Below are positions 1-32,000 of a DNA stretch of 32,000 nt, one piece after another. The stretch is from the NCBI GenBank assembly GCA_964640155.1, contig CAZXEQ010000005.1, positions 1 to 32,000 on the forward strand. Direction: 5' to 3'. The number at the start of each line of letters is the position of its first letter. The first letter of the stretch is position 1. Both the position numbers and the translations under genes were made by a program. A model generated the notes under the pieces. The model had not been told where the DNA came from and made no database searches. It saw only the letters and a list, made by a program, of their open reading frames with translations. Source of the DNA: an uncultured bacterium (GTDB taxonomy: Bacteria > Auribacterota > JACPWU01).

Positions 1-164
1 TATCTATTCTTCTCACCATTCCCCCTGAATATTCGAGAAGATTTAATTGCAAGAACTTATGTTCAATAGCAACCTGTTAAAAGAATAAATCCTTATTGGG
101 CCTCTGTCAATTTTTATTCCTCCTGTTCTTATAATTTATATTTACTCACTTCGGTAGAAATATT

Positions 165-1037
165 ATGATCATCACCCTTATGAGTAAAAAAACTTCTGTG
201 GAAGAATTAAATAAAATTGCGCATGAAATCAGAAAAGACATTATTGTCATGCTTGAGAAATCAGCCTCCGGTCATCCTGGAAGCTCGCTTTCTATAGCAG
301 ATATTGTCACGGCTCTTTTTTTTAGAGTAATGCGTCATGATCCTAAAAACCCTCATTGGGCTGATCGGGATCGCTTTGTATTAAGCAAAGGGCATGCCGC
401 TCCTGCTCTTTATGCTGCTTACGCAAGATCAGGCTATTTCCCTCACGATTGGATTTATTCTTTAAGACAATTAGGATCCCCATTACAAGGCCATCCAGAT
501 CGTCGCAAACTTGACTTTGTCGAAGCATCGACAGGATCACTCGGGCAAGGACTTTCTATTGGGCTTGGAATTGCTTTAGCCGCTAAATTAGACAAAAAAG
601 ATTATCATACCTATTGTGTCATCGGAGATGGCGAATCCAATGAAGGTCAAATCTGGGAAGCTGCCATGTTTGCTTCTCATCATGATTTAGACAACATCAC
701 TGCCATTCTGGATTACAATAAATTCCAACTCGATGGCGCCGTCAAAGATATTTTAGATATGGAACCCATGGGGCAAAAATGGCAGGCGTTTGGCTGGCAT
801 GTTGAAGAAATCAATGGCCATCATATGGATGAAATCTTAGAAGCCATCGAACGTGTTAAAAAAGTGAAACATCAGCCTTCCATTATCATTGCCCATACCG
901 TAAAAGGCAAAGGTGTTTCCTTTATGGAGCATAATAATCACTTTCACGGAGTTGCTCCTACCCATGAAGAAGCTAAACGAGCTCTTTTAGAATTAGGAGA
1001 GAGCGAAAAAAAAGTTGAAGAACTACTGAAAAAGTAA
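165..1037 (+). CDS. Transketolase, N-terminal (thiamine-diphosphate-binding) subunit of a split enzyme
   Basis: 290-aa ORF with GHPGSSLS and GDGESNEGQIWEA motifs typical of the transketolase PP domain. It is followed directly by the C-terminal-half ORF. The start could instead be the internal Met at 180. Confidence 0.9.
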   Translation: MIITLMSKKTSVEELNKIAHEIRKDIIVMLEKSASGHPGSSLSIADIVTALFFRVMRHDPKNPHWADRDRFVLSKGHAAPALYAAYARSGYFPHDWIYSLRQLGSPLQGHPDRRKLDFVEASTGSLGQGLSIGLGIALAAKLDKKDYHTYCVIGDGESNEGQIWEAAMFASHHDLDNITAILDYNKFQLDGAVKDILDMEPMGQKWQAFGWHVEEINGHHMDEILEAIERVKKVKHQPSIIIAHTVKGKGVSFMEHNNHFHGVAPTHEEAKRALLELGESEKKVEELLKK

Positions 1038-1104
1038 GTCATAAGTTATAAGTCGTAAGTTCTAAGTAAAAAGATGTTTTTAAAACTTATAACTGATGAC
1101 TTAC
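1034..1104 (+). repeat. Heptamer tandem repeat (NTAAGTN x5) forming the 5' arm of a 20-position hairpin between the two transketolase cistrons
   Basis: gtaagtc/ataagtt/ataagtc/gtaagtt/ctaagta at 1034-1068. 1034-1053 pairs with 1085-1104 at 19 of 20 positions. The stem begins at the stop codon of the upstream ORF. Confidence 0.7.
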
Positions 1105-1123
1105 CACTTAAAACTGGAGTCTT

Positions 1124-2077
1124 ATGTCTCTTGAAAAAAATTTAGGATTAGCAACCCGGGATGCTTACGGTCAAGCTTTGGTTGAGCTTGGTAAAAAGAA
1201 CGCCAACATTGTAGTTCTTGATGCGGATCTTTCTAAATCCACTAAAACCGAAGCCTTTGGAAAAGCATTCCCAGATCGTTTCATCAATTGTGGAATCATT
1301 GAGATGAACATGGTGGGAGTTGCTGCGGGCCTGGCTCTTTCAGGAAAAACTGTATTTACTTCTTCTTTTGCCTGCTTTCTTATTTGTAAAACTTATGATC
1401 AACTTCGTATGGCCGTTGCCAATCCTATGGCAGATGTAAAAATTGTCGCGTCACATGGCGGCATCAGTGTGGGAGAAGATGGAGCTTCTCAGCAATCTAT
1501 TGAAGATGTTGCTTTGACCACTTCCCTACCTGGATTTACTGTTATTATCCCTTCAGATCAATACTGTGGCAAAGAACTTGTGATACAAGCAGCAGCTCAA
1601 TATGGACCTTTCTATATAAGAACAGGACGACCTAAAGCTGCAATCGTTCATAACGAAAATACAAAATTTCAGATTGGGAAAGGGGTTCGCCTTCGAGAAG
1701 GCAAAGATGTCACGATTATTGCCAATGGCCTCTTGGTATTTGAAGCTTTATCTGCCGCTGACACGCTTTCAAAACAAGGGATTCAAGCTGCGGTAATTGA
1801 TATGCATACGGTTAAGCCTCTAGACCAAGACCTCATTCGAGAAGCTTGTGAAAAGACAGGTGCGATTGTGACCGCTGAGGAGCATCAAATCTGGGGCGGT
1901 CTTGGAAGTGCTGTAGCCCAAGCCGTATCTAAAATCAAACCGGTTCCTATGGAATATGTTGCGATTGAAGATACTTATGCTGAGTCTGGGAAACCTGATG
2001 AATTGCTAGAGCATTACGGACTTACAGAAAAACACATTGTTGAAGCAGCAACAAAAGCTGTTAAACGAAAACGCTAA
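1124..2077 (+). CDS. Transketolase, C-terminal (pyrimidine-binding plus C-terminal domain) subunit
   Basis: 317-aa ORF with IEMNMVGVAAGLA and GEDGASQQSIEDVA motifs. GGAG Shine-Dalgarno at 1116-1119, upstream of the ATG at 1124. Confidence 0.9.
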   Translation: MSLEKNLGLATRDAYGQALVELGKKNANIVVLDADLSKSTKTEAFGKAFPDRFINCGIIEMNMVGVAAGLALSGKTVFTSSFACFLICKTYDQLRMAVANPMADVKIVASHGGISVGEDGASQQSIEDVALTTSLPGFTVIIPSDQYCGKELVIQAAAQYGPFYIRTGRPKAAIVHNENTKFQIGKGVRLREGKDVTIIANGLLVFEALSAADTLSKQGIQAAVIDMHTVKPLDQDLIREACEKTGAIVTAEEHQIWGGLGSAVAQAVSKIKPVPMEYVAIEDTYAESGKPDELLEHYGLTEKHIVEAATKAVKRKR

Positions 2078-2091
2078 ATTAGCGAGCCTAT

Positions 2092-2493
2092 TTATATTTT
2101 TTCTCTGCCAGAAAATCCACCTTCTAAAGTATGCCAGTGCTCCACCTTCTTTTCCCCTAACTTCCAACAAAGTACGACAATTTCATCATCCTTAATATGA
2201 TAAAAATCAATCAAACCCGTATCTGGATCTTTCAATTGATAACCTAAATCATTCATTTCATTCAAAATTTTATTAAATTCTTCCACTAAAACATTTAACT
2301 CTTCTACATCCTTCTGAACAGCTTCATGACTGGGTGCATACACTGCAGAATCAGATACTCCTCCTACAATAAGCTGTGTATCAATATGTAATTGCTTCTG
2401 AAAAACTTTTTCCTTGAGTTGTTGAAGTTTCAAAATATAGGCTTCAAGCTCTGGGATTAATTGATTCACACCTTCTACACTAAAAAATTTCAC
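2092..2493 (-). CDS. DUF2203-family protein
   Basis: 133-aa ORF with a GTG start preceded by AAAGGA. The N-terminal FSVEGVNQLIPELE and C-terminal LCWKLGE..HWH..GGFSGR pattern matches my recollection of DUF2203. Confidence 0.6.
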   Translation of the reverse strand: MKFFSVEGVNQLIPELEAYILKLQQLKEKVFQKQLHIDTQLIVGGVSDSAVYAPSHEAVQKDVEELNVLVEEFNKILNEMNDLGYQLKDPDTGLIDFYHIKDDEIVVLCWKLGEKKVEHWHTLEGGFSGREKI

Positions 2494-2577
2494 GAATTTT
2501 TCCTTTCACGTTCCATACCTTTAGCGTAAGCAAAATGGAATGACTTTTCAATGTAAATTAATAAACAATGAAAATTT

Positions 2578-2642
2578 GTTGTGCGTTATGCGTCTTGCGT
2601 AAAAGAATTTTTAATCCTTATGCTTTACGCAGCCCGCACAAC
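2578..2642. promoter_or_regulatory. Nested imperfect palindrome upstream of the nuo promoter (candidate operator or RNA hairpin)
   Basis: Outer arms GTTGTGCG (2578-2585) and CGCACAAC (2635-2642). Inner arms TGCGTAAA(A)G (2596-2605) and CTTTACGCA (2623-2631). A further GCGTAA copy lies at 2524-2529. Confidence 0.4.
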
Positions 2643-2666
2643 ACATTACCGTCTTTATGAAAAACA

Positions 2667-2695
2667 TTGACGCCAGCCTCATTTTTTCTTAGGTT
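2667..2695 (+). promoter_or_regulatory. Possible sigma70-type promoter of the nuo operon (TTGACG-17 nt-TAGGTT)
   Basis: TTGACG at 2667-2672, a 17-nt spacer, then TAGGTT at 2690-2695, about 50 nt upstream of the nuoA ATG. The -10 element is weak. Confidence 0.25.
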
Positions 2696-2745
2696 ATTTG
2701 AACTTTTTAATGGATTAACCCGTCTTCCTGTTTAAAGGAGAAATC

Positions 2746-3105
2746 ATGTTGTCGAGTTACGCATATGTTTTTGCCTTCATCGTTGTAGGCGTTCTTTTTG
2801 CCCTTGTTTTTACAGGCACACCACTCATTCTTTCTCCCAAAAGCCGAGGGAAGAAAAAAGAGTATACGTATGAAAGCGGAGAAGACACGATTGGAAGCGC
2901 CTGGGTACAATTTGACATTCTCTATTATCTTTTCGCACTCATTTTTATTGCTTTCGATGTTGAAGTCATTTTCTTGTTTCCCGTCATTTTAGTTTATGGT
3001 ATTACTCCTGACCTCGTTAACCTTTCTAAAATTTTAATTTTTATTGGCATTTTAGCTCTTGCACTCGCCTATGCATGGCGAAAAGGACTTTTTCAATGGA
3101 AATGA
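2746..3105 (+). CDS. nuoA: NADH-quinone oxidoreductase subunit A
   Basis: 119-aa, three-TM protein with a YESGED...[10 protein letters not shown] motif. AAGGAG SD 6 nt upstream. First gene of the nuo cluster. Confidence 0.9.
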
Positions 3106-3605
3106 CGGAAGCCAAAGATTTTAATTTGGATCAAATGCAGGCATCCGAAGGCTTGGCCTTTTTTAAAATTGACCAATTGTTGAATATGGCTCGGTCTCGT
3201 TCCTTGTGGCCCATGACTTTTGGACTCACCTGCTGTGCGATTGAAATGATGGCCGTGGGTAGCGCTCGATATGATTTAGATCGTTTTGGTCATGGCGTAT
3301 TTCGTCCATCCCCGCGTCAATCTGACGTGATGATCGTCTCTGGTACTATTTCACGCAAAATGGCTCCTCGTATTAAAACACTTTATGATCAAATGCCTTC
3401 TCCCAAATATGTTATTGCCATGGGAGGTTGCGCTATTGCGGGAGGACCTTTTAAGTATCCGGGACAATATTCCATTCTTGAAGGAATTGATAAAATCATT
3501 CCCGTTGATGTCTATATCCCAGGTTGTCCTCCAAGACCTGAAGCCCTCATCAGTGCTATTCTTAAGTTACAAGAAAAAATTACAACAAAAGAAGCGAAGG
3601 CATAA
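3075..3605 (+). CDS. nuoB: NADH-quinone oxidoreductase subunit B (N2 Fe-S cluster subunit)
   Basis: CCAIEMM...GGCA...[10 protein letters not shown] cysteine pattern. The longest ORF overlaps nuoA by 31 nt, so the real start is probably the ATG at 3096 or 3102. Confidence 0.9.
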
Positions 3606-3608
3606 ACC

Positions 3609-5249
3609 ATGTCAACGCTCATAGAAACCTCCAAAGATACATTTCTTCAAAATATCGCAACAGAATCTGTCAATGAACGTATTTATGCAAAAGACGGGTT
3701 TCATGTTGAAATTATTATTTCCAAAGAAAATTTGAGACCTCTGGCTCAAAGATTTCTACAGCAACAATATTTTCTGGAATGCCACACGATTGTTGATTAT
3801 CCCGACCGATTTGAATCTTGTTATCAATTTAATCGATGGGATAAAACTCATCGCGTGCTCGTCAAAGTCAAAACAGACAAAGCTAATCCTCATTTCCCAA
3901 CCATTTCAGATATTTACGGCGTTGCTAATTGGTATGAACGTGAAGGATATGATTTCTTTGGTGTTATTTTCGACAATCATCCTAATCTTACAAGACTTCT
4001 TCTTCCAGAAACAGCCAACTATCATCCCCTGCGTAAAGATTTTAAGGGAGAAGGCATGCCCACGGATGTGGAAGATGTTTTAAATTTGATGAAATATGAA
4101 GATGCCAAATTTGAAAAGACCAATCCAGAACTTCAGAAAAAATATCAAAAAGACTATTTTATCAACATGGGGCCTCAGCATCCCAGTACTCATGGGGTTT
4201 TGAGGCTTCTTTTGCATTTAGATGGGGAAAGAGTTTTAGGCGCTGAACCTGTCATCGGATATTCCCATCGTGATCATGAACGCATGGCTGAATATAAAAC
4301 CTATATTCAGTTTCTTCCTAATATGGGGCGTTTAGATTATGTAGGAGCCATGGCCTATAATTTTGGTTATGTAGGTTTAATCGAAAAAGCAATGGGACTC
4401 GTCCCTTCCCCACGTTCTGAATATATTCGAGTGCTTACCACAGAGCTGAATCGTATTGCCAGTCATCTGCTTTGGCTCGGAACTTATTTGCTGGATCTTG
4501 GCTCTTTTAGTCCCTTCTTTTATTGCTTTGATGATCGTGAAACCATTTTGGATGCTTTGGAAACCCTTACCGGTGAACGACTGACTTACAATTATTTTCG
4601 TTTTGGAGGTGTCGCATTTGATTTGCCTGAAGAATTCGAAGCTTCTGTTAAAGCCTTTATCCCAAAAATGAGACAACGGCTCAAAGATTATAAAACCTTG
4701 ATTGAAAAAAATATTATTTTCATCAAACGCACCAAAGATATTGGAATTTTGACCAAAGAAAATGCTTTATCTTTTGGAGTCACAGGTCCCACACTCAGAG
4801 CCTGCGGTGTTCCTTATGATTTAAGAAAAATTGAACCTTATTCGGTTTATTCAGAAATGAATTTTGATATTCCTACTTCTAATGGTGGCGATACTTTTTC
4901 TCGTTATCAAATTCGTTTGGCAGAAATTGAACAAAGTTTAAGAATCGTAGAACAAGCTTTAGCAAAGATGCCTTCTGGCCCGATTAAATCTGAAAAAGCT
5001 CCGAAAAGCGCTGTGGGATCTGTGAAAGTGCCTCAAGGTGAAACTTATTTTGCTGTGGAAGCTGCTCGAGGACAATTTGGGACTTATTTGGTGAGTAACG
5101 GCACCACCAATCCTTATCGATTGAAATTGCGTTCACCTTCTTATGCAAATTTGAGTGCACTTGAGACTTTATTAAAAGGACATCTGATTGCAGATGTCGT
5201 TGCAGCCTTAGGCAGTATTGACGTAGTCATGCCGGAAATTGATAGATAA
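3609..5249 (+). CDS. nuoCD: Fused NADH-quinone oxidoreductase subunits C and D
   Basis: 546 aa. The N-terminal third is NuoC-like (ANWYEREGYDFFGV). The remainder is NuoD-like (NMGPQHPSTHGVLRL, C-terminal IDVVMPEIDR). Confidence 0.92.
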   Translation: MSTLIETSKDTFLQNIATESVNERIYAKDGFHVEIIISKENLRPLAQRFLQQQYFLECHTIVDYPDRFESCYQFNRWDKTHRVLVKVKTDKANPHFPTISDIYGVANWYEREGYDFFGVIFDNHPNLTRLLLPETANYHPLRKDFKGEGMPTDVEDVLNLMKYEDAKFEKTNPELQKKYQKDYFINMGPQHPSTHGVLRLLLHLDGERVLGAEPVIGYSHRDHERMAEYKTYIQFLPNMGRLDYVGAMAYNFGYVGLIEKAMGLVPSPRSEYIRVLTTELNRIASHLLWLGTYLLDLGSFSPFFYCFDDRETILDALETLTGERLTYNYFRFGGVAFDLPEEFEASVKAFIPKMRQRLKDYKTLIEKNIIFIKRTKDIGILTKENALSFGVTGPTLRACGVPYDLRKIEPYSVYSEMNFDIPTSNGGDTFSRYQIRLAEIEQSLRIVEQALAKMPSGPIKSEKAPKSAVGSVKVPQGETYFAVEAARGQFGTYLVSNGTTNPYRLKLRSPSYANLSALETLLKGHLIADVVAALGSIDVVMPEIDR

Positions 5250-5257
5250 AATAAAAT

Positions 5258-6214
5258 ATGAACTCTGAACTTTTAAGAATCTCTATTAGTCTTGTCATTG
5301 TCATTGGCTTCATTCTAACCAATGCTTTAGTTTTGGTATGGATGGAACGTAAAGTGAGTGCACGAATGCAAATTCGTCGCGGCCCTCTTTATGTTGGTCC
5401 CTTCGGCCTTTTACAAACCTTTGCGGATGCTTTGAAACTTTTGGGAAAAGAACTTGTTTTCCCAAAAAATTGCGATCGTATTCTTTATTTCCTAGCCCCT
5501 ATTCTTGTTTTTGCCCCTGTCATTGGAACCTTTTTAGTAATTCCTTTTAGTTCATTCTTTTTAATTCAAGATTTGAATATTGGCCTTCTTCTGATTTTCT
5601 CTTTTTCAGGGCTTTCTTTCATTGGTATTTTCATGGCGGGCTGGTCTTCTAATAATAAATATAGCTTGTTAGGCGGTTTACGATCCGTGGCTCAGAATAT
5701 TTCTTATGAAATCCCTCTTCTGCTTTCAACCATGGGCGTTATCATGATTGCCAAATCATTCCGGCTTTCCGATATTGTGGCTGCACAAGCAAATTATCCC
5801 TTTGTTCTGATTCAACCTCTGGCATTTTTGATTTTCTTTATTGCTTCCTTGGCTGAATCCAATCGAGCCCCTTTTGATATTCCAGAAGCAGAATCTGAAA
5901 TTGTTGCGGGTTTCCATACGGAATATTCTGGACTTCGATTTGGAATTTTCTTCATCAGTGAATACACGTATATGTTTATTAATGCAAGTGTCGCGACTGC
6001 TTTGTTTCTGGGAGGAGCACATGGACCTTGGCTTCCAGGGTTGGCCTGGTTTTTCCTGAAAGTTTATTTTCTCATTTTTGTCATCATGTGGGTTCGCTGG
6101 ACATTCCCAAGACTTAGAAGCGATCAGTTGATTACTTTTGGTTGGAAGGTCTTGATTCCACTAGCTCTTTTTAATATGATTTGCACCGCTTTCGGACTTT
6201 ACTTTATTAAATAA
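5258..6214 (+). CDS. nuoH: NADH-quinone oxidoreductase subunit H
   Basis: 318-aa polytopic membrane protein with ERKVSARMQIRRGP and ESNRAPFDIPEAESE motifs. Confidence 0.92.
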   Translation: MNSELLRISISLVIVIGFILTNALVLVWMERKVSARMQIRRGPLYVGPFGLLQTFADALKLLGKELVFPKNCDRILYFLAPILVFAPVIGTFLVIPFSSFFLIQDLNIGLLLIFSFSGLSFIGIFMAGWSSNNKYSLLGGLRSVAQNISYEIPLLLSTMGVIMIAKSFRLSDIVAAQANYPFVLIQPLAFLIFFIASLAESNRAPFDIPEAESEIVAGFHTEYSGLRFGIFFISEYTYMFINASVATALFLGGAHGPWLPGLAWFFLKVYFLIFVIMWVRWTFPRLRSDQLITFGWKVLIPLALFNMICTAFGLYFIK

Positions 6215-6220
6215 GGTTTT

Positions 6221-6715
6221 ATGTCTTATATTACAAGCATATTCTCAGGCTTTTACAGTTTGCTCTCAGGCATGTGGGTCACATTTAAGTTTATGTTCCA
6301 CCGCCCTGTGACAGATCTGTATCCTCGCAAGAAAAAGGCTATGTTTCCTCGCTTCAAAGGACCTACTTCTTTTGTTGTGGATGAAAAAACGGGCGATCAT
6401 CGCTGCATTTCTTGTGATCAATGCGTCAAAGTGTGTCCTTCCTCCTGTATTACTCTGACAAAAGTAAGAGGTGAAGACAAAAAATTTCATTTAACAGAAT
6501 ATAAAGTGGATTATAGCCTTTGCAGTTTATGTAGTCTTTGCATTGAAGTATGTCCAACCGATGCCCTCACCCATGCAAAAGATTATGACATTCCCACTTT
6601 TTCTCAATCAGATCTGATTATTGATTTTCTAAAGCCTTTTTCTGCTAAACACGCTCAAGACAAACAAAAATTACAAACACCGCAAGTCGCTACTCCATCA
6701 TCAGGCACCCCATGA
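6221..6715 (+). CDS. nuoI: NADH-quinone oxidoreductase subunit I (2x[4Fe-4S] ferredoxin-like)
   Basis: Two CxxCxxCxxxCP motifs (CISCDQCVKVCP and CSLCSLCIEVCP). Has a roughly 40-aa polar C-terminal tail. Confidence 0.9.
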   Translation: MSYITSIFSGFYSLLSGMWVTFKFMFHRPVTDLYPRKKKAMFPRFKGPTSFVVDEKTGDHRCISCDQCVKVCPSSCITLTKVRGEDKKFHLTEYKVDYSLCSLCSLCIEVCPTDALTHAKDYDIPTFSQSDLIIDFLKPFSAKHAQDKQKLQTPQVATPSSGTP

Positions 6716-7218
6716 TCAAAGAAATCATTTTCCTTAGCATCGTGATTGTCACTGTTCTGGCAGCCTTCATGGCCGTGGCTTTTAAGAAAACACTTTATAA
6801 CGCTTTTTCTTTAATGCTGTGTTTGGGTGGAATTGCTGGGATTTTTGTATTTTTATCCAGTGAATTTCTCGCTGTTATGGAAATTGTAGTCTATGTCGGT
6901 GCTATTGCAATTGCTATTGTTTTCGCCATCATGTTTTCTCCCCCTCATTTTATGACGCAGGACCGACAAGCCATGAAAACCTTTCGTTCTATTGCAGCCG
7001 CAGCTTTCTTTTTCTTTATGATTTATAGAGTCGTTCAAAAAGGTCCATGGATCGCATCAACGGTGGCTTCTATCCCTGAGGCTGACTTTTCTATTAAACA
7101 TTTGGGAAGTGTTTTATTAGGAGTTTACACACTTCCTTTTGAGATTATCAGCGTGATTCTTTTCATTGCCGTTTTAGGAGCCTTGATTATGGGCAGAAGG
7201 AGAGGAACGGATGAGTAA
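6712..7218 (+). CDS. nuoJ: NADH-quinone oxidoreductase subunit J
   Basis: 168-aa hydrophobic protein in the conserved position between nuoI and nuoK. ATGA overlap with nuoI. Confidence 0.8.
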   Translation: MIKEIIFLSIVIVTVLAAFMAVAFKKTLYNAFSLMLCLGGIAGIFVFLSSEFLAVMEIVVYVGAIAIAIVFAIMFSPPHFMTQDRQAMKTFRSIAAAAFFFFMIYRVVQKGPWIASTVASIPEADFSIKHLGSVLLGVYTLPFEIISVILFIAVLGALIMGRRRGTDE

Positions 7219-7522
7219 TCATTTAGAAACGTATCTTATCTTGTCGGGACTTTTAGCTTCGATTGGTGTTTACGGATTTTTAGAAAGAAAAAATCTGATT
7301 GGGATTTTAATCTCTATCGAGCTTATTTTAAACGCTGCCAGCATTAATTTTTTGGCTTTTAATAAGTTTCTTTTCCCAGATAAAGGGATTGGGCAAGCCA
7401 TTGTTTTATTTATCATTGGTTTAGCAGCTGTAGAAGCTACTTTAGCTTTAAGTATTATCTTAGTACTTTATCGAGGGATGACTTCAATCAACATTGAAAA
7501 AGTAAATCGTTTAAAAGGGTAA
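7211..7522 (+). CDS. nuoK: NADH-quinone oxidoreductase subunit K
   Basis: 103-aa three-TM protein with an ISIELILNAA..LAAVEATLALSI pattern. 8-nt overlap with nuoJ. Confidence 0.88.
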   Translation: MSNHLETYLILSGLLASIGVYGFLERKNLIGILISIELILNAASINFLAFNKFLFPDKGIGQAIVLFIIGLAAVEATLALSIILVLYRGMTSINIEKVNRLKG

Positions 7523-7523
7523 C

Positions 7524-9368
7524 ATGGACTTAACGCTTCTCTTTTTAATCACAGCATCACCGCTGATTGCATTTCTTGCAATCTCTGCTTTGCCCAAGCA
7601 ATTGAAAGGCTTAGCAAGCACTGTTTCCATTGTTGCCATTTTATCTTCCTTTTTTTCAACTCTTGGTATCTTTCTCAAACATCCTGAGATCACGCAAACT
7701 CCTTTAGAAATTCAATGGACTTGGCTGGTTTCACATCCCTTTAGTTTTAATGTGGGTTTTCTGATTGATCGCTTGAATGTTCTCATGCTTTTTATTGTGA
7801 CCTCGGTCAGTTTTTTCGTACAAGTTTTCTCAGTTAATTATATGGCCGAAGAAGGACGAGGAAAATCTCGTTATTTTTCATTTTTATCTCTTTTCTCTTT
7901 CGCCATGGTCAATTTGATTATTTCTAACAATCTTCTTCAAACTTTTATTTTTTGGGAATTGGTGGGACTCGCTTCTTATCTTTTAATTGGTTTCTGGTAT
8001 CAAAAACCTTCCGCAGTGGCAGCGTCTCGAAAAGCCTTTGTGGTGACTCGGTTGGGAGATTTAGGATTTTATTTAGCTGTGGGTCTTTTAGTGCTCCATG
8101 TAGGAAATCTTAATTTTTCATATTTGAATTCAGGGGTCGTTCAGCAAACCCTTTCTACCGGAATGATCACGCTCATCACCCTTTTGATCTTCGCAGGAGT
8201 GATGGGCAAAAGTGCCCAATTCCCTCTTCACATCTGGCTTCCAGATGCGATGGAAGGTCCAACTCCTGTGAGCGCACTTATTCACTCTGCAACCATGGTG
8301 GCCGCTGGTGTTTTCTTAACTGCAAGAAATTTTGCCTTATTCAGTGCTTCTCATACTTCCATGCTCTTTGTTCTTATTTTTGGAACCTTAACTGCTTTAA
8401 CAGGAGCCACTTTGGCTGTCATTCAAAATGACATTAAAAAGATTTTAGCTTACTCCACCATCAGCCAATTAGGTCTTATGATGATGGCCTTAGGCGCTGG
8501 TTCTTATGAAGGGGGTATTTTCCATCTCACAACACATGCCCTTTTCAAATCTCTCCTCTTTTTAACTGCAGGAAGCCTGATTCATCATTTTCATACCAAT
8601 GATATATGGGAAATGGCAAAAAAAGGTTCTCGCTCTCAAAAATTAAGTTTAACTGTTCTTTTGGTGGGCGGACTTTCTCTGGCAGGTATTTTCCCCTTCT
8701 CTGGATTCTGGAGTAAAGATTTGATTCTAGAAGCCCTAGAACATCAACCCATTTTTTATACTGCGGGTTTAATTGTCAGCTTTTTTACATCTTATTATGT
8801 TTTCAGATTATTGTTTATTCTCTATTTTAAATCTTCGGATGCTCATGACCATCCCCATCATCAACTCGGGATTTATACCTTCTGCAACAATTTCCCTTTG
8901 ATTACTTTAGCGATTGGATCCCTCATTGCTGGCTTTATGGGAACAGGCGTTTTCCATCATGTTCTTTTAAAATTTATTTCTCCTGAAGCCCATGGTGAGC
9001 TTTCCATGAAATTGATGCTCACAGGAACAGGCGTTGCTGCTGTTGGATTGATTCTTGCATTGTGGAATTATGTCAAGAAACCTGCTCAACCTGTTGCCAC
9101 TTCTACGGGAGTACGAAAGATTCTCGATAATAAGTATTATCTGGATGATCTTTTCGAAAAAGTTTTTGGGAAAATAATTTTAATGTTTTCAGGTTTTTTA
9201 AACTGGTTTGATAAAACAGTCATTAATGGTCAAATGGTAGACGGTTCCGGCAGAAATACATTTAGGCTGGGTGCCTTGCTCTCAAGACTACAATCGGGAG
9301 AGCTTCAAGACTATTTGATGATGCTTTTTGTGATTAGTTCGGCTGTGATTTATTTTTTACTTAAATAA
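7524..9368 (+). CDS. nuoL: NADH-quinone oxidoreductase subunit L (antiporter-like)
   Basis: 614 aa, with GKSAQFPLHIWLPDAMEGPTPVSALIHSATMV and a C-terminal lateral-helix region. Confidence 0.92.
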   Translation: MDLTLLFLITASPLIAFLAISALPKQLKGLASTVSIVAILSSFFSTLGIFLKHPEITQTPLEIQWTWLVSHPFSFNVGFLIDRLNVLMLFIVTSVSFFVQVFSVNYMAEEGRGKSRYFSFLSLFSFAMVNLIISNNLLQTFIFWELVGLASYLLIGFWYQKPSAVAASRKAFVVTRLGDLGFYLAVGLLVLHVGNLNFSYLNSGVVQQTLSTGMITLITLLIFAGVMGKSAQFPLHIWLPDAMEGPTPVSALIHSATMVAAGVFLTARNFALFSASHTSMLFVLIFGTLTALTGATLAVIQNDIKKILAYSTISQLGLMMMALGAGSYEGGIFHLTTHALFKSLLFLTAGSLIHHFHTNDIWEMAKKGSRSQKLSLTVLLVGGLSLAGIFPFSGFWSKDLILEALEHQPIFYTAGLIVSFFTSYYVFRLLFILYFKSSDAHDHPHHQLGIYTFCNNFPLITLAIGSLIAGFMGTGVFHHVLLKFISPEAHGELSMKLMLTGTGVAAVGLILALWNYVKKPAQPVATSTGVRKILDNKYYLDDLFEKVFGKIILMFSGFLNWFDKTVINGQMVDGSGRNTFRLGALLSRLQSGELQDYLMMLFVISSAVIYFLLK

Positions 9369-9374
9369 GGAAAT

Positions 9375-10835
9375 ATGAACATTTCAATCTTAAGTTATAT
9401 ATTGCTTTGCCCTATTATCGGAGTGCTTTTGATTCTTTTTACTCCTCGCTCAGCCGAGCTGGCCATCAAAGTTATTTCTTTGGTGGTTTCTGGAATCTCT
9501 GTTGTTCTCTCATTTATCGCTTATGCCAAATTTGACCCTTCCAATGTTCATTTACAATTAGAAGAAAAAGTAGAATGGCTGAGCCGATACGGCATCAATT
9601 ATTGGAATGGAGTAGATGGGCTCAATATGGCCATGATTATTTTGACAGCCATTGTTATTTTTACAGGCGTCATCGTTTCCTGGAAACTCACTTATCGCGT
9701 AAAAGAGTTCTTTGCGCTTCTTTTATTCTTAGTTGCAGGAGTTTTTGGTGTTTTCATGACCATGAACCTTTTCTTCTTCTTTCTTTTCTATGAGGTAGCT
9801 GTGCTTCCCATGTATCTTCTGATTGCCATTTGGGGAAGTACCAATAAAGAGTATGCCGCTTTAAAACTGACCCTTTATTTACTTCTTGGAAGCGCTTTAA
9901 TGTTTACTGTTTTCTTAGCCATTTATTCTCTGGCAGGAGCTCATACTTTTGATCTAATCACAATTAAAGAAACCGTTCAATTTGATCCTCTTTTCGCAAA
10001 AATTGCTTATATTGCCCTTTTCATTGGTTGTGGTGTTCTGGCAGGTTGTTGGCCTTTTCACGTATGGAGTCCTGATGGACATGTAGCTGCACCTACCGCT
10101 GTCAGTATGCTTCATGCGGGTGTTTTGATGAAATTAGGTGCCTACGGTATTATTCGAGTCGCCTTCTTTCTTTTTCCTGAGGCCGCTCAAACGTGGGGAC
10201 CTTTCACTGCAACTCTTGCAACCTTTAATATTCTCTATGGCGCCCTCGTTGCCATTAAGCAAAAAGATTTAAAATACATGATCGGATATTCAAGCGTTTC
10301 TCATATGGGTATTGTACTTCTTGGGATTTCGACTCTCACCGTCTCTGGTATGAATGGGGCTCTTTTCCAGATGTTTTCTCATGGTATCATGACGGCTCTT
10401 CTCTTTGCCTGCGTCGGTCATATTTATGAACAATGCCACACTCGATACTTTGATGAATTGGGTGGACTTGCCTATAAAATCCCCATTGTATCTACTTTTT
10501 TCATTATTGCAGGTTTAGCCGGATTGGGACTCCCCGGCTTAAGTGGATTTCCTTCTGAACTTTTAGTTTTAATTGCTGCATTAAAAACATATCCCATTGC
10601 TGGAATTTGTACGGCTATTGGAGTTGTCGTCACCACTTTTTACATTGTGACAGGCATTTTAAAGGCTTTTTATGGGCCTTTTAATAAACATCATGATCAC
10701 ATTAAAGATATAGATTTATGGCAATATTTTGGTCGGGCTGTTTTAGTCGCTTTCTTAATTATTTTAGGGGTTTATCCAAAGCTTTTTTTAGACTTAGTAA
10801 ATCCCATCACTTCGTATTTATTAAAGGTATCTTAA
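9375..10835 (+). CDS. nuoM: NADH-quinone oxidoreductase subunit M (antiporter-like)
   Basis: 486 aa, with WPFHVWSPDGHVAAPTAVSMLHAGVLMKLGAYG. Confidence 0.9.
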   Translation: MNISILSYILLCPIIGVLLILFTPRSAELAIKVISLVVSGISVVLSFIAYAKFDPSNVHLQLEEKVEWLSRYGINYWNGVDGLNMAMIILTAIVIFTGVIVSWKLTYRVKEFFALLLFLVAGVFGVFMTMNLFFFFLFYEVAVLPMYLLIAIWGSTNKEYAALKLTLYLLLGSALMFTVFLAIYSLAGAHTFDLITIKETVQFDPLFAKIAYIALFIGCGVLAGCWPFHVWSPDGHVAAPTAVSMLHAGVLMKLGAYGIIRVAFFLFPEAAQTWGPFTATLATFNILYGALVAIKQKDLKYMIGYSSVSHMGIVLLGISTLTVSGMNGALFQMFSHGIMTALLFACVGHIYEQCHTRYFDELGGLAYKIPIVSTFFIIAGLAGLGLPGLSGFPSELLVLIAALKTYPIAGICTAIGVVVTTFYIVTGILKAFYGPFNKHHDHIKDIDLWQYFGRAVLVAFLIILGVYPKLFLDLVNPITSYLLKVS

Positions 10836-10836
10836 T

Positions 10837-12243
10837 ATGTGTCGATGGCTTATCGCTCCAGAAATGGCTATTAGTTTAATGGCAGGAGTTTCCTTCTTTT
10901 CCGTATTTTTCAATGAGGGGGCTGTCAAAAAATATATTTATCGCATCATACTTCTTTTAGGGGTTCTTGGAATTGTTGCCAGCGCATGTTCTCTCAATGC
11001 ACAAGGGGTTCTCTTTTTTAACACCTATGAAATTACTCCTTTTTCTCAAGCGTTCAAATTGATTTTGGTCATTTCTCTTTTTCTCATCCTTACGATTTCT
11101 GACAATTTGATTTCTATTAGAGAAGAATTAAAACCTGAATTTTTCCTCTTTCTTTCAACAGCCACTCTAGGAATGATGATGCTTACCAGTGCCACTGAAC
11201 TAATCACTCTGTTTATCTCCCTAGAACTCGCTTCTGTTTCTCAATATATTTTGGTTCCTTTAAGACGCGGTAAACTCTTAAATGCTGAAGCTGGCATTAA
11301 ATATCTTCTCTTTGGAGCAGCCGCAAGCGCTTTAACCCTTTATGGAATCAGCTTTATTTTTGGATCAGCCAAGACCCTTTTCTTTTCTGAAATTACAGCT
11401 CAACTTCCTGAATTGATGCATCAAAACGTCTTTATCATTGGTTTATTTCTTACCAGTGCAGGTTTCTTATTTAAATTAGCGGCTTTCCCATCTCATTTTT
11501 GGGCGCCTGATGTTTATGAAGGAGCTTCCACCCAAGTCACTGCATTCATTGCAACCACTTCTAAAGCAGCAGCTGTGGCCGCCTTGATTAAAATCCTTAT
11601 GATTGTTTCTACTGATCATGCAACTTTTACCTATGTTTTGGTCACGCTATCGATAGCTTCCATGACATTGGGAAATCTAGTTGCCATGATTCAAAAAGAT
11701 ATGAAGCGTATGCTGGCCTATTCAAGTATTGCGCAAGCAGGTTATATTCTTGCAGGTTTGCTTTCACAAAGCACAGCTGGCTATGTAGCTGTTATTTTTT
11801 ATACCATTGCTTATCTCGTGATGAATTTTGCAGCTTTTATGGTCACAACCCGTATTGCTTCAGCAGATGACAATCCTCAAATCAAAAGTTTTGCGGGGCT
11901 TTCAGATCGTTCTCCTCTTTTAGCATTAACACTCCTCATCAGTCTTCTTTCTTTAGCAGGAATTCCACCCTTGGCTGGTTTCACAGGGAAATGGTTTCTT
12001 TTCGGAGCGGCCATGGAAAAAGGACATTGGGTATTGGTTTTGGTGGGAGTGATTAACAGCGTTATTTCTCTTTATTATTATCTAATGGTCGCCAAAGAAG
12101 CTTACTTAGGAAAATCCGATGCCCCAGAGATTCATCCTTGCCTCAAAACACGTCTTTTAAGCTATGCCTCTATCATTATTTTGGTCGTAGTAGGTATCTT
12201 CCCCACTCCTCTTATTCAGTGGATTGAATCGATTCTAAAATAG
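10837..12243 (+). CDS. nuoN: NADH-quinone oxidoreductase subunit N (antiporter-like)
   Basis: 468 aa, with FKLAAFPSHFWAPDVYEGAST. Last gene of the cluster. The Met at 10864 is an alternative start. Confidence 0.9.
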   Translation: MCRWLIAPEMAISLMAGVSFFSVFFNEGAVKKYIYRIILLLGVLGIVASACSLNAQGVLFFNTYEITPFSQAFKLILVISLFLILTISDNLISIREELKPEFFLFLSTATLGMMMLTSATELITLFISLELASVSQYILVPLRRGKLLNAEAGIKYLLFGAAASALTLYGISFIFGSAKTLFFSEITAQLPELMHQNVFIIGLFLTSAGFLFKLAAFPSHFWAPDVYEGASTQVTAFIATTSKAAAVAALIKILMIVSTDHATFTYVLVTLSIASMTLGNLVAMIQKDMKRMLAYSSIAQAGYILAGLLSQSTAGYVAVIFYTIAYLVMNFAAFMVTTRIASADDNPQIKSFAGLSDRSPLLALTLLISLLSLAGIPPLAGFTGKWFLFGAAMEKGHWVLVLVGVINSVISLYYYLMVAKEAYLGKSDAPEIHPCLKTRLLSYASIIILVVVGIFPTPLIQWIESILK

Positions 12244-12290
12244 TAGAAGTTACTCGCTCTCCATTTCTTCTCTACTAAACAAACTCACGC

Positions 12291-12327
12291 TAAATAAAAA
12301 ATGGGGCAACCTATGCGACCGACCCAT
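12291..12327 (-). terminator. Candidate intrinsic terminator on the minus strand
   Basis: The minus-strand RNA AUGGGUCGGUCGCAUAGGUUGCCCCAU folds as GGG/CCC plus a C-G/G-U/G-U/U-G/C-G stem. It is followed by UUUUUUAUUU. The G-U pairs become A-C mismatches on the plus strand, so the hairpin is strand-specific. Confidence 0.45.
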
Positions 12328-12460
12328 TCTGAAGTGCATCTAACCTCTCTCTCTTAGGAGTTTCCTTCGGTCTGAGCTGGAGTTACATCTTCACTAGGTT
12401 TAAACTGAGGTTCCGGACAATTGTGAAATCTTTTCAAAAAAGAGACCTTTTTTATTCTTT

Positions 12461-14581
12461 CTAAGACAGAGATTCTCTAAGCTCTTTCAAATCAGTTATT
12501 GGAGCCTTACAGGAATAATTTTGACAGATATACACTGTAGCTTTGCCCTTCAACATCTCCTTTCCTTTAACAAAAGGAAGAGTTGTAGATATATCCTGAT
12601 AAGACTTCTGATCTGGCAAAGCATAGGCCAAAATCATATTAGGAATAAAATGAGAATAAATTTCATGGGTCATTTCCAAAAATTCTTTATCTTTTAAAGC
12701 CCCAGCAATCACAACTTCTTGCGTTGGTCCTAATGCAAAATCAATCGCGATTAACATTTGGGGGTATCCGCTTGGAAATTGAGAAACTAATTCTGAAAAT
12801 TTTTGAAAAAGGGATTGGGCTTGTCTTTCCATCTCTACATTCATTGTAAATTTAGATAGCTTCAAAAGAACAAGCGCTGCAATAGAATTACCTGAAGGCA
12901 AGGCCCCATCATAAATTTCTTGAGTTTGACTCATTAATTTCTCTGAGTCTTTACCCAAAAAGAAAAAACCTCCCTCAGTCTCATCCCTAAAAAAATGAAT
13001 CATATCTTTGGCTAACGCAACAGCTTCTTTCAAATAAGGGAAATGAAAAGTCGCTTGATATAGCTCAAGAAGTCCATCAATAAAAAAGGCATAATCATCC
13101 AAAAAGGCAGAAATCGCCGCTTCTCCATTCCGATAACGATGCAGGAGCCGTCCCTCTTTTGTTCTCATACGAGTTAAAATAAAATCAGCTGATTTTTGAG
13201 CACTTTTTATATATTTTTCCTCTTTGAGAACTCTTCCCCCAAAAGCCAAACTCGCAATCATGAGCCCATTCCAATCCGTCAAAATCTTATCATCCAGATG
13301 AGGACGTAATCTTTGAGCACGAGCTTTTAATAATTTTTTCTTACCTTCTTCAATAATTTTTACAATCTCTTCTGGTCTTTTCTGAAAATGTTTAGCCACT
13401 TCATCACTATTTTTTGAGATATAAAGAACATTTTTACCTAAAAATTCTCCATGGGGATCATGAGGGGCATTCCCATCGACCAAAACCCCAAAATATTCAT
13501 TAAAAACTTTACCGTCATCAGGGCCTAAAAGTTCAAGAACTTCCTTCACAGTCCAAAGATAAAAAGCCCCTTCTGTTTTTTCTTCTGGCTCACTTGGATT
13601 TGAAGCACTATCCGCATCTTCCGCAGAATAAAATCCACCTTCAGCATGAGTCATATCTCGCAAAACATAATCAAAAATTTCTCTAGCCACACATGCAAAC
13701 ATTTCATTTTTTGTGACCTGATAAGCTTCTAAATAACTTTTAGAAAGAATGGCTTGATCGTATAGCATTTTTTCAAAATGAGAAATGCGCCAAATGTCAT
13801 CCACCGAATAACGATGAAACCCTCCTCCCAGTTGATCGTGCATCCCCCCTTGAGCCATTTTTAAAAGTGTCTTTTCTACCATCTCTAAAGCTTGTGCATT
13901 TTTAGATCTTCTCCACCATCTCAAGAGAAAAGACAAAACATGACTTCTTGGGAATTTAGGAGCACTTCCAAAACCTCCATTTTCAGGATCAAATTGACCT
14001 AAAAATTGTTCAAAGCCTTCTTTCAAAATATCTTCTCGAATAATAAAGGTGGATGAAGAAACTTTTTTTGGCTTAATTTGGATTGCTTGAGCAACTGCTT
14101 CAGCAGACCGAATCAATTTATCTCGATCACTCTGCCACTGACGGGCGATAGCTTCCAAAACAGAACCAAAACCAGGTCGACCCCAACGATCATCAGGAGG
14201 AAAATAAGTTCCTCCGTAAAAAGGTTTCAAATCATGCGTCAGAAACGCACTCAAAGGCCATCCCCCTTGTCCTGTCATGGCCTGAACAGCATTCATATAA
14301 ATATGATCAATATCTGGTCTTTCTTCTCGATCTACCTTAATCGACACAAAATATTGATTCAAAATTTTTGCAAGCTCGGCATTTTCAAAAGATTCTTTTT
14401 CCATGACATGACACCAATGACACGTTGAATAACCGATGGAAAGGAAAATAGGTTTATCTTCTTTTCTAGCCTTTCCAAAAGCCTTCTCACCCCATGCCAT
14501 CCAATCGACAGGATTGTGGGCATGTTGTTGAAGATAAGGACTTTTTTCATCAATCAATTGATTGGTATAATTGTGTTTCAT
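12461..14581 (-). CDS. Thioredoxin-domain protein (DUF255 / YyaL / SSP411-like, with a glycoside-hydrolase-like alpha-toroid C-terminal part)
   Basis: 706 aa. N-terminal [41 protein letters not shown] matches the DUF255 thioredoxin fold. Confidence 0.85.
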
Positions 14582-14640
14582 TTTAAAATTTCTCTATGTT
14601 TTATAATGATCATGTCATCAAAATCTACTTTTTCATAGAT

Positions 14641-14821
14641 GAGGGTGGCACAAATCCTGGGCCCCTTTCCCGCAAGGTCCTATGCGGACGAAGGCAAAGG
14701 ACTCCCGATTTTATACCCCTTTAAACCTTTTCTTACAAACACATCAGGAGAATGCTCAAGTCACGGGCGCTGGAACCGCAGGACCTGAGGACAAAGGGGT
14801 AAGATTTGTGACAGGACCCTC
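14641..14821. ncRNA. Candidate structured RNA A: 181-nt rod-like element
   Basis: About 34 Watson-Crick pairs join 14641-14687 to 14776-14821: 6 bp, 8 bp, 7 bp, 2 bp, then 11 bp (7+4 around a 2-nt bulge). A C/U-rich, poorly paired apical segment of about 56 nt lies at 14708-14763. GC is 53% by hand count. The strand is not resolvable because there are no G-U pairs. Confidence 0.45.
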
Positions 14822-14859
14822 TACTTTTGAATAAGAACACCCTTTGATCAATAGCATCC

Positions 14860-16311
14860 TTAATGATGATGCAAAACTTTATAAATTTTATCAGCAAGTT
14901 TTCTGGAAATGCCTGTTGCCTTTTGCAACTCATCCATAGATGCTTTCTTCATCTCTCCGATAGAACCAAAATGCTTTAGCAATTCTGCTCTTTTTACAAG
15001 ACCAACTCCAGATATATCATCTAAAATAGATTCTTTTAATTTCTTTTCTCTAAGAATTTTGTGATAGGTTACAGCAAAACGATGTGCTTCGTCCCGAATT
15101 CTTTGAATCAAATGCAGAGCGCCAGAATCTTTAGCCAATCGAAGAGGTTCATTAGAAAAAGGTCGATAAATTTCCTCATAACGTTTAGCCAAGCCAATCA
15201 CAGGAAGCGCTGTTAAACCCATTTCTTGCAAAACACTAAAAGCTGAAGAAAGTTGCCCCTTGCCCCCATCAATCAAAATCAAATCAGGGAAAACACCTCC
15301 CTCTTCTTTTAAGCCTCGATAACGCCTCCCCACCACCTCCTTCATCATGGCAAAATCATCAATGCCCAAAACACTTTTGATACGAAAACGTCTATAAAAC
15401 CGCTTATCGGGGGCACCTTGAAAAAAATGTACCATGGAACCTACAGCCTCTTTTCCAGAAAAATTAGAAATATCAAAAGCTTCCATTCGAATAGGCGGAT
15501 TTTCTAGGCCCAGAACCTCTGCCAGAGACTGCATCTCTTGCACAGCATGAGACGAGATCCTTTTAAAATTACGTAAAGTATTCATCCGAGTTCCTGCAAT
15601 ATTTTCAATCGCCCTCATCCGGTCTCTGAGTTGAGCTGCCTTTTCAAAATCTAAATTCTTAGAGGCTTCTTCTATTTGCTTTTTCATCTTAAAAACAAGC
15701 TCTTGAGATCGACCTAATAAAACTTGGCAAGCATGGTCAACAGATTGTCGATAATCCTCTTTTGAGATATTTCCCACACAAGGAGCTGAACACCATTTCA
15801 TCATTTGATAAAGACAATGGTCATAATCAGGTTTTCTAGGATCGACTAAATTACATGTTCTAATCTTAAAAATTTTTTGAAGTTGTTCCACTGTTTTTCG
15901 AAGTGCTTGTGAGTTGGTATAGGGCCCCAGGTATAATGCCCCATCGGGTTTTTTCGTTCGGGTGATCATAAACCGAGGAAAAGATTCGTTGAATGTCACT
16001 TTAAGTAAAGGATAAGTTTTATCATCTCTATAAGAGACATTGTACTTTGGTTTAAATTCCTTGATATATTGACATTCTAAAATCAAAGCTTCTTGAGGAG
16101 ATTTGAGTACAATAAAATCAATGTCTCGAACGGCCTCAATCATAGCTTCTGATTTTGGAGAGCCTTTTAAATCTCGAAAATGAGATAATAGCCTTGAGCG
16201 CAATCGAACCGCTTTACCTACATAAATAACCTCCCCTAACTCATTACGCATGAGGTAAATCCCACATTTTTGAGGAATTTTATGTATTTTTTCTTTCAGT
16301 TCCAATCGCAT
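14860..16311 (-). CDS. uvrC: Excinuclease ABC subunit C (compact form)
   Basis: GIY-YIG N-terminus (GIYLMRN..GEVIYVGKA), UVR motif (FEKAAQLRDRMRAIENI), endonuclease domain (LILIDGGKGQL) and C-terminal (HhH)2. It is only 483 aa. Confidence 0.9.
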   Translation of the reverse strand: MRLELKEKIHKIPQKCGIYLMRNELGEVIYVGKAVRLRSRLLSHFRDLKGSPKSEAMIEAVRDIDFIVLKSPQEALILECQYIKEFKPKYNVSYRDDKTYPLLKVTFNESFPRFMITRTKKPDGALYLGPYTNSQALRKTVEQLQKIFKIRTCNLVDPRKPDYDHCLYQMMKWCSAPCVGNISKEDYRQSVDHACQVLLGRSQELVFKMKKQIEEASKNLDFEKAAQLRDRMRAIENIAGTRMNTLRNFKRISSHAVQEMQSLAEVLGLENPPIRMEAFDISNFSGKEAVGSMVHFFQGAPDKRFYRRFRIKSVLGIDDFAMMKEVVGRRYRGLKEEGGVFPDLILIDGGKGQLSSAFSVLQEMGLTALPVIGLAKRYEEIYRPFSNEPLRLAKDSGALHLIQRIRDEAHRFAVTYHKILREKKLKESILDDISGVGLVKRAELLKHFGSIGEMKKASMDELQKATGISRKLADKIYKVLHHH

Positions 16312-16321
16312 GTATAAACCC

Positions 16322-16350
16322 TTGACATCTTTAAAGGTAAATTCTATATT
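16322..16350 (+). promoter_or_regulatory. Sigma70-type promoter for rpsT (TTGACA-17 nt-TATATT)
   Basis: Perfect -35 TTGACA at 16322-16327, an exact 17-nt spacer, and TATATT at 16345-16350. AAAGGA SD at 16385-16390 precedes the ATG at 16396. Confidence 0.65.
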
Positions 16351-16395
16351 TATCGCCTAATTTGCTTATTATATCAAGATTTTGAAAGGAATTTT

Positions 16396-16665
16396 ATGGC
16401 ACATAGTATTTCAGCACTTAAGAGAGCTCGACAAGCGTTAAAAAGACGAGCCAAAAATAAAACCAATAAGTCTAATCTTAAAGGCCAAACGAAGATCTTC
16501 TTAAACATTTTATCCTCCAAAAAGAAGGATGAAGCGGTTGCGGCTTTTAAAGAACTCTCAAGTCAATATGACAAAGCTGCTAAAAAGGGCATTGTCCATC
16601 GCCGTAACGCAGATCGTCATAAGTCTCGCTTAGCTCAGAGACTCGCGAAAGCTTTTGCTGCCTAA
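16396..16665 (+). CDS. rpsT: 30S ribosomal protein S20
   Basis: 89-aa highly basic protein beginning AHSISALKRARQALKRR. Size and composition are typical of bS20. Confidence 0.92.
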   Translation: MAHSISALKRARQALKRRAKNKTNKSNLKGQTKIFLNILSSKKKDEAVAAFKELSSQYDKAAKKGIVHRRNADRHKSRLAQRLAKAFAA

Positions 16666-19600
16666 AAAGACTCTTTTCATCCTTGTAGGTGGTTATTTCT
16701 TCTCCGGAGCTTGTGCCCTTGTTAGTGAGATTGTTTGGGCACGGCAAATCCAAATTTTTCTGGGATCTAGTACTCTTTCAGTTTCTGCCATACTCATCAC
16801 ATTTATGAGTGGCATTACTTTAGGGAGTTATTCTTTAGGACGCTCTCTAAAATCTTCCAAACACCCTCTTCTTCTCTATTGTTTTCTTGAAGCAGGCATT
16901 GGCCTTTTAACTCTTTTTCTCTTATGGTTTTACCCCTTTCTTCTTTCATCCCTTCATTTAAGTACCATTTGGCGTTATTTTCTAACGATCATTCTCTTTA
17001 GCATCCCTACTTTTCTCATGGGAGGAACTTTCCCTATTTTGAATGAAGTCTGCAAAAAACTTTCTGCAACTGAAAAAAACTGGCCCGCTATTCTTTATGG
17101 ATACAATGTTTTAGGAGGAACCCTCGGCGCTTTGATGGGTGGATTCTTTTTGATCTATCATCTTGGACTAAAACATACGCTTATACTAACCAGCTCTATT
17201 AATTTATCTATTGCATGTGTTTCAGCACTTATTTATAAAAAAGCATCAAACGCCTCCCCTCATATTGAAACTTTTTATAAGAGTAATCCTTCTCAAAAAC
17301 TTCAGCCTAATGTAGGGATGTTTTGTCTTTTCATCGTTGGCTTTATTTCCATGATGTATGAAGTTTTAACAACACGTCTTTTGGCCATTGTTCTGGGGAG
17401 TTCAACCTATGCCTTCACTCTCATTCTGACCACATTCCTACTGGGACTTGCTCTTGGAAATTTTTTACTCTCAAAGATAAGCCAGAGAACCTCTTATCCT
17501 TTGCTCTGGCTTATGGGATTACAAGTTATTCTTGGATTTTTTATTCTGACCAGTCTGTGTCTTCAAGATCAATTGCCCCTTTTCTTTTATAAACTTTTTC
17601 CAATATTTGAAAATTCATTCTGGAGCATTCAAGGGCTTCAATTCCTGATCTGTACTTTAATTCTTTTAGTGCCTACCAACCTTATTGGAGCTTCATTCCC
17701 ATTTTTAATTCGAATAGGGCAAAGCACCGTTACAGACAAATATAATTCTTTAGGGACACTGTATGCTATCAATTCCCTAGGAAATACGTTTGGAGCTCTT
17801 CTCACATCTCTTATTTTACTACCCTTCTATGGCCTAGAAAAAACTTTCAAAGTAAATGCTTTTATTTCTATTGCATTAGCAGCTCTTCTCTCTTTTTATT
17901 TGCCCTATAAAAAATCAACGCGCATTATGTTGATGTCTGGGATTTTAACAATAAGTCTTTTGCTTTTTAAAATTCCTCATCTGGATCTTAAACTTTTGAC
18001 TTCGGGGATTTCACTCTCTTCAAAAAATTATCATACCTTGGGGCTCTCACCCGATCGCTTCATTAAAGAAATAGCGCCTGTCAAAATTCTTTTTTCAAAA
18101 GATGGTTGGACCAGTCATGTAACCGTAAGAAAACATAAAAAAGTTCAAAGTCTTCTGATTAATGGAAAGGTTGAAGGCTCCAATGGACAAGATCTTCAAA
18201 CAGAACTTTTGGTTGCCCATTTACCTTTGCTATTACATTCTCAAACCGAGAATGTTTTTGTCATTGGCCTGGGGACAGGGATTACTTTAAGAGCCATTGA
18301 AACATATCCTGTAAAAACGATCACTTGCGTTGAAATTGAAAAAAGAGTTCTGGAGGCCAGTCAGCTTTTCAAAAAACATCATCACAATGCTCTCTCAGAT
18401 CCCAGACTTAAACTTATGGTAGAAGATGCTCGCCATGTTCTTTCCTCTTCTTCAGAAAAATATGACTGTATTATTTCTGAACCTTCTAATCCCTGGATGG
18501 CTGGGATTGGCTCTCTCTACACCATTGAAATGTTTCAAGAAATTAAAAATCATCTTAATGAGAAAGGCGTCGTTTGCCAATGGGTTCATTACTACAACAT
18601 GTCTCCAAACGATTTAAAAACCATTGTGAGAACTTTTCAAACTGTTTTTCCAAATAGTTCTCTATGGGGACAAGCCCATTTAAGTGATCTTTTTTTAATT
18701 GGGTTTAAAGATCCTGATCAAAAATTTCAAATTCCAAATTTGAACCTTAGCAATCCTAAGACTCGTAAAGATCTTCATTCCATTGGTCTTTCCAATACTA
18801 AAATTCTTCAAGCTTTACAATATTTAGACAAAGAAGAACTGGCAGCTTTTGCAGGGCAAGGAAAACTTCACACAGATGATCTTCCGATTCTAGAATTTTC
18901 TGCACCTCAAGCTCTTTACCAAGACACCCTTTCATTAAATTTAAAAGAAATCTTAAAATTCAGAAAAAATCGAATTTTAAAACATGAAAAAGCCATGACT
19001 TTTTATCTCCAAGCTATGGAAAACTTTTATAATAAAAATGAACAAAAATATTTTGAAAATCTTTCAATGGCATTTCAAAAATCTCCTAAATGGCAAAGTC
19101 TTTATCAACTCTATGAAAATGCTGTTTATAAAGAAACTCAGCGCTTGTTTGAGGATAAAAAAGAAAGAGAAGCCCTTGATTTACTTGAAAAAGCGCTCCC
19201 CTTTATTTCAAAATCATCTCGCATTCAATACACCTTAGGATTTCTCTATCAACAAAAGGAAGCGTGGGAAAAAGCAAAAGCCTGCTATCAAAAAACTGTA
19301 AAAATAAATCCACGGTTTGCTCAAGCTTATAATAATCTTGGAGCGGTTTATCTTCAATTTGAAGAAAATGATTTAGCCTATCAATCTTTTAAAAAAGCCC
19401 TTGAATTAGATCCCTTCTATATTGAAGCCCATCTTAATTTGGGCTATTGCCTCCTTCAGCAAAAAGCTTTGGAAGCAGCTGAATTAGAATTTAAACTCTG
19501 CATCGGTTTGAACAGTCAACTTGCCTCTGCTTATAACGGACTCGGTGTCGTTTTAGCCATGCAGAAAAAATTTGATCAAGCGACAGAACAATTCAAAGAA

Positions 19601-19675
19601 GCATTAGAACTAGAACCTCAAAACTCAGAAGCAAAGCGTAATTTAGAGAAAATGGCTCAAAAACTAAATGATTGA
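16655..19675 (+). CDS. Fused polytopic membrane domain / spermidine-synthase-like methyltransferase fold / C-terminal TPR protein
   Basis: 1006 aa. About 12 predicted TM segments are followed by a VFVIGLGTGIT..DCIISEPSNPW aminopropyltransferase-like core and TPR repeats (AYNNLGAVY, AHLNLGYC, AYNGLGVV). TTG start overlaps the rpsT end by 11 nt. Confidence 0.8.
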   Translation: MLPKKTLFILVGGYFFSGACALVSEIVWARQIQIFLGSSTLSVSAILITFMSGITLGSYSLGRSLKSSKHPLLLYCFLEAGIGLLTLFLLWFYPFLLSSLHLSTIWRYFLTIILFSIPTFLMGGTFPILNEVCKKLSATEKNWPAILYGYNVLGGTLGALMGGFFLIYHLGLKHTLILTSSINLSIACVSALIYKKASNASPHIETFYKSNPSQKLQPNVGMFCLFIVGFISMMYEVLTTRLLAIVLGSSTYAFTLILTTFLLGLALGNFLLSKISQRTSYPLLWLMGLQVILGFFILTSLCLQDQLPLFFYKLFPIFENSFWSIQGLQFLICTLILLVPTNLIGASFPFLIRIGQSTVTDKYNSLGTLYAINSLGNTFGALLTSLILLPFYGLEKTFKVNAFISIALAALLSFYLPYKKSTRIMLMSGILTISLLLFKIPHLDLKLLTSGISLSSKNYHTLGLSPDRFIKEIAPVKILFSKDGWTSHVTVRKHKKVQSLLINGKVEGSNGQDLQTELLVAHLPLLLHSQTENVFVIGLGTGITLRAIETYPVKTITCVEIEKRVLEASQLFKKHHHNALSDPRLKLMVEDARHVLSSSSEKYDCIISEPSNPWMAGIGSLYTIEMFQEIKNHLNEKGVVCQWVHYYNMSPNDLKTIVRTFQTVFPNSSLWGQAHLSDLFLIGFKDPDQKFQIPNLNLSNPKTRKDLHSIGLSNTKILQALQYLDKEELAAFAGQGKLHTDDLPILEFSAPQALYQDTLSLNLKEILKFRKNRILKHEKAMTFYLQAMENFYNKNEQKYFENLSMAFQKSPKWQSLYQLYENAVYKETQRLFEDKKEREALDLLEKALPFISKSSRIQYTLGFLYQQKEAWEKAKACYQKTVKINPRFAQAYNNLGAVYLQFEENDLAYQSFKKALELDPFYIEAHLNLGYCLLQQKALEAAELEFKLCIGLNSQLASAYNGLGVVLAMQKKFDQATEQFKEALELEPQNSEAKRNLEKMAQKLND

Positions 19676-19691
19676 AACACTCTTATGATGA

Positions 19692-19844
19692 AAAACCTCT
19701 CAAAAAGGTGCCAAACATGTCCTTATAGTCCCCGTAAGGGGATGCAAGGCATCCACAAGCGACTGCGGAGGCGTACGTTTAATGGTACGCCGCACAAAGA
19801 AGCGCAGTGGGTAACGCAGCAGATGGACCTTTTTCAGAGGTTTT
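19692..19844 (+). ncRNA. Candidate structured RNA B: 153-nt multi-helix element 16 nt downstream of the preceding stop codon
   Basis: An 18-position closing stem (17 WC pairs) joins 19692-19709 to 19827-19844. It encloses a core that is 56% GC by hand count. Core hairpins: 19729-19742 (GUAA loop), 19740-19754, 19770-19791, and 19762-19767 paired with 19803-19808. UUUU follows the 3' arm. Strand is assigned from context only. Confidence 0.5.
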
Positions 19845-19876
19845 AATTAATTTGGGATTAAAAACAGACAAAATCT

Positions 19877-19885
19877 TGTTATAGT
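19877..19885 (+). promoter_or_regulatory. Candidate extended -10 promoter for htpX (TGTTATAGT)
   Basis: TGnTATAGT at 19877-19885, about 30 nt upstream of the ATG. AGAGGAG SD at 19901-19907. Confidence 0.35.
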
Positions 19886-19915
19886 GTTAGACATGAATTT
19901 AGAGGAGAAAACACC

Positions 19916-20764
19916 ATGAATGTGACAAAAACAACTTTATTAATGGCTCTTTTAACCGTTCTTTTTGTTTTTGCAGGAGGCGCCGTAGGTGGCCAGCAAG
20001 GGATGGTTTTTGCTTTTCTATTCGCATGTGTCATGAATGTTGTGACCTATTGGTTTTCTCATAAAATTGTTTTGGCCTTGTATCGAGCCAAACCTCTTTC
20101 AGAAAAAGAAGCACCTGAAGTATATGCCATTGTAAGGGATTTAGCGCTTAAAGCTAATATCCCTATGCCTCAACTTTATCTCATTCCTCAAGAAGCACCT
20201 AACGCCTTTGCAACGGGAAGAAACCCAAAGCATGCAGTCGTTGCAGTCACACACGGCATTTTGAATCTCTTAAACAAAGAGGAATTGCGTGGAGTTCTTG
20301 CGCATGAACTTTCTCATGTTAACAATCGTGACATTCTTGTTGGGACTATTGCTGCCACAATTGCAGGAGCCATCAGTATGCTTGCCAATATGGCCCGTTG
20401 GGGAATGATGTTTGGAGGCGGACATCGTGATAACGATCGAAATAATCCTCTGGGCGGTATTCTTGCCATTGTTGTTCTCATTTTTCTACCTATTGCCGCC
20501 ATGCTTATTCAATTGGCTATTTCCAGAACACGTGAATATGGAGCAGATGAAACCGGAGCAAGATTAACAGGTAATCCTTTAAGTTTAGCGAATGCTCTAA
20601 GAAAGTTACAATCTTACTCTCAACGAATTCCCATGCAAGCCAATCCAGCAACTGCTCATATGTTTATCGTCAATCCTCTCAGTGGCAAAAGTTTATTAAA
20701 ACTTTTTAGCACCCATCCACCCTTGGAAGATCGAATTGCACGTTTGGAACAAATGGCACGGTAA
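19916..20764 (+). CDS. htpX: Zinc metalloprotease HtpX (M48 family)
   Basis: 282 aa with an N-terminal TM pair, a HELSH zinc motif, and conserved REYGADE and [10 protein letters not shown] motifs. Confidence 0.92.
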
Positions 20765-20793
20765 AGACCGTAGATCGTAAAAAATAAAATATT

Positions 20794-21591
20794 CTAACGA
20801 TTCTGATCTACAAGCTCTTGAGCACTTTTTTCGCCTATTTCAATTGATTCTTTAGCTTTGCGAAAATCATATAGCTGAACATGATCAATAGAGGGTCGAA
20901 TCAAATAGTCTGGAGGATTTTGTAACAAAGTTAATTCTGCAATTCTTGATTCCATCATGTAGAGACTACGCAAAAGAGTATCACTCATTAAAAAAACCCC
21001 ATTCAACGATTTACGAGGCATCATTTTGACACGCGTAGTTACATCCACAGCAATAACCGAAGCTTTACTCAATTGACGAACCTGATATACAGGAACAGGA
21101 TCAGAAAGACCTCCATCAATTAAAAACTGTCCTTCTATTTCTTTAGGCTGAAAGATCCCAGGAATTGAAATACTGGCTCGTACTGCTTCCACAACCGATC
21201 CGTTTTTTAATGCAATTGCTTGGCCTGTCTCTAAATTCGTTGCTGTCACACAAAGAGGAATTTTTAAATCTTCAAATTTTAAATCTCCTAAAATATCTCT
21301 CAAAAAATTTTCGATACGATCCCCTTTTAGAAAGCCCCTCTTAGGCAAAGACAAGTCAAGAAATGTAAGCCATTTCTTCCAATCTATTTTCAAAACAAGT
21401 TTTTCAATTTCAAGAGCGGATAAACCAGAAGCATACAGACAAGCAATTAAAGCCCCCATGCTAGCACCTGAAAGTGCTTCAATACGAAATTTTTCTCTCT
21501 CTAAAACTTTTAAAACTCCAACATGAGCAAAACCACGTGCACCACCAGAACCGAGAGAAAGACAAATAGAGGAAGGCAAATAATCTGACAC
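20794..21591 (-). CDS. Patatin-like phospholipase (RssA/NTE-like)
   Basis: 265 aa with a GSGGARG oxyanion motif, a GASMGA nucleophile elbow (GxSxG) and a DGG catalytic Asp motif. GTG start. Confidence 0.85.
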   Translation of the reverse strand: MSDYLPSSICLSLGSGGARGFAHVGVLKVLEREKFRIEALSGASMGALIACLYASGLSALEIEKLVLKIDWKKWLTFLDLSLPKRGFLKGDRIENFLRDILGDLKFEDLKIPLCVTATNLETGQAIALKNGSVVEAVRASISIPGIFQPKEIEGQFLIDGGLSDPVPVYQVRQLSKASVIAVDVTTRVKMMPRKSLNGVFLMSDTLLRSLYMMESRIAELTLLQNPPDYLIRPSIDHVQLYDFRKAKESIEIGEKSAQELVDQNR

Positions 21592-21597
21592 CTGAGA

Positions 21598-21786
21598 TTA
21601 AACCTTTTTCTCAGGGTTATCTTTTTTTATAAAAACGACATGCATGTAGTTAGCACAATGAGGACATTCAATAATAGAAGTTCTGCGAGTGATTTTTACT
21701 TGAGTTTGACAATGAGGACACTGCGCTTCAGAGTTTTCAGAAACAGGTATAGCAACATAGATCGTACTTTTTGATTTTGGATCCAT
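21598..21786 (-). CDS. Small zinc-ribbon protein
   Basis: 62 aa with two CPHC pairs (CPHCQTQ...CPHCANY). ATG start. Its stop lies 7 nt before the patatin start. Confidence 0.55.
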   Translation of the reverse strand: MDPKSKSTIYVAIPVSENSEAQCPHCQTQVKITRRTSIIECPHCANYMHVVFIKKDNPEKKV

Positions 21787-21848
21787 GTGTTTATTATACT
21801 CTTTTTTTAAAAAACTCCAGATAAGAATTTAATTTTAATCACGATAAC

Positions 21849-21987
21849 ATCGGTGAATAGAGCGTGAAGACCATTGGAGCTCGAGCGAGCATGGAACCCC
21901 GATAAATATCGGGGGAAGCGAGAGCTCCTTTGAGTTCGTTTACCTCGCCGGGGGAAACGAACGTGTCTGAATACTCTATTCACCGAT
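21849..21987 (-). ncRNA. Candidate structured RNA C: 139-nt three-way-junction element
   Basis: A perfect 14-bp closing stem joins 21849-21862 to 21974-21987, extended by AGAC/GUCU (21868-71 with 21965-68). Stem 21876-21882 pairs with 21922-21928 and is capped by the hairpin CCCCGAU-AAAU-AUCGGGG (21897-21914). A separate 8-bp hairpin spans 21934-21962. GC is 52% by hand count. Strand is assigned from flanking gene orientation only. Confidence 0.5.
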
Positions 21988-22005
21988 ATCTATGTAGAAA
22001 ATAGT

Positions 22006-22755
22006 TTACACTTTTATTTCAAGCCCATCTTTGGCCAAAACCACTTTCCCTGAATATATTTTTCGAACAATTTTTAAAATGTTAATTCGATCACTAGGAG
22101 GATAAAAATGGCTCAATACCAATTGTTTAGGAGAAGCTTTTTGAGCTAAATGGGCTGCCTGGGTCGGGGTTAAATGCCCCTTCACTTTCATAGAGTCAGG
22201 GAAAGAACATTCCAGAATAAGAAGATTTACATCTTTGCTTAATTGAATTAAATTTTCTGAAAAATCCGTATCTCCTGAGAACACAACAGATTTTCCTCTT
22301 TCTTCAAAACGAAAAGAAACACTTTCAGCGATATGTTGAGGCTGACAAGTTTTAACAAAAACGCTCCCTATTTTGAACTGACTGCCCCTCATTTCCTTAA
22401 TGATCAATTCATACTTCTTAGGAATCAACCAACCTTGATACGTTTTTGATAAATCATTAAAAAACTTCTTAAACCCAGAACCTCCCACAATCGTTAATTT
22501 CTTACGACGTGAGTTAGTCCCATATTTACTTGCAAATAAGAAAGGAACTAAATCCGTCACATGATCAGGATGAATATGGGTATAAAAAAGTGCATCAATC
22601 TGATTTAACGTATATCCTGCTTGCAATATTCTCGTTAAAGTTCCTGCTCCACTATCTATCAAGAATAAATTTTTATTAGTTTTTAGTAAATAGCCAGGAG
22701 AACCTCGTTCTAAGCAAATAACACCTGTTCCAGAACCAAGGACAATCACCTTCAT
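22006..22755 (-). CDS. MBL-fold metallo-hydrolase
   Basis: HIHPDH (HxHxDH) motif, N-terminal VLGSGTG and C-terminal LSHF. I prefer the start at 22755, an ATGA overlap with the nagZ stop, over the longer ORF start at 22827. Confidence 0.8.
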   Translation of the reverse strand: MKVIVLGSGTGVICLERGSPGYLLKTNKNLFLIDSGAGTLTRILQAGYTLNQIDALFYTHIHPDHVTDLVPFLFASKYGTNSRRKKLTIVGGSGFKKFFNDLSKTYQGWLIPKKYELIIKEMRGSQFKIGSVFVKTCQPQHIAESVSFRFEERGKSVVFSGDTDFSENLIQLSKDVNLLILECSFPDSMKVKGHLTPTQAAHLAQKASPKQLVLSHFYPPSDRINILKIVRKIYSGKVVLAKDGLEIKV

Positions 22756-24263
22756 GAAGACATTCCACAAAGAAGCTGAATTGCTCGATGAATTTGTGGG
22801 GTACGAAATCCGTAAGTTTGAATGCATGTCGTTGAGGAATTAACAAATTGAACATCATAGGGATTTCTTAAAAGAACTACTGCTAGATGAGAGAACTTTT
22901 GCTGAAGTTTCAGCAAAAGTTCTCTCTGAGAAGAAAGATGAACCGCATCGAAGCAAAACATCACTATGGGTGAATTTTTAGAAAGTTTCTCGAGTTTCTC
23001 AGAAAAATTATCTTTGATCAAATCAAACCTTATTTCTTCAACATCATACTTATAAGAATTAAAAGTTTTAGAAAAAAAAGAAGGATTTTCCAAAAGAGTG
23101 GCTTCAAAAAAATATTTGTTCTGTACAGAAGAAAAGTCTGGGATAAGAATTAAAAATTTTTGGTTAGTTGGATGAGAAAGAGGAAAAGAACCTTGATGAA
23201 CAAATTCGACAGATCTTTCAGAAATTTTTTTGGCTAGTTCAGAACCACTCTCTTTTCCAACACTTAAGGGATTCTTTCGTAAATCCTTTAAGACGGTCTT
23301 TAATCTTAAAACACTTTTCTCTAGATTTTCCCATTTAAGTCTCTTCTTTTCATAAGCTTCTTGAAGGGCATTATAACCCTTCTCAACCAAATCTTTCTGA
23401 TGACAGATTAAAACAAGATCATGTCCCACTTCAACTGCTCGGACCACCGCTTCTTCAAATGGGAAACGGCGAAGAATGGCTCCCATTTCTAAATCATCTG
23501 AGAAAATAATATTTTTAAAATTCAATTCTTCCCTTAAAAGTGTTGTCACAATTTTTTTTGAGAAAGTTGCTGGTAATTCTTTCTCAAAAGCGGAATAAAC
23601 CACATGACTGGTCATCACAAATGAAATACCCGAATGAATCGCTTTTTGAAAAGGTTGAAGATGAAGATTTTTCATCTCTTCAAACGAACAATTCACAAAG
23701 GGAAGATCTTCATGAGCATCTACTGTCGCTGCCCCTTTTCCAGGGAAATGCTTCGCCGTTGCCCCTACTCCTTGAGATTGCATTCCTGTCATCAAAGCAC
23801 AGCCCAACTGAGAAACTATTCTTGGATCTTGGCCAAAAGAACGAATTGTAATTCCTGGATTGAGGGTAGGAGTTAAAACATCTAAGACAGGGGCTAAGTT
23901 CACGTCAATCCCCAGCGAGCGAAGTTCATATCCCATGATACGCCCTTGTACTTGCGCCCAAACTTCGGATCCTGCTTTTCCTAAAGCCATATTTCCAGGG
24001 AAAGACGTAAAACCATCTTCAAGCCGCTGCACAAGACCACATTCATGATCAATGGTAAAAAAAACTTCTTCTCCTAAAAGAGTACGAATCTGCTGAATCA
24101 AATTTTTTAATTGAAGAGCAGAGTCAATATTTCTAGAAAAAAAGATAATTCCAGAAGGACGGATTTTTGAAAGAAAAAGTTTTAAATCCTCATTTAAAAC
24201 TTTCCCTTCAAAACCTATCACCAAATGGCACCCCACATGAAGAGAAGTCATCTTAAAATCCAA
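22752..24263 (-). CDS. nagZ: Beta-N-acetylhexosaminidase, glycoside hydrolase family 3, with an extra C-terminal domain
   Basis: 503 aa with KHFPGKG and SDDLEMGA motifs of the GH3 N-terminal domain. The ORF opens with TTG; the ATG at 24251 is an alternative start. Confidence 0.85.
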   Translation of the reverse strand: MDFKMTSLHVGCHLVIGFEGKVLNEDLKLFLSKIRPSGIIFFSRNIDSALQLKNLIQQIRTLLGEEVFFTIDHECGLVQRLEDGFTSFPGNMALGKAGSEVWAQVQGRIMGYELRSLGIDVNLAPVLDVLTPTLNPGITIRSFGQDPRIVSQLGCALMTGMQSQGVGATAKHFPGKGAATVDAHEDLPFVNCSFEEMKNLHLQPFQKAIHSGISFVMTSHVVYSAFEKELPATFSKKIVTTLLREELNFKNIIFSDDLEMGAILRRFPFEEAVVRAVEVGHDLVLICHQKDLVEKGYNALQEAYEKKRLKWENLEKSVLRLKTVLKDLRKNPLSVGKESGSELAKKISERSVEFVHQGSFPLSHPTNQKFLILIPDFSSVQNKYFFEATLLENPSFFSKTFNSYKYDVEEIRFDLIKDNFSEKLEKLSKNSPIVMFCFDAVHLSSQRELLLKLQQKFSHLAVVLLRNPYDVQFVNSSTTCIQTYGFRTPQIHRAIQLLCGMSS

Positions 24264-24283
24264 AAGGACATAAAAAGATATTC

Positions 24284-24799
24284 CTAAATTTTGGATTTTT
24301 GTGTCAGACCATCTGCTCCAAGATCTGCAGGGCTTACAGATGATGGTAATGTAGGGGAAGAATCATCTATTTCAGACTGAGACTCTTGCACTTCAGATTT
24401 TTCAAATGTAGATTGAGAAGATGTTTGAGAAACAGCATCCGAAGCTTCTGATTCTTCCTCTTTTTCCTCAATATCAATGTCTTCCCATTTAACCAATGCA
24501 TCTCCTTCAAAAACCAAACGTTTTCCTTTTGAAACATAGCGAAAATTGACAGGAAATTTTGGTAAAAAGGCATGGTAAGTCCACTGTTCAATAGGAGATC
24601 CCCATTTCGTATCTCCCAAAAATTTTATATGCTCAGGATGTCCCCAACCTGCAATCACTTGATCCTTGGTCATCCCTTGAGTTAAAGAATCTCCTCCCGT
24701 AACCACAGATTCTACATTTAATTTTTTAGTAGGATCTTTAAAGTCACTGCATCCTGAAAACAATATTGTTAACCCCAGTAAACAATAAAAATATTTCAT
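24284..24799 (-). CDS. Lipoprotein with a BamE/SmpA-OmlA-like domain and an acidic Ser/Glu-rich tail
   Basis: Lipobox LFSGC after the MKYFYCLLGLTI signal. GMTKDQVIAGWGHP resembles BamE. A strong AGGAG SD lies 7 nt upstream of the ATG at 24799. The track ORF extends to a TTG at 24823. Confidence 0.7.
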   Translation of the reverse strand: MKYFYCLLGLTILFSGCSDFKDPTKKLNVESVVTGGDSLTQGMTKDQVIAGWGHPEHIKFLGDTKWGSPIEQWTYHAFLPKFPVNFRYVSKGKRLVFEGDALVKWEDIDIEEKEEESEASDAVSQTSSQSTFEKSEVQESQSEIDDSSPTLPSSVSPADLGADGLTQKSKI

Positions 24800-24824
24800 A
24801 CCATTTCTCCTTTTTTTAAACAAT

Positions 24825-26405
24825 TTACATTTTTTTCTGAATTCTCTTTTTTTCTCGTTCAGAAATATCCATCCCTAAAATTTTTTGATAATACTCCTTA
24901 GCCTTCTTACGATCATTCAAATGATCTCGATACAAATCCCCTATCTTTTCAAACACTCCACTATCTTGTGGAGCTAATTCTAAAATCCTTTTCCATATTT
25001 CCAAAGCATCTTGGAACTTCCCATTTGATTCAAAACTCACAGCCAAATGTCTAAGCAAAAAAACATTGAGAGAATCCTTCTCGAGAGCTTTTTGAAACCA
25101 TACAATCGCTTCTTGCGCATCTCCCTTTTTTAAACAAACAAGCCCCAAGTCTCCCATAATCGCTGGAGATGCATTTTTTGAGAGAGCCCTGCGTAAACAG
25201 TAATAAGCTTGATCGTCATTACCTAAATGTAAATGAGAAAGACCCAATTTGCGATAAACTTTATAATAGTTAGGCGCCAGCTTAACTACTTTTTCATAGG
25301 CAATCATGGCTGACATATAATCTTTCTTTTGAAAGTAGGCATTTCCTAAACTATACTGCAAAACTGGATTTTGGGGGTCCAGATCAAGTGCCTTTTGATG
25401 GTATTGAATGGCCTGATCTATTTGTTTCATGCGTCGATATAGAATCGCAATATTATTATACCCCCAAACATTTTTTGGATTCATTTGAACAACTTCTTTA
25501 AAATAGCGTATGGCATCTTCAAATTGTCTCATCTCAAGATAAATAAGACCCATGGAGTTTTTGGTTAATTCATCTGTTGGGTTTGCCTTCAAATATGTCT
25601 GATATTCTAAGATAGCTTGTGGATATTGTCGTTTAAGCTCATAAAGTGCACCTAATTTTCGATGAAGTTCAAGATTTTGAGGATCTAACTCAAGCACTTT
25701 CAAAAAATAAGTTAATGCACTATCATAATTTTTCAAATCAAAGTAATTTTCTGCAAGTAAAAAATCTGTAAGCGCGGGATCCACTTTTTTTTCTATAGCT
25801 TTTTCAATCATTTGCTGTGCCAAATCCCATTTCTTAAATTGACGATAGAAATCCGCTGCACTGAGATAAATTTGAGGGTGATCTGGATTTTGCGATAATG
25901 CCCTTTTAAAAAGAGTGTCTGATTTTTCAAAAACTCCTTTGATTGCAAAAACTTCAGCAACAGCCCAAAGAACTTGCCAATTCTGGGCTCCAAGTTGTTG
26001 GGCTTTTTGAATTTGTACATTGGCTTGTTTTTTAAAGCCTCGTTTTAGAAAAGAAATCCCCAACCAGGCATAGGCCCCTAAATGTTGAGGATTTAAACGT
26101 AAAACCTCCCAAAACTGTTTCATTGCATGTGCATAGTCTTTTTTAGAGAAATAGATTCTGCCTAAATTGAAATAGGCTTCTTCGAAATTAGGATTCTCTT
26201 GAACAGCTTGAGTCCATTCTTGAACAGCCTTATTCCATTGGCCTTCTTGGAAGTAAGTGAGTGCTTGTGCATGATGGGATTTGACTATTTCCTCATCAGC
26301 CAAAACAGGAGATGAGAAAATAGAATAAAGAGATAAGACGATTAGAAAAAAGATCATTTTCTTTTGTACATACACTAAGAAGAGCATCATATTATTTGTC
26401 TTCAA
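24825..26405 (-). CDS. Secreted or membrane-anchored tetratricopeptide-repeat protein
   Basis: 526 aa with an N-terminal hydrophobic signal (…SSPVLA/DEE) followed by more than 10 TPR units (recurrent A..YFNLG/A..Y...L..NP pattern). The start is ambiguous: TTG at 26405, or ATG at 26390 or 26357. Confidence 0.8.
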   Translation of the reverse strand: MKTNNMMLFLVYVQKKMIFFLIVLSLYSIFSSPVLADEEIVKSHHAQALTYFQEGQWNKAVQEWTQAVQENPNFEEAYFNLGRIYFSKKDYAHAMKQFWEVLRLNPQHLGAYAWLGISFLKRGFKKQANVQIQKAQQLGAQNWQVLWAVAEVFAIKGVFEKSDTLFKRALSQNPDHPQIYLSAADFYRQFKKWDLAQQMIEKAIEKKVDPALTDFLLAENYFDLKNYDSALTYFLKVLELDPQNLELHRKLGALYELKRQYPQAILEYQTYLKANPTDELTKNSMGLIYLEMRQFEDAIRYFKEVVQMNPKNVWGYNNIAILYRRMKQIDQAIQYHQKALDLDPQNPVLQYSLGNAYFQKKDYMSAMIAYEKVVKLAPNYYKVYRKLGLSHLHLGNDDQAYYCLRRALSKNASPAIMGDLGLVCLKKGDAQEAIVWFQKALEKDSLNVFLLRHLAVSFESNGKFQDALEIWKRILELAPQDSGVFEKIGDLYRDHLNDRKKAKEYYQKILGMDISEREKKRIQKKM

Positions 26406-26460
26406 TTATTATAGTAAATATCCTATGATTAACCATATATAAAACCAATAGGAAACATTT

Positions 26461-26958
26461 ATGGATGCAAATACCATTGAAGTTGGGACTATTCAGCAAA
26501 AAGCTTTTATTCGCATCAAAGGCCGAGGGGACTTTCTGAATAGTCAAGTTCTCAAAGACTTCGTCAACACGATGATGGAGAAAGGGCTGACTGATTTTCT
26601 CCTAGATCTCAAAGGCTGCAAAACCATGGATAGTACTTTCATGGGAGTTTTAGCCGGAACTGCACTTCAACTAAAAAATCAATATCATAAAACTCTTACT
26701 CTCTTTCATGTTGAAGAGCATAATCTACAACTTCTGACCACACTGGGCATACATATTTTTCTTAATATTGTCCCTGATGAATTTACCCCTTCCACAAAAC
26801 TTCAGGAACTTCCAAACCCTTCCTCCTCCAAAGAAGAACTTGCGCAAGAAATGTTAAAAGCCCATGCTATTTTGATGGAAATTTCTGAAGAAAACAAAGT
26901 CAAATTTAAAGATGTTTATGAATACCTCAAAGAAACCATTAAAAAAGGATCTGCATAA
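26461..26958 (+). CDS. STAS-domain protein (anti-sigma-factor-antagonist-like) with a C-terminal extension
   Basis: 165 aa. LLDLKGCKTMDSTFMGVLAG resembles the SpoIIAA/RsbV phosphorylatable-serine segment. About 55 extra C-terminal residues. Confidence 0.7.
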   Translation: MDANTIEVGTIQQKAFIRIKGRGDFLNSQVLKDFVNTMMEKGLTDFLLDLKGCKTMDSTFMGVLAGTALQLKNQYHKTLTLFHVEEHNLQLLTTLGIHIFLNIVPDEFTPSTKLQELPNPSSSKEELAQEMLKAHAILMEISEENKVKFKDVYEYLKETIKKGSA

Positions 26959-27056
26959 TCAGTTAACTGGTTCGATCGTTCATCTATAGATCGCTGGTTA
27001 GTACATTTCAAAAAAGGAAAATCACCATTAACTTTCCGTTTTTCATCTTACCCTTT

Positions 27057-28469
27057 TTGCTCGTCGTTTTTTTGCTCTTAACGCTTGTCTATTATCGAAC
27101 AAAATTCTTATTAGATCAGCTCCAAAACTCCTATCGAACACTTTCTCAAGAAAAGGAAGTTGTCTTATCCTTTATCCGTGAAATTGGCGATGCTTTCACC
27201 TCTGCAGATGAATTAAAACATCTTTTCCAAATCATTATCACCTGTTCAAAGAGAACATTGAATGCATCTGCAGAAGCCATTTTTCTTCTTGATGAAAGTC
27301 ACTCTTACTTACAAGCCAAAGTGATCGATGGACTTTTCCCACCTATTTTTGAGGCATTACCAGCTGATTCTCTTTCAAAAGTTGCAACAAAAACGAAATA
27401 TCTTCAGGATTTGATTTTAGGGCTTAAAATCCCCCTTGGAGAAGGAATTGTAGGTCGTACTGCACAAAACAGAGCCTCCCTTCTTATCAAAGATGCATCT
27501 ATTGACTCAAGAATTACACAACCTCCCATTGATTTTTTAAAAGTAAAAACTCTCATGATTGTTCCACTCATTTTTAAGGAAGAAGTCATCGGAATCATGA
27601 TCGCTGCAAATAAAACAGATGATAAAACTTTTACAGAAATTGATCTCTCCCTTTTCGAAGCATTGTCAGATCAAGCCGCGCTCTCCATTCACAATGCACG
27701 GTTGTATCAAGCTATTTCAGAAAAAGAAAAATTGGATAAAGAATTAAAAACAGCAACTCAAGTGCAAAAGCTGCTTCTTCCAGCTCGTTACCCAGAAATT
27801 CCCGGTTTTGACTTTTCAGCTTTAAGCCGTCCTGCACGTCAAATTGGAGGAGATTATTATGATTTTTTTCCTGTAGGACCTGGCCAATACGCAATGGCCA
27901 TTGCAGACGTTTCAGGAAAGGGTATTCCTGCTGCTCTCATTATGACAATGGCACGAAGTATTTTAAGAAGTTCTGCTCCAGAAAAAATGTCTCCGAGACA
28001 AGTGCTTTCAGAACTCAATCGACTTCTTCATGGAGATATTCAACAAGACATGTTTATCAGTATGGTTTATTTGGTTTTAGATGAACAAAAAAAGCAACTA
28101 AGACTTACGAGAGCCGGACATGAACCTATTCTCTTCTATGACAAAAAAGAAGGAGCTGTCAGATTTATGCGACCTCAGGGAATTGTCTTGGGAATGGACC
28201 CCGGATCTCTTTTTACTTCAACTCTTGAAGAAATATTACTGGTCCTTAATCCAGGAGATATTCTCGTTCTTTATACAGATGGGGTAACAGAAGCACAGGA
28301 CTTTGAAGGCAAAGAATTTGGATATGAAGCCTTAGCAGAATCAATTCGAAGTTCAGCAAATCTACCTGCTCAAGAAATTGCAAATTATCTGATGGCTCGA
28401 ATTTTGAGATTCACAGGAAATATTCCTCAAAGAGATGATTTAACTTTGTTAATTATTAAAGCCCTTTAA
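27057..28469 (+). CDS. GAF-domain PP2C-type (SpoIIE/RsbU-like) serine phosphatase
   Basis: 470 aa from a TTG start. GAF-like GEGIVGRTA..VPLIF..EVIGIM, then PP2C motifs GGDYYDF, IADVSGKG, LYTDGVTEA and RDDLTLL. The reading frame is open back to 26967, so the start is uncertain. Confidence 0.85.
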   Translation: MLVVFLLLTLVYYRTKFLLDQLQNSYRTLSQEKEVVLSFIREIGDAFTSADELKHLFQIIITCSKRTLNASAEAIFLLDESHSYLQAKVIDGLFPPIFEALPADSLSKVATKTKYLQDLILGLKIPLGEGIVGRTAQNRASLLIKDASIDSRITQPPIDFLKVKTLMIVPLIFKEEVIGIMIAANKTDDKTFTEIDLSLFEALSDQAALSIHNARLYQAISEKEKLDKELKTATQVQKLLLPARYPEIPGFDFSALSRPARQIGGDYYDFFPVGPGQYAMAIADVSGKGIPAALIMTMARSILRSSAPEKMSPRQVLSELNRLLHGDIQQDMFISMVYLVLDEQKKQLRLTRAGHEPILFYDKKEGAVRFMRPQGIVLGMDPGSLFTSTLEEILLVLNPGDILVLYTDGVTEAQDFEGKEFGYEALAESIRSSANLPAQEIANYLMARILRFTGNIPQRDDLTLLIIKAL

Positions 28470-28491
28470 TTTTTATAAAATTACCATTCTA

Positions 28492-30699
28492 TTAACGATC
28501 TGAGACCGAACTCATTTTAAAAGATTTCCCATCACATTCTAAGACAAAAGAACACGCCCTTTCCCCTTCAAAAAGAGAGATTCTCCTTGCTTTAATTTCT
28601 TCACTCAAATACTTTTGAAAACCTTCTTTAAGAAAAACTGCTTTTATCTTTTGATGATCCATCCATTTTAAAAACGCTTCAACATCAACCTTATCTTCAA
28701 TAAAAACAACTCCTTCACCTTGCATCTTTTCCATTCTTAATTTTTCAAAAGTTCCCGCACGAAACCAAATCATCCATTGATCTTGATAATAAAGTTTTTC
28801 TAGCTCCCCTTCCGGAGAAATTTCAACTTTTATATTTTCCATCAAAGAAAGAGGTAAAGAATCTAAAGTTTGAGACTTTACGATCTGGAAAACACTGGTC
28901 TTTAAACTAGATTCTGTTTTAGGGATAAAAAGATGATTAATTTCTTTTACTTTTAATAAGAATAGAAGTTGATGAAGCCAAGGCTCTTCAATAGAAGTCG
29001 TATCAATACCGTTAAGCCAAAGAGAATATTTTTTATTCCATTCCATCATTTGTATATTTACTTGGCCTCGAGAAAAAGAAGAAAGCTTTAAAATATTTTC
29101 ATGACGAGCAGGAAATAGAAATACAACCAGGCTCAAAGCTATCAGCCAAAAATAAGATGTTTTGATTTTTTGAGTCCCTTTCCATAACCCTAAGAAAAGA
29201 ATGGCATAAAAAGAAATCATCCATAGCCAAGAAGGTCGATTAATAAAAAAATAAGCCCCTGGAAATTTTGAGAATAAATCCATGCTAGATACTAAAAAAC
29301 TCAAAAAAACCTCATTCATCATATTCAAAGGAACAGCAACAAAATCAGAAAAACCTAAAAGACCCACCACAAAACCTACATTCATGACAATGCCGACCAA
29401 AGGAACCGCTAATAAATTAGCTAAAATTGTTATAGGAGAAAAAACATGAAAGTGATAAGCGATCAAAGGGAAAACACCTATCCAAACGGCTAAAGAACTA
29501 CTAAGTGTCTTGATGATCCATTGCATCATTTTTTCAAAAAGACGCTCTCTTTTATCTAGAAGAGGGAAAAATCGTTGAGGTATTTTCTGAAGAAAAATCA
29601 AATCTTTTTCAAGAATGGGTGTTAGAAAAATTAACGCCAGCAGGCAAAGAAAAGACAATTGAAACCCAGGATCAAATAGACTTAAAGGATTATAAAGCAA
29701 CATTCCCAAAGCAGATCCTCCTAAAGCGTTGCTTAAATTACTTTTTCTTTTCAGAATTCGTCCGATGAGAAAAAATGTGGCCATAATCGCTGAGCGCAAA
29801 ATAGGAGGAGCCAAACCTGTCATAAAAGAATAAATCCAAATAGACAGAAGAGCCAAAATATAAACCCCTGTTTTAGGAAAAGAAAACAAACCTAGAACAA
29901 ATAAAATACACAGTAGTATCACTGTCAAATGAAGCCCTGAAATTGACAAAATATGAATGGTCCCGGTGTAGAGAAAAGAACTTTTTAGTTCAGGGCTAAC
30001 ATTTTCTCTGGACCCAACAATCATCGCTTGTAATAAAGGTAAAACCGTTGAATCCCTTGAAATTCCTTTCTCAAGATTATGATTTGTAAATTGCCTGAAT
30101 TGTTCAATCCTCTTTTCAAAAGAAATTTGATCACTCTGCAAGAGATGAATAGATTTAGCACTTGATACTTTTACTACTAAAACAACTCCCTGACTTTTCA
30201 GCCAAACAGGAAAACCTTCTTCATGACTGAAATTACTGAAAGGCCTTTGAAGAATCTTTCCTTCGAGTTCTATTTTGTCAAAGCGATTGAGTAAACAGTT
30301 CTCTCCCCCTTTCACAAGTACTTTCCCATTTGCAGAAAACCAGCGGTGATCTTCATGAGTAGAGTGAACATCTACGATGATTTGTTTAAGCCCAGAAATC
30401 TGAACAAAATCTACAATTTCTCCCTGAATTTGAATAAATGTTTTAGCTTTGGACAGTTGATCGATACGATCAGAGGAAGGAAAATAAATCTTAAAATCAT
30501 AAAGAAAAATTCCGACTAAAAAACATACACTTAAAAGACAAATATTTGAGATTTTCTGATTTTTTAAAAAAGGGAAAATAATTAAGAGCACAAAACCTAA
30601 AATCCATAGTCCAACGGTTAAACTAAAAGGAAGAAAAGAAGCTGTAAAAATTCCGACGGCAAGAGAAATAGAGAGAACAAGAAGAGGTTGTTTTGTCAT
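28492..30699 (-). CDS. comEC: DNA internalization competence protein ComEC/Rec2 family
   Basis: 735 aa with an N-terminal DUF4131/OB-like region and a polytopic competence domain (GTIHILSISGLHLT, FQLSFL). The C-terminal ~200 aa lack HxHxDH. Confidence 0.85.
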   Translation of the reverse strand: MTKQPLLVLSISLAVGIFTASFLPFSLTVGLWILGFVLLIIFPFLKNQKISNICLLSVCFLVGIFLYDFKIYFPSSDRIDQLSKAKTFIQIQGEIVDFVQISGLKQIIVDVHSTHEDHRWFSANGKVLVKGGENCLLNRFDKIELEGKILQRPFSNFSHEEGFPVWLKSQGVVLVVKVSSAKSIHLLQSDQISFEKRIEQFRQFTNHNLEKGISRDSTVLPLLQAMIVGSRENVSPELKSSFLYTGTIHILSISGLHLTVILLCILFVLGLFSFPKTGVYILALLSIWIYSFMTGLAPPILRSAIMATFFLIGRILKRKSNLSNALGGSALGMLLYNPLSLFDPGFQLSFLCLLALIFLTPILEKDLIFLQKIPQRFFPLLDKRERLFEKMMQWIIKTLSSSLAVWIGVFPLIAYHFHVFSPITILANLLAVPLVGIVMNVGFVVGLLGFSDFVAVPLNMMNEVFLSFLVSSMDLFSKFPGAYFFINRPSWLWMISFYAILFLGLWKGTQKIKTSYFWLIALSLVVFLFPARHENILKLSSFSRGQVNIQMMEWNKKYSLWLNGIDTTSIEEPWLHQLLFLLKVKEINHLFIPKTESSLKTSVFQIVKSQTLDSLPLSLMENIKVEISPEGELEKLYYQDQWMIWFRAGTFEKLRMEKMQGEGVVFIEDKVDVEAFLKWMDHQKIKAVFLKEGFQKYLSEEIKARRISLFEGERACSFVLECDGKSFKMSSVSDR

Positions 30700-30704
30700 A
30701 AATA

Positions 30705-30792
30705 CGGGTGACGCTCGACGGGGCGCCCTACCGAGCGCAACTTTTGCTGAGCACGGTGATGGTCCCGATGTGACATCGGGGGACCCGCCACC
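30705..30792 (-). ncRNA. Candidate structured RNA D: 88-nt GC-rich leader/intercistronic element abutting the comEC start codon
   Basis: 68% GC by hand count. Hairpin 30712-30717/30732-30737 carries a GGGCGCCC palindrome in its loop. Hairpin 30755-30792 contains CCCGAUG-UGA-CAUCGGG. An alternative closing pairing joins 30705-09 to 30783-87. The element ends 5 nt before the comEC ATG, which has no SD. Confidence 0.5.
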
Positions 30793-30819
30793 TTATCAGA
30801 AAATATACTTCTATGCATG

Positions 30820-31353
30820 TCAACCATCACCCCCATAATCCACAATTTCTACAGAAATGGCCTGCATAGAAATTTTAGCTAAATGAAGAATAGGAATAGA
30901 ATCTGACAACCAAACCTTCACAAGACGATCCTGATAAACACCTCTGTATCGTTGACATGGGAAAAACCCTTTTTCAACAGCAATAGACTCTTCGCCATCA
31001 AGCTTAAAATCAATTTGAAAAAAGTCATTCATTTCTGTTTTTTCAGGATAAATCTCTTTTACATTTCCTCCATCATAAATCCGAATCGAAATAACTTTTC
31101 CTTCATTCAAATCAATCAACTGCTCTGAGTCAGAAATTTGCTTATCTTTATTAAAACTTGTAATTTTAAGAGTGAGCTTTTCATCTCCTTTCGCAACAAC
31201 AGCCGTACGGGTCAATAATCCATCACTAGATTTCATCAAAATCCATTGTCCCACCTTAGTATTTTGATAAAAATCTGATATTTTTAAAGCTTGAGCTGAC
31301 CCCTGTACAAATAAACAACACAAAATTACCAATTGAATAAAAATCTTTTTCAT
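30820..31353 (-). CDS. Secreted protein of unknown function
   Basis: 177 aa from the ATG at 31353, which forms an ATGA overlap with the comEA stop. Signal peptide MKKIFIQLVILCCLFVQGSAQA. I recognise no family. Confidence 0.6.
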   Translation of the reverse strand: MKKIFIQLVILCCLFVQGSAQALKISDFYQNTKVGQWILMKSSDGLLTRTAVVAKGDEKLTLKITSFNKDKQISDSEQLIDLNEGKVISIRIYDGGNVKEIYPEKTEMNDFFQIDFKLDGEESIAVEKGFFPCQRYRGVYQDRLVKVWLSDSIPILHLAKISMQAISVEIVDYGGDG

Positions 31354-31937
31354 TTCACACAAACCTTATCCTTAAGATCATCAAATTTCTTTTGACCAAT
31401 GCCAGGAACCTTTAAAAGATCATCAACACAAGTGAAAACATGCTCTTTGCGATAGTCCATAATTCGTGTTGCTAAACCCGGCCCAATACCTGGAAGGCCA
31501 TCCAATTCAATAACACTTGCAGCATTGATATTAATTTTTCCTGGCTCTTTTGAAGGAGGGGTTTCAGCAGAAACATTCACAGGGGTCTCTTGTATAACAG
31601 GCATCCCAGGAACAACAATCGTTTGTCCGTCCTTAACAAATTCCGCCAAGGGAAGACCTAACAAATCTGCTTGAGGTAAAGGTGTAGCTTTTTGAATCGC
31701 TTCTATCAAACGTGTCCCTAGCACTACGCGATAAACACCAGGGTCCTGTACAGCACCTTTTACAAGAACAAGAAGATCTTCTCTAGAGCTCTCAAGCTCT
31801 ATCGCCTGATGACGAGAACCTCTTTGAAAAACATCTATGCCTGCAAACCTTTTAACTGCAAACAAAGACAAACCTAAAATAAAAAGAAGAATAAGAGAAA
31901 AAAGAAGAATCCGTTCTTGGCGAGTTAAACTGAACAT
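31350..31937 (-). CDS. comEA: ComEA-family DNA-binding competence protein (SLBB plus helix-hairpin-helix)
   Basis: 195 aa with an N-terminal TM anchor, an SLBB-like VKGAVQDPGVYRV segment, and C-terminal INAASVIELDGLPGIGPGLATRI...VPGIGQKKF HhH motifs. Confidence 0.85.
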   Translation of the reverse strand: MFSLTRQERILLFSLILLFILGLSLFAVKRFAGIDVFQRGSRHQAIELESSREDLLVLVKGAVQDPGVYRVVLGTRLIEAIQKATPLPQADLLGLPLAEFVKDGQTIVVPGMPVIQETPVNVSAETPPSKEPGKININAASVIELDGLPGIGPGLATRIMDYRKEHVFTCVDDLLKVPGIGQKKFDDLKDKVCVK

Positions 31938-32000
31938 GAGGATTTACCCCACAATTAAATTCACCAACTTTTTTGGAACATGAATAAATTTACGAATAGA

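Follow-up and report, generated by a model that had tools for sequence, protein, structure and literature searches.

The window, i.e., the whole 32,000-nucleotide stretch of DNA analyzed here, derives from an uncultured Chlamydiota genome with a GC content of 37.5%. It contains four GC-rich intergenic islands (A, B, C and D) that lie just after stop codons and can form extensive secondary structure. The question that they raise is whether they are related RNA modules that act at the level of the transcript, or whether they are something else, e.g., mobile DNA. Related loci used for comparison are referred to as L002, L004, etc.

Properties of the islands

Each island was found where the initial annotation had placed it (Table 1), and its description of the islands as GC outliers is correct: GC content is 53% in A, 50% in B, 52% in C and 68% in D, versus 14-43% in the window's remaining intergenic regions. 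Only seven places in the 32 kb reach at least 58% GC in 60-nt windows, five of which are inside the four islands. Measured in ORF coordinates, the distances from the upstream stop codon are 38, 16, 18 and 27 nt for A, B, C and D, in agreement with what had been reported. The islands are this close to stop codons because they are inserted into spacers that were originally about 2-75 nt long.

The claim that a terminal helix joins the ends of A, B and C, with D as a doubtful case, withstands comparison with shuffled sequences. An equally good helix was found in 0/500 shuffles for A, 4/500 for B and 0/500 for C, all significant, and in 140/500 for D, which is not significant. Overall folding is strongly better than in shuffles for B (z -6.3) and C (z -7.4) and weakly so for A and D (z -2.7 each), and the islands fold about equally well on both strands. 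Few G-U pairs are present in B, C and D (1-2 each), as had been described, but not in A, where they make up 8 of 62 pairs. Only B has a U-tract, also as described; A, C and D have none. A simple terminator scan of the window found 13 sites versus 13.8 expected from shuffles, and no island is among them.

None of the islands matches a known Rfam family, let alone each a different one: Rfam 15 gave no match at gathering thresholds, and none overlapping any island at E up to 10. ARAGORN also found nothing at the islands. No transposase domain, RAYT or Y1 transposase is encoded within the window. Upon inspection for REP/REPIN tags, the sole GTAG is located in D, within a hairpin loop, and the elements are 88-181 nt long.

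Table 1. Features of the islands and their insertion sites (window coordinates)
Feature	Position	Strand	Basis or remark
Island A: GC-rich foldback core, 53% GC	14641..14821	.	Terminal duplex, fold
Terminal inverted repeat of A, three blocks: GAGGGT..CACAAATC..CCCCTTT / AAAGGGG..GATTTGTG..ACCCTC			
Block inserted at A site relative to L002 and L005	14611..14862	.	Gene tables, empty-site sequence, blastn breakpoints, alignment
Direct repeat flanking A, left copy TCTACTTTTTCATA	14624..14637	+	Within degenerate duplicate of UvrC 3' end
Direct repeat flanking A, right copy TCTACTTTTGAATA	14820..14833	+	Abuts right inverted-repeat arm
Island B: outer stems P0/P1 (A-run/U-run), covarying middle stems, invariant core	19692..19843	+	Covariance model R1
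Mini-hairpin inside B, including the previously noted UCCCCG	19712..19739	+	No counterpart in L002, L019, L021 and L025 members
Core of B, CTGCGGAGGCGTA-loop-TACGCCGCACAAAGAAGCGCAG	19763..19807	+	Alignments, cmsearch, metagenome scan
Block inserted at C site	21818..21997	.	Compared with L002; no counterpart in L005, L004 either
Island C: three-way foldback with 14-bp perfect terminal inverted repeat ATCGGTGAATAGAG / CTCTATTCACCGAT	21849..21987	.	Fold, duplex
Hairpin in C, CCCCGAT-AAAT-ATCGGGG	21897..21914	.	
Island D: two GC-rich hairpins, 68% GC, no terminal helix	30705..30792	.	Fold
Hairpin in D, CCCGATG-TGA-CATCGGG	30764..30780	.	Sole block common to C and D

Relatedness of the islands to each other

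The initial annotation proposed that the islands form a single undescribed family of RNA modules, located at 3' ends or between cistrons, that share a CCCGAU hairpin. The data do not bear this out. There is no similarity among A-D by blastn or nhmmer, A, C and D have no homologue in any of the sequence sets searched and are missing at the orthologous sites of sister genomes, and the hairpin is statistically weak. The window does contain exactly two copies of CCCGAT-loop-ATCGGG, in C and D, but the common 9-mer is not significant: one as long as TCCCCCGAT arises in 49% of shuffled sets. That the C and D copies have the same orientation adds little, because the hairpin is its own reverse complement. 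The short matches that had been noted for A and B do not amount to hairpin modules, and a search for CCCGAT-loop-ATCGGG beyond the window found none in about 200 kb of related loci.

Searches for additional copies covered a range of sequence sets. Comparison of the islands with the rest of the 32-kb window (blastn, nhmmer, repeat finding) revealed no similarity and no second copy there, and A, C and D did not recur in related loci, plasmids, phages (blastn) or viral contigs. Viral contigs queried with the C/D module, two versions of the B core and the C inverted-repeat pair also yielded nothing. A scan of genome contigs with the conserved blocks of the A inverted repeat returned one chance match, in a Krumholzibacteriia MAG, and no self-match. 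Stop-free six-frame translations of the islands matched none of 5.8 billion proteins, even themselves; this result is uninformative, because gene callers evidently skip such regions. The literature on chlamydial palindromic elements or MITEs, and on the B core string, held nothing specific.

Insertion sites of islands A, C and D

The UvrC stop codon and the start of the DUF255 gene are 12 nt apart in L002 and L005 and 278 nt apart in the window, which contains island A. The terminal duplex of A (-34.7 kcal/mol) was equaled in 0/500 shuffles, and the whole island folds with z -2.7 in the sense and -2.5 in the antisense direction. The two copies of the flanking direct repeat are identical at 12 of 14 positions, a level reached by 5/2000 shuffles.

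Island C expands a spacer of 45 nt in L002 to one of 219 nt. Its predicted fold is more stable in antisense (-72.7 kcal/mol, z -9.0; sense z -7.4). A direct repeat at the exact insertion boundaries matches at 10/14 positions, which is not significant, and no significant flanking direct repeat was found for B or D either.

Island D ends 5 nt before the ComEC start codon and has fold z-scores of -2.7 (sense) and -2.0 (antisense). L005, L024 and L025 lack it in the corresponding spacer, which is a 2-nt gap in L025 and has unrelated sequence in L005 and L024.

Island B and its family

We define a B-type element (covariance model R1) by the core CUGCGGAGGCGUA-loop-UACGCCGCACAAAGAAGCGCAG within covarying stems closed by AAAAAG/CUUUUU. 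Island B scores 123.6 bits against R1, while A, C and D do not match it even at E up to 10. In addition to the member at L002 9628-9751, a metagenome scan combined with the covariance model uncovered two members in Omnitrophota and a third in a further chlamydial genome. The family thus has five members in five genome sequences, two phyla and four unrelated loci (speE-TPR/htpX, pyrC/carA, downstream of xerC, and leuS/comEA), two of which come from closely related Omnitrophota MAGs. All members are 0-16 nt from a stop codon. Relative to neighboring genes, the copies of the window and L002 are in the sense orientation, whereas those of L019, L021 and L025 are antisense. B is missing at the same site in the closer relatives L005, L010 and L004.

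The family has a conserved center with variable stems and ends. Outside the loop, the core is identical in the window, L019 and L021, one base off in L002 (CTGCGA) and several off in L025. In B, the closing stem is followed by UUUUAAUUAAUUU, and an A-run lies on the 5' side. Compensatory changes occur in 16 of 37 pairs, with 95.7% of cells paired, a result that 0/500 shuffles reach; on a MAFFT alignment, 13/37 pairs show such changes. G-U pairs (2-4 per member) favor one strand, and A-C mismatches are confined to L019. B is 92% identical to its L002 counterpart, versus 65% at four-fold sites (P = 1.5e-12), but conservation relative to L002 is also about 84% in the window's other short intergenic regions. 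The mini-hairpin inside B is missing from all other members, and is therefore a nested insertion.

No convincing promoter is present upstream of B, and the L019 and L021 members had no Rfam match at E up to 1. Only two exact occurrences of the core 19-mer are present in the entire metagenome collection, and B is therefore not a high-copy element; eight of ten metagenome matches to the 19-mer were rejected as chance occurrences in high-GC coding DNA. We also rejected a coding role: a 53-codon ORF spans the window copy, but the L002 frame has a stop and loop lengths differ by non-multiples of three.

Other foldback elements and palindromes

The htpX leader of L002 has its own 134-nt double-hairpin insertion, and another genome carries a homologue of this element (nhmmer E 5e-11), at a different locus. 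This clearly mobile L002/L024 foldback family also exhibits compensatory changes. L025 contributes two more foldback families, each present twice within 19 kb. The L024 and L004 contigs both end inside the homologue of the L002 insertion, with a true 28-nt overlap. Ends of Logan contigs similarly fall inside A, C and other foldback elements. We downgraded the ends inside A and C from proof of repeats to suggestive at most, because hairpins also break low-coverage assemblies and other contig ends are in genes. A separate observation is a perfect 17-bp palindrome within the GH3 coding region, which is imperfect in L002; all 8 differences perfect the window copy.

Origin and possible function of the islands

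Sister genomes lack islands A, C and D, which shows them to be recent insertions specific to this lineage. Island A has terminal inverted repeats flanked by a direct repeat. Across Chlamydiota and Omnitrophota, members of the B family differ in locus and in orientation, and related genomes have other foldback families in several copies. We lean, with slightly better than even confidence, towards the view that the islands represent several unrelated families of small non-coding foldback elements, similar to MITEs, REPINs or RPEs, in very short chlamydial spacers. The initial annotation had offered "decayed foldback mobile elements" as its alternative; mobile foldback DNA is the better fit, but the elements are not decayed. 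B, in particular, is a conserved family whose structure is backed by covariation.

Mobilization of such elements would occur in trans, through an enzyme whose gene lies elsewhere. Given the dense packing of the genome, it may be that only insertions adjoining stop codons survive, or that such sites are targeted. After insertion, the elements would be co-transcribed as stable hairpins. Some copies, notably B, may have been kept by selection, most plausibly as a bidirectional terminator or a structure that protects 3' ends. The near-perfect Watson-Crick stems could reflect palindromy at the DNA level and quasipalindrome correction, as opposed to selection at the RNA level.

It is important to consider that some properties of B run counter to the foldback interpretation: its conservation, its invariant center with variable ends (the reverse of a typical MITE) and its one-strand G-U bias suit a functional RNA. 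B, and possibly other islands, might be genuine host RNAs, with B a new structured class whose core binds a protein or ligand, functioning as a small RNA or 3'-UTR module and scattered by gene shuffling or horizontal transfer, not transposition. We consider this rather unlikely. The covariation (16/37 pairs, 0/500 shuffles), the 2-4 G-U pairs per member on one strand, the conserved center amid varying stems and the 92% identity to L002 versus 65% at four-fold sites all favor it, and B, without an Rfam match, would be new. However, B's orientation to its neighbors is not conserved, it has no convincing promoter upstream, and it is missing from the same site in L005, L010 and L004. Moreover, other short intergenic regions reach approximately 84% conservation relative to L002, and A, C and D offer no homologues for a comparison. 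Finally, the clearly mobile L002/L024 family also has compensatory changes, and therefore covariation cannot separate RNA function from a requirement for a DNA hairpin. We propose only tentatively that B is a new class of structured element common to Chlamydiota and Omnitrophota, with a near-invariant core of ~35 nt in covarying stems and a constant position against a stop codon, whatever its orientation. Such an element might be a functional RNA, e.g., a protein-binding, orientation-independent 3'-end module, or a new type of non-autonomous mobile element, directed at gene ends and able to pass between phyla; A, C and D might then be further uncatalogued families of the same kind.

The islands could instead have arisen in place, by template switching, local duplication or quasipalindrome correction without transposition, each being the unique by-product of a lineage-specific bias to perfect hairpins. 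The 17-bp GH3 palindrome, reached through 8 coordinated changes relative to L002, fits this view, as do the nested mini-hairpin exclusive to the window's B, the diverged UvrC 3'-end duplicate flanking A, and the uniqueness of the A, C and D sequences. We nonetheless regard an origin in place as improbable: template switching copies nearby DNA, but the arms of A and C are missing from the empty sites in L002 and L005, DNA of 50-68% GC was not locally available in spacers of 20-40% GC, and the B and L002/L024 families are demonstrably dispersed. That the islands are ordinary intrinsic terminators or chance GC-rich stretches without a common origin is very improbable and largely refuted, in spite of B's U-tract after a long stem, the lack of excess over shuffles in the terminator scan and the weak folding advantage of A and D. 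The islands are multi-hairpin structures of 90-180 nt, a size well beyond that of terminators; U-tracts are missing from A, C and D, which are inside gene pairs that are 2-45 nt apart in relatives; GC enrichment and terminal helices are far beyond chance; and the B core is conserved across phyla.

Comparison with known elements and significance

Bacterial MITEs include the Correia/NEMIS elements of Neisseria and the QMITE elements of Coxiella. The islands resemble MITEs in being non-coding, 90-250 nt long, intergenic, presumably co-transcribed with their neighbors and without a transposase nearby, in the terminal inverted repeats of A, B and C and the direct repeat flanking A, and in their presence or absence among close relatives (A and C are missing in L002 and L005). 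They differ in that only single copies of A, C and D were found, in the lack of a known parent insertion sequence, in the long putative target duplication (about 14 nt) that flanks A, and in the variable ends and conserved center of B. Rickettsia palindromic elements (RPEs) are, by description, also similar, with several unrelated palindromic families of 100-150 nt in an AT-rich intracellular bacterium and a patchy distribution among relatives. However, RPEs are often inserted in frame into genes, whereas the islands are all intergenic.

REP/REPIN elements occur in tens to hundreds of copies. They are RAYT-mobilized, and a REP is a 20-40 nt imperfect palindrome with a GTAG or CGTC tag at one end (PMC3733652). 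Like REPs, REPINs and BIMEs, the islands are GC-rich palindromes located immediately downstream of stop codons, irrespective of orientation and sometimes as mosaics of hairpin modules, with stems kept by compensatory change; REPs are thought to act as terminators or mRNA stabilizers (PMC3733652). Unlike these elements, the islands have no GTAG or CGTC at a hairpin's 5' end, are 3-5 times longer than REPs, and have no RAYT gene in the window. The GC clusters of yeast mitochondria, which PMC7846184 discusses for an AT-rich mitogenome, are likewise strain-polymorphic GC-rich foldback islands scattered in the intergenic DNA of an AT-rich genome, but they are shorter (30-50 nt), have many copies in defined sequence classes, and belong to a different domain of life.

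Should the islands be mobile foldback elements, they document the gain of intergenic structure by a tightly packed genome of the intracellular type, with operon spacers of 2-45 nt becoming structured regions of 120-280 nt within one species-level divergence. Such insertions may uncouple or re-regulate uvrC, htpX and comEC. A caution also follows: not every well-folding GC-rich island between the genes of an AT-rich genome need be a conserved RNA. Covariation also occurs here in clearly dispersed elements. B differs from the usual cis-regulatory RNA in having no fixed gene association or orientation. Plots of GC content versus length, which have yielded structured ncRNA candidates (PMC6429828, PMC11109978), would detect B, because it is GC-rich and intergenic in a genome that is AT-rich; it also shows covariation and has no Rfam family. 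The B family is a compact, covariation-backed motif that is not in Rfam and occurs in two PVC phyla, and it is now open to searches and tests.

GC-rich islands in the window

The window has a GC content of 37.5% and a housekeeping gene content: transketolase halves, the nuo operon, a DUF255 thioredoxin-like gene, uvrC, rpsT, a spermidine-synthase/TPR gene, htpX, and genes for a patatin, an MBL hydrolase, a GH3 hydrolase, STAS/SpoIIE, comEC and a comEA-like protein. The window encodes no transposase domain. The window exactly matches Logan contigs from SRR8893623, and those HtpX homologues that bear source names are labelled Chlamydiae or Chlamydiota.

Four intergenic islands (A, B, C and D) lie where the initial annotation placed them, and they are indeed GC-rich: 50-68%, versus 14-43% in the remaining intergenic regions, barring a few spacers that are too short to count. 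Among the seven places in the 32 kb where a 60-nt window reaches at least 58% GC, five are inside islands. The distances of 16-38 nt reported from the upstream stop codons are correct, as is the claim of a helix joining the two ends of A, B and C but not D; this helix is significant in the former three and not in D when compared with 500 shuffles. Folds of B and C are far better than those of shuffled sequences, and the advantage of A and D is modest. The complementary strands fold equally well or better (C antisense, -72.7 kcal/mol, z -9.0). G-U pairs are rare, as had been proposed, in B, C and D, but not in A. Rfam and ARAGORN searches gave no match at the four islands.

The islands were originally proposed as a possible undescribed family of 3'-end or intercistronic RNA modules. 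This hypothesis is unsupported, as neither blastn nor nhmmer found any similarity among A-D. The hairpin CCCGAT-loop-ATCGGG, which had been offered as a module common to two islands, does have exactly two occurrences in the window, one in C and one in D, and was not found in ~200 kb of related DNA. However, a 9-mer common among four such sequences arises in 49% of shuffles, and orientation says little because the stem is its own reverse complement. The C/D hairpin is thus suggestive at best. The islands are a mixed set, though the observation of them is real.

Features of the window and of related loci (L-numbers), with their coordinates
Feature	Sequence	Coordinates	Properties
Island A	window	14641-14821	GC 53%; 38 nt after stop codon; end-to-end helix in 0 of 500 shuffles; z -2.7
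uvrC end and its duplicate	window	14601-14640; 14860-14886	flank A
Island B	window	19692-19843	GC 50%; 16 nt after stop codon; helix in 4 of 500 shuffles; z -6.3
ORF across B	window	19685-19846	53 codons, ATG to TAA
Island C	window	21849-21987	GC 52%; 18 nt after stop codon; helix in 0 of 500 shuffles; z -7.4
Zinc-ribbon-like ORF	window; L002; L004	21598-21786; 11630-11920; 	62 aa; 96 aa; 81 aa
Island D	window	30705-30792	GC 68%; 27 nt after stop codon; helix in 140 of 500 shuffles; z -2.7
AT-rich inverted repeat	window	1034-1104	25 nt, 88% complementary, 21-nt loop
nuoN to DUF255 gene	window; L002	12244-12460; 2089-2650	extra 129-aa ORF in L002
GH3 palindrome	window	22889-22926	17 bp, perfect
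AT-rich hairpin	window	24160-24218	Rfam mir-1502, both strands, E 0.013
htpX-leader element	L002	9796-9929	134 nt, double perfect hairpin
htpX-leader-type elements	L024; L004	16484-16589; 15096-15123	both contigs end inside the element
Foldback repeat pair	L025	3244-3384; 16035-16167	one of the two pairs is AT-rich, the other GTCCACAGTCC-type
Foldback repeat pair	L025	14340-14430; 17705-17806	
Inverted repeat	L025	9390-9509	arms of 49-53 nt

Insertion sites in related genomes

Syntenic loci were fetched through HtpX and ComEC homologues. The HtpX protein is 91% identical to the window's in L002 (DNA 83-89%), 85% in L004 and L024, which belong to one organism, 81% in L010, 80% in L005 and 79% in L012; the ComEC protein of L025 is 40% identical.

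At the site of A, the distance from the UvrC stop codon to the start of the DUF255 gene is 278 nt in the window versus 12 nt in L002 and L005. The spacer containing C is 219 nt long, versus 45 nt in L002. The site of D corresponds to a gap of 2 nt in L025, and to sequence unrelated to the window's in L005 and L024. Judging from these comparisons, A, C and D are insertions specific to this lineage, made into spacers that had initially been very short, which also accounts for their positions just after stop codons. Island B is present at its site in L002, and absent from that site in L005, L004 and L010.

A direct repeat matching at 12 of 14 positions flanks A and adjoins its inverted repeat (reached in 5 of 2000 shuffles); the shuffle test found no significant flanking repeat at B, C or D. 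Beyond A, the last ~30 nt of uvrC recur in degenerate form, indicating that the insertion was accompanied by local duplication of the end of this gene.

Other length differences affect ORFs. The zinc-ribbon-like small ORF downstream of C has ~100 nt more inside its L002 copy, and the interval from nuoN to the DUF255 gene contains, in L002 but not in the window, an extra uncharacterised ORF.

The B family

A 19-mer taken from the core of B was used to scan a metagenome collection, yielding ten loci. Two of these, L019 and L021, are clear homologues, and the proteins beside them are identical to ones encoded by two Candidatus Omnitrophota MAGs that are close relatives of each other. A covariance model (R1) built from four sequences (window, L002, L019 and L021) recovered a fifth member (75.8 bits, E 4e-15) in the Chlamydiota locus L025, where it is flanked by leuS and a comEA-like gene. 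Over ~218 kb, it found no further member, and it did not match A, C or D.

All members have the core CUGCGGAGGCGUA-loop-UACGCCGCACAAAGAAGCGCAG, with one base different in L002 and several positions in L025. The surrounding stems covary and are closed by AAAAAG/CUUUUU. RNAalifold applied to a MAFFT alignment predicts 37 pairs, 13 of which show compensatory changes. With five sequences, in an alignment that was fitted to the model and is thus biased towards the structure, 16 of the 37 pairs show covariation and 95.7% of cells are paired, a level reached by none of 500 shuffles; slid controls give 2-8 covarying pairs. The members have 2-4 G-U pairs each in the four-sequence alignment, with a bias towards the strand as written. 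A 28-nt mini-hairpin occurs in the window's copy and in no other member. The ORF that exactly spans B is most likely spurious, reflecting the scarcity of stop codons in GC-rich sequence; its frame contains a stop in L002.

Between the window and L002, B is 92% identical over 125 aligned bases, versus 65% at four-fold degenerate sites of eight flanking genes (P = 1.5e-12) and a mean of 84% in other short intergenic regions. Every member has a stop codon 0-16 nt away. In the window and L002, a co-directional gene is followed by the element's 5' end, while in L019 (pyrC/carA), L021 (beyond an xerC-like gene) and L025 (beyond leuS) it is the 3' end that is turned towards a stop codon, that of a convergent gene.

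Other foldback elements

One element in L002, inserted into the htpX leader, has no counterpart in the window. Its homologue in L024 occupies a different locus (nhmmer E 5e-11) and has compensatory changes in the first stem. Contigs L024 and L004 both terminate inside this homologue and overlap by 28 nt, a pattern that repeat-induced branching of an assembly graph would produce. Logan contig ends also fall inside A, C, the L002 element and the L025 member of B. Locus L025 contains two more foldback families, each with two intergenic copies in 19 kb. Within a called 207-aa gene directly upstream of ComEC, L025 also has an inverted repeat composed of purine-rich/pyrimidine-rich short repeats (GACAGAGG... 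/ ...CTTCTGTC).

Origin of the islands

The best-supported account is that the islands are several unrelated small foldback families which, in these genomes, colonise the ends of genes, similarly to MITEs, REPINs and Rickettsia palindromic elements. The initial annotation had raised foldback mobile elements as its alternative, and this is now the more likely reading, given the insertion polymorphism, the terminal inverted repeats, the flanking repeat at A, and the dispersed occurrence of B and other foldback families. Such elements would presumably be mobilised in trans, A, C and D may be members of repeated families, and any of the islands could have a host function.

The main rival explanation is that B, and perhaps other islands too, is a genuine host RNA. 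The conserved centre of B, its strand-biased G-U pairs and its conservation at its own locus support this explanation, but orientation is variable, presence is patchy and no promoter is visible. On the best-supported account, the B family is dispersed and at the same time under constraint. B is well supported as a new structured motif, and is worth following up.

Palindromes and hairpins elsewhere in the window

The coding region of the GH3 hydrolase contains the perfect palindrome GAGAGAACTTTTGCTGA-AGTT-TCAGCAAAAGTTCTCTC. In the L002 orthologue, 12 of 17 positions pair, and each of the eight bases that differ between the two copies contributes to the perfect pairing in the window; the protein has no insertion here. 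This pattern is suggestive of template switching that corrected a quasipalindrome, and hints at a cause in the DNA itself for the 'fully Watson-Crick' stems. The palindrome also gives rise to weak miRNA-family matches in Rfam.

An AT-rich inverted repeat, whose start coincides with the stop codon of the first transketolase-half gene, looks like a low-GC terminator-type or foldback element. Finally, an AT-rich hairpin with a weak Rfam match lies at the 5' end of the GH3 ORF, adjoining the spacer with a 179-aa gene; the equivalent spacer in L024/L004 is occupied by a foldback element.

Follow-up and report, generated by a model that had tools for sequence, protein, structure and literature searches.

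A GC-rich hairpin element of narrow distribution between a spermidine-synthase-like/TPR gene and htpX in uncultured Chlamydiota: a candidate 3'UTR terminator and insulator

The htpX locus in the window and its relatives

The window (the whole stretch of DNA that was analysed, 32 kb) encodes on its plus strand a spermidine-synthase-like membrane protein with TPR repeats (16655-19675, 1006 aa), ending in a TGA stop codon at 19673-19675, and the M48 zinc metalloprotease HtpX (19916-20764), which is followed by a convergent patatin gene. Between the stop codon of the former gene and the promoter of the latter lies a GC-rich element of 153 nt (19692-19844), separated from the stop codon by 16 nt. 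The G+C content of the whole element is 50.3%, and that of the part enclosed by its closing arms (19710-19826) is 55.6%, compared with 37.5% for the window.

Homologues of this HtpX at 76-100% identity are found in uncultured Chlamydiota MAGs, and the species-representative genome collection gave only matches from other phyla at no more than 67% identity. Comparison of the htpX locus in nine lineages (the window, L082, L084, L085, L087, L088, L090, L091 and L101) indicates that the element is present only in the window and L082, the two closest among them (HtpX 91% identical, approximately 84% nucleotide identity overall), and is absent from the other seven, which have HtpX identities of 85% or less. 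The L082 copy is located at L082:5682-5806 (nhmmer E = 2e-26), and no additional close relatives came to light when the C-terminus of the upstream protein was used as a query. The gene upstream of htpX varies by lineage, being the TPR gene in some and rpsT in others.

Three of the lineages that lack the element possess unrelated long-stem hairpins with a U run directly upstream of the conserved htpX motif (L084, ~75 nt; L087, ~57 nt; L101, ~100 nt), and no strong hairpin is found at that spot in L085, L088, L090 or L091. What recurs at the site is a strong hairpin and U run before the htpX promoter, with fast turnover of its sequence, and the window's version is the largest. The presence of unrelated hairpins in L084, L087 and L101 suggests that the function of the site persists although the sequence that performs it is replaced. 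Two further structured sequences were observed in L101: a match to group II intron domain V/VI just downstream of htpX (L101:10946-11013, Rfam, 56 bits) and an unassigned long hairpin of ~190 nt adjoining a tRNA gene (L101:1830-2030).

The htpX promoter region (19851-19885, plus strand) lies outside the element and consists, according to a promoter scan, of TTTGGGAT (19851-19858), a gap of 21 nt, and the extended -10 sequence TGTTATAGT (19877-19885). The corresponding motif, TTT(G/C)GGA(A/T), ~20 nt, TGTTAnAnT, is conserved in all nine lineages, approximately 64-86 nt before the htpX start codon, except in L082, where the distance is 187 nt because of a separate insertion of two hairpins in its 5'UTR. 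This insertion of ~125 nt (within L082:5850-5990), absent from the window, follows the htpX -10 box, precedes the ribosome-binding site and contains the hairpins ACTGACTGGGTCG..CGACCCAGTCAGT and ACTACAAGTCCG..CGGACTTGTTAGT, and therefore htpX of L082 has a long structured 5'UTR. TTGGGA and the -10 hexamer are 22 nt apart, a greater distance than a standard sigma-70 -35/-10 pair allows, and a palindrome (TGGGAATGAAATTCCCA) includes the motif in L084 and L101. The motif could serve as a promoter for an alternative sigma factor or as the site of a regulator; sigma-54, sigma-32 and ECF readings of TTTGGGAT were considered by eye only.

Since the motif is downstream of the element, the element is outside the htpX transcript and is not needed for the htpX promoter. 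The original prediction that the element is not the htpX 5'UTR is borne out by the presence of the downstream motif in nine lineages versus the element in two. A role in regulating htpX, either through transcription-factor sites in the DNA or as an attenuator or thermosensor of read-through, is very improbable. The element is placed 7-159 nt upstream of the promoter motif, contains the palindrome GGCGTAC-N8-GTACGCC and CGCAG repeats 12 nt apart, and has a conserved core sequence that would fit protein-binding sites, but seven of the nine lineages keep the motif and its spacing without the element, the Shine-Dalgarno sequence (19902-19907) and the start codon are 60-70 nt beyond the structure, no ligand-binding family is matched, and substitutions that preserve pairing as G-U (described below) point to RNA rather than duplex DNA. 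Nothing points to the control of htpX read-through that had been thought conceivable; the relatives keep the htpX promoter in the absence of the element.

Structure and constraint of the element

The letters of the sequence agree with the arms, the GC-rich core, the first three hairpins, the pentamers, the 16-nt gap and the terminal U4 of the original prediction. The closing arms (19692-19709, AAAACCTCTCAAAAAGGT, and 19827-19844, ACCTTTTTCAGAGGTTTT) are terminal inverted repeats of 18 nt, complementary at 17 of 18 positions. The A run of the 5' arm (AAAACCUCUCAAAAAGGU) pairs with the U run of the 3' arm (ACCUUUUUCAGAGGUUUU), which ends in U4 and is followed by AAUUAAUUU. A U-rich tract is present at the end of the closing stem, taken as 19840 (...CAGAGG), where the sequence continues as UUUUAAUUAAUUU. 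The arms enclose a hairpin-1 branch (19710-19742, with UCCCC-GUAA-GGGGA at 19729-19742), a hairpin 2 (GGATGC-AAG-GCATCC, 19740-19754), a hairpin 3 with an 8-nt loop (GGCGUAC-GUUUAAUG-GUACGCC, 19770-19791), and the pentamers CTGCG (19763-19767) and CGCAG (19803-19807 and 19815-19819). The three hairpins are all perfect in their letters.

The predicted folds of 19680-19850 are far more stable than those of shuffled sequences on both strands (plus strand, -63.5 kcal/mol, z = -5.2; minus strand, -64.5 kcal/mol, z = -7.3), with none of 200 shuffles as stable in either case, and the core without the closing stem has only a small advantage over its shuffles (z = -2.35, 5 of 200). The firmly predicted pairs of the ensemble are confined to the closing stem, hairpin 1 and hairpin 3 (probabilities at least 0.89-0.99): the pairs of the closing stem have probabilities of 0.89-1.0, apart from the outermost pair (0.52) and a C/C mismatch, those of hairpin 1 reach 0.99, and those of hairpin 3 are at least 0.99. 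Hairpin 2 is absent from the minimum-energy fold, which instead has a CCUU/AAGG extension of hairpin 1. The enclosing ACUGCG/CGCAGU helix that had been proposed as a fourth hairpin has a probability of only ~0.08, and the two CGCAG copies are assigned to different helices of the consensus fold described below. Enforced pairing of either CGCAG copy costs 0.5-2.7 kcal/mol relative to the optimum; alternative pairing would be possible by this modelling, without comparative signal behind it.

In L082, where the upstream stop codon (TAA) abuts the first A's of the closing stem with a gap of 0 nt, five nucleotides stand in place of 19710-19742, and with this net indel of 28 nt neither hairpin 1 nor the 5' half of hairpin 2 is present there. 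The RNAalifold consensus of the shared parts (124 columns) is one long irregular hairpin, built from base to tip of the 17-bp closing stem, UGC/GCA, AUCCAC (19750-19755)/GUGGGU (19808-19813), GC/GC, CU/AG, and hairpin 3, which is invariant between the window and L082; the conserved core (19743-19826) forms the upper part. The arrangement of four hairpins with a switch is disfavoured by this comparison, in which a single long irregular hairpin is preferred. The closing stem, the core and hairpin 3 are kept in L082, from which hairpin 1 is missing, and the element as a whole is missing from seven lineages.

The 124 shared columns contain six substitutions, of which five fall within four predicted pairs, all retaining the ability to pair on the plus strand, and the sixth falls in an internal loop. 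From the window to L082, the pairs change from C-G to G-U (by substitution on both sides), G-C to G-U, U-A to U-G, and, at 19752/19812, U.G to C-G. In the closing stem, C19696 is replaced by a G that still pairs (G-U), and the three substitutions of the 3' arm (A>G, C>U and G>U) keep their pairs as G-U on the plus strand only. The three new G-U pairs of L082 would be C/A mismatches on the minus strand, and in agreement with this its element folds better on the plus strand (-55.3 kcal/mol) than on the minus strand (-46.2 kcal/mol). The direction of every pair change points to a probable RNA on the plus strand, which is the strand of both flanking genes. With only two sequences the covariation statistics are weak, the observed score being reached in 256 of 500 shuffles.

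No known family accounts for the element. A scan of the whole window with Rfam at gathering thresholds gave no matches, in line with the original prediction, and a scan of 19600-19930 with E-values up to 10 gave noise, the best match being a eukaryotic snoRNA at 21 bits versus a threshold of 38. ARAGORN found no tRNA. A protein-coding reading of the 53-aa open reading frame at 19685-19846 was rejected: L082 has the 28-nt frame-breaking indel and no start codon, and the product has no Pfam match. Its HMMER matches among 1.84 billion representatives are only translations of tandem repeats and CRISPR arrays, chance matches inflated by repetition, and back-translation by hand located the identities between the open reading frame and CRISPR repeats at first and second codon positions only. 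The element was likewise rejected as a CRISPR repeat, being a single copy with no tandem array with spacers, and the resemblance at the protein level is weak and summed over repeats. A candidate promoter of its own (TATGAT box at 19682) was discarded because it is within the stretch deleted in L082.

The core (19743-19826) is identical at 82 of 84 positions (97.6%) in the window and L082, compared with 71% identity at third codon positions of eight flanking genes and 84.6% overall in an alignment of 12.6 kb (binomial P approximately 3e-10 and 1e-4, respectively). As many as 82 identities are found in only 45 of 12,280 windows of this length, which apart from the core are located in the patatin gene, in rpsT and in the rpsT promoter. 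The spacer of the divergent uvrC and rpsT promoters (16312-16396), which contains a near-consensus TTGACA-17-TATATT promoter, is 96.5% identical to that of L082 and equals the best coding stretches.

By this comparison the constraint on the core appears greater than the loop of a terminator would need, and it is the main ground for a different possibility, that the function resides in the 84-nt core, as part of a stable sRNA, trans-acting or protein-binding, which would be processed from the 3'UTR of the upstream mRNA and share its terminator. CpxQ is a 3'UTR-derived sRNA from cpxP. The element is similar to such sRNAs in its location in a 3'UTR, the lack of a conserved promoter of its own, its end at a terminator-like stem and its constrained interior, and by analogy with CpxQ its position beside an envelope-stress gene would also be suitable, as would selection on plus-strand structure. 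Unlike these sRNAs, the element has an extremely narrow phylogenetic range. The sRNA alternative is unlikely: with two carrier genomes, the constraint is inseparable from gene conversion or recent shared ancestry, identities of 90-96% are also seen in other alignable intergenic stretches of the window and L082, and the element, which belongs to no Rfam family, offers neither a target nor a seed region. Its size and long irregular hairpin also resemble 6S RNA and other rod-shaped regulatory RNAs, but, in contrast to 6S RNA, it has no Rfam match up to E 10, and a housekeeping RNA would not be missing, as the element is, from relatives at HtpX identities of 85% or less.

GC-rich islands and shared hairpin modules

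Non-coding sequence makes up ~2.0 kb of the 32-kb window (~6%), and more than one-quarter of it consists of GC-rich structured islands. Besides the element, there are three more non-coding GC-rich islands with long closing stems: I2 (~14641-14821), I4 (~21849-21983) and I5 (~30706-30795), for which Rfam scans by E-value gave only noise. I2 (~180 nt, within 14616-14858; closing stem GAGGGTGGCACAAATC / GATTTGTGACAGGACCCTC) separates two minus-strand genes, uvrC and one for a DsbH-like thioredoxin, and belongs to an intergenic region (14582-14859) with predicted folding energies of -72 kcal/mol (plus strand) and -80 kcal/mol (minus strand). It is absent from L082 and L085, in which the flanking genes are 13 nt apart. 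Its flanks, TTATAATGATCATG (14602-14615) and TTAATGATGATG (14859-14870), are duplicated TTATGATGATG-like sequences, single in L082, and this looks like a target-site duplication. I4 (in 21819-21994, structured at 21849-21983) has a 14-bp closing stem (ATCGGTGAATAGAG / CTCTATTCACCGAT), contains the hairpin CCCCGATAAATATCGGGGGA, and is situated between two minus-strand genes; it is absent from the orthologous spacer of L082, which is 46 nt long. I5 is directly upstream of a comEC-like gene (28492-30699, minus strand), with no obvious ribosome-binding site between the island and the annotated start. No U run directly follows the closing stem of any of the window's other islands, and termination therefore fails to explain these structures as a class. 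The window shows no excess of canonical small terminators either, with 15 and 11 found versus 14.1 and 11.5 in shuffles.

The islands have hairpins in common rather than overall sequence. The idea that the islands of the window are a single sequence family was rejected, as pairwise local alignments are not significant. I4 and I5 both carry the hairpin CCCGAT-N5-ATCGGGGGA, for which no matches are expected by chance. In L091 (GCA_016178005.1), a more distant relative, a 432-nt spacer (L091:4867-5298) contains two GC-rich stem-closed structures, neither of which reaches an Rfam gathering threshold; one has a perfect 24-bp closing stem (GTATTTAAAAGTGTGTCCTTTTA / TAAAAGGACACACTTTTAAATAC), and the other contains TTATAGTCCCCGTGGGAAAGGGGA, which matches the hairpin-1 module of the window. 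CAGCAGATGGA is likewise common to the spacer and the element. I5 and the L091 islands have stretches of 9-17 nt in common. The 20-nt hairpin-1 module (TTATAGTCCCCGT..AAGGGGA, 19723-19742) recurs in the otherwise unrelated island at L091:4994-5018 (local alignment z = 6.3, observed score 29 versus 23 for the best of 200 shuffles), and it is exactly the module that separates the window from L082. These shared modules suggest that the GC-rich structures may grow by gaining hairpins.

Much of this is what would be expected of an insertion-derived modular palindromic element, MITE-like or REP/ERIC-like, which colonises intergenic spacers and has terminator activity as a by-product. The element resembles ERIC/IRU, Correia/NEMIS and REP/BIME sequences, Rickettsia palindromic elements and the GC clusters of (yeast) mitochondria in being an imperfect palindrome of 125-153 nt within a transcribed spacer, bounded by terminal inverted repeats and polymorphic for its presence among close genomes, and in having a hairpin module gained or lost as a unit that is seen in another island. 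The absence of the element from relatives with HtpX identities of 85% or less, that of I2 and I4 from the L082 sites and of I2 also from L085, the duplicated target-like flanks of I2, and the hairpin shared by I4 and I5 are consistent with this origin. Unlike all of these families, however, the element is unrepeated in the sequence searched: there is no second copy in the 32-kb window (blastn and nhmmer), no further copy in 80 distant htpX loci or in ~85 kb of relatives' loci (L082-L092 and L101-L102), and none in viral contigs, searched with three patterns, or in collections of plasmids and phages. When metagenomes were scanned with one 18-mer of hairpin 3, the eight matches had nothing in common beyond the 18-mer, as expected by chance, and the intergenic regions of the window and the relatives examined yielded no dispersed repeats. 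The islands lack significant overall similarity to each other, and the flanks of the element have only a weak AT-rich resemblance (TAAATCAAT and TAAATTAAT in L082), with no convincing target-site duplication. Stem substitutions that keep plus-strand pairing, together with the constrained core, would indicate selection at the level of the host and not a decaying selfish element. An insertional origin of this kind is unlikely, to the same degree as the sRNA alternative.

A broader proposal is that the element, I2, I4, I5, the two L091 islands and one L101 island might constitute an undescribed class of modular GC-rich stem-closed elements that come and go in the very short spacers of a clade of environmental Chlamydiota, swap hairpin modules such as TTATAGTCCCCGT..AAGGGGA, and are retained because of what their RNA does, be it termination, processing or the action of a core in trans. 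This is doubtful, though slightly less so than either of the two preceding alternatives.

A putative terminator and insulator of the upstream gene

The best explanation at present, with a probability of about 45%, is that a hairpin of recent origin, confined to this lineage, brings about termination and insulation in the 3'UTR of the upstream gene. The element would be transcribed on the plus strand, in the 3'UTR of the spermidine-synthase-like/TPR gene; its ends would pair as a 17-bp stem with an A run on one side and a U run on the other; and its interior would stack into one irregular hairpin of ~125 nt tipped by hairpin 3, to which the window adds hairpin 1 as a side branch. Most likely it would act as an oversized intrinsic terminator and 3'-end protector, stopping or processing transcripts of the upstream gene, and would insulate htpX, a separately promoted stress gene. 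Its long double-stranded stem would be a plausible target of RNase III. The sequences indicate the structure, its strand, its place relative to the stop codon and the promoter, its restriction to the two closest of the nine lineages and the constraint on its core, and termination and insulation are functions that we infer; the original prediction of a terminator-like stem with a large structured interior agrees with the location of the element, right after the upstream stop codon and ending in a U run.

Compact intrinsic terminators have a G+C-rich hairpin with a stem of ~5-14 bp and a loop of ~3-10 nt. The element is similar to intrinsic terminators, particularly the long-stem forms with A and U tracts, in following a stop codon on the coding strand, in having a stem and then a U run, and in having an upstream A run that extends the stem. 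It differs from them in that the stem encloses 117 nt with several helices, far beyond canonical loops, that the base of the stem adjoining the U run is A/U-rich, and that it escapes a consensus terminator scan. A strong hairpin is, moreover, lacking at this spot in four of the nine lineages. A plain terminator would not need a conserved interior, and here the core is far more conserved than third codon positions (97.6% versus 71%); why the 84-nt interior is conserved is outside what the terminator model explains.

Searches of the literature yielded nothing specific to Chlamydiota on a trans-acting conserved core or on a mobile family of structured modules. If the element is indeed a terminator and insulator of the upstream gene, it would illustrate how such hairpins turn over, and grow by the gain of modules, in a very compact genome. 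This would be useful for the annotation of Chlamydiota MAGs and would not amount to a new principle. The finding would matter more if the core were a trans-acting RNA, or if the islands were a mobile family of structured modules.

Follow-up and report, generated by a model that had tools for sequence, protein, structure and literature searches.

An extremely stable three-armed hairpin of 139 nt, which we call element C, occupies most of a short AT-rich spacer in the 32,000-nt stretch of DNA analysed here (the window), between the gene for an MBL-fold hydrolase and a zinc-ribbon/patatin gene pair. The interpretation we prefer, at a confidence somewhat short of even, is that element C is a young, lineage-specific insertion that resembles MITEs, Rickettsia palindromic elements (RPEs) and mitochondrial GC clusters, and that would passively give the MBL transcript a stable 3' structure. 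What the analysis shows is the structure of the element, its presence in the window and absence from the same site in relatives, the symmetry of its pairing between the two strands, its odd base composition and the lack of homologues in the collections we searched.

Element C consists of a closing helix and two arms (coordinates are those of the window), and its sequence agreed exactly with the description in an earlier note on this DNA:

21849-21987: element C, a three-way junction of 139 nt
21849-21862: left arm of the terminal inverted repeat, or closing helix, 14 bp, perfect, ATCGGTGAATAGAG
21974-21987: right arm of the terminal inverted repeat, 14 bp, perfect, CTCTATTCACCGAT
21868-21871 with 21965-21968: AGAC with GTCT, 4 bp that prolong the closing helix inwards and form the junction
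21876-21928: arm 1, with GGAGCTC (21876-21882) paired to GAGCTCC (21922-21928)
21885-21886 with 21918-21919: the GC/GC extension of arm 1
21897-21914: hairpin at the tip of arm 1, CCCCGAT-AAAT-ATCGGGG
21934-21962: arm 2, GTTCGTTT-13 nt loop-AAACGAAC

The arms of the terminal inverted repeat pair at 14/14 positions, and this closing helix is one of three perfect inverted repeats of at least 12 bp with a loop of at most 150 nt in the window, where 0.62 were expected. The earlier note had described a three-way junction made of perfect Watson-Crick helices, and RNA folding reproduced this junction as both the minimum-free-energy and the centroid structure on each strand. The predicted energies were -71.3 kcal/mol for the plus strand (z = -9.0) and -60.3 kcal/mol for the minus strand (z = -7.5), and on neither strand was the value equalled by any of 200 dinucleotide shuffles. 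DNA parameters gave the same fold (-32.3 kcal/mol, z = -6.5). The fold contains 42 pairs, of which 23 are G-C, 19 are A-T and none is G-U, and all 84 stem positions are intact. An additional 4-bp helix, CCUC/GGGG with one G-U, can form in the loop of arm 2 on the plus strand only. Because the fold is the same on either strand and contains no G-U pair, the palindromy appears to be a property of the DNA; strand-symmetric pairing of this kind does not fit an RNA that has long been under selection.

Element C is not an assembly artefact, since two independent runs, SRR8893623 and SRR19881398, yielded Logan assemblies with the identical sequence (100%). The SRR19881398 assembly covers the region without a break. 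In that of SRR8893623, the end of one contig (L001) and the start of another (L007) fall in the loop of arm 2 (~21942-21955) with an overlap of only 14 nt; we considered this break as a sign of a repeat, but an overlap of this size in a low-coverage sample is uninformative; coverage, the hairpin or a variant could each have produced it.

The earlier note had also put the GC content of the element at 52% in an AT-rich gap, and this held: element C has a GC content of 51.8%, the remainder of the spacer one of 21-22% and the whole window one of 37.5%. A difference of this size argues that element C was not made from local sequence. The genes and signals on its two sides all lie on the minus strand:

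22006-22755, minus strand: MBL-fold hydrolase gene, 249 aa (Pfam)
21793-21798, minus strand: TATAAT, 6 nt ahead of the zinc-ribbon ATG
21598-21786, minus strand: zinc-ribbon ORF, 62 aa, CxxC...CxxC
20794-21591, minus strand: patatin-like phospholipase gene, the downstream partner of the zinc-ribbon ORF (Pfam)

Pfam agreed with the MBL and patatin identities proposed earlier, and the distances given at that time were likewise accurate: element C begins 18 nt past the MBL stop (22006) and ends 62 nt (earlier given as about 60 nt) ahead of the zinc-ribbon ATG (21786), with the TATAAT box where it had been placed. The MBL gene is the last of a run TPR/179-aa ORF/GH3/MBL. Since all flanking genes are on the minus strand, the likeliest transcript is the reverse complement of the sequence as the earlier note had written it, and element C, if transcribed, would be in the 3' untranslated region of the MBL gene. 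No T-run follows the element on either strand and a terminator scan was empty there, consistent with the earlier view that it is not a canonical intrinsic terminator. The only ORF across element C (58 aa, minus strand) had no relative among 5.8 billion protein clusters. The zinc-ribbon ORF itself is 62 aa long in the window and 96 aa in the nearest relative, L002; near 21624 it lacks, in frame, 102 nt that encode a low-complexity C-terminal stretch in L002.

The nearest relatives of the MBL protein came from Chlamydiota MAGs, and we compared the loci fetched around its closest homologues. Over 16.5 kb, L002 (GCA_041906865.1) and the window are collinear, with 85% of nucleotides identical, and L003 is an independent Logan contig of the same type. 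In both of them the MBL stop and the zinc-ribbon ATG are separated by 45 nt, and the flanks align on both sides, including the TATAAT box. Global alignment of the window with L002, together with a multiple alignment, delimited a segment that has no counterpart in L002:

21821-21995: indel of 175 nt, comprising the 139-nt core and AT-rich flanks of 28 nt and 8 nt

In L048, whose MBL protein is 66% identical, the spacer is 75 nt long, AT-rich and unstructured and does not contain element C. L004 (69% identical), where a VIT1 gene and a spacer of 54 nt are found, is again without the element. Element C was thus missing from the orthologous spacer in all sampled relatives (L002, L003, L004 and L048), and these empty sites point to its gain in the window lineage after the split from L002. 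Because it is missing in relatives that keep the same gene neighbourhood, it co-occurs with neither the MBL gene nor the zinc-ribbon/patatin pair. The earlier note had suggested a dedicated, possibly conserved RNA tied to one of these gene sets and had proposed phylogenetic co-occurrence as a check; as far as these relatives go, a conserved structured non-coding RNA has to be set aside.

Alignment of the window with L002 and a folding scan revealed other elements in addition to element C. The window contains four GC-rich structured elements (B, A, C and D), each in a spacer between co-directional genes; those besides element C are:

14603-14862, minus strand: element B, 260 nt, 45% GC, between UvrC and a DsbH-like gene
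19692-19838, plus strand: element A, between a spermidine-synthase/TPR gene and an M48 peptidase gene
30700-30819, minus strand: element D, 56% GC, a structured spacer upstream of ComEC

In a comparison with L002 of two window elements other than C, B was absent and A was conserved. Element A (z = -5.9 for the whole fold) is closed by a helix of 17 bp, is GC-rich and branched in its core, and matched no Rfam family. Because 77 of the 79 core positions (97%) are identical in L002, compared with 82% identity in the flanking coding sequence, element A is probably under constraint by strong purifying selection, which suggests that at least one such element is constrained; A is a better candidate for a functional RNA than C. 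The copy in L002 lacks a 28-nt hairpin arm (19712-19739, TCCCC-GTAA-GGGGA). At the site of element B, L002 and L048 have 12-13 nt. The closing helix of B is segmented (GAGGGT / CACAAATC / CCCCTTT with their complements), and the element is flanked by an imperfect 11-nt direct repeat, CATCATCATTA / CATGATCATTA, which was equalled in 70 of 1000 shuffles. Element D is missing in L047 and L048; its hairpin CCCGAT-GTGAC-ATCGGG (30764-30780) shares both its stem and its flanks with the arm-1 tip of element C. L002 in turn has an insertion of its own, 119 nt long, upstream of the M48 gene (8700-8830 in L002) and missing in the window. It consists of two hairpins, both long and perfect (ACTGACTGGGTCG/CGACCCAGTCAGT and ACTACAAGTCCG/CGGACTTGT.AGTAGT) and includes a 14-bp perfect inverted repeat. 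The differences in presence of B, of the arm of A and of the L002 insertion between relatives suggest that gain and loss of unique GC-rich branched palindromes are recurrent in this clade. No target-site duplication around C, B or the L002 insertion was significant, the repeat at B being the best.

The possibility that elements A-D form one repeat family was rejected, as neither local alignments with dinucleotide shuffles nor k-mer sharing were significant; the CCCGAT-N4/5-ATCGGG hairpin in C and D is the only piece that any of them have in common. An AT-rich 25-nt inverted repeat (88% complementary, 21-nt loop) at 1034-1104, between the first two plus-strand genes, looks like a terminator and is of another style than the GC-rich elements.

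The Rfam scan that the earlier note had called for gave no family match: with the Rfam 15 covariance models, among them those of hammerhead and other three-way-junction ribozymes and of riboswitches, there was no hit at the gathering score in the window and none over element C at E values up to 10, and nothing credible appeared at E up to 10 around any of the four elements. The window also yielded neither a tRNA nor a tmRNA. A single-sequence covariance model of element C (R1) recovered only element C itself in the window and 11 loci of the same clade (~130 kb). The earlier note had taken many near-identical copies across the genome as the sign of a mobile repeat; within the 32 kb of the source genome that make up the window, neither a further copy nor a similar sequence was seen.

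The scans of large collections were anchored on the exact sequence of the closing helix and inverted repeat and would let diverged relatives escape. Among 185,579 species-representative genomes (the source genome is not one of them), a search for both arms at a distance of 95-125 nt gave two matches, in Rossellomorea and Mucilaginibacter, both of which we attribute to chance because the sequence there is unrelated and AT-rich or of low complexity. A search of JGI metagenomes with one arm plus GAC returned 35 single-arm matches, none with extended similarity, and 10 of the 35 fell in one conserved GC-rich coding gene. At one of these loci (L029) the match is 7 nt longer, but the contig looks fungal and has no partner arm, so that we regard it as chance. 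Another (L027) is a 66-nt hairpin with the same 12-bp stem, located directly after a gene. We also rejected this one as chance, since any match on a hairpin arm brings the partner arm along and its interior was no closer to element C than shuffled sequences. Element C was not found in IMG/VR or in plasmid and phage collections. A protein query made of its six frames joined by X, designed to catch spurious ORFs predicted over other copies, found nothing among the 5.8 billion protein clusters.

No full-length insertion sequence with the ends of element C was seen in the scan, which allowed 95-125 nt between the arms, and no transposase was seen. The best match between the flanks of element C was no better than in shuffles (586 of 1000 had an equal score), and a 2-bp AT duplication would be indistinguishable from the ends of the palindrome itself. 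Because the only other copies of element C are 100% identical, there is no variant copy with which covariation could be tested.

How does element C compare with known palindromic elements? MITEs are typically AT-rich. Element C differs from them in being GC-rich and in that no target-site duplication, second copy or cognate transposase was found, and its interior consists of further perfect hairpins, whereas a MITE is one long imperfect hairpin. It is similar to Coxiella QMITE1/2, ERIC and Neisseria Correia elements in being non-coding and in its size of ~140-175 nt (PMC10969869), and both the 139-nt core and the 175-nt indel are within the ~50-500 bp expected of a non-coding MITE. Perfect terminal inverted repeats, a location in an AT-rich intergenic spacer, a stable predicted fold of the transcript, and filled and empty sites among close relatives (45 nt in L002 and L003, 75 nt in L048) are further points of likeness; flanking direct repeats were not found. 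In prokaryotes the copy number of a MITE can be as low as 1 per genome, the flanking direct repeats decay over time, and MITE transcripts form very stable stem-loops (PMC10969869).

Unlike element C, which is intergenic and has one visible copy, RPEs form multi-copy families and often lie in frame inside genes. As points of likeness, they are palindromic insertions of ~100-150 nt dispersed through the genome of a bacterium with an obligate intracellular life, are lineage-specific and stably folded, and belong to several unrelated families per genome; the MITE review also mentions them (PMC10969869). The mitochondrial GC clusters and repetitive hairpin-forming elements of yeast and of sponges (PMC2800124 for sponges) resemble element C in that GC-rich hairpins have invaded the AT-rich spacers of a compact genome. 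Such elements insert into one another, and nesting of this kind would give a branched palindrome like element C. They differ from it in being organellar and highly repeated.

REP and REPIN sequences are imperfect palindromes of 20-40 nt that occur at high copy number and in inverted pairs, and RAYT transposase is the enzyme that mobilises REPs. Like REP/BIME sequences, 3' stabilising stem-loops and terminators, element C is a strong hairpin just past a stop codon between co-directional genes, and as such it could stop exonucleases or RNA polymerase. It is, however, not a 20-40-nt unit and has no repeat family; its inner arms are unrelated to each other, no repeats were found, and no RAYT-type transposase was evident in the part of the window ORFs scanned for it. 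We rejected assignment to REP/REPIN on these grounds. An intrinsic terminator was rejected because no U-tract directly follows the hairpin on either strand. A hammerhead-type ribozyme, suggested by the three-way junction, was rejected because neither the CUGANGA nor the GAAA core is present in the junction strands (CAUU / UUUGA / GU) and there was no Rfam match. Element C would thus work like MITEs, RPEs and organellar hairpin elements; it is not placed in a defined family, since neither repetition nor a target duplication emerged from the sequences searched.

In the insertion reading that we prefer, a GC-rich DNA element made of nested palindromes would have entered the short AT-rich spacer from the MBL stop to the zinc-ribbon TATAAT. 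The helices would be palindromes at the DNA level, either because the element was inserted recently or because its arms are kept homogeneous as DNA. The GH3-MBL transcript, read from the minus strand, would end in the junction or run through it, so that element C would most likely be transcribed as the 3' end of this message. There, the junction of -60 kcal/mol may passively bar 3'-to-5' exonucleases and may also serve as a pause or partly insulate the zinc-ribbon/patatin unit from the MBL unit. The mobility of element C, its transcription and any effect on message stability or read-through are inferred. The lack of RNA-specific marks at element C (an Rfam match, GNRA or UNCG loops, a U-tract) is consistent with this scheme. 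Several findings speak against an insertion: its GC-richness, the missing target-site duplication, second copy and transposase, the failure of the structured elements of the window to form one family, and the conservation of element A between two species.

The alternative that survives best, although we regard it as unlikely, is that element C is a lineage-specific functional RNA. It could be a terminator or insulator without a U-tract, a 3' structure that selection has recruited to stabilise the message, or a small RNA, perhaps an antisense one, made from the plus strand and arisen or acquired in this lineage only. An extreme fold equalled in 0/200 shuffles (z = -9.0) and stems intact at 84/84 positions would be expected of such an RNA, and the plus strand folds 11 kcal/mol better than the minus strand thanks to the CCUC/GGGG helix in the arm-2 loop. 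As the neighbouring element A, of similar style, appears constrained, elements of this type can be. A weak sigma-70-like site with 9/12 matches is present on the plus strand at 21771-21800, ~50 nt upstream of element C, but promoter-like matches are at chance level (5 found versus 2.2 +/- 1.5 expected per kb). The zinc-ribbon TATAAT is kept in L002 and is thus the same in a species without element C. The orthologous site is empty in every sampled relative, the 42 main pairs include no G-U, and loop motifs typical of RNA, a U-tract and an Rfam family are all missing. No homologue was found and hence no covariation evidence. The earlier note had itself staked the idea on homologues with compensatory substitutions in the helices; none can be demonstrated, and on present evidence the dedicated RNA fails by that standard.

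Rather improbable, in our judgement, is that the palindrome grew or was perfected in place by template switching during replication (quasi-palindrome correction). Each stem would then have been perfected by copying one arm from the other, and element C would be a by-product, neither mobile nor selected. Template switching creates and maintains perfect hairpin stems (PMC8794818) and homogenises inverted repeats in bacteria (PMC5941160), and the hairpins ascribed to it share with element C perfect, strictly Watson-Crick stems (PMC8794818, PMC5941160). In favour of this reading, perfect inverted repeats of at least 12 bp are ~5-fold enriched in the Chlamydiota loci (10 seen versus ~2.1 expected from a Markov control), and several of them are inside genes. 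One has been perfected in the window lineage:

22889-22926, minus strand: perfect 18-bp palindrome with a 2-nt centre, inside the GH3 gene

In L002, 13 of the 18 positions of this palindrome are complementary. The window differs from L002 by 8 substitutions in 38 nt, all of which keep or improve pairing; at least 6 of the 8 arose in the window lineage, and the majority are synonymous. This pattern is a signature of template-switch correction of a quasi-palindrome (PMC8794818, PMC5941160), or of selection for the hairpin. Both arms have changed, however, which one switch event would not do. Further perfect palindromes, of 15, 17 and 12 bp, were observed in related Chlamydiota inside the coding regions for ComEC, UvrC and GH3, and the window and L002 have the 12-bp one in common:

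4698-4728 and 15507-15553 of L048: perfect palindromes
24176-24203 of the window and 4457-4484 of L002: perfect palindrome

For element C, template switching accounts for the perfect stems and not for the origin of 139-175 nt of new GC-rich DNA. It copies nearby sequence and needs a local template, whereas the window contains no source sequence for the 111-nt GC-rich interior, and nothing like a precursor is present at the site in the sister species.

Very improbable is a DNA-level protein-binding or cruciform site, for example a putative operator at which a dimeric regulator would control the downstream genes. The candidate is the 16-bp perfect palindrome CCCGAT-AAAT-ATCGGG, the same half-sites of which occur in element D, ~65 nt upstream of the ComEC start. 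The motif CCCGAT-N4/5-ATCGGG is present twice in the window (21898-21913 and 30764-30780; 0/100 shuffles match), each time upstream of minus-strand genes, in the same orientation and with extended flanks (ATGG..CCCGAT / ATCGGGGGA), but the shuffle test was post hoc and an unbiased local alignment of C with D was not significant (69/300 shuffles equal), the spacers are unequal (4 nt versus 5 nt), relatives with the same downstream genes lack the motif, and the other 120 nt of nested palindromes would be left unexplained.

If the ordinary reading is right and element C is a young palindromic insertion, it matters little, as another case of a small palindrome inserted in an intracellular bacterium. 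Its value would then lie mainly in the warning that, in an AT-rich genome, even a spectacular z-score for folding is no indication of an RNA gene. A broader view, to which we give a small share of our confidence, is that element C is one of a set of sequence-unrelated, GC-rich, multi-branched elements, each closed by a long helix, that repeatedly colonise co-directional spacers in one environmental Chlamydiota lineage, with four members in the window and a different one in the sister species. Such a set might be a bacterial counterpart of the mitochondrial GC-cluster and hairpin elements with a new mechanism of insertion or palindrome perfection, or its members might form a novel class of structured RNAs inside operons. 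Perfect palindromes that arise within genes could belong to the same set. If one mechanism is common to all of them, this lineage would make it practicable to follow, in a bacterium, how perfect hairpins arise, spread and occasionally become recruited, a question usually studied only in organelles and eukaryotes.

Follow-up and report, generated by a model that had tools for sequence, protein, structure and literature searches.

The 32-kb window analyzed here carries a competence gene cluster on the minus strand, in which comEA (31350..31937; 195 aa; Pfam HHH_3, HHH, and SLBB) is followed by a gene for a hypothetical protein, hyp (30820..31353; 177 aa from its ATG), and by comEC (28492..30699; 735 aa; ATG start with a weak SD; Pfam Competence and DUF4131). 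The hyp product looks secreted and matched no Pfam or NCBIfam family. All 17 of its homologues were found within its own clade, so that the gene is clade-specific, and synteny placed it always between comEA and comEC. The order leuS-comEA-hyp-comEC is conserved among relatives, with an rsbU-like gene and STAS genes on the opposite side. The nearest ComEC and hyp proteins belong to metagenome-assembled genomes (MAGs) labelled Chlamydiae or Candidatus Auribacterota, of the PVC group. At the first junction, the comEA stop codon TGA shares bases with the hyp ATG in an ATGA overlap. At the second, the hyp stop codon (30822-30820) and the comEC ATG (30699) are separated by 120 nt (30700-30819), as a first-pass annotation of this DNA had stated. 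The start codon assigned to comEC there was also right: the N-terminus of the protein aligns with those of its orthologues, and no in-frame start lies upstream.

The gap is filled by an element, here called D, whose 88-nt core (30705-30792) has a G + C content of 68.2%. This is the highest value of all 88-mers in the window and approximately 5 SD above the window mean of 37.5% (0.375, sd 0.06). The hairpins reported for the sense strand were both present as claimed, as were the GGGCGCCC palindrome and the CGGGT/ACCCG (CGGGU/ACCCG) pair. Hairpin 1 (30755..30792, minus strand) reads GGUG..GGGUCC-CCCGAUG-UCA-CAUCGGG-ACC..CACC, and hairpin 2 (30712..30737, minus strand) reads CGCUCG-GUAGGGCGCCCCGU-CGAGCG with an N14 loop and ends 12 nt before the comEC AUG. 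Hairpin 2 forms a 26-nt near-palindrome whose two G.U pairs function on the sense strand only. An alternative hairpin b, ACCGUGCUCAGC-AAAA-GUUGCGCUCGGU (30730..30757, minus strand), excludes hairpin 2, and this competition makes the fold of D ambiguous. The minimum free energy (MFE) of the sense strand was -47.1 kcal/mol over 136 nt (z = -2.69; 2 of 200 shuffles folded equally well) and -39.2 kcal/mol for the 88-nt core (z = -2.40), and the antisense strand reached a z of only about -1.0 against shuffles. The structure of D is thus above chance, yet modest: neither striking nor unique. The description of D as a real, non-random feature of the sense strand of the comEA-hyp-comEC transcript therefore stands.

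Conventional signals were sought in the gap. The GC-rich hairpin followed by a U-tract that marks an intrinsic terminator or attenuator was not found, hairpin 2 being followed by UCACCCGUAUUU, and neither a promoter consensus in the gap nor a tRNA or tmRNA was detected. A sigma-54 or leaderless arrangement in the gap was considered and rejected on reading the sequence. A DNA-operator reading of the 26-bp palindrome also appears weak: pairing at its G.T positions is restricted to RNA, and no promoter was seen.

A close relative was recovered when species-representative genomes were scanned by ComEC alignment, namely the MAG Candidatus Auribacterota bacterium SZ_szas25bin.51 (JAYRIK010000092.1; hereafter L008), whose ComEC is 87% identical. 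Searches with ComEC and the hyp protein found no other relative at 67%-100% identity. D occupies the same site in L008, and D-bearing loci were limited to the window, the Logan contig L001, and L008. The coding regions of the window and L008 were 84-87% identical, with third codon positions 25-34% divergent. The 3' half of D (30700..30758, minus strand), by comparison, was identical at 58 of 59 nt, a level matched by only 0.12% of coding 59-nt windows, and the 5' 39 nt of D were identical at 36 positions. Hairpin 1 (30792-30755) shared only 21 of 32 aligned nt, with a 6-nt indel and an apex of different sequence. The 3' half differs at a single position, 30729, where the A>G change in L008 brings hairpin 2 and hairpin b alike closer to perfect complementarity and lengthens hairpin b to CCCCACCG/CGGUGGGG. 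This pattern of identity indicates that the selected part of D is its 3' half together with the 5' edge, and not the conspicuous hairpin 1. The comparison with the only close relative supports the view that the 3' half is under purifying selection.

RNAalifold analysis of the two copies returned a consensus of three helices. P1, a possible closing helix, pairs GUGAUGGUUGAC (30819..30830, minus strand), which includes the hyp stop codon, with GUCGAGCGUCAC (30708..30719, minus strand), which ends 8 nt before the comEC AUG. P2 consists of GGGUCCC paired with GGGCGCCC, and P3 is hairpin b; the variable apex of hairpin 1 becomes a peripheral arm. Three one-sided substitutions in P1 between the window and L008 keep its pairing. 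The pairing probability of P1 was approximately 1.0 in the window, and the helix was missing from the L008 MFE structure when a longer context was included. We accordingly do not propose one common fold for both copies, as L008 did not reproduce the P1-P2-P3 consensus in the longer context. The two near-identical copies yielded no covariation, and a covariance model (CM) built from them found no further copy.

The first-pass annotation had proposed that this structure masks the start of comEC and acts as a riboswitch-like, thermometer-like, or protein-operated switch on its translation. Masking was not borne out. Opening positions -15 to +12 around the start costs 8.5 kcal/mol, a middling value for the 27 window starts compared, which span 2.8-13.8 kcal/mol, and the bases of the comEC AUG are largely unpaired in the ensemble, with unpaired probabilities of 0.41-0.97. 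The sequestration of SD and AUG in a meltable hairpin that characterizes RNA thermometers of the ROSE and fourU types was not observed at comEC. An Rfam scan of the whole window gave no match at the gathering score. The Rfam 15 whole-window scan at E <= 5 placed nothing in the gap, and permissive scans up to E 10 likewise returned only noise with E above 3. Anti-SD duplex energies were computed against the 16S tail and compared for 28 starts in the window. They confirmed that comEC is SD-poor (-4.0 kcal/mol); the accompanying claim that the SDs of other genes in the window are clear was half true, since approximately half of them are equally weak. The weak SD makes a role of D in cis in comEC translation plausible.

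Several features do agree with a gating RNA: D lies directly upstream of an SD-poor start, it offers two mutually exclusive pairings (hairpin 2 against hairpin b/P1), and its conserved 3' core adjoins a variable peripheral hairpin. Against it, pairing of the start codon and of the 27 nt around it is unremarkable, and there is no SD to sequester. The element is confined to one locus in one genus-level lineage, being absent from the comEC junctions of eight relatives. Rfam offers no match, covariation is lacking, and L008 carries a different sequence in place of hairpin 1, the most conspicuous part of D. A switch of this kind is therefore considered very improbable.

The junctions between hyp and comEC in more distant relatives were compared with that of the window. 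Conservation of D upstream of comEC orthologues held for L008 and failed for the eight more distant relatives. The hyp-comEC spacer measures -1 nt in L009, where the genes overlap as TAATG and an SD of GGAGGA is formed by the hyp DYGG codons, 2 nt in L003, and 11 nt in L096. It reaches 46 nt in L006 and 71 nt in L007, both of which have their own GAGG SD and a TTG start, and 49 nt on the P0003 contig as judged by gene-call coordinates only. The longest spacers are those of L093 (87 nt), L094 (103 nt), the window (120 nt) and L008 (121 nt), both occupied by D, and L002 (145 nt). D showed no homology to the L002, L006, and L007 spacers on alignment, and its resemblance to the 3' arm of an L093 hairpin (CGAGCG..ATTT.ATG) was not significant by CM (7.9 bits, E 0.48). 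Some of the long spacers are nevertheless structured, namely those of L093 (z -4.1) and L002 (z -2.2), unlike those of L094, L006, and L007. L093 has a long hairpin in this spacer and no bridging ORF; L002 has an open +1 frame that begins with ATG and ends in ATGA at comEC. The overlapping or adjacent junctions of L009 and L003 suggest that a coupled hyp-comEC junction is the likely ancestral state, and the presence of D in the lineage of the window only then makes D a lineage-specific insertion.

The gap also contains an open frame of 40 codons on the minus strand (30696..30818), encoding MHRSIFSDKVAGPPMSHRDHHRAQQKLRSVGRPVERHPYL before its stop codon, which the first-pass annotation had overlooked. 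The frame is open in both the window and L008. Its ATG at 30818 lies 1 nt past the hyp stop codon (8 nt in L008), and its UGA (30698-30696) shares bases with the comEC AUG in an AUGA overlap. In L008 the frame has 38 codons, and its stop likewise overlaps the comEC start. The sole indel between the two mini-ORFs, 6 nt long, is in frame. Four substitutions are isolated: three alter a third position and are synonymous (TTT>TTC, CCC>CCT, and GTA>GTG), and the nonsynonymous one is GCG>TCG. Between the two versions, 5-7 residues are replaced outright.

An SD-like sequence, GGGGGUGAU (30826..30834, minus strand), is located 7 nt upstream of the mini-ORF ATG within the last hyp codons. Its anti-SD duplex of -15.8 kcal/mol is the strongest of the 28 starts and the second strongest in 64 kb on both strands. 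The site corresponds in place to the comEC SD of relatives (GGAGGA in L009), and the nucleotides of this region are kept in L008 despite a 1-nt indel that alters the hyp reading frame there. Two sequence features of a coupled gene pair are thus present, namely an NTGA overlap and strong upstream signals (-15.8 kcal/mol, 7-nt spacing) against a weak downstream ribosome-binding site (RBS; -4.0 kcal/mol). The 40-codon frame, its very strong SD, and the AUGA end together point to translational coupling over the sensing of a ligand or of temperature.

The AUGA overlap itself follows automatically from the second comEC codon, whose first base is A in all relatives, and the GC-rich gap sequence is open in all three frames. 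Since only two DNA copies are available, 84-87% identical, statistics on ORF conservation are weak; when the individual tests were combined, roughly and post hoc, the chance probability came to approximately 0.01-0.05. None of the 890 40-codon windows taken from real genes has a codon adaptation as low as that of the mini-ORF, 0.40. A single change among 20 third positions in the 3' half of D indicates a constraint at the nucleotide level beyond coding.

These last properties would suit an element that acts as RNA only, in which the open frame is incidental and D is an intercistronic stem-loop block, similar to REP or ERIC sequences when transcribed. Such a block might shield the comEA-hyp mRNA from 3' exonucleases or serve as a processing or pause site, and would lower comEC relative to comEA and hyp. 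The codon usage unlike that of real genes and the over-conserved synonymous sites of the putative ORF agree with this explanation, as do the GC-rich hairpins in an AT-rich operon, the folding preference of the sense strand, and the structured long spacers of L093 and L002 at the same junction. It leaves unexplained the strong SD with its ATG at the 5' boundary, the indel that keeps the frame, and the bias toward synonymous changes. In addition, the folding z-scores are modest, hairpin 1 is not kept even in L008, and there is no U-tract or terminator signature. We regard a role as RNA only as possible but rather unlikely.

A third relative of the mini-ORF was detected at the protein level. When the mini-ORF peptide was searched with phmmer against 1.84 billion representative proteins, a single match was obtained (P0138), a 34-aa ORF, MTFEKVAGPAARQPHRAQQKLRSMGRPAEHHPHQ, with an E value of 5.3e-4 and 70% identity. 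Its source is an NCBI contig of 620,977 nt, and in the alignment P0138 and the mini-ORF share their end point; the viral scan did not find P0138. None of the hyp or ComEC clusters found has a longest contig of 620,977 nt, and the P0138 copy may therefore not adjoin comEC or hyp. If so, the balance would shift toward a small gene that stands by itself or a mobile element. The middle segment of P0138, GPAARQPHRAQQ, is the version present in L008, which suggests that the perfect hairpin 1 of the window is the derived state. Hairpin 1 of the window is thus probably lineage-specific and recently derived.

P0138 bears on the question of whether the peptide itself is selected, as a basic, His/Arg/Pro-rich protein of 38-40 aa belonging to the competence operon. 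A related ORF annotated in an NCBI genome with the same aligned end, the strong SD and ATG, and the retention of the frame in L008 with mostly synonymous isolated changes would all be expected of a small protein. The peptide, however, has no Pfam or NCBIfam match, and the frame was not called by the gene caller on L001. In codon adaptation the frame lies far from the native genes, and its G + C content is 56-68% in a genome of 37.5%. The outright replacement of 5-7 residues between two close species also argues against selection on the peptide, and the frozen synonymous sites of the 3' half indicate nucleotide-level rather than peptide-level constraint. A selected small protein is accordingly judged unlikely.

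Further copies of D were searched for at the nucleotide level. The alternative that D is a generic repeat dispersed through the genome, which the first-pass annotation had raised itself, found no support in the loci and collections searched. No second copy was present in the 32-kb window or in L001-L005. BLAST, tblastn, and two-sequence CM searches of 1.3 Mb of fetched loci were likewise negative, as were BLAST searches of plasmid and phage collections. An exact-pattern scan for hairpin 1 gave 0 matches in genome and metagenome contig collections, and the D linker pattern gave 0 in viral contigs. The exact pattern of the hairpin 2 core gave five matches, all in unrelated contigs with a G + C content of 60-72%.

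D is one of four GC-rich self-closing islands (A-C and D) in the window. Island B has a counterpart of approximately 80% identity that lies at another locus and in reverse orientation in a distant genome (ComEC only 40% identical), and it has evidently moved between loci. Rfam scans of islands A and B returned nothing. Between D and islands A-C, only a 9-nt hairpin word was common with C, at chance level, and D did not align to the B family. The four-island pattern, with one island conserved at another locus in a distant genome, may outrank D itself in interest.

The islands raise the possibility that D is a selfish remnant, a GC-rich palindromic or MITE-like sequence with no host function that is merely tolerated at the junction. 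All four islands lie between co-directional genes within 32 kb, and the homologue of B is at a non-orthologous site in a distant genome, in the opposite orientation. D is bounded by a 12-nt imperfect terminal inverted repeat (GTGATGGTTGAC / GTCGAGCGTCAC), which corresponds to P1. Its lineage-specific presence and the possibly different context of P0138 also fit. A tolerated remnant would nevertheless be hard to reconcile with the 58/59 identity beside a neutral-like divergence of 25-34%, which argues against neutrality. The position of D is shared by both species and its flanks are conserved, and neither a target-site duplication nor a flanking direct repeat was seen around it when the sequence was read by eye. 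Second copies were missing from the window, the 1.3 Mb of loci, plasmids, and phages, and from the exact scans of genome, metagenome, and viral collections. A functionless remnant thus seems improbable. A bolder extension would make D and islands A-C an undescribed class of mobile, GC-rich, self-closing structured insertions in Auribacterota/PVC. D would then have been domesticated as a regulatory module, composed of a structured RNA and a rare-codon mini-ORF, that gates the synthesis of the DNA-uptake channel by ligand, protein, or charged-tRNA supply. We consider this quite unlikely.

Overall, the reading we prefer, at a probability of roughly 0.4, is that D is a constrained cis element that keeps the SD-poor comEC translationally coupled to its operon after an insertion. 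It builds on what is directly observed, namely the insert with its conservation pattern, the frame kept open in both genomes with its SD and AUGA end, and relatives in which hyp and comEC overlap or adjoin. The operon reads as a chain of coupled frames, which would run comEA -ATGA- hyp -UGAcAUG- mini-ORF -AUGA- comEC. In this Auribacterota-like bacterium of the PVC group, the GC-rich insert would have split an ancestrally overlapping, coupled hyp-comEC junction, and selection would now retain it as a part of the comEA-hyp-comEC mRNA that acts in cis. Ribosomes would load at GGGGGUGAU in the last hyp codons, or reinitiate 1 nt past the hyp stop codon, and would translate the 40-codon mini-ORF across the hairpins, unwinding them. 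Termination at the UGA that overlaps the comEC AUG would be followed by reinitiation on comEC, whose own SD is poor. The stable hairpins would both restrict independent initiation and tie comEC output, at a reduced ratio, to translation of the upstream genes. Both the translation of the mini-ORF and the comEC initiation driven by it are what we infer from the sequence.

Several findings speak against such a relay. The mini-ORF has very poor codon adaptation, L093 lacks a bridging ORF despite the long hairpin in its spacer, and in L006 and L007 comEC has a GAGG SD to itself. A relay alone does not explain why synonymous change is nearly absent from the 3' half (1/20 third positions), and P0138 may lie away from hyp and comEC. 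The predicted structures of the two orthologues also disagree once a longer context is included. If the relay is true, the locus would be a natural example of an operon that restored coupling after a foreign structured insert had split overlapping genes, and it would extend to an uncultivated PVC phylum the finding in Bacillus subtilis that ComEC synthesis is set by coupling to an upstream ORF. The case would also serve as a practical warning that GC-rich "structured gaps" in AT-rich genomes can conceal short translated frames.

D was finally compared with known systems. REP/BIME, ERIC, Correia, and Rickettsia palindromic elements (RPEs) are transcribed intergenic palindromic repeats with many dispersed copies per genome. 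Like these, D is in the size range of 90-150 nt, has terminal inverted repeats that close a hairpin-rich block, lies between co-transcribed genes, differs in composition from its host genome, and is lineage-specific in its presence. Unlike them, D showed no dispersed copies in the searched data, is fixed at one orthologous site, and is apparently under purifying selection. The c-di-GMP-I riboswitch upstream of Vibrio tfoX-like genes is an example of a competence-linked riboswitch. D resembles it as a structured RNA upstream of a competence gene, but lacks a CM match, a wide phylogenetic spread, and an expression platform based on an SD or a terminator.

Short upstream ORFs provide another parallel. 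In the iraD leader, translation of a short upstream ORF is reported to be required for the downstream gene (PMC5574718). That ORF is likewise short and upstream of its gene; it is situated in the 5' leader, whereas D is internal to an operon, and no regulator site (such as CsrA GGA motifs) was identified at D. Standard models of coupling invoke NTGA overlaps and the unfolding of RNA by upstream ribosomes, with rpmI-rplT and MS2 coat-lysis as examples (PMC12548453). As in those pairs, the mini-ORF stop codon (UGA) shares bases with the comEC AUG, and translating ribosomes would meet and melt a stable structure shortly before the downstream start. Unlike in those pairs, the coupling ORF of D is short, poorly adapted, and contained within an insert, and the comEC start is not strongly sequestered.

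In the comE operon of B. subtilis, experiments have shown that comEC, whose RBS is suboptimal, is coupled to the comEB ORF that precedes it (De Santis, Hahn & Dubnau; bioRxiv 10.1101/2020.12.30.424838). There, comEC needs translation of the ORF just upstream, and the proposed role of this dependence is to set stoichiometry independently of transcription. The present operon shares with it the order of comEA, a middle ORF, and comEC, as well as the weak comEC RBS. It differs in that the middle gene is unrelated and secreted-looking, and in that a 120-nt GC-rich structured insert with a mini-ORF precedes comEC. The host, moreover, is an uncultivated bacterium of the PVC group, in which coupling is predicted from sequence. 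Among the known systems compared, D works most like a coupled-ORF junction.

Three further GC-rich, self-closing structured islands (A, B and C) were located in the window in addition to D, the GC-rich structured element of the hyp-comEC gap, and a counterpart of one of them was found in a relative. Island B (window 19698-19840, plus strand) separates an M48 peptidase gene from a spermidine-synthase/TPR gene of 1006 aa. Its counterpart lies on the minus strand of L003, a more distant relative, at 8630-8765 in the leuS-comEA gap of GCA_016178055.1, and shares approximately 80% identity with island B across approximately 100 nt (BLAST E value, 2e-13). The L003 copy occupies a non-orthologous site with its orientation reversed relative to the window. 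Both copies are closed by the inverted repeats AAAAAGG/CCUUUUU and have in common a GGCGUAC-loop-GUACGCC hairpin, and folding is strong on both strands (z -4 to -7). No Rfam match was obtained for island B, and a CM search of approximately 0.4 Mb identified no additional copies. Possible identities for island B are a mobile structured element, an unknown sRNA and a family of bidirectional terminators.

Island A, which is approximately 190 nt long (window 14634-14824), is located between uvrC and a DUF255/thioredoxin-like gene and is closed by a long stem (GAGGGU..CACAAAUC / GAUUUGUG..ACCCUC). Its general outline recalls that of 6S RNA; a targeted Rfam scan returned no match for it, even with E values up to 10, and no homologue was present among the fetched loci. 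A 58-nt AT-rich, near-perfect palindrome lies between a GH3 gene and a 179-aa ORF (window 24160-24218). Its match to 'mir-1502' on both strands (E values, 0.025 and 0.12) is spurious, and the palindrome probably represents a hairpin of the terminator-like or intercistronic type.

In island C (window 21850-21995), two GC-rich hairpins are enclosed by a terminal inverted repeat of 14 bp (ATCGGTGAATAGAG / CTCTATTCACCGAT), which is perfect, and both strands fold, with z values of -7.1 (plus) and -6.4 (minus). A CCCCGAU-loop-AUCGGGG hairpin in this island resembles hairpin 1 of D; no homologue of the island was found among the fetched loci. Nearby on the minus strand, an unlisted small ORF of approximately 62 aa (window about 21600-21787) carries two CxxC pairs (CPHC...CPHC) and is zinc-ribbon-like. 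A TATAAT-like box stands ahead of this ORF, immediately downstream of island C.

A third D-like instance is P0138, an annotated 34-aa ORF on an NCBI contig of 620,977 nt. It shows 66-70% identity to the D translation, is the sole protein of such similarity in the public protein collections searched, and may lie away from comEC, the DNA-uptake channel gene.

Structure was also observed in the hyp-comEC spacer of L093, whose hyp is the next closest among the relatives (67% identity). This 87-nt spacer (797-883) is a long imperfect hairpin that stops approximately 7 nt upstream of the comEC AUG (folding z: sense, -4.1; antisense, -2.8), and no ORF bridges it. The hairpin arms hold GCUCG/CGAGC words as in hairpin 2 of D, a similarity that is not significant. 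In L094 (3523-3640), the spacer is AT-rich and 103 nt long. There, base pairing is possible between the comEC AUG with its first codons (UUCUAUGAAGC) and GCUUCGUAGAA, which lies at the spacer's 5' end. Such pairing would give a start-sequestering long-range helix, but the overall fold is no better than shuffles (z -0.8).

The hyp family is clade-restricted, with 17 clusters among 5.8 billion proteins, and has no match in Pfam or NCBIfam. The protein has a signal-like segment at the N-terminus and a conserved VDYG motif at the C-terminus. Between the window and L008, a close relative with D, a 1-nt indel changes the frame of the last hyp codons, with the nucleotides there kept. The gene invariably lies between comEA and comEC (window 30820-31353, minus strand; L002, L003, L006-L009 and L093-L096), which is the slot of comEB in Bacillus.
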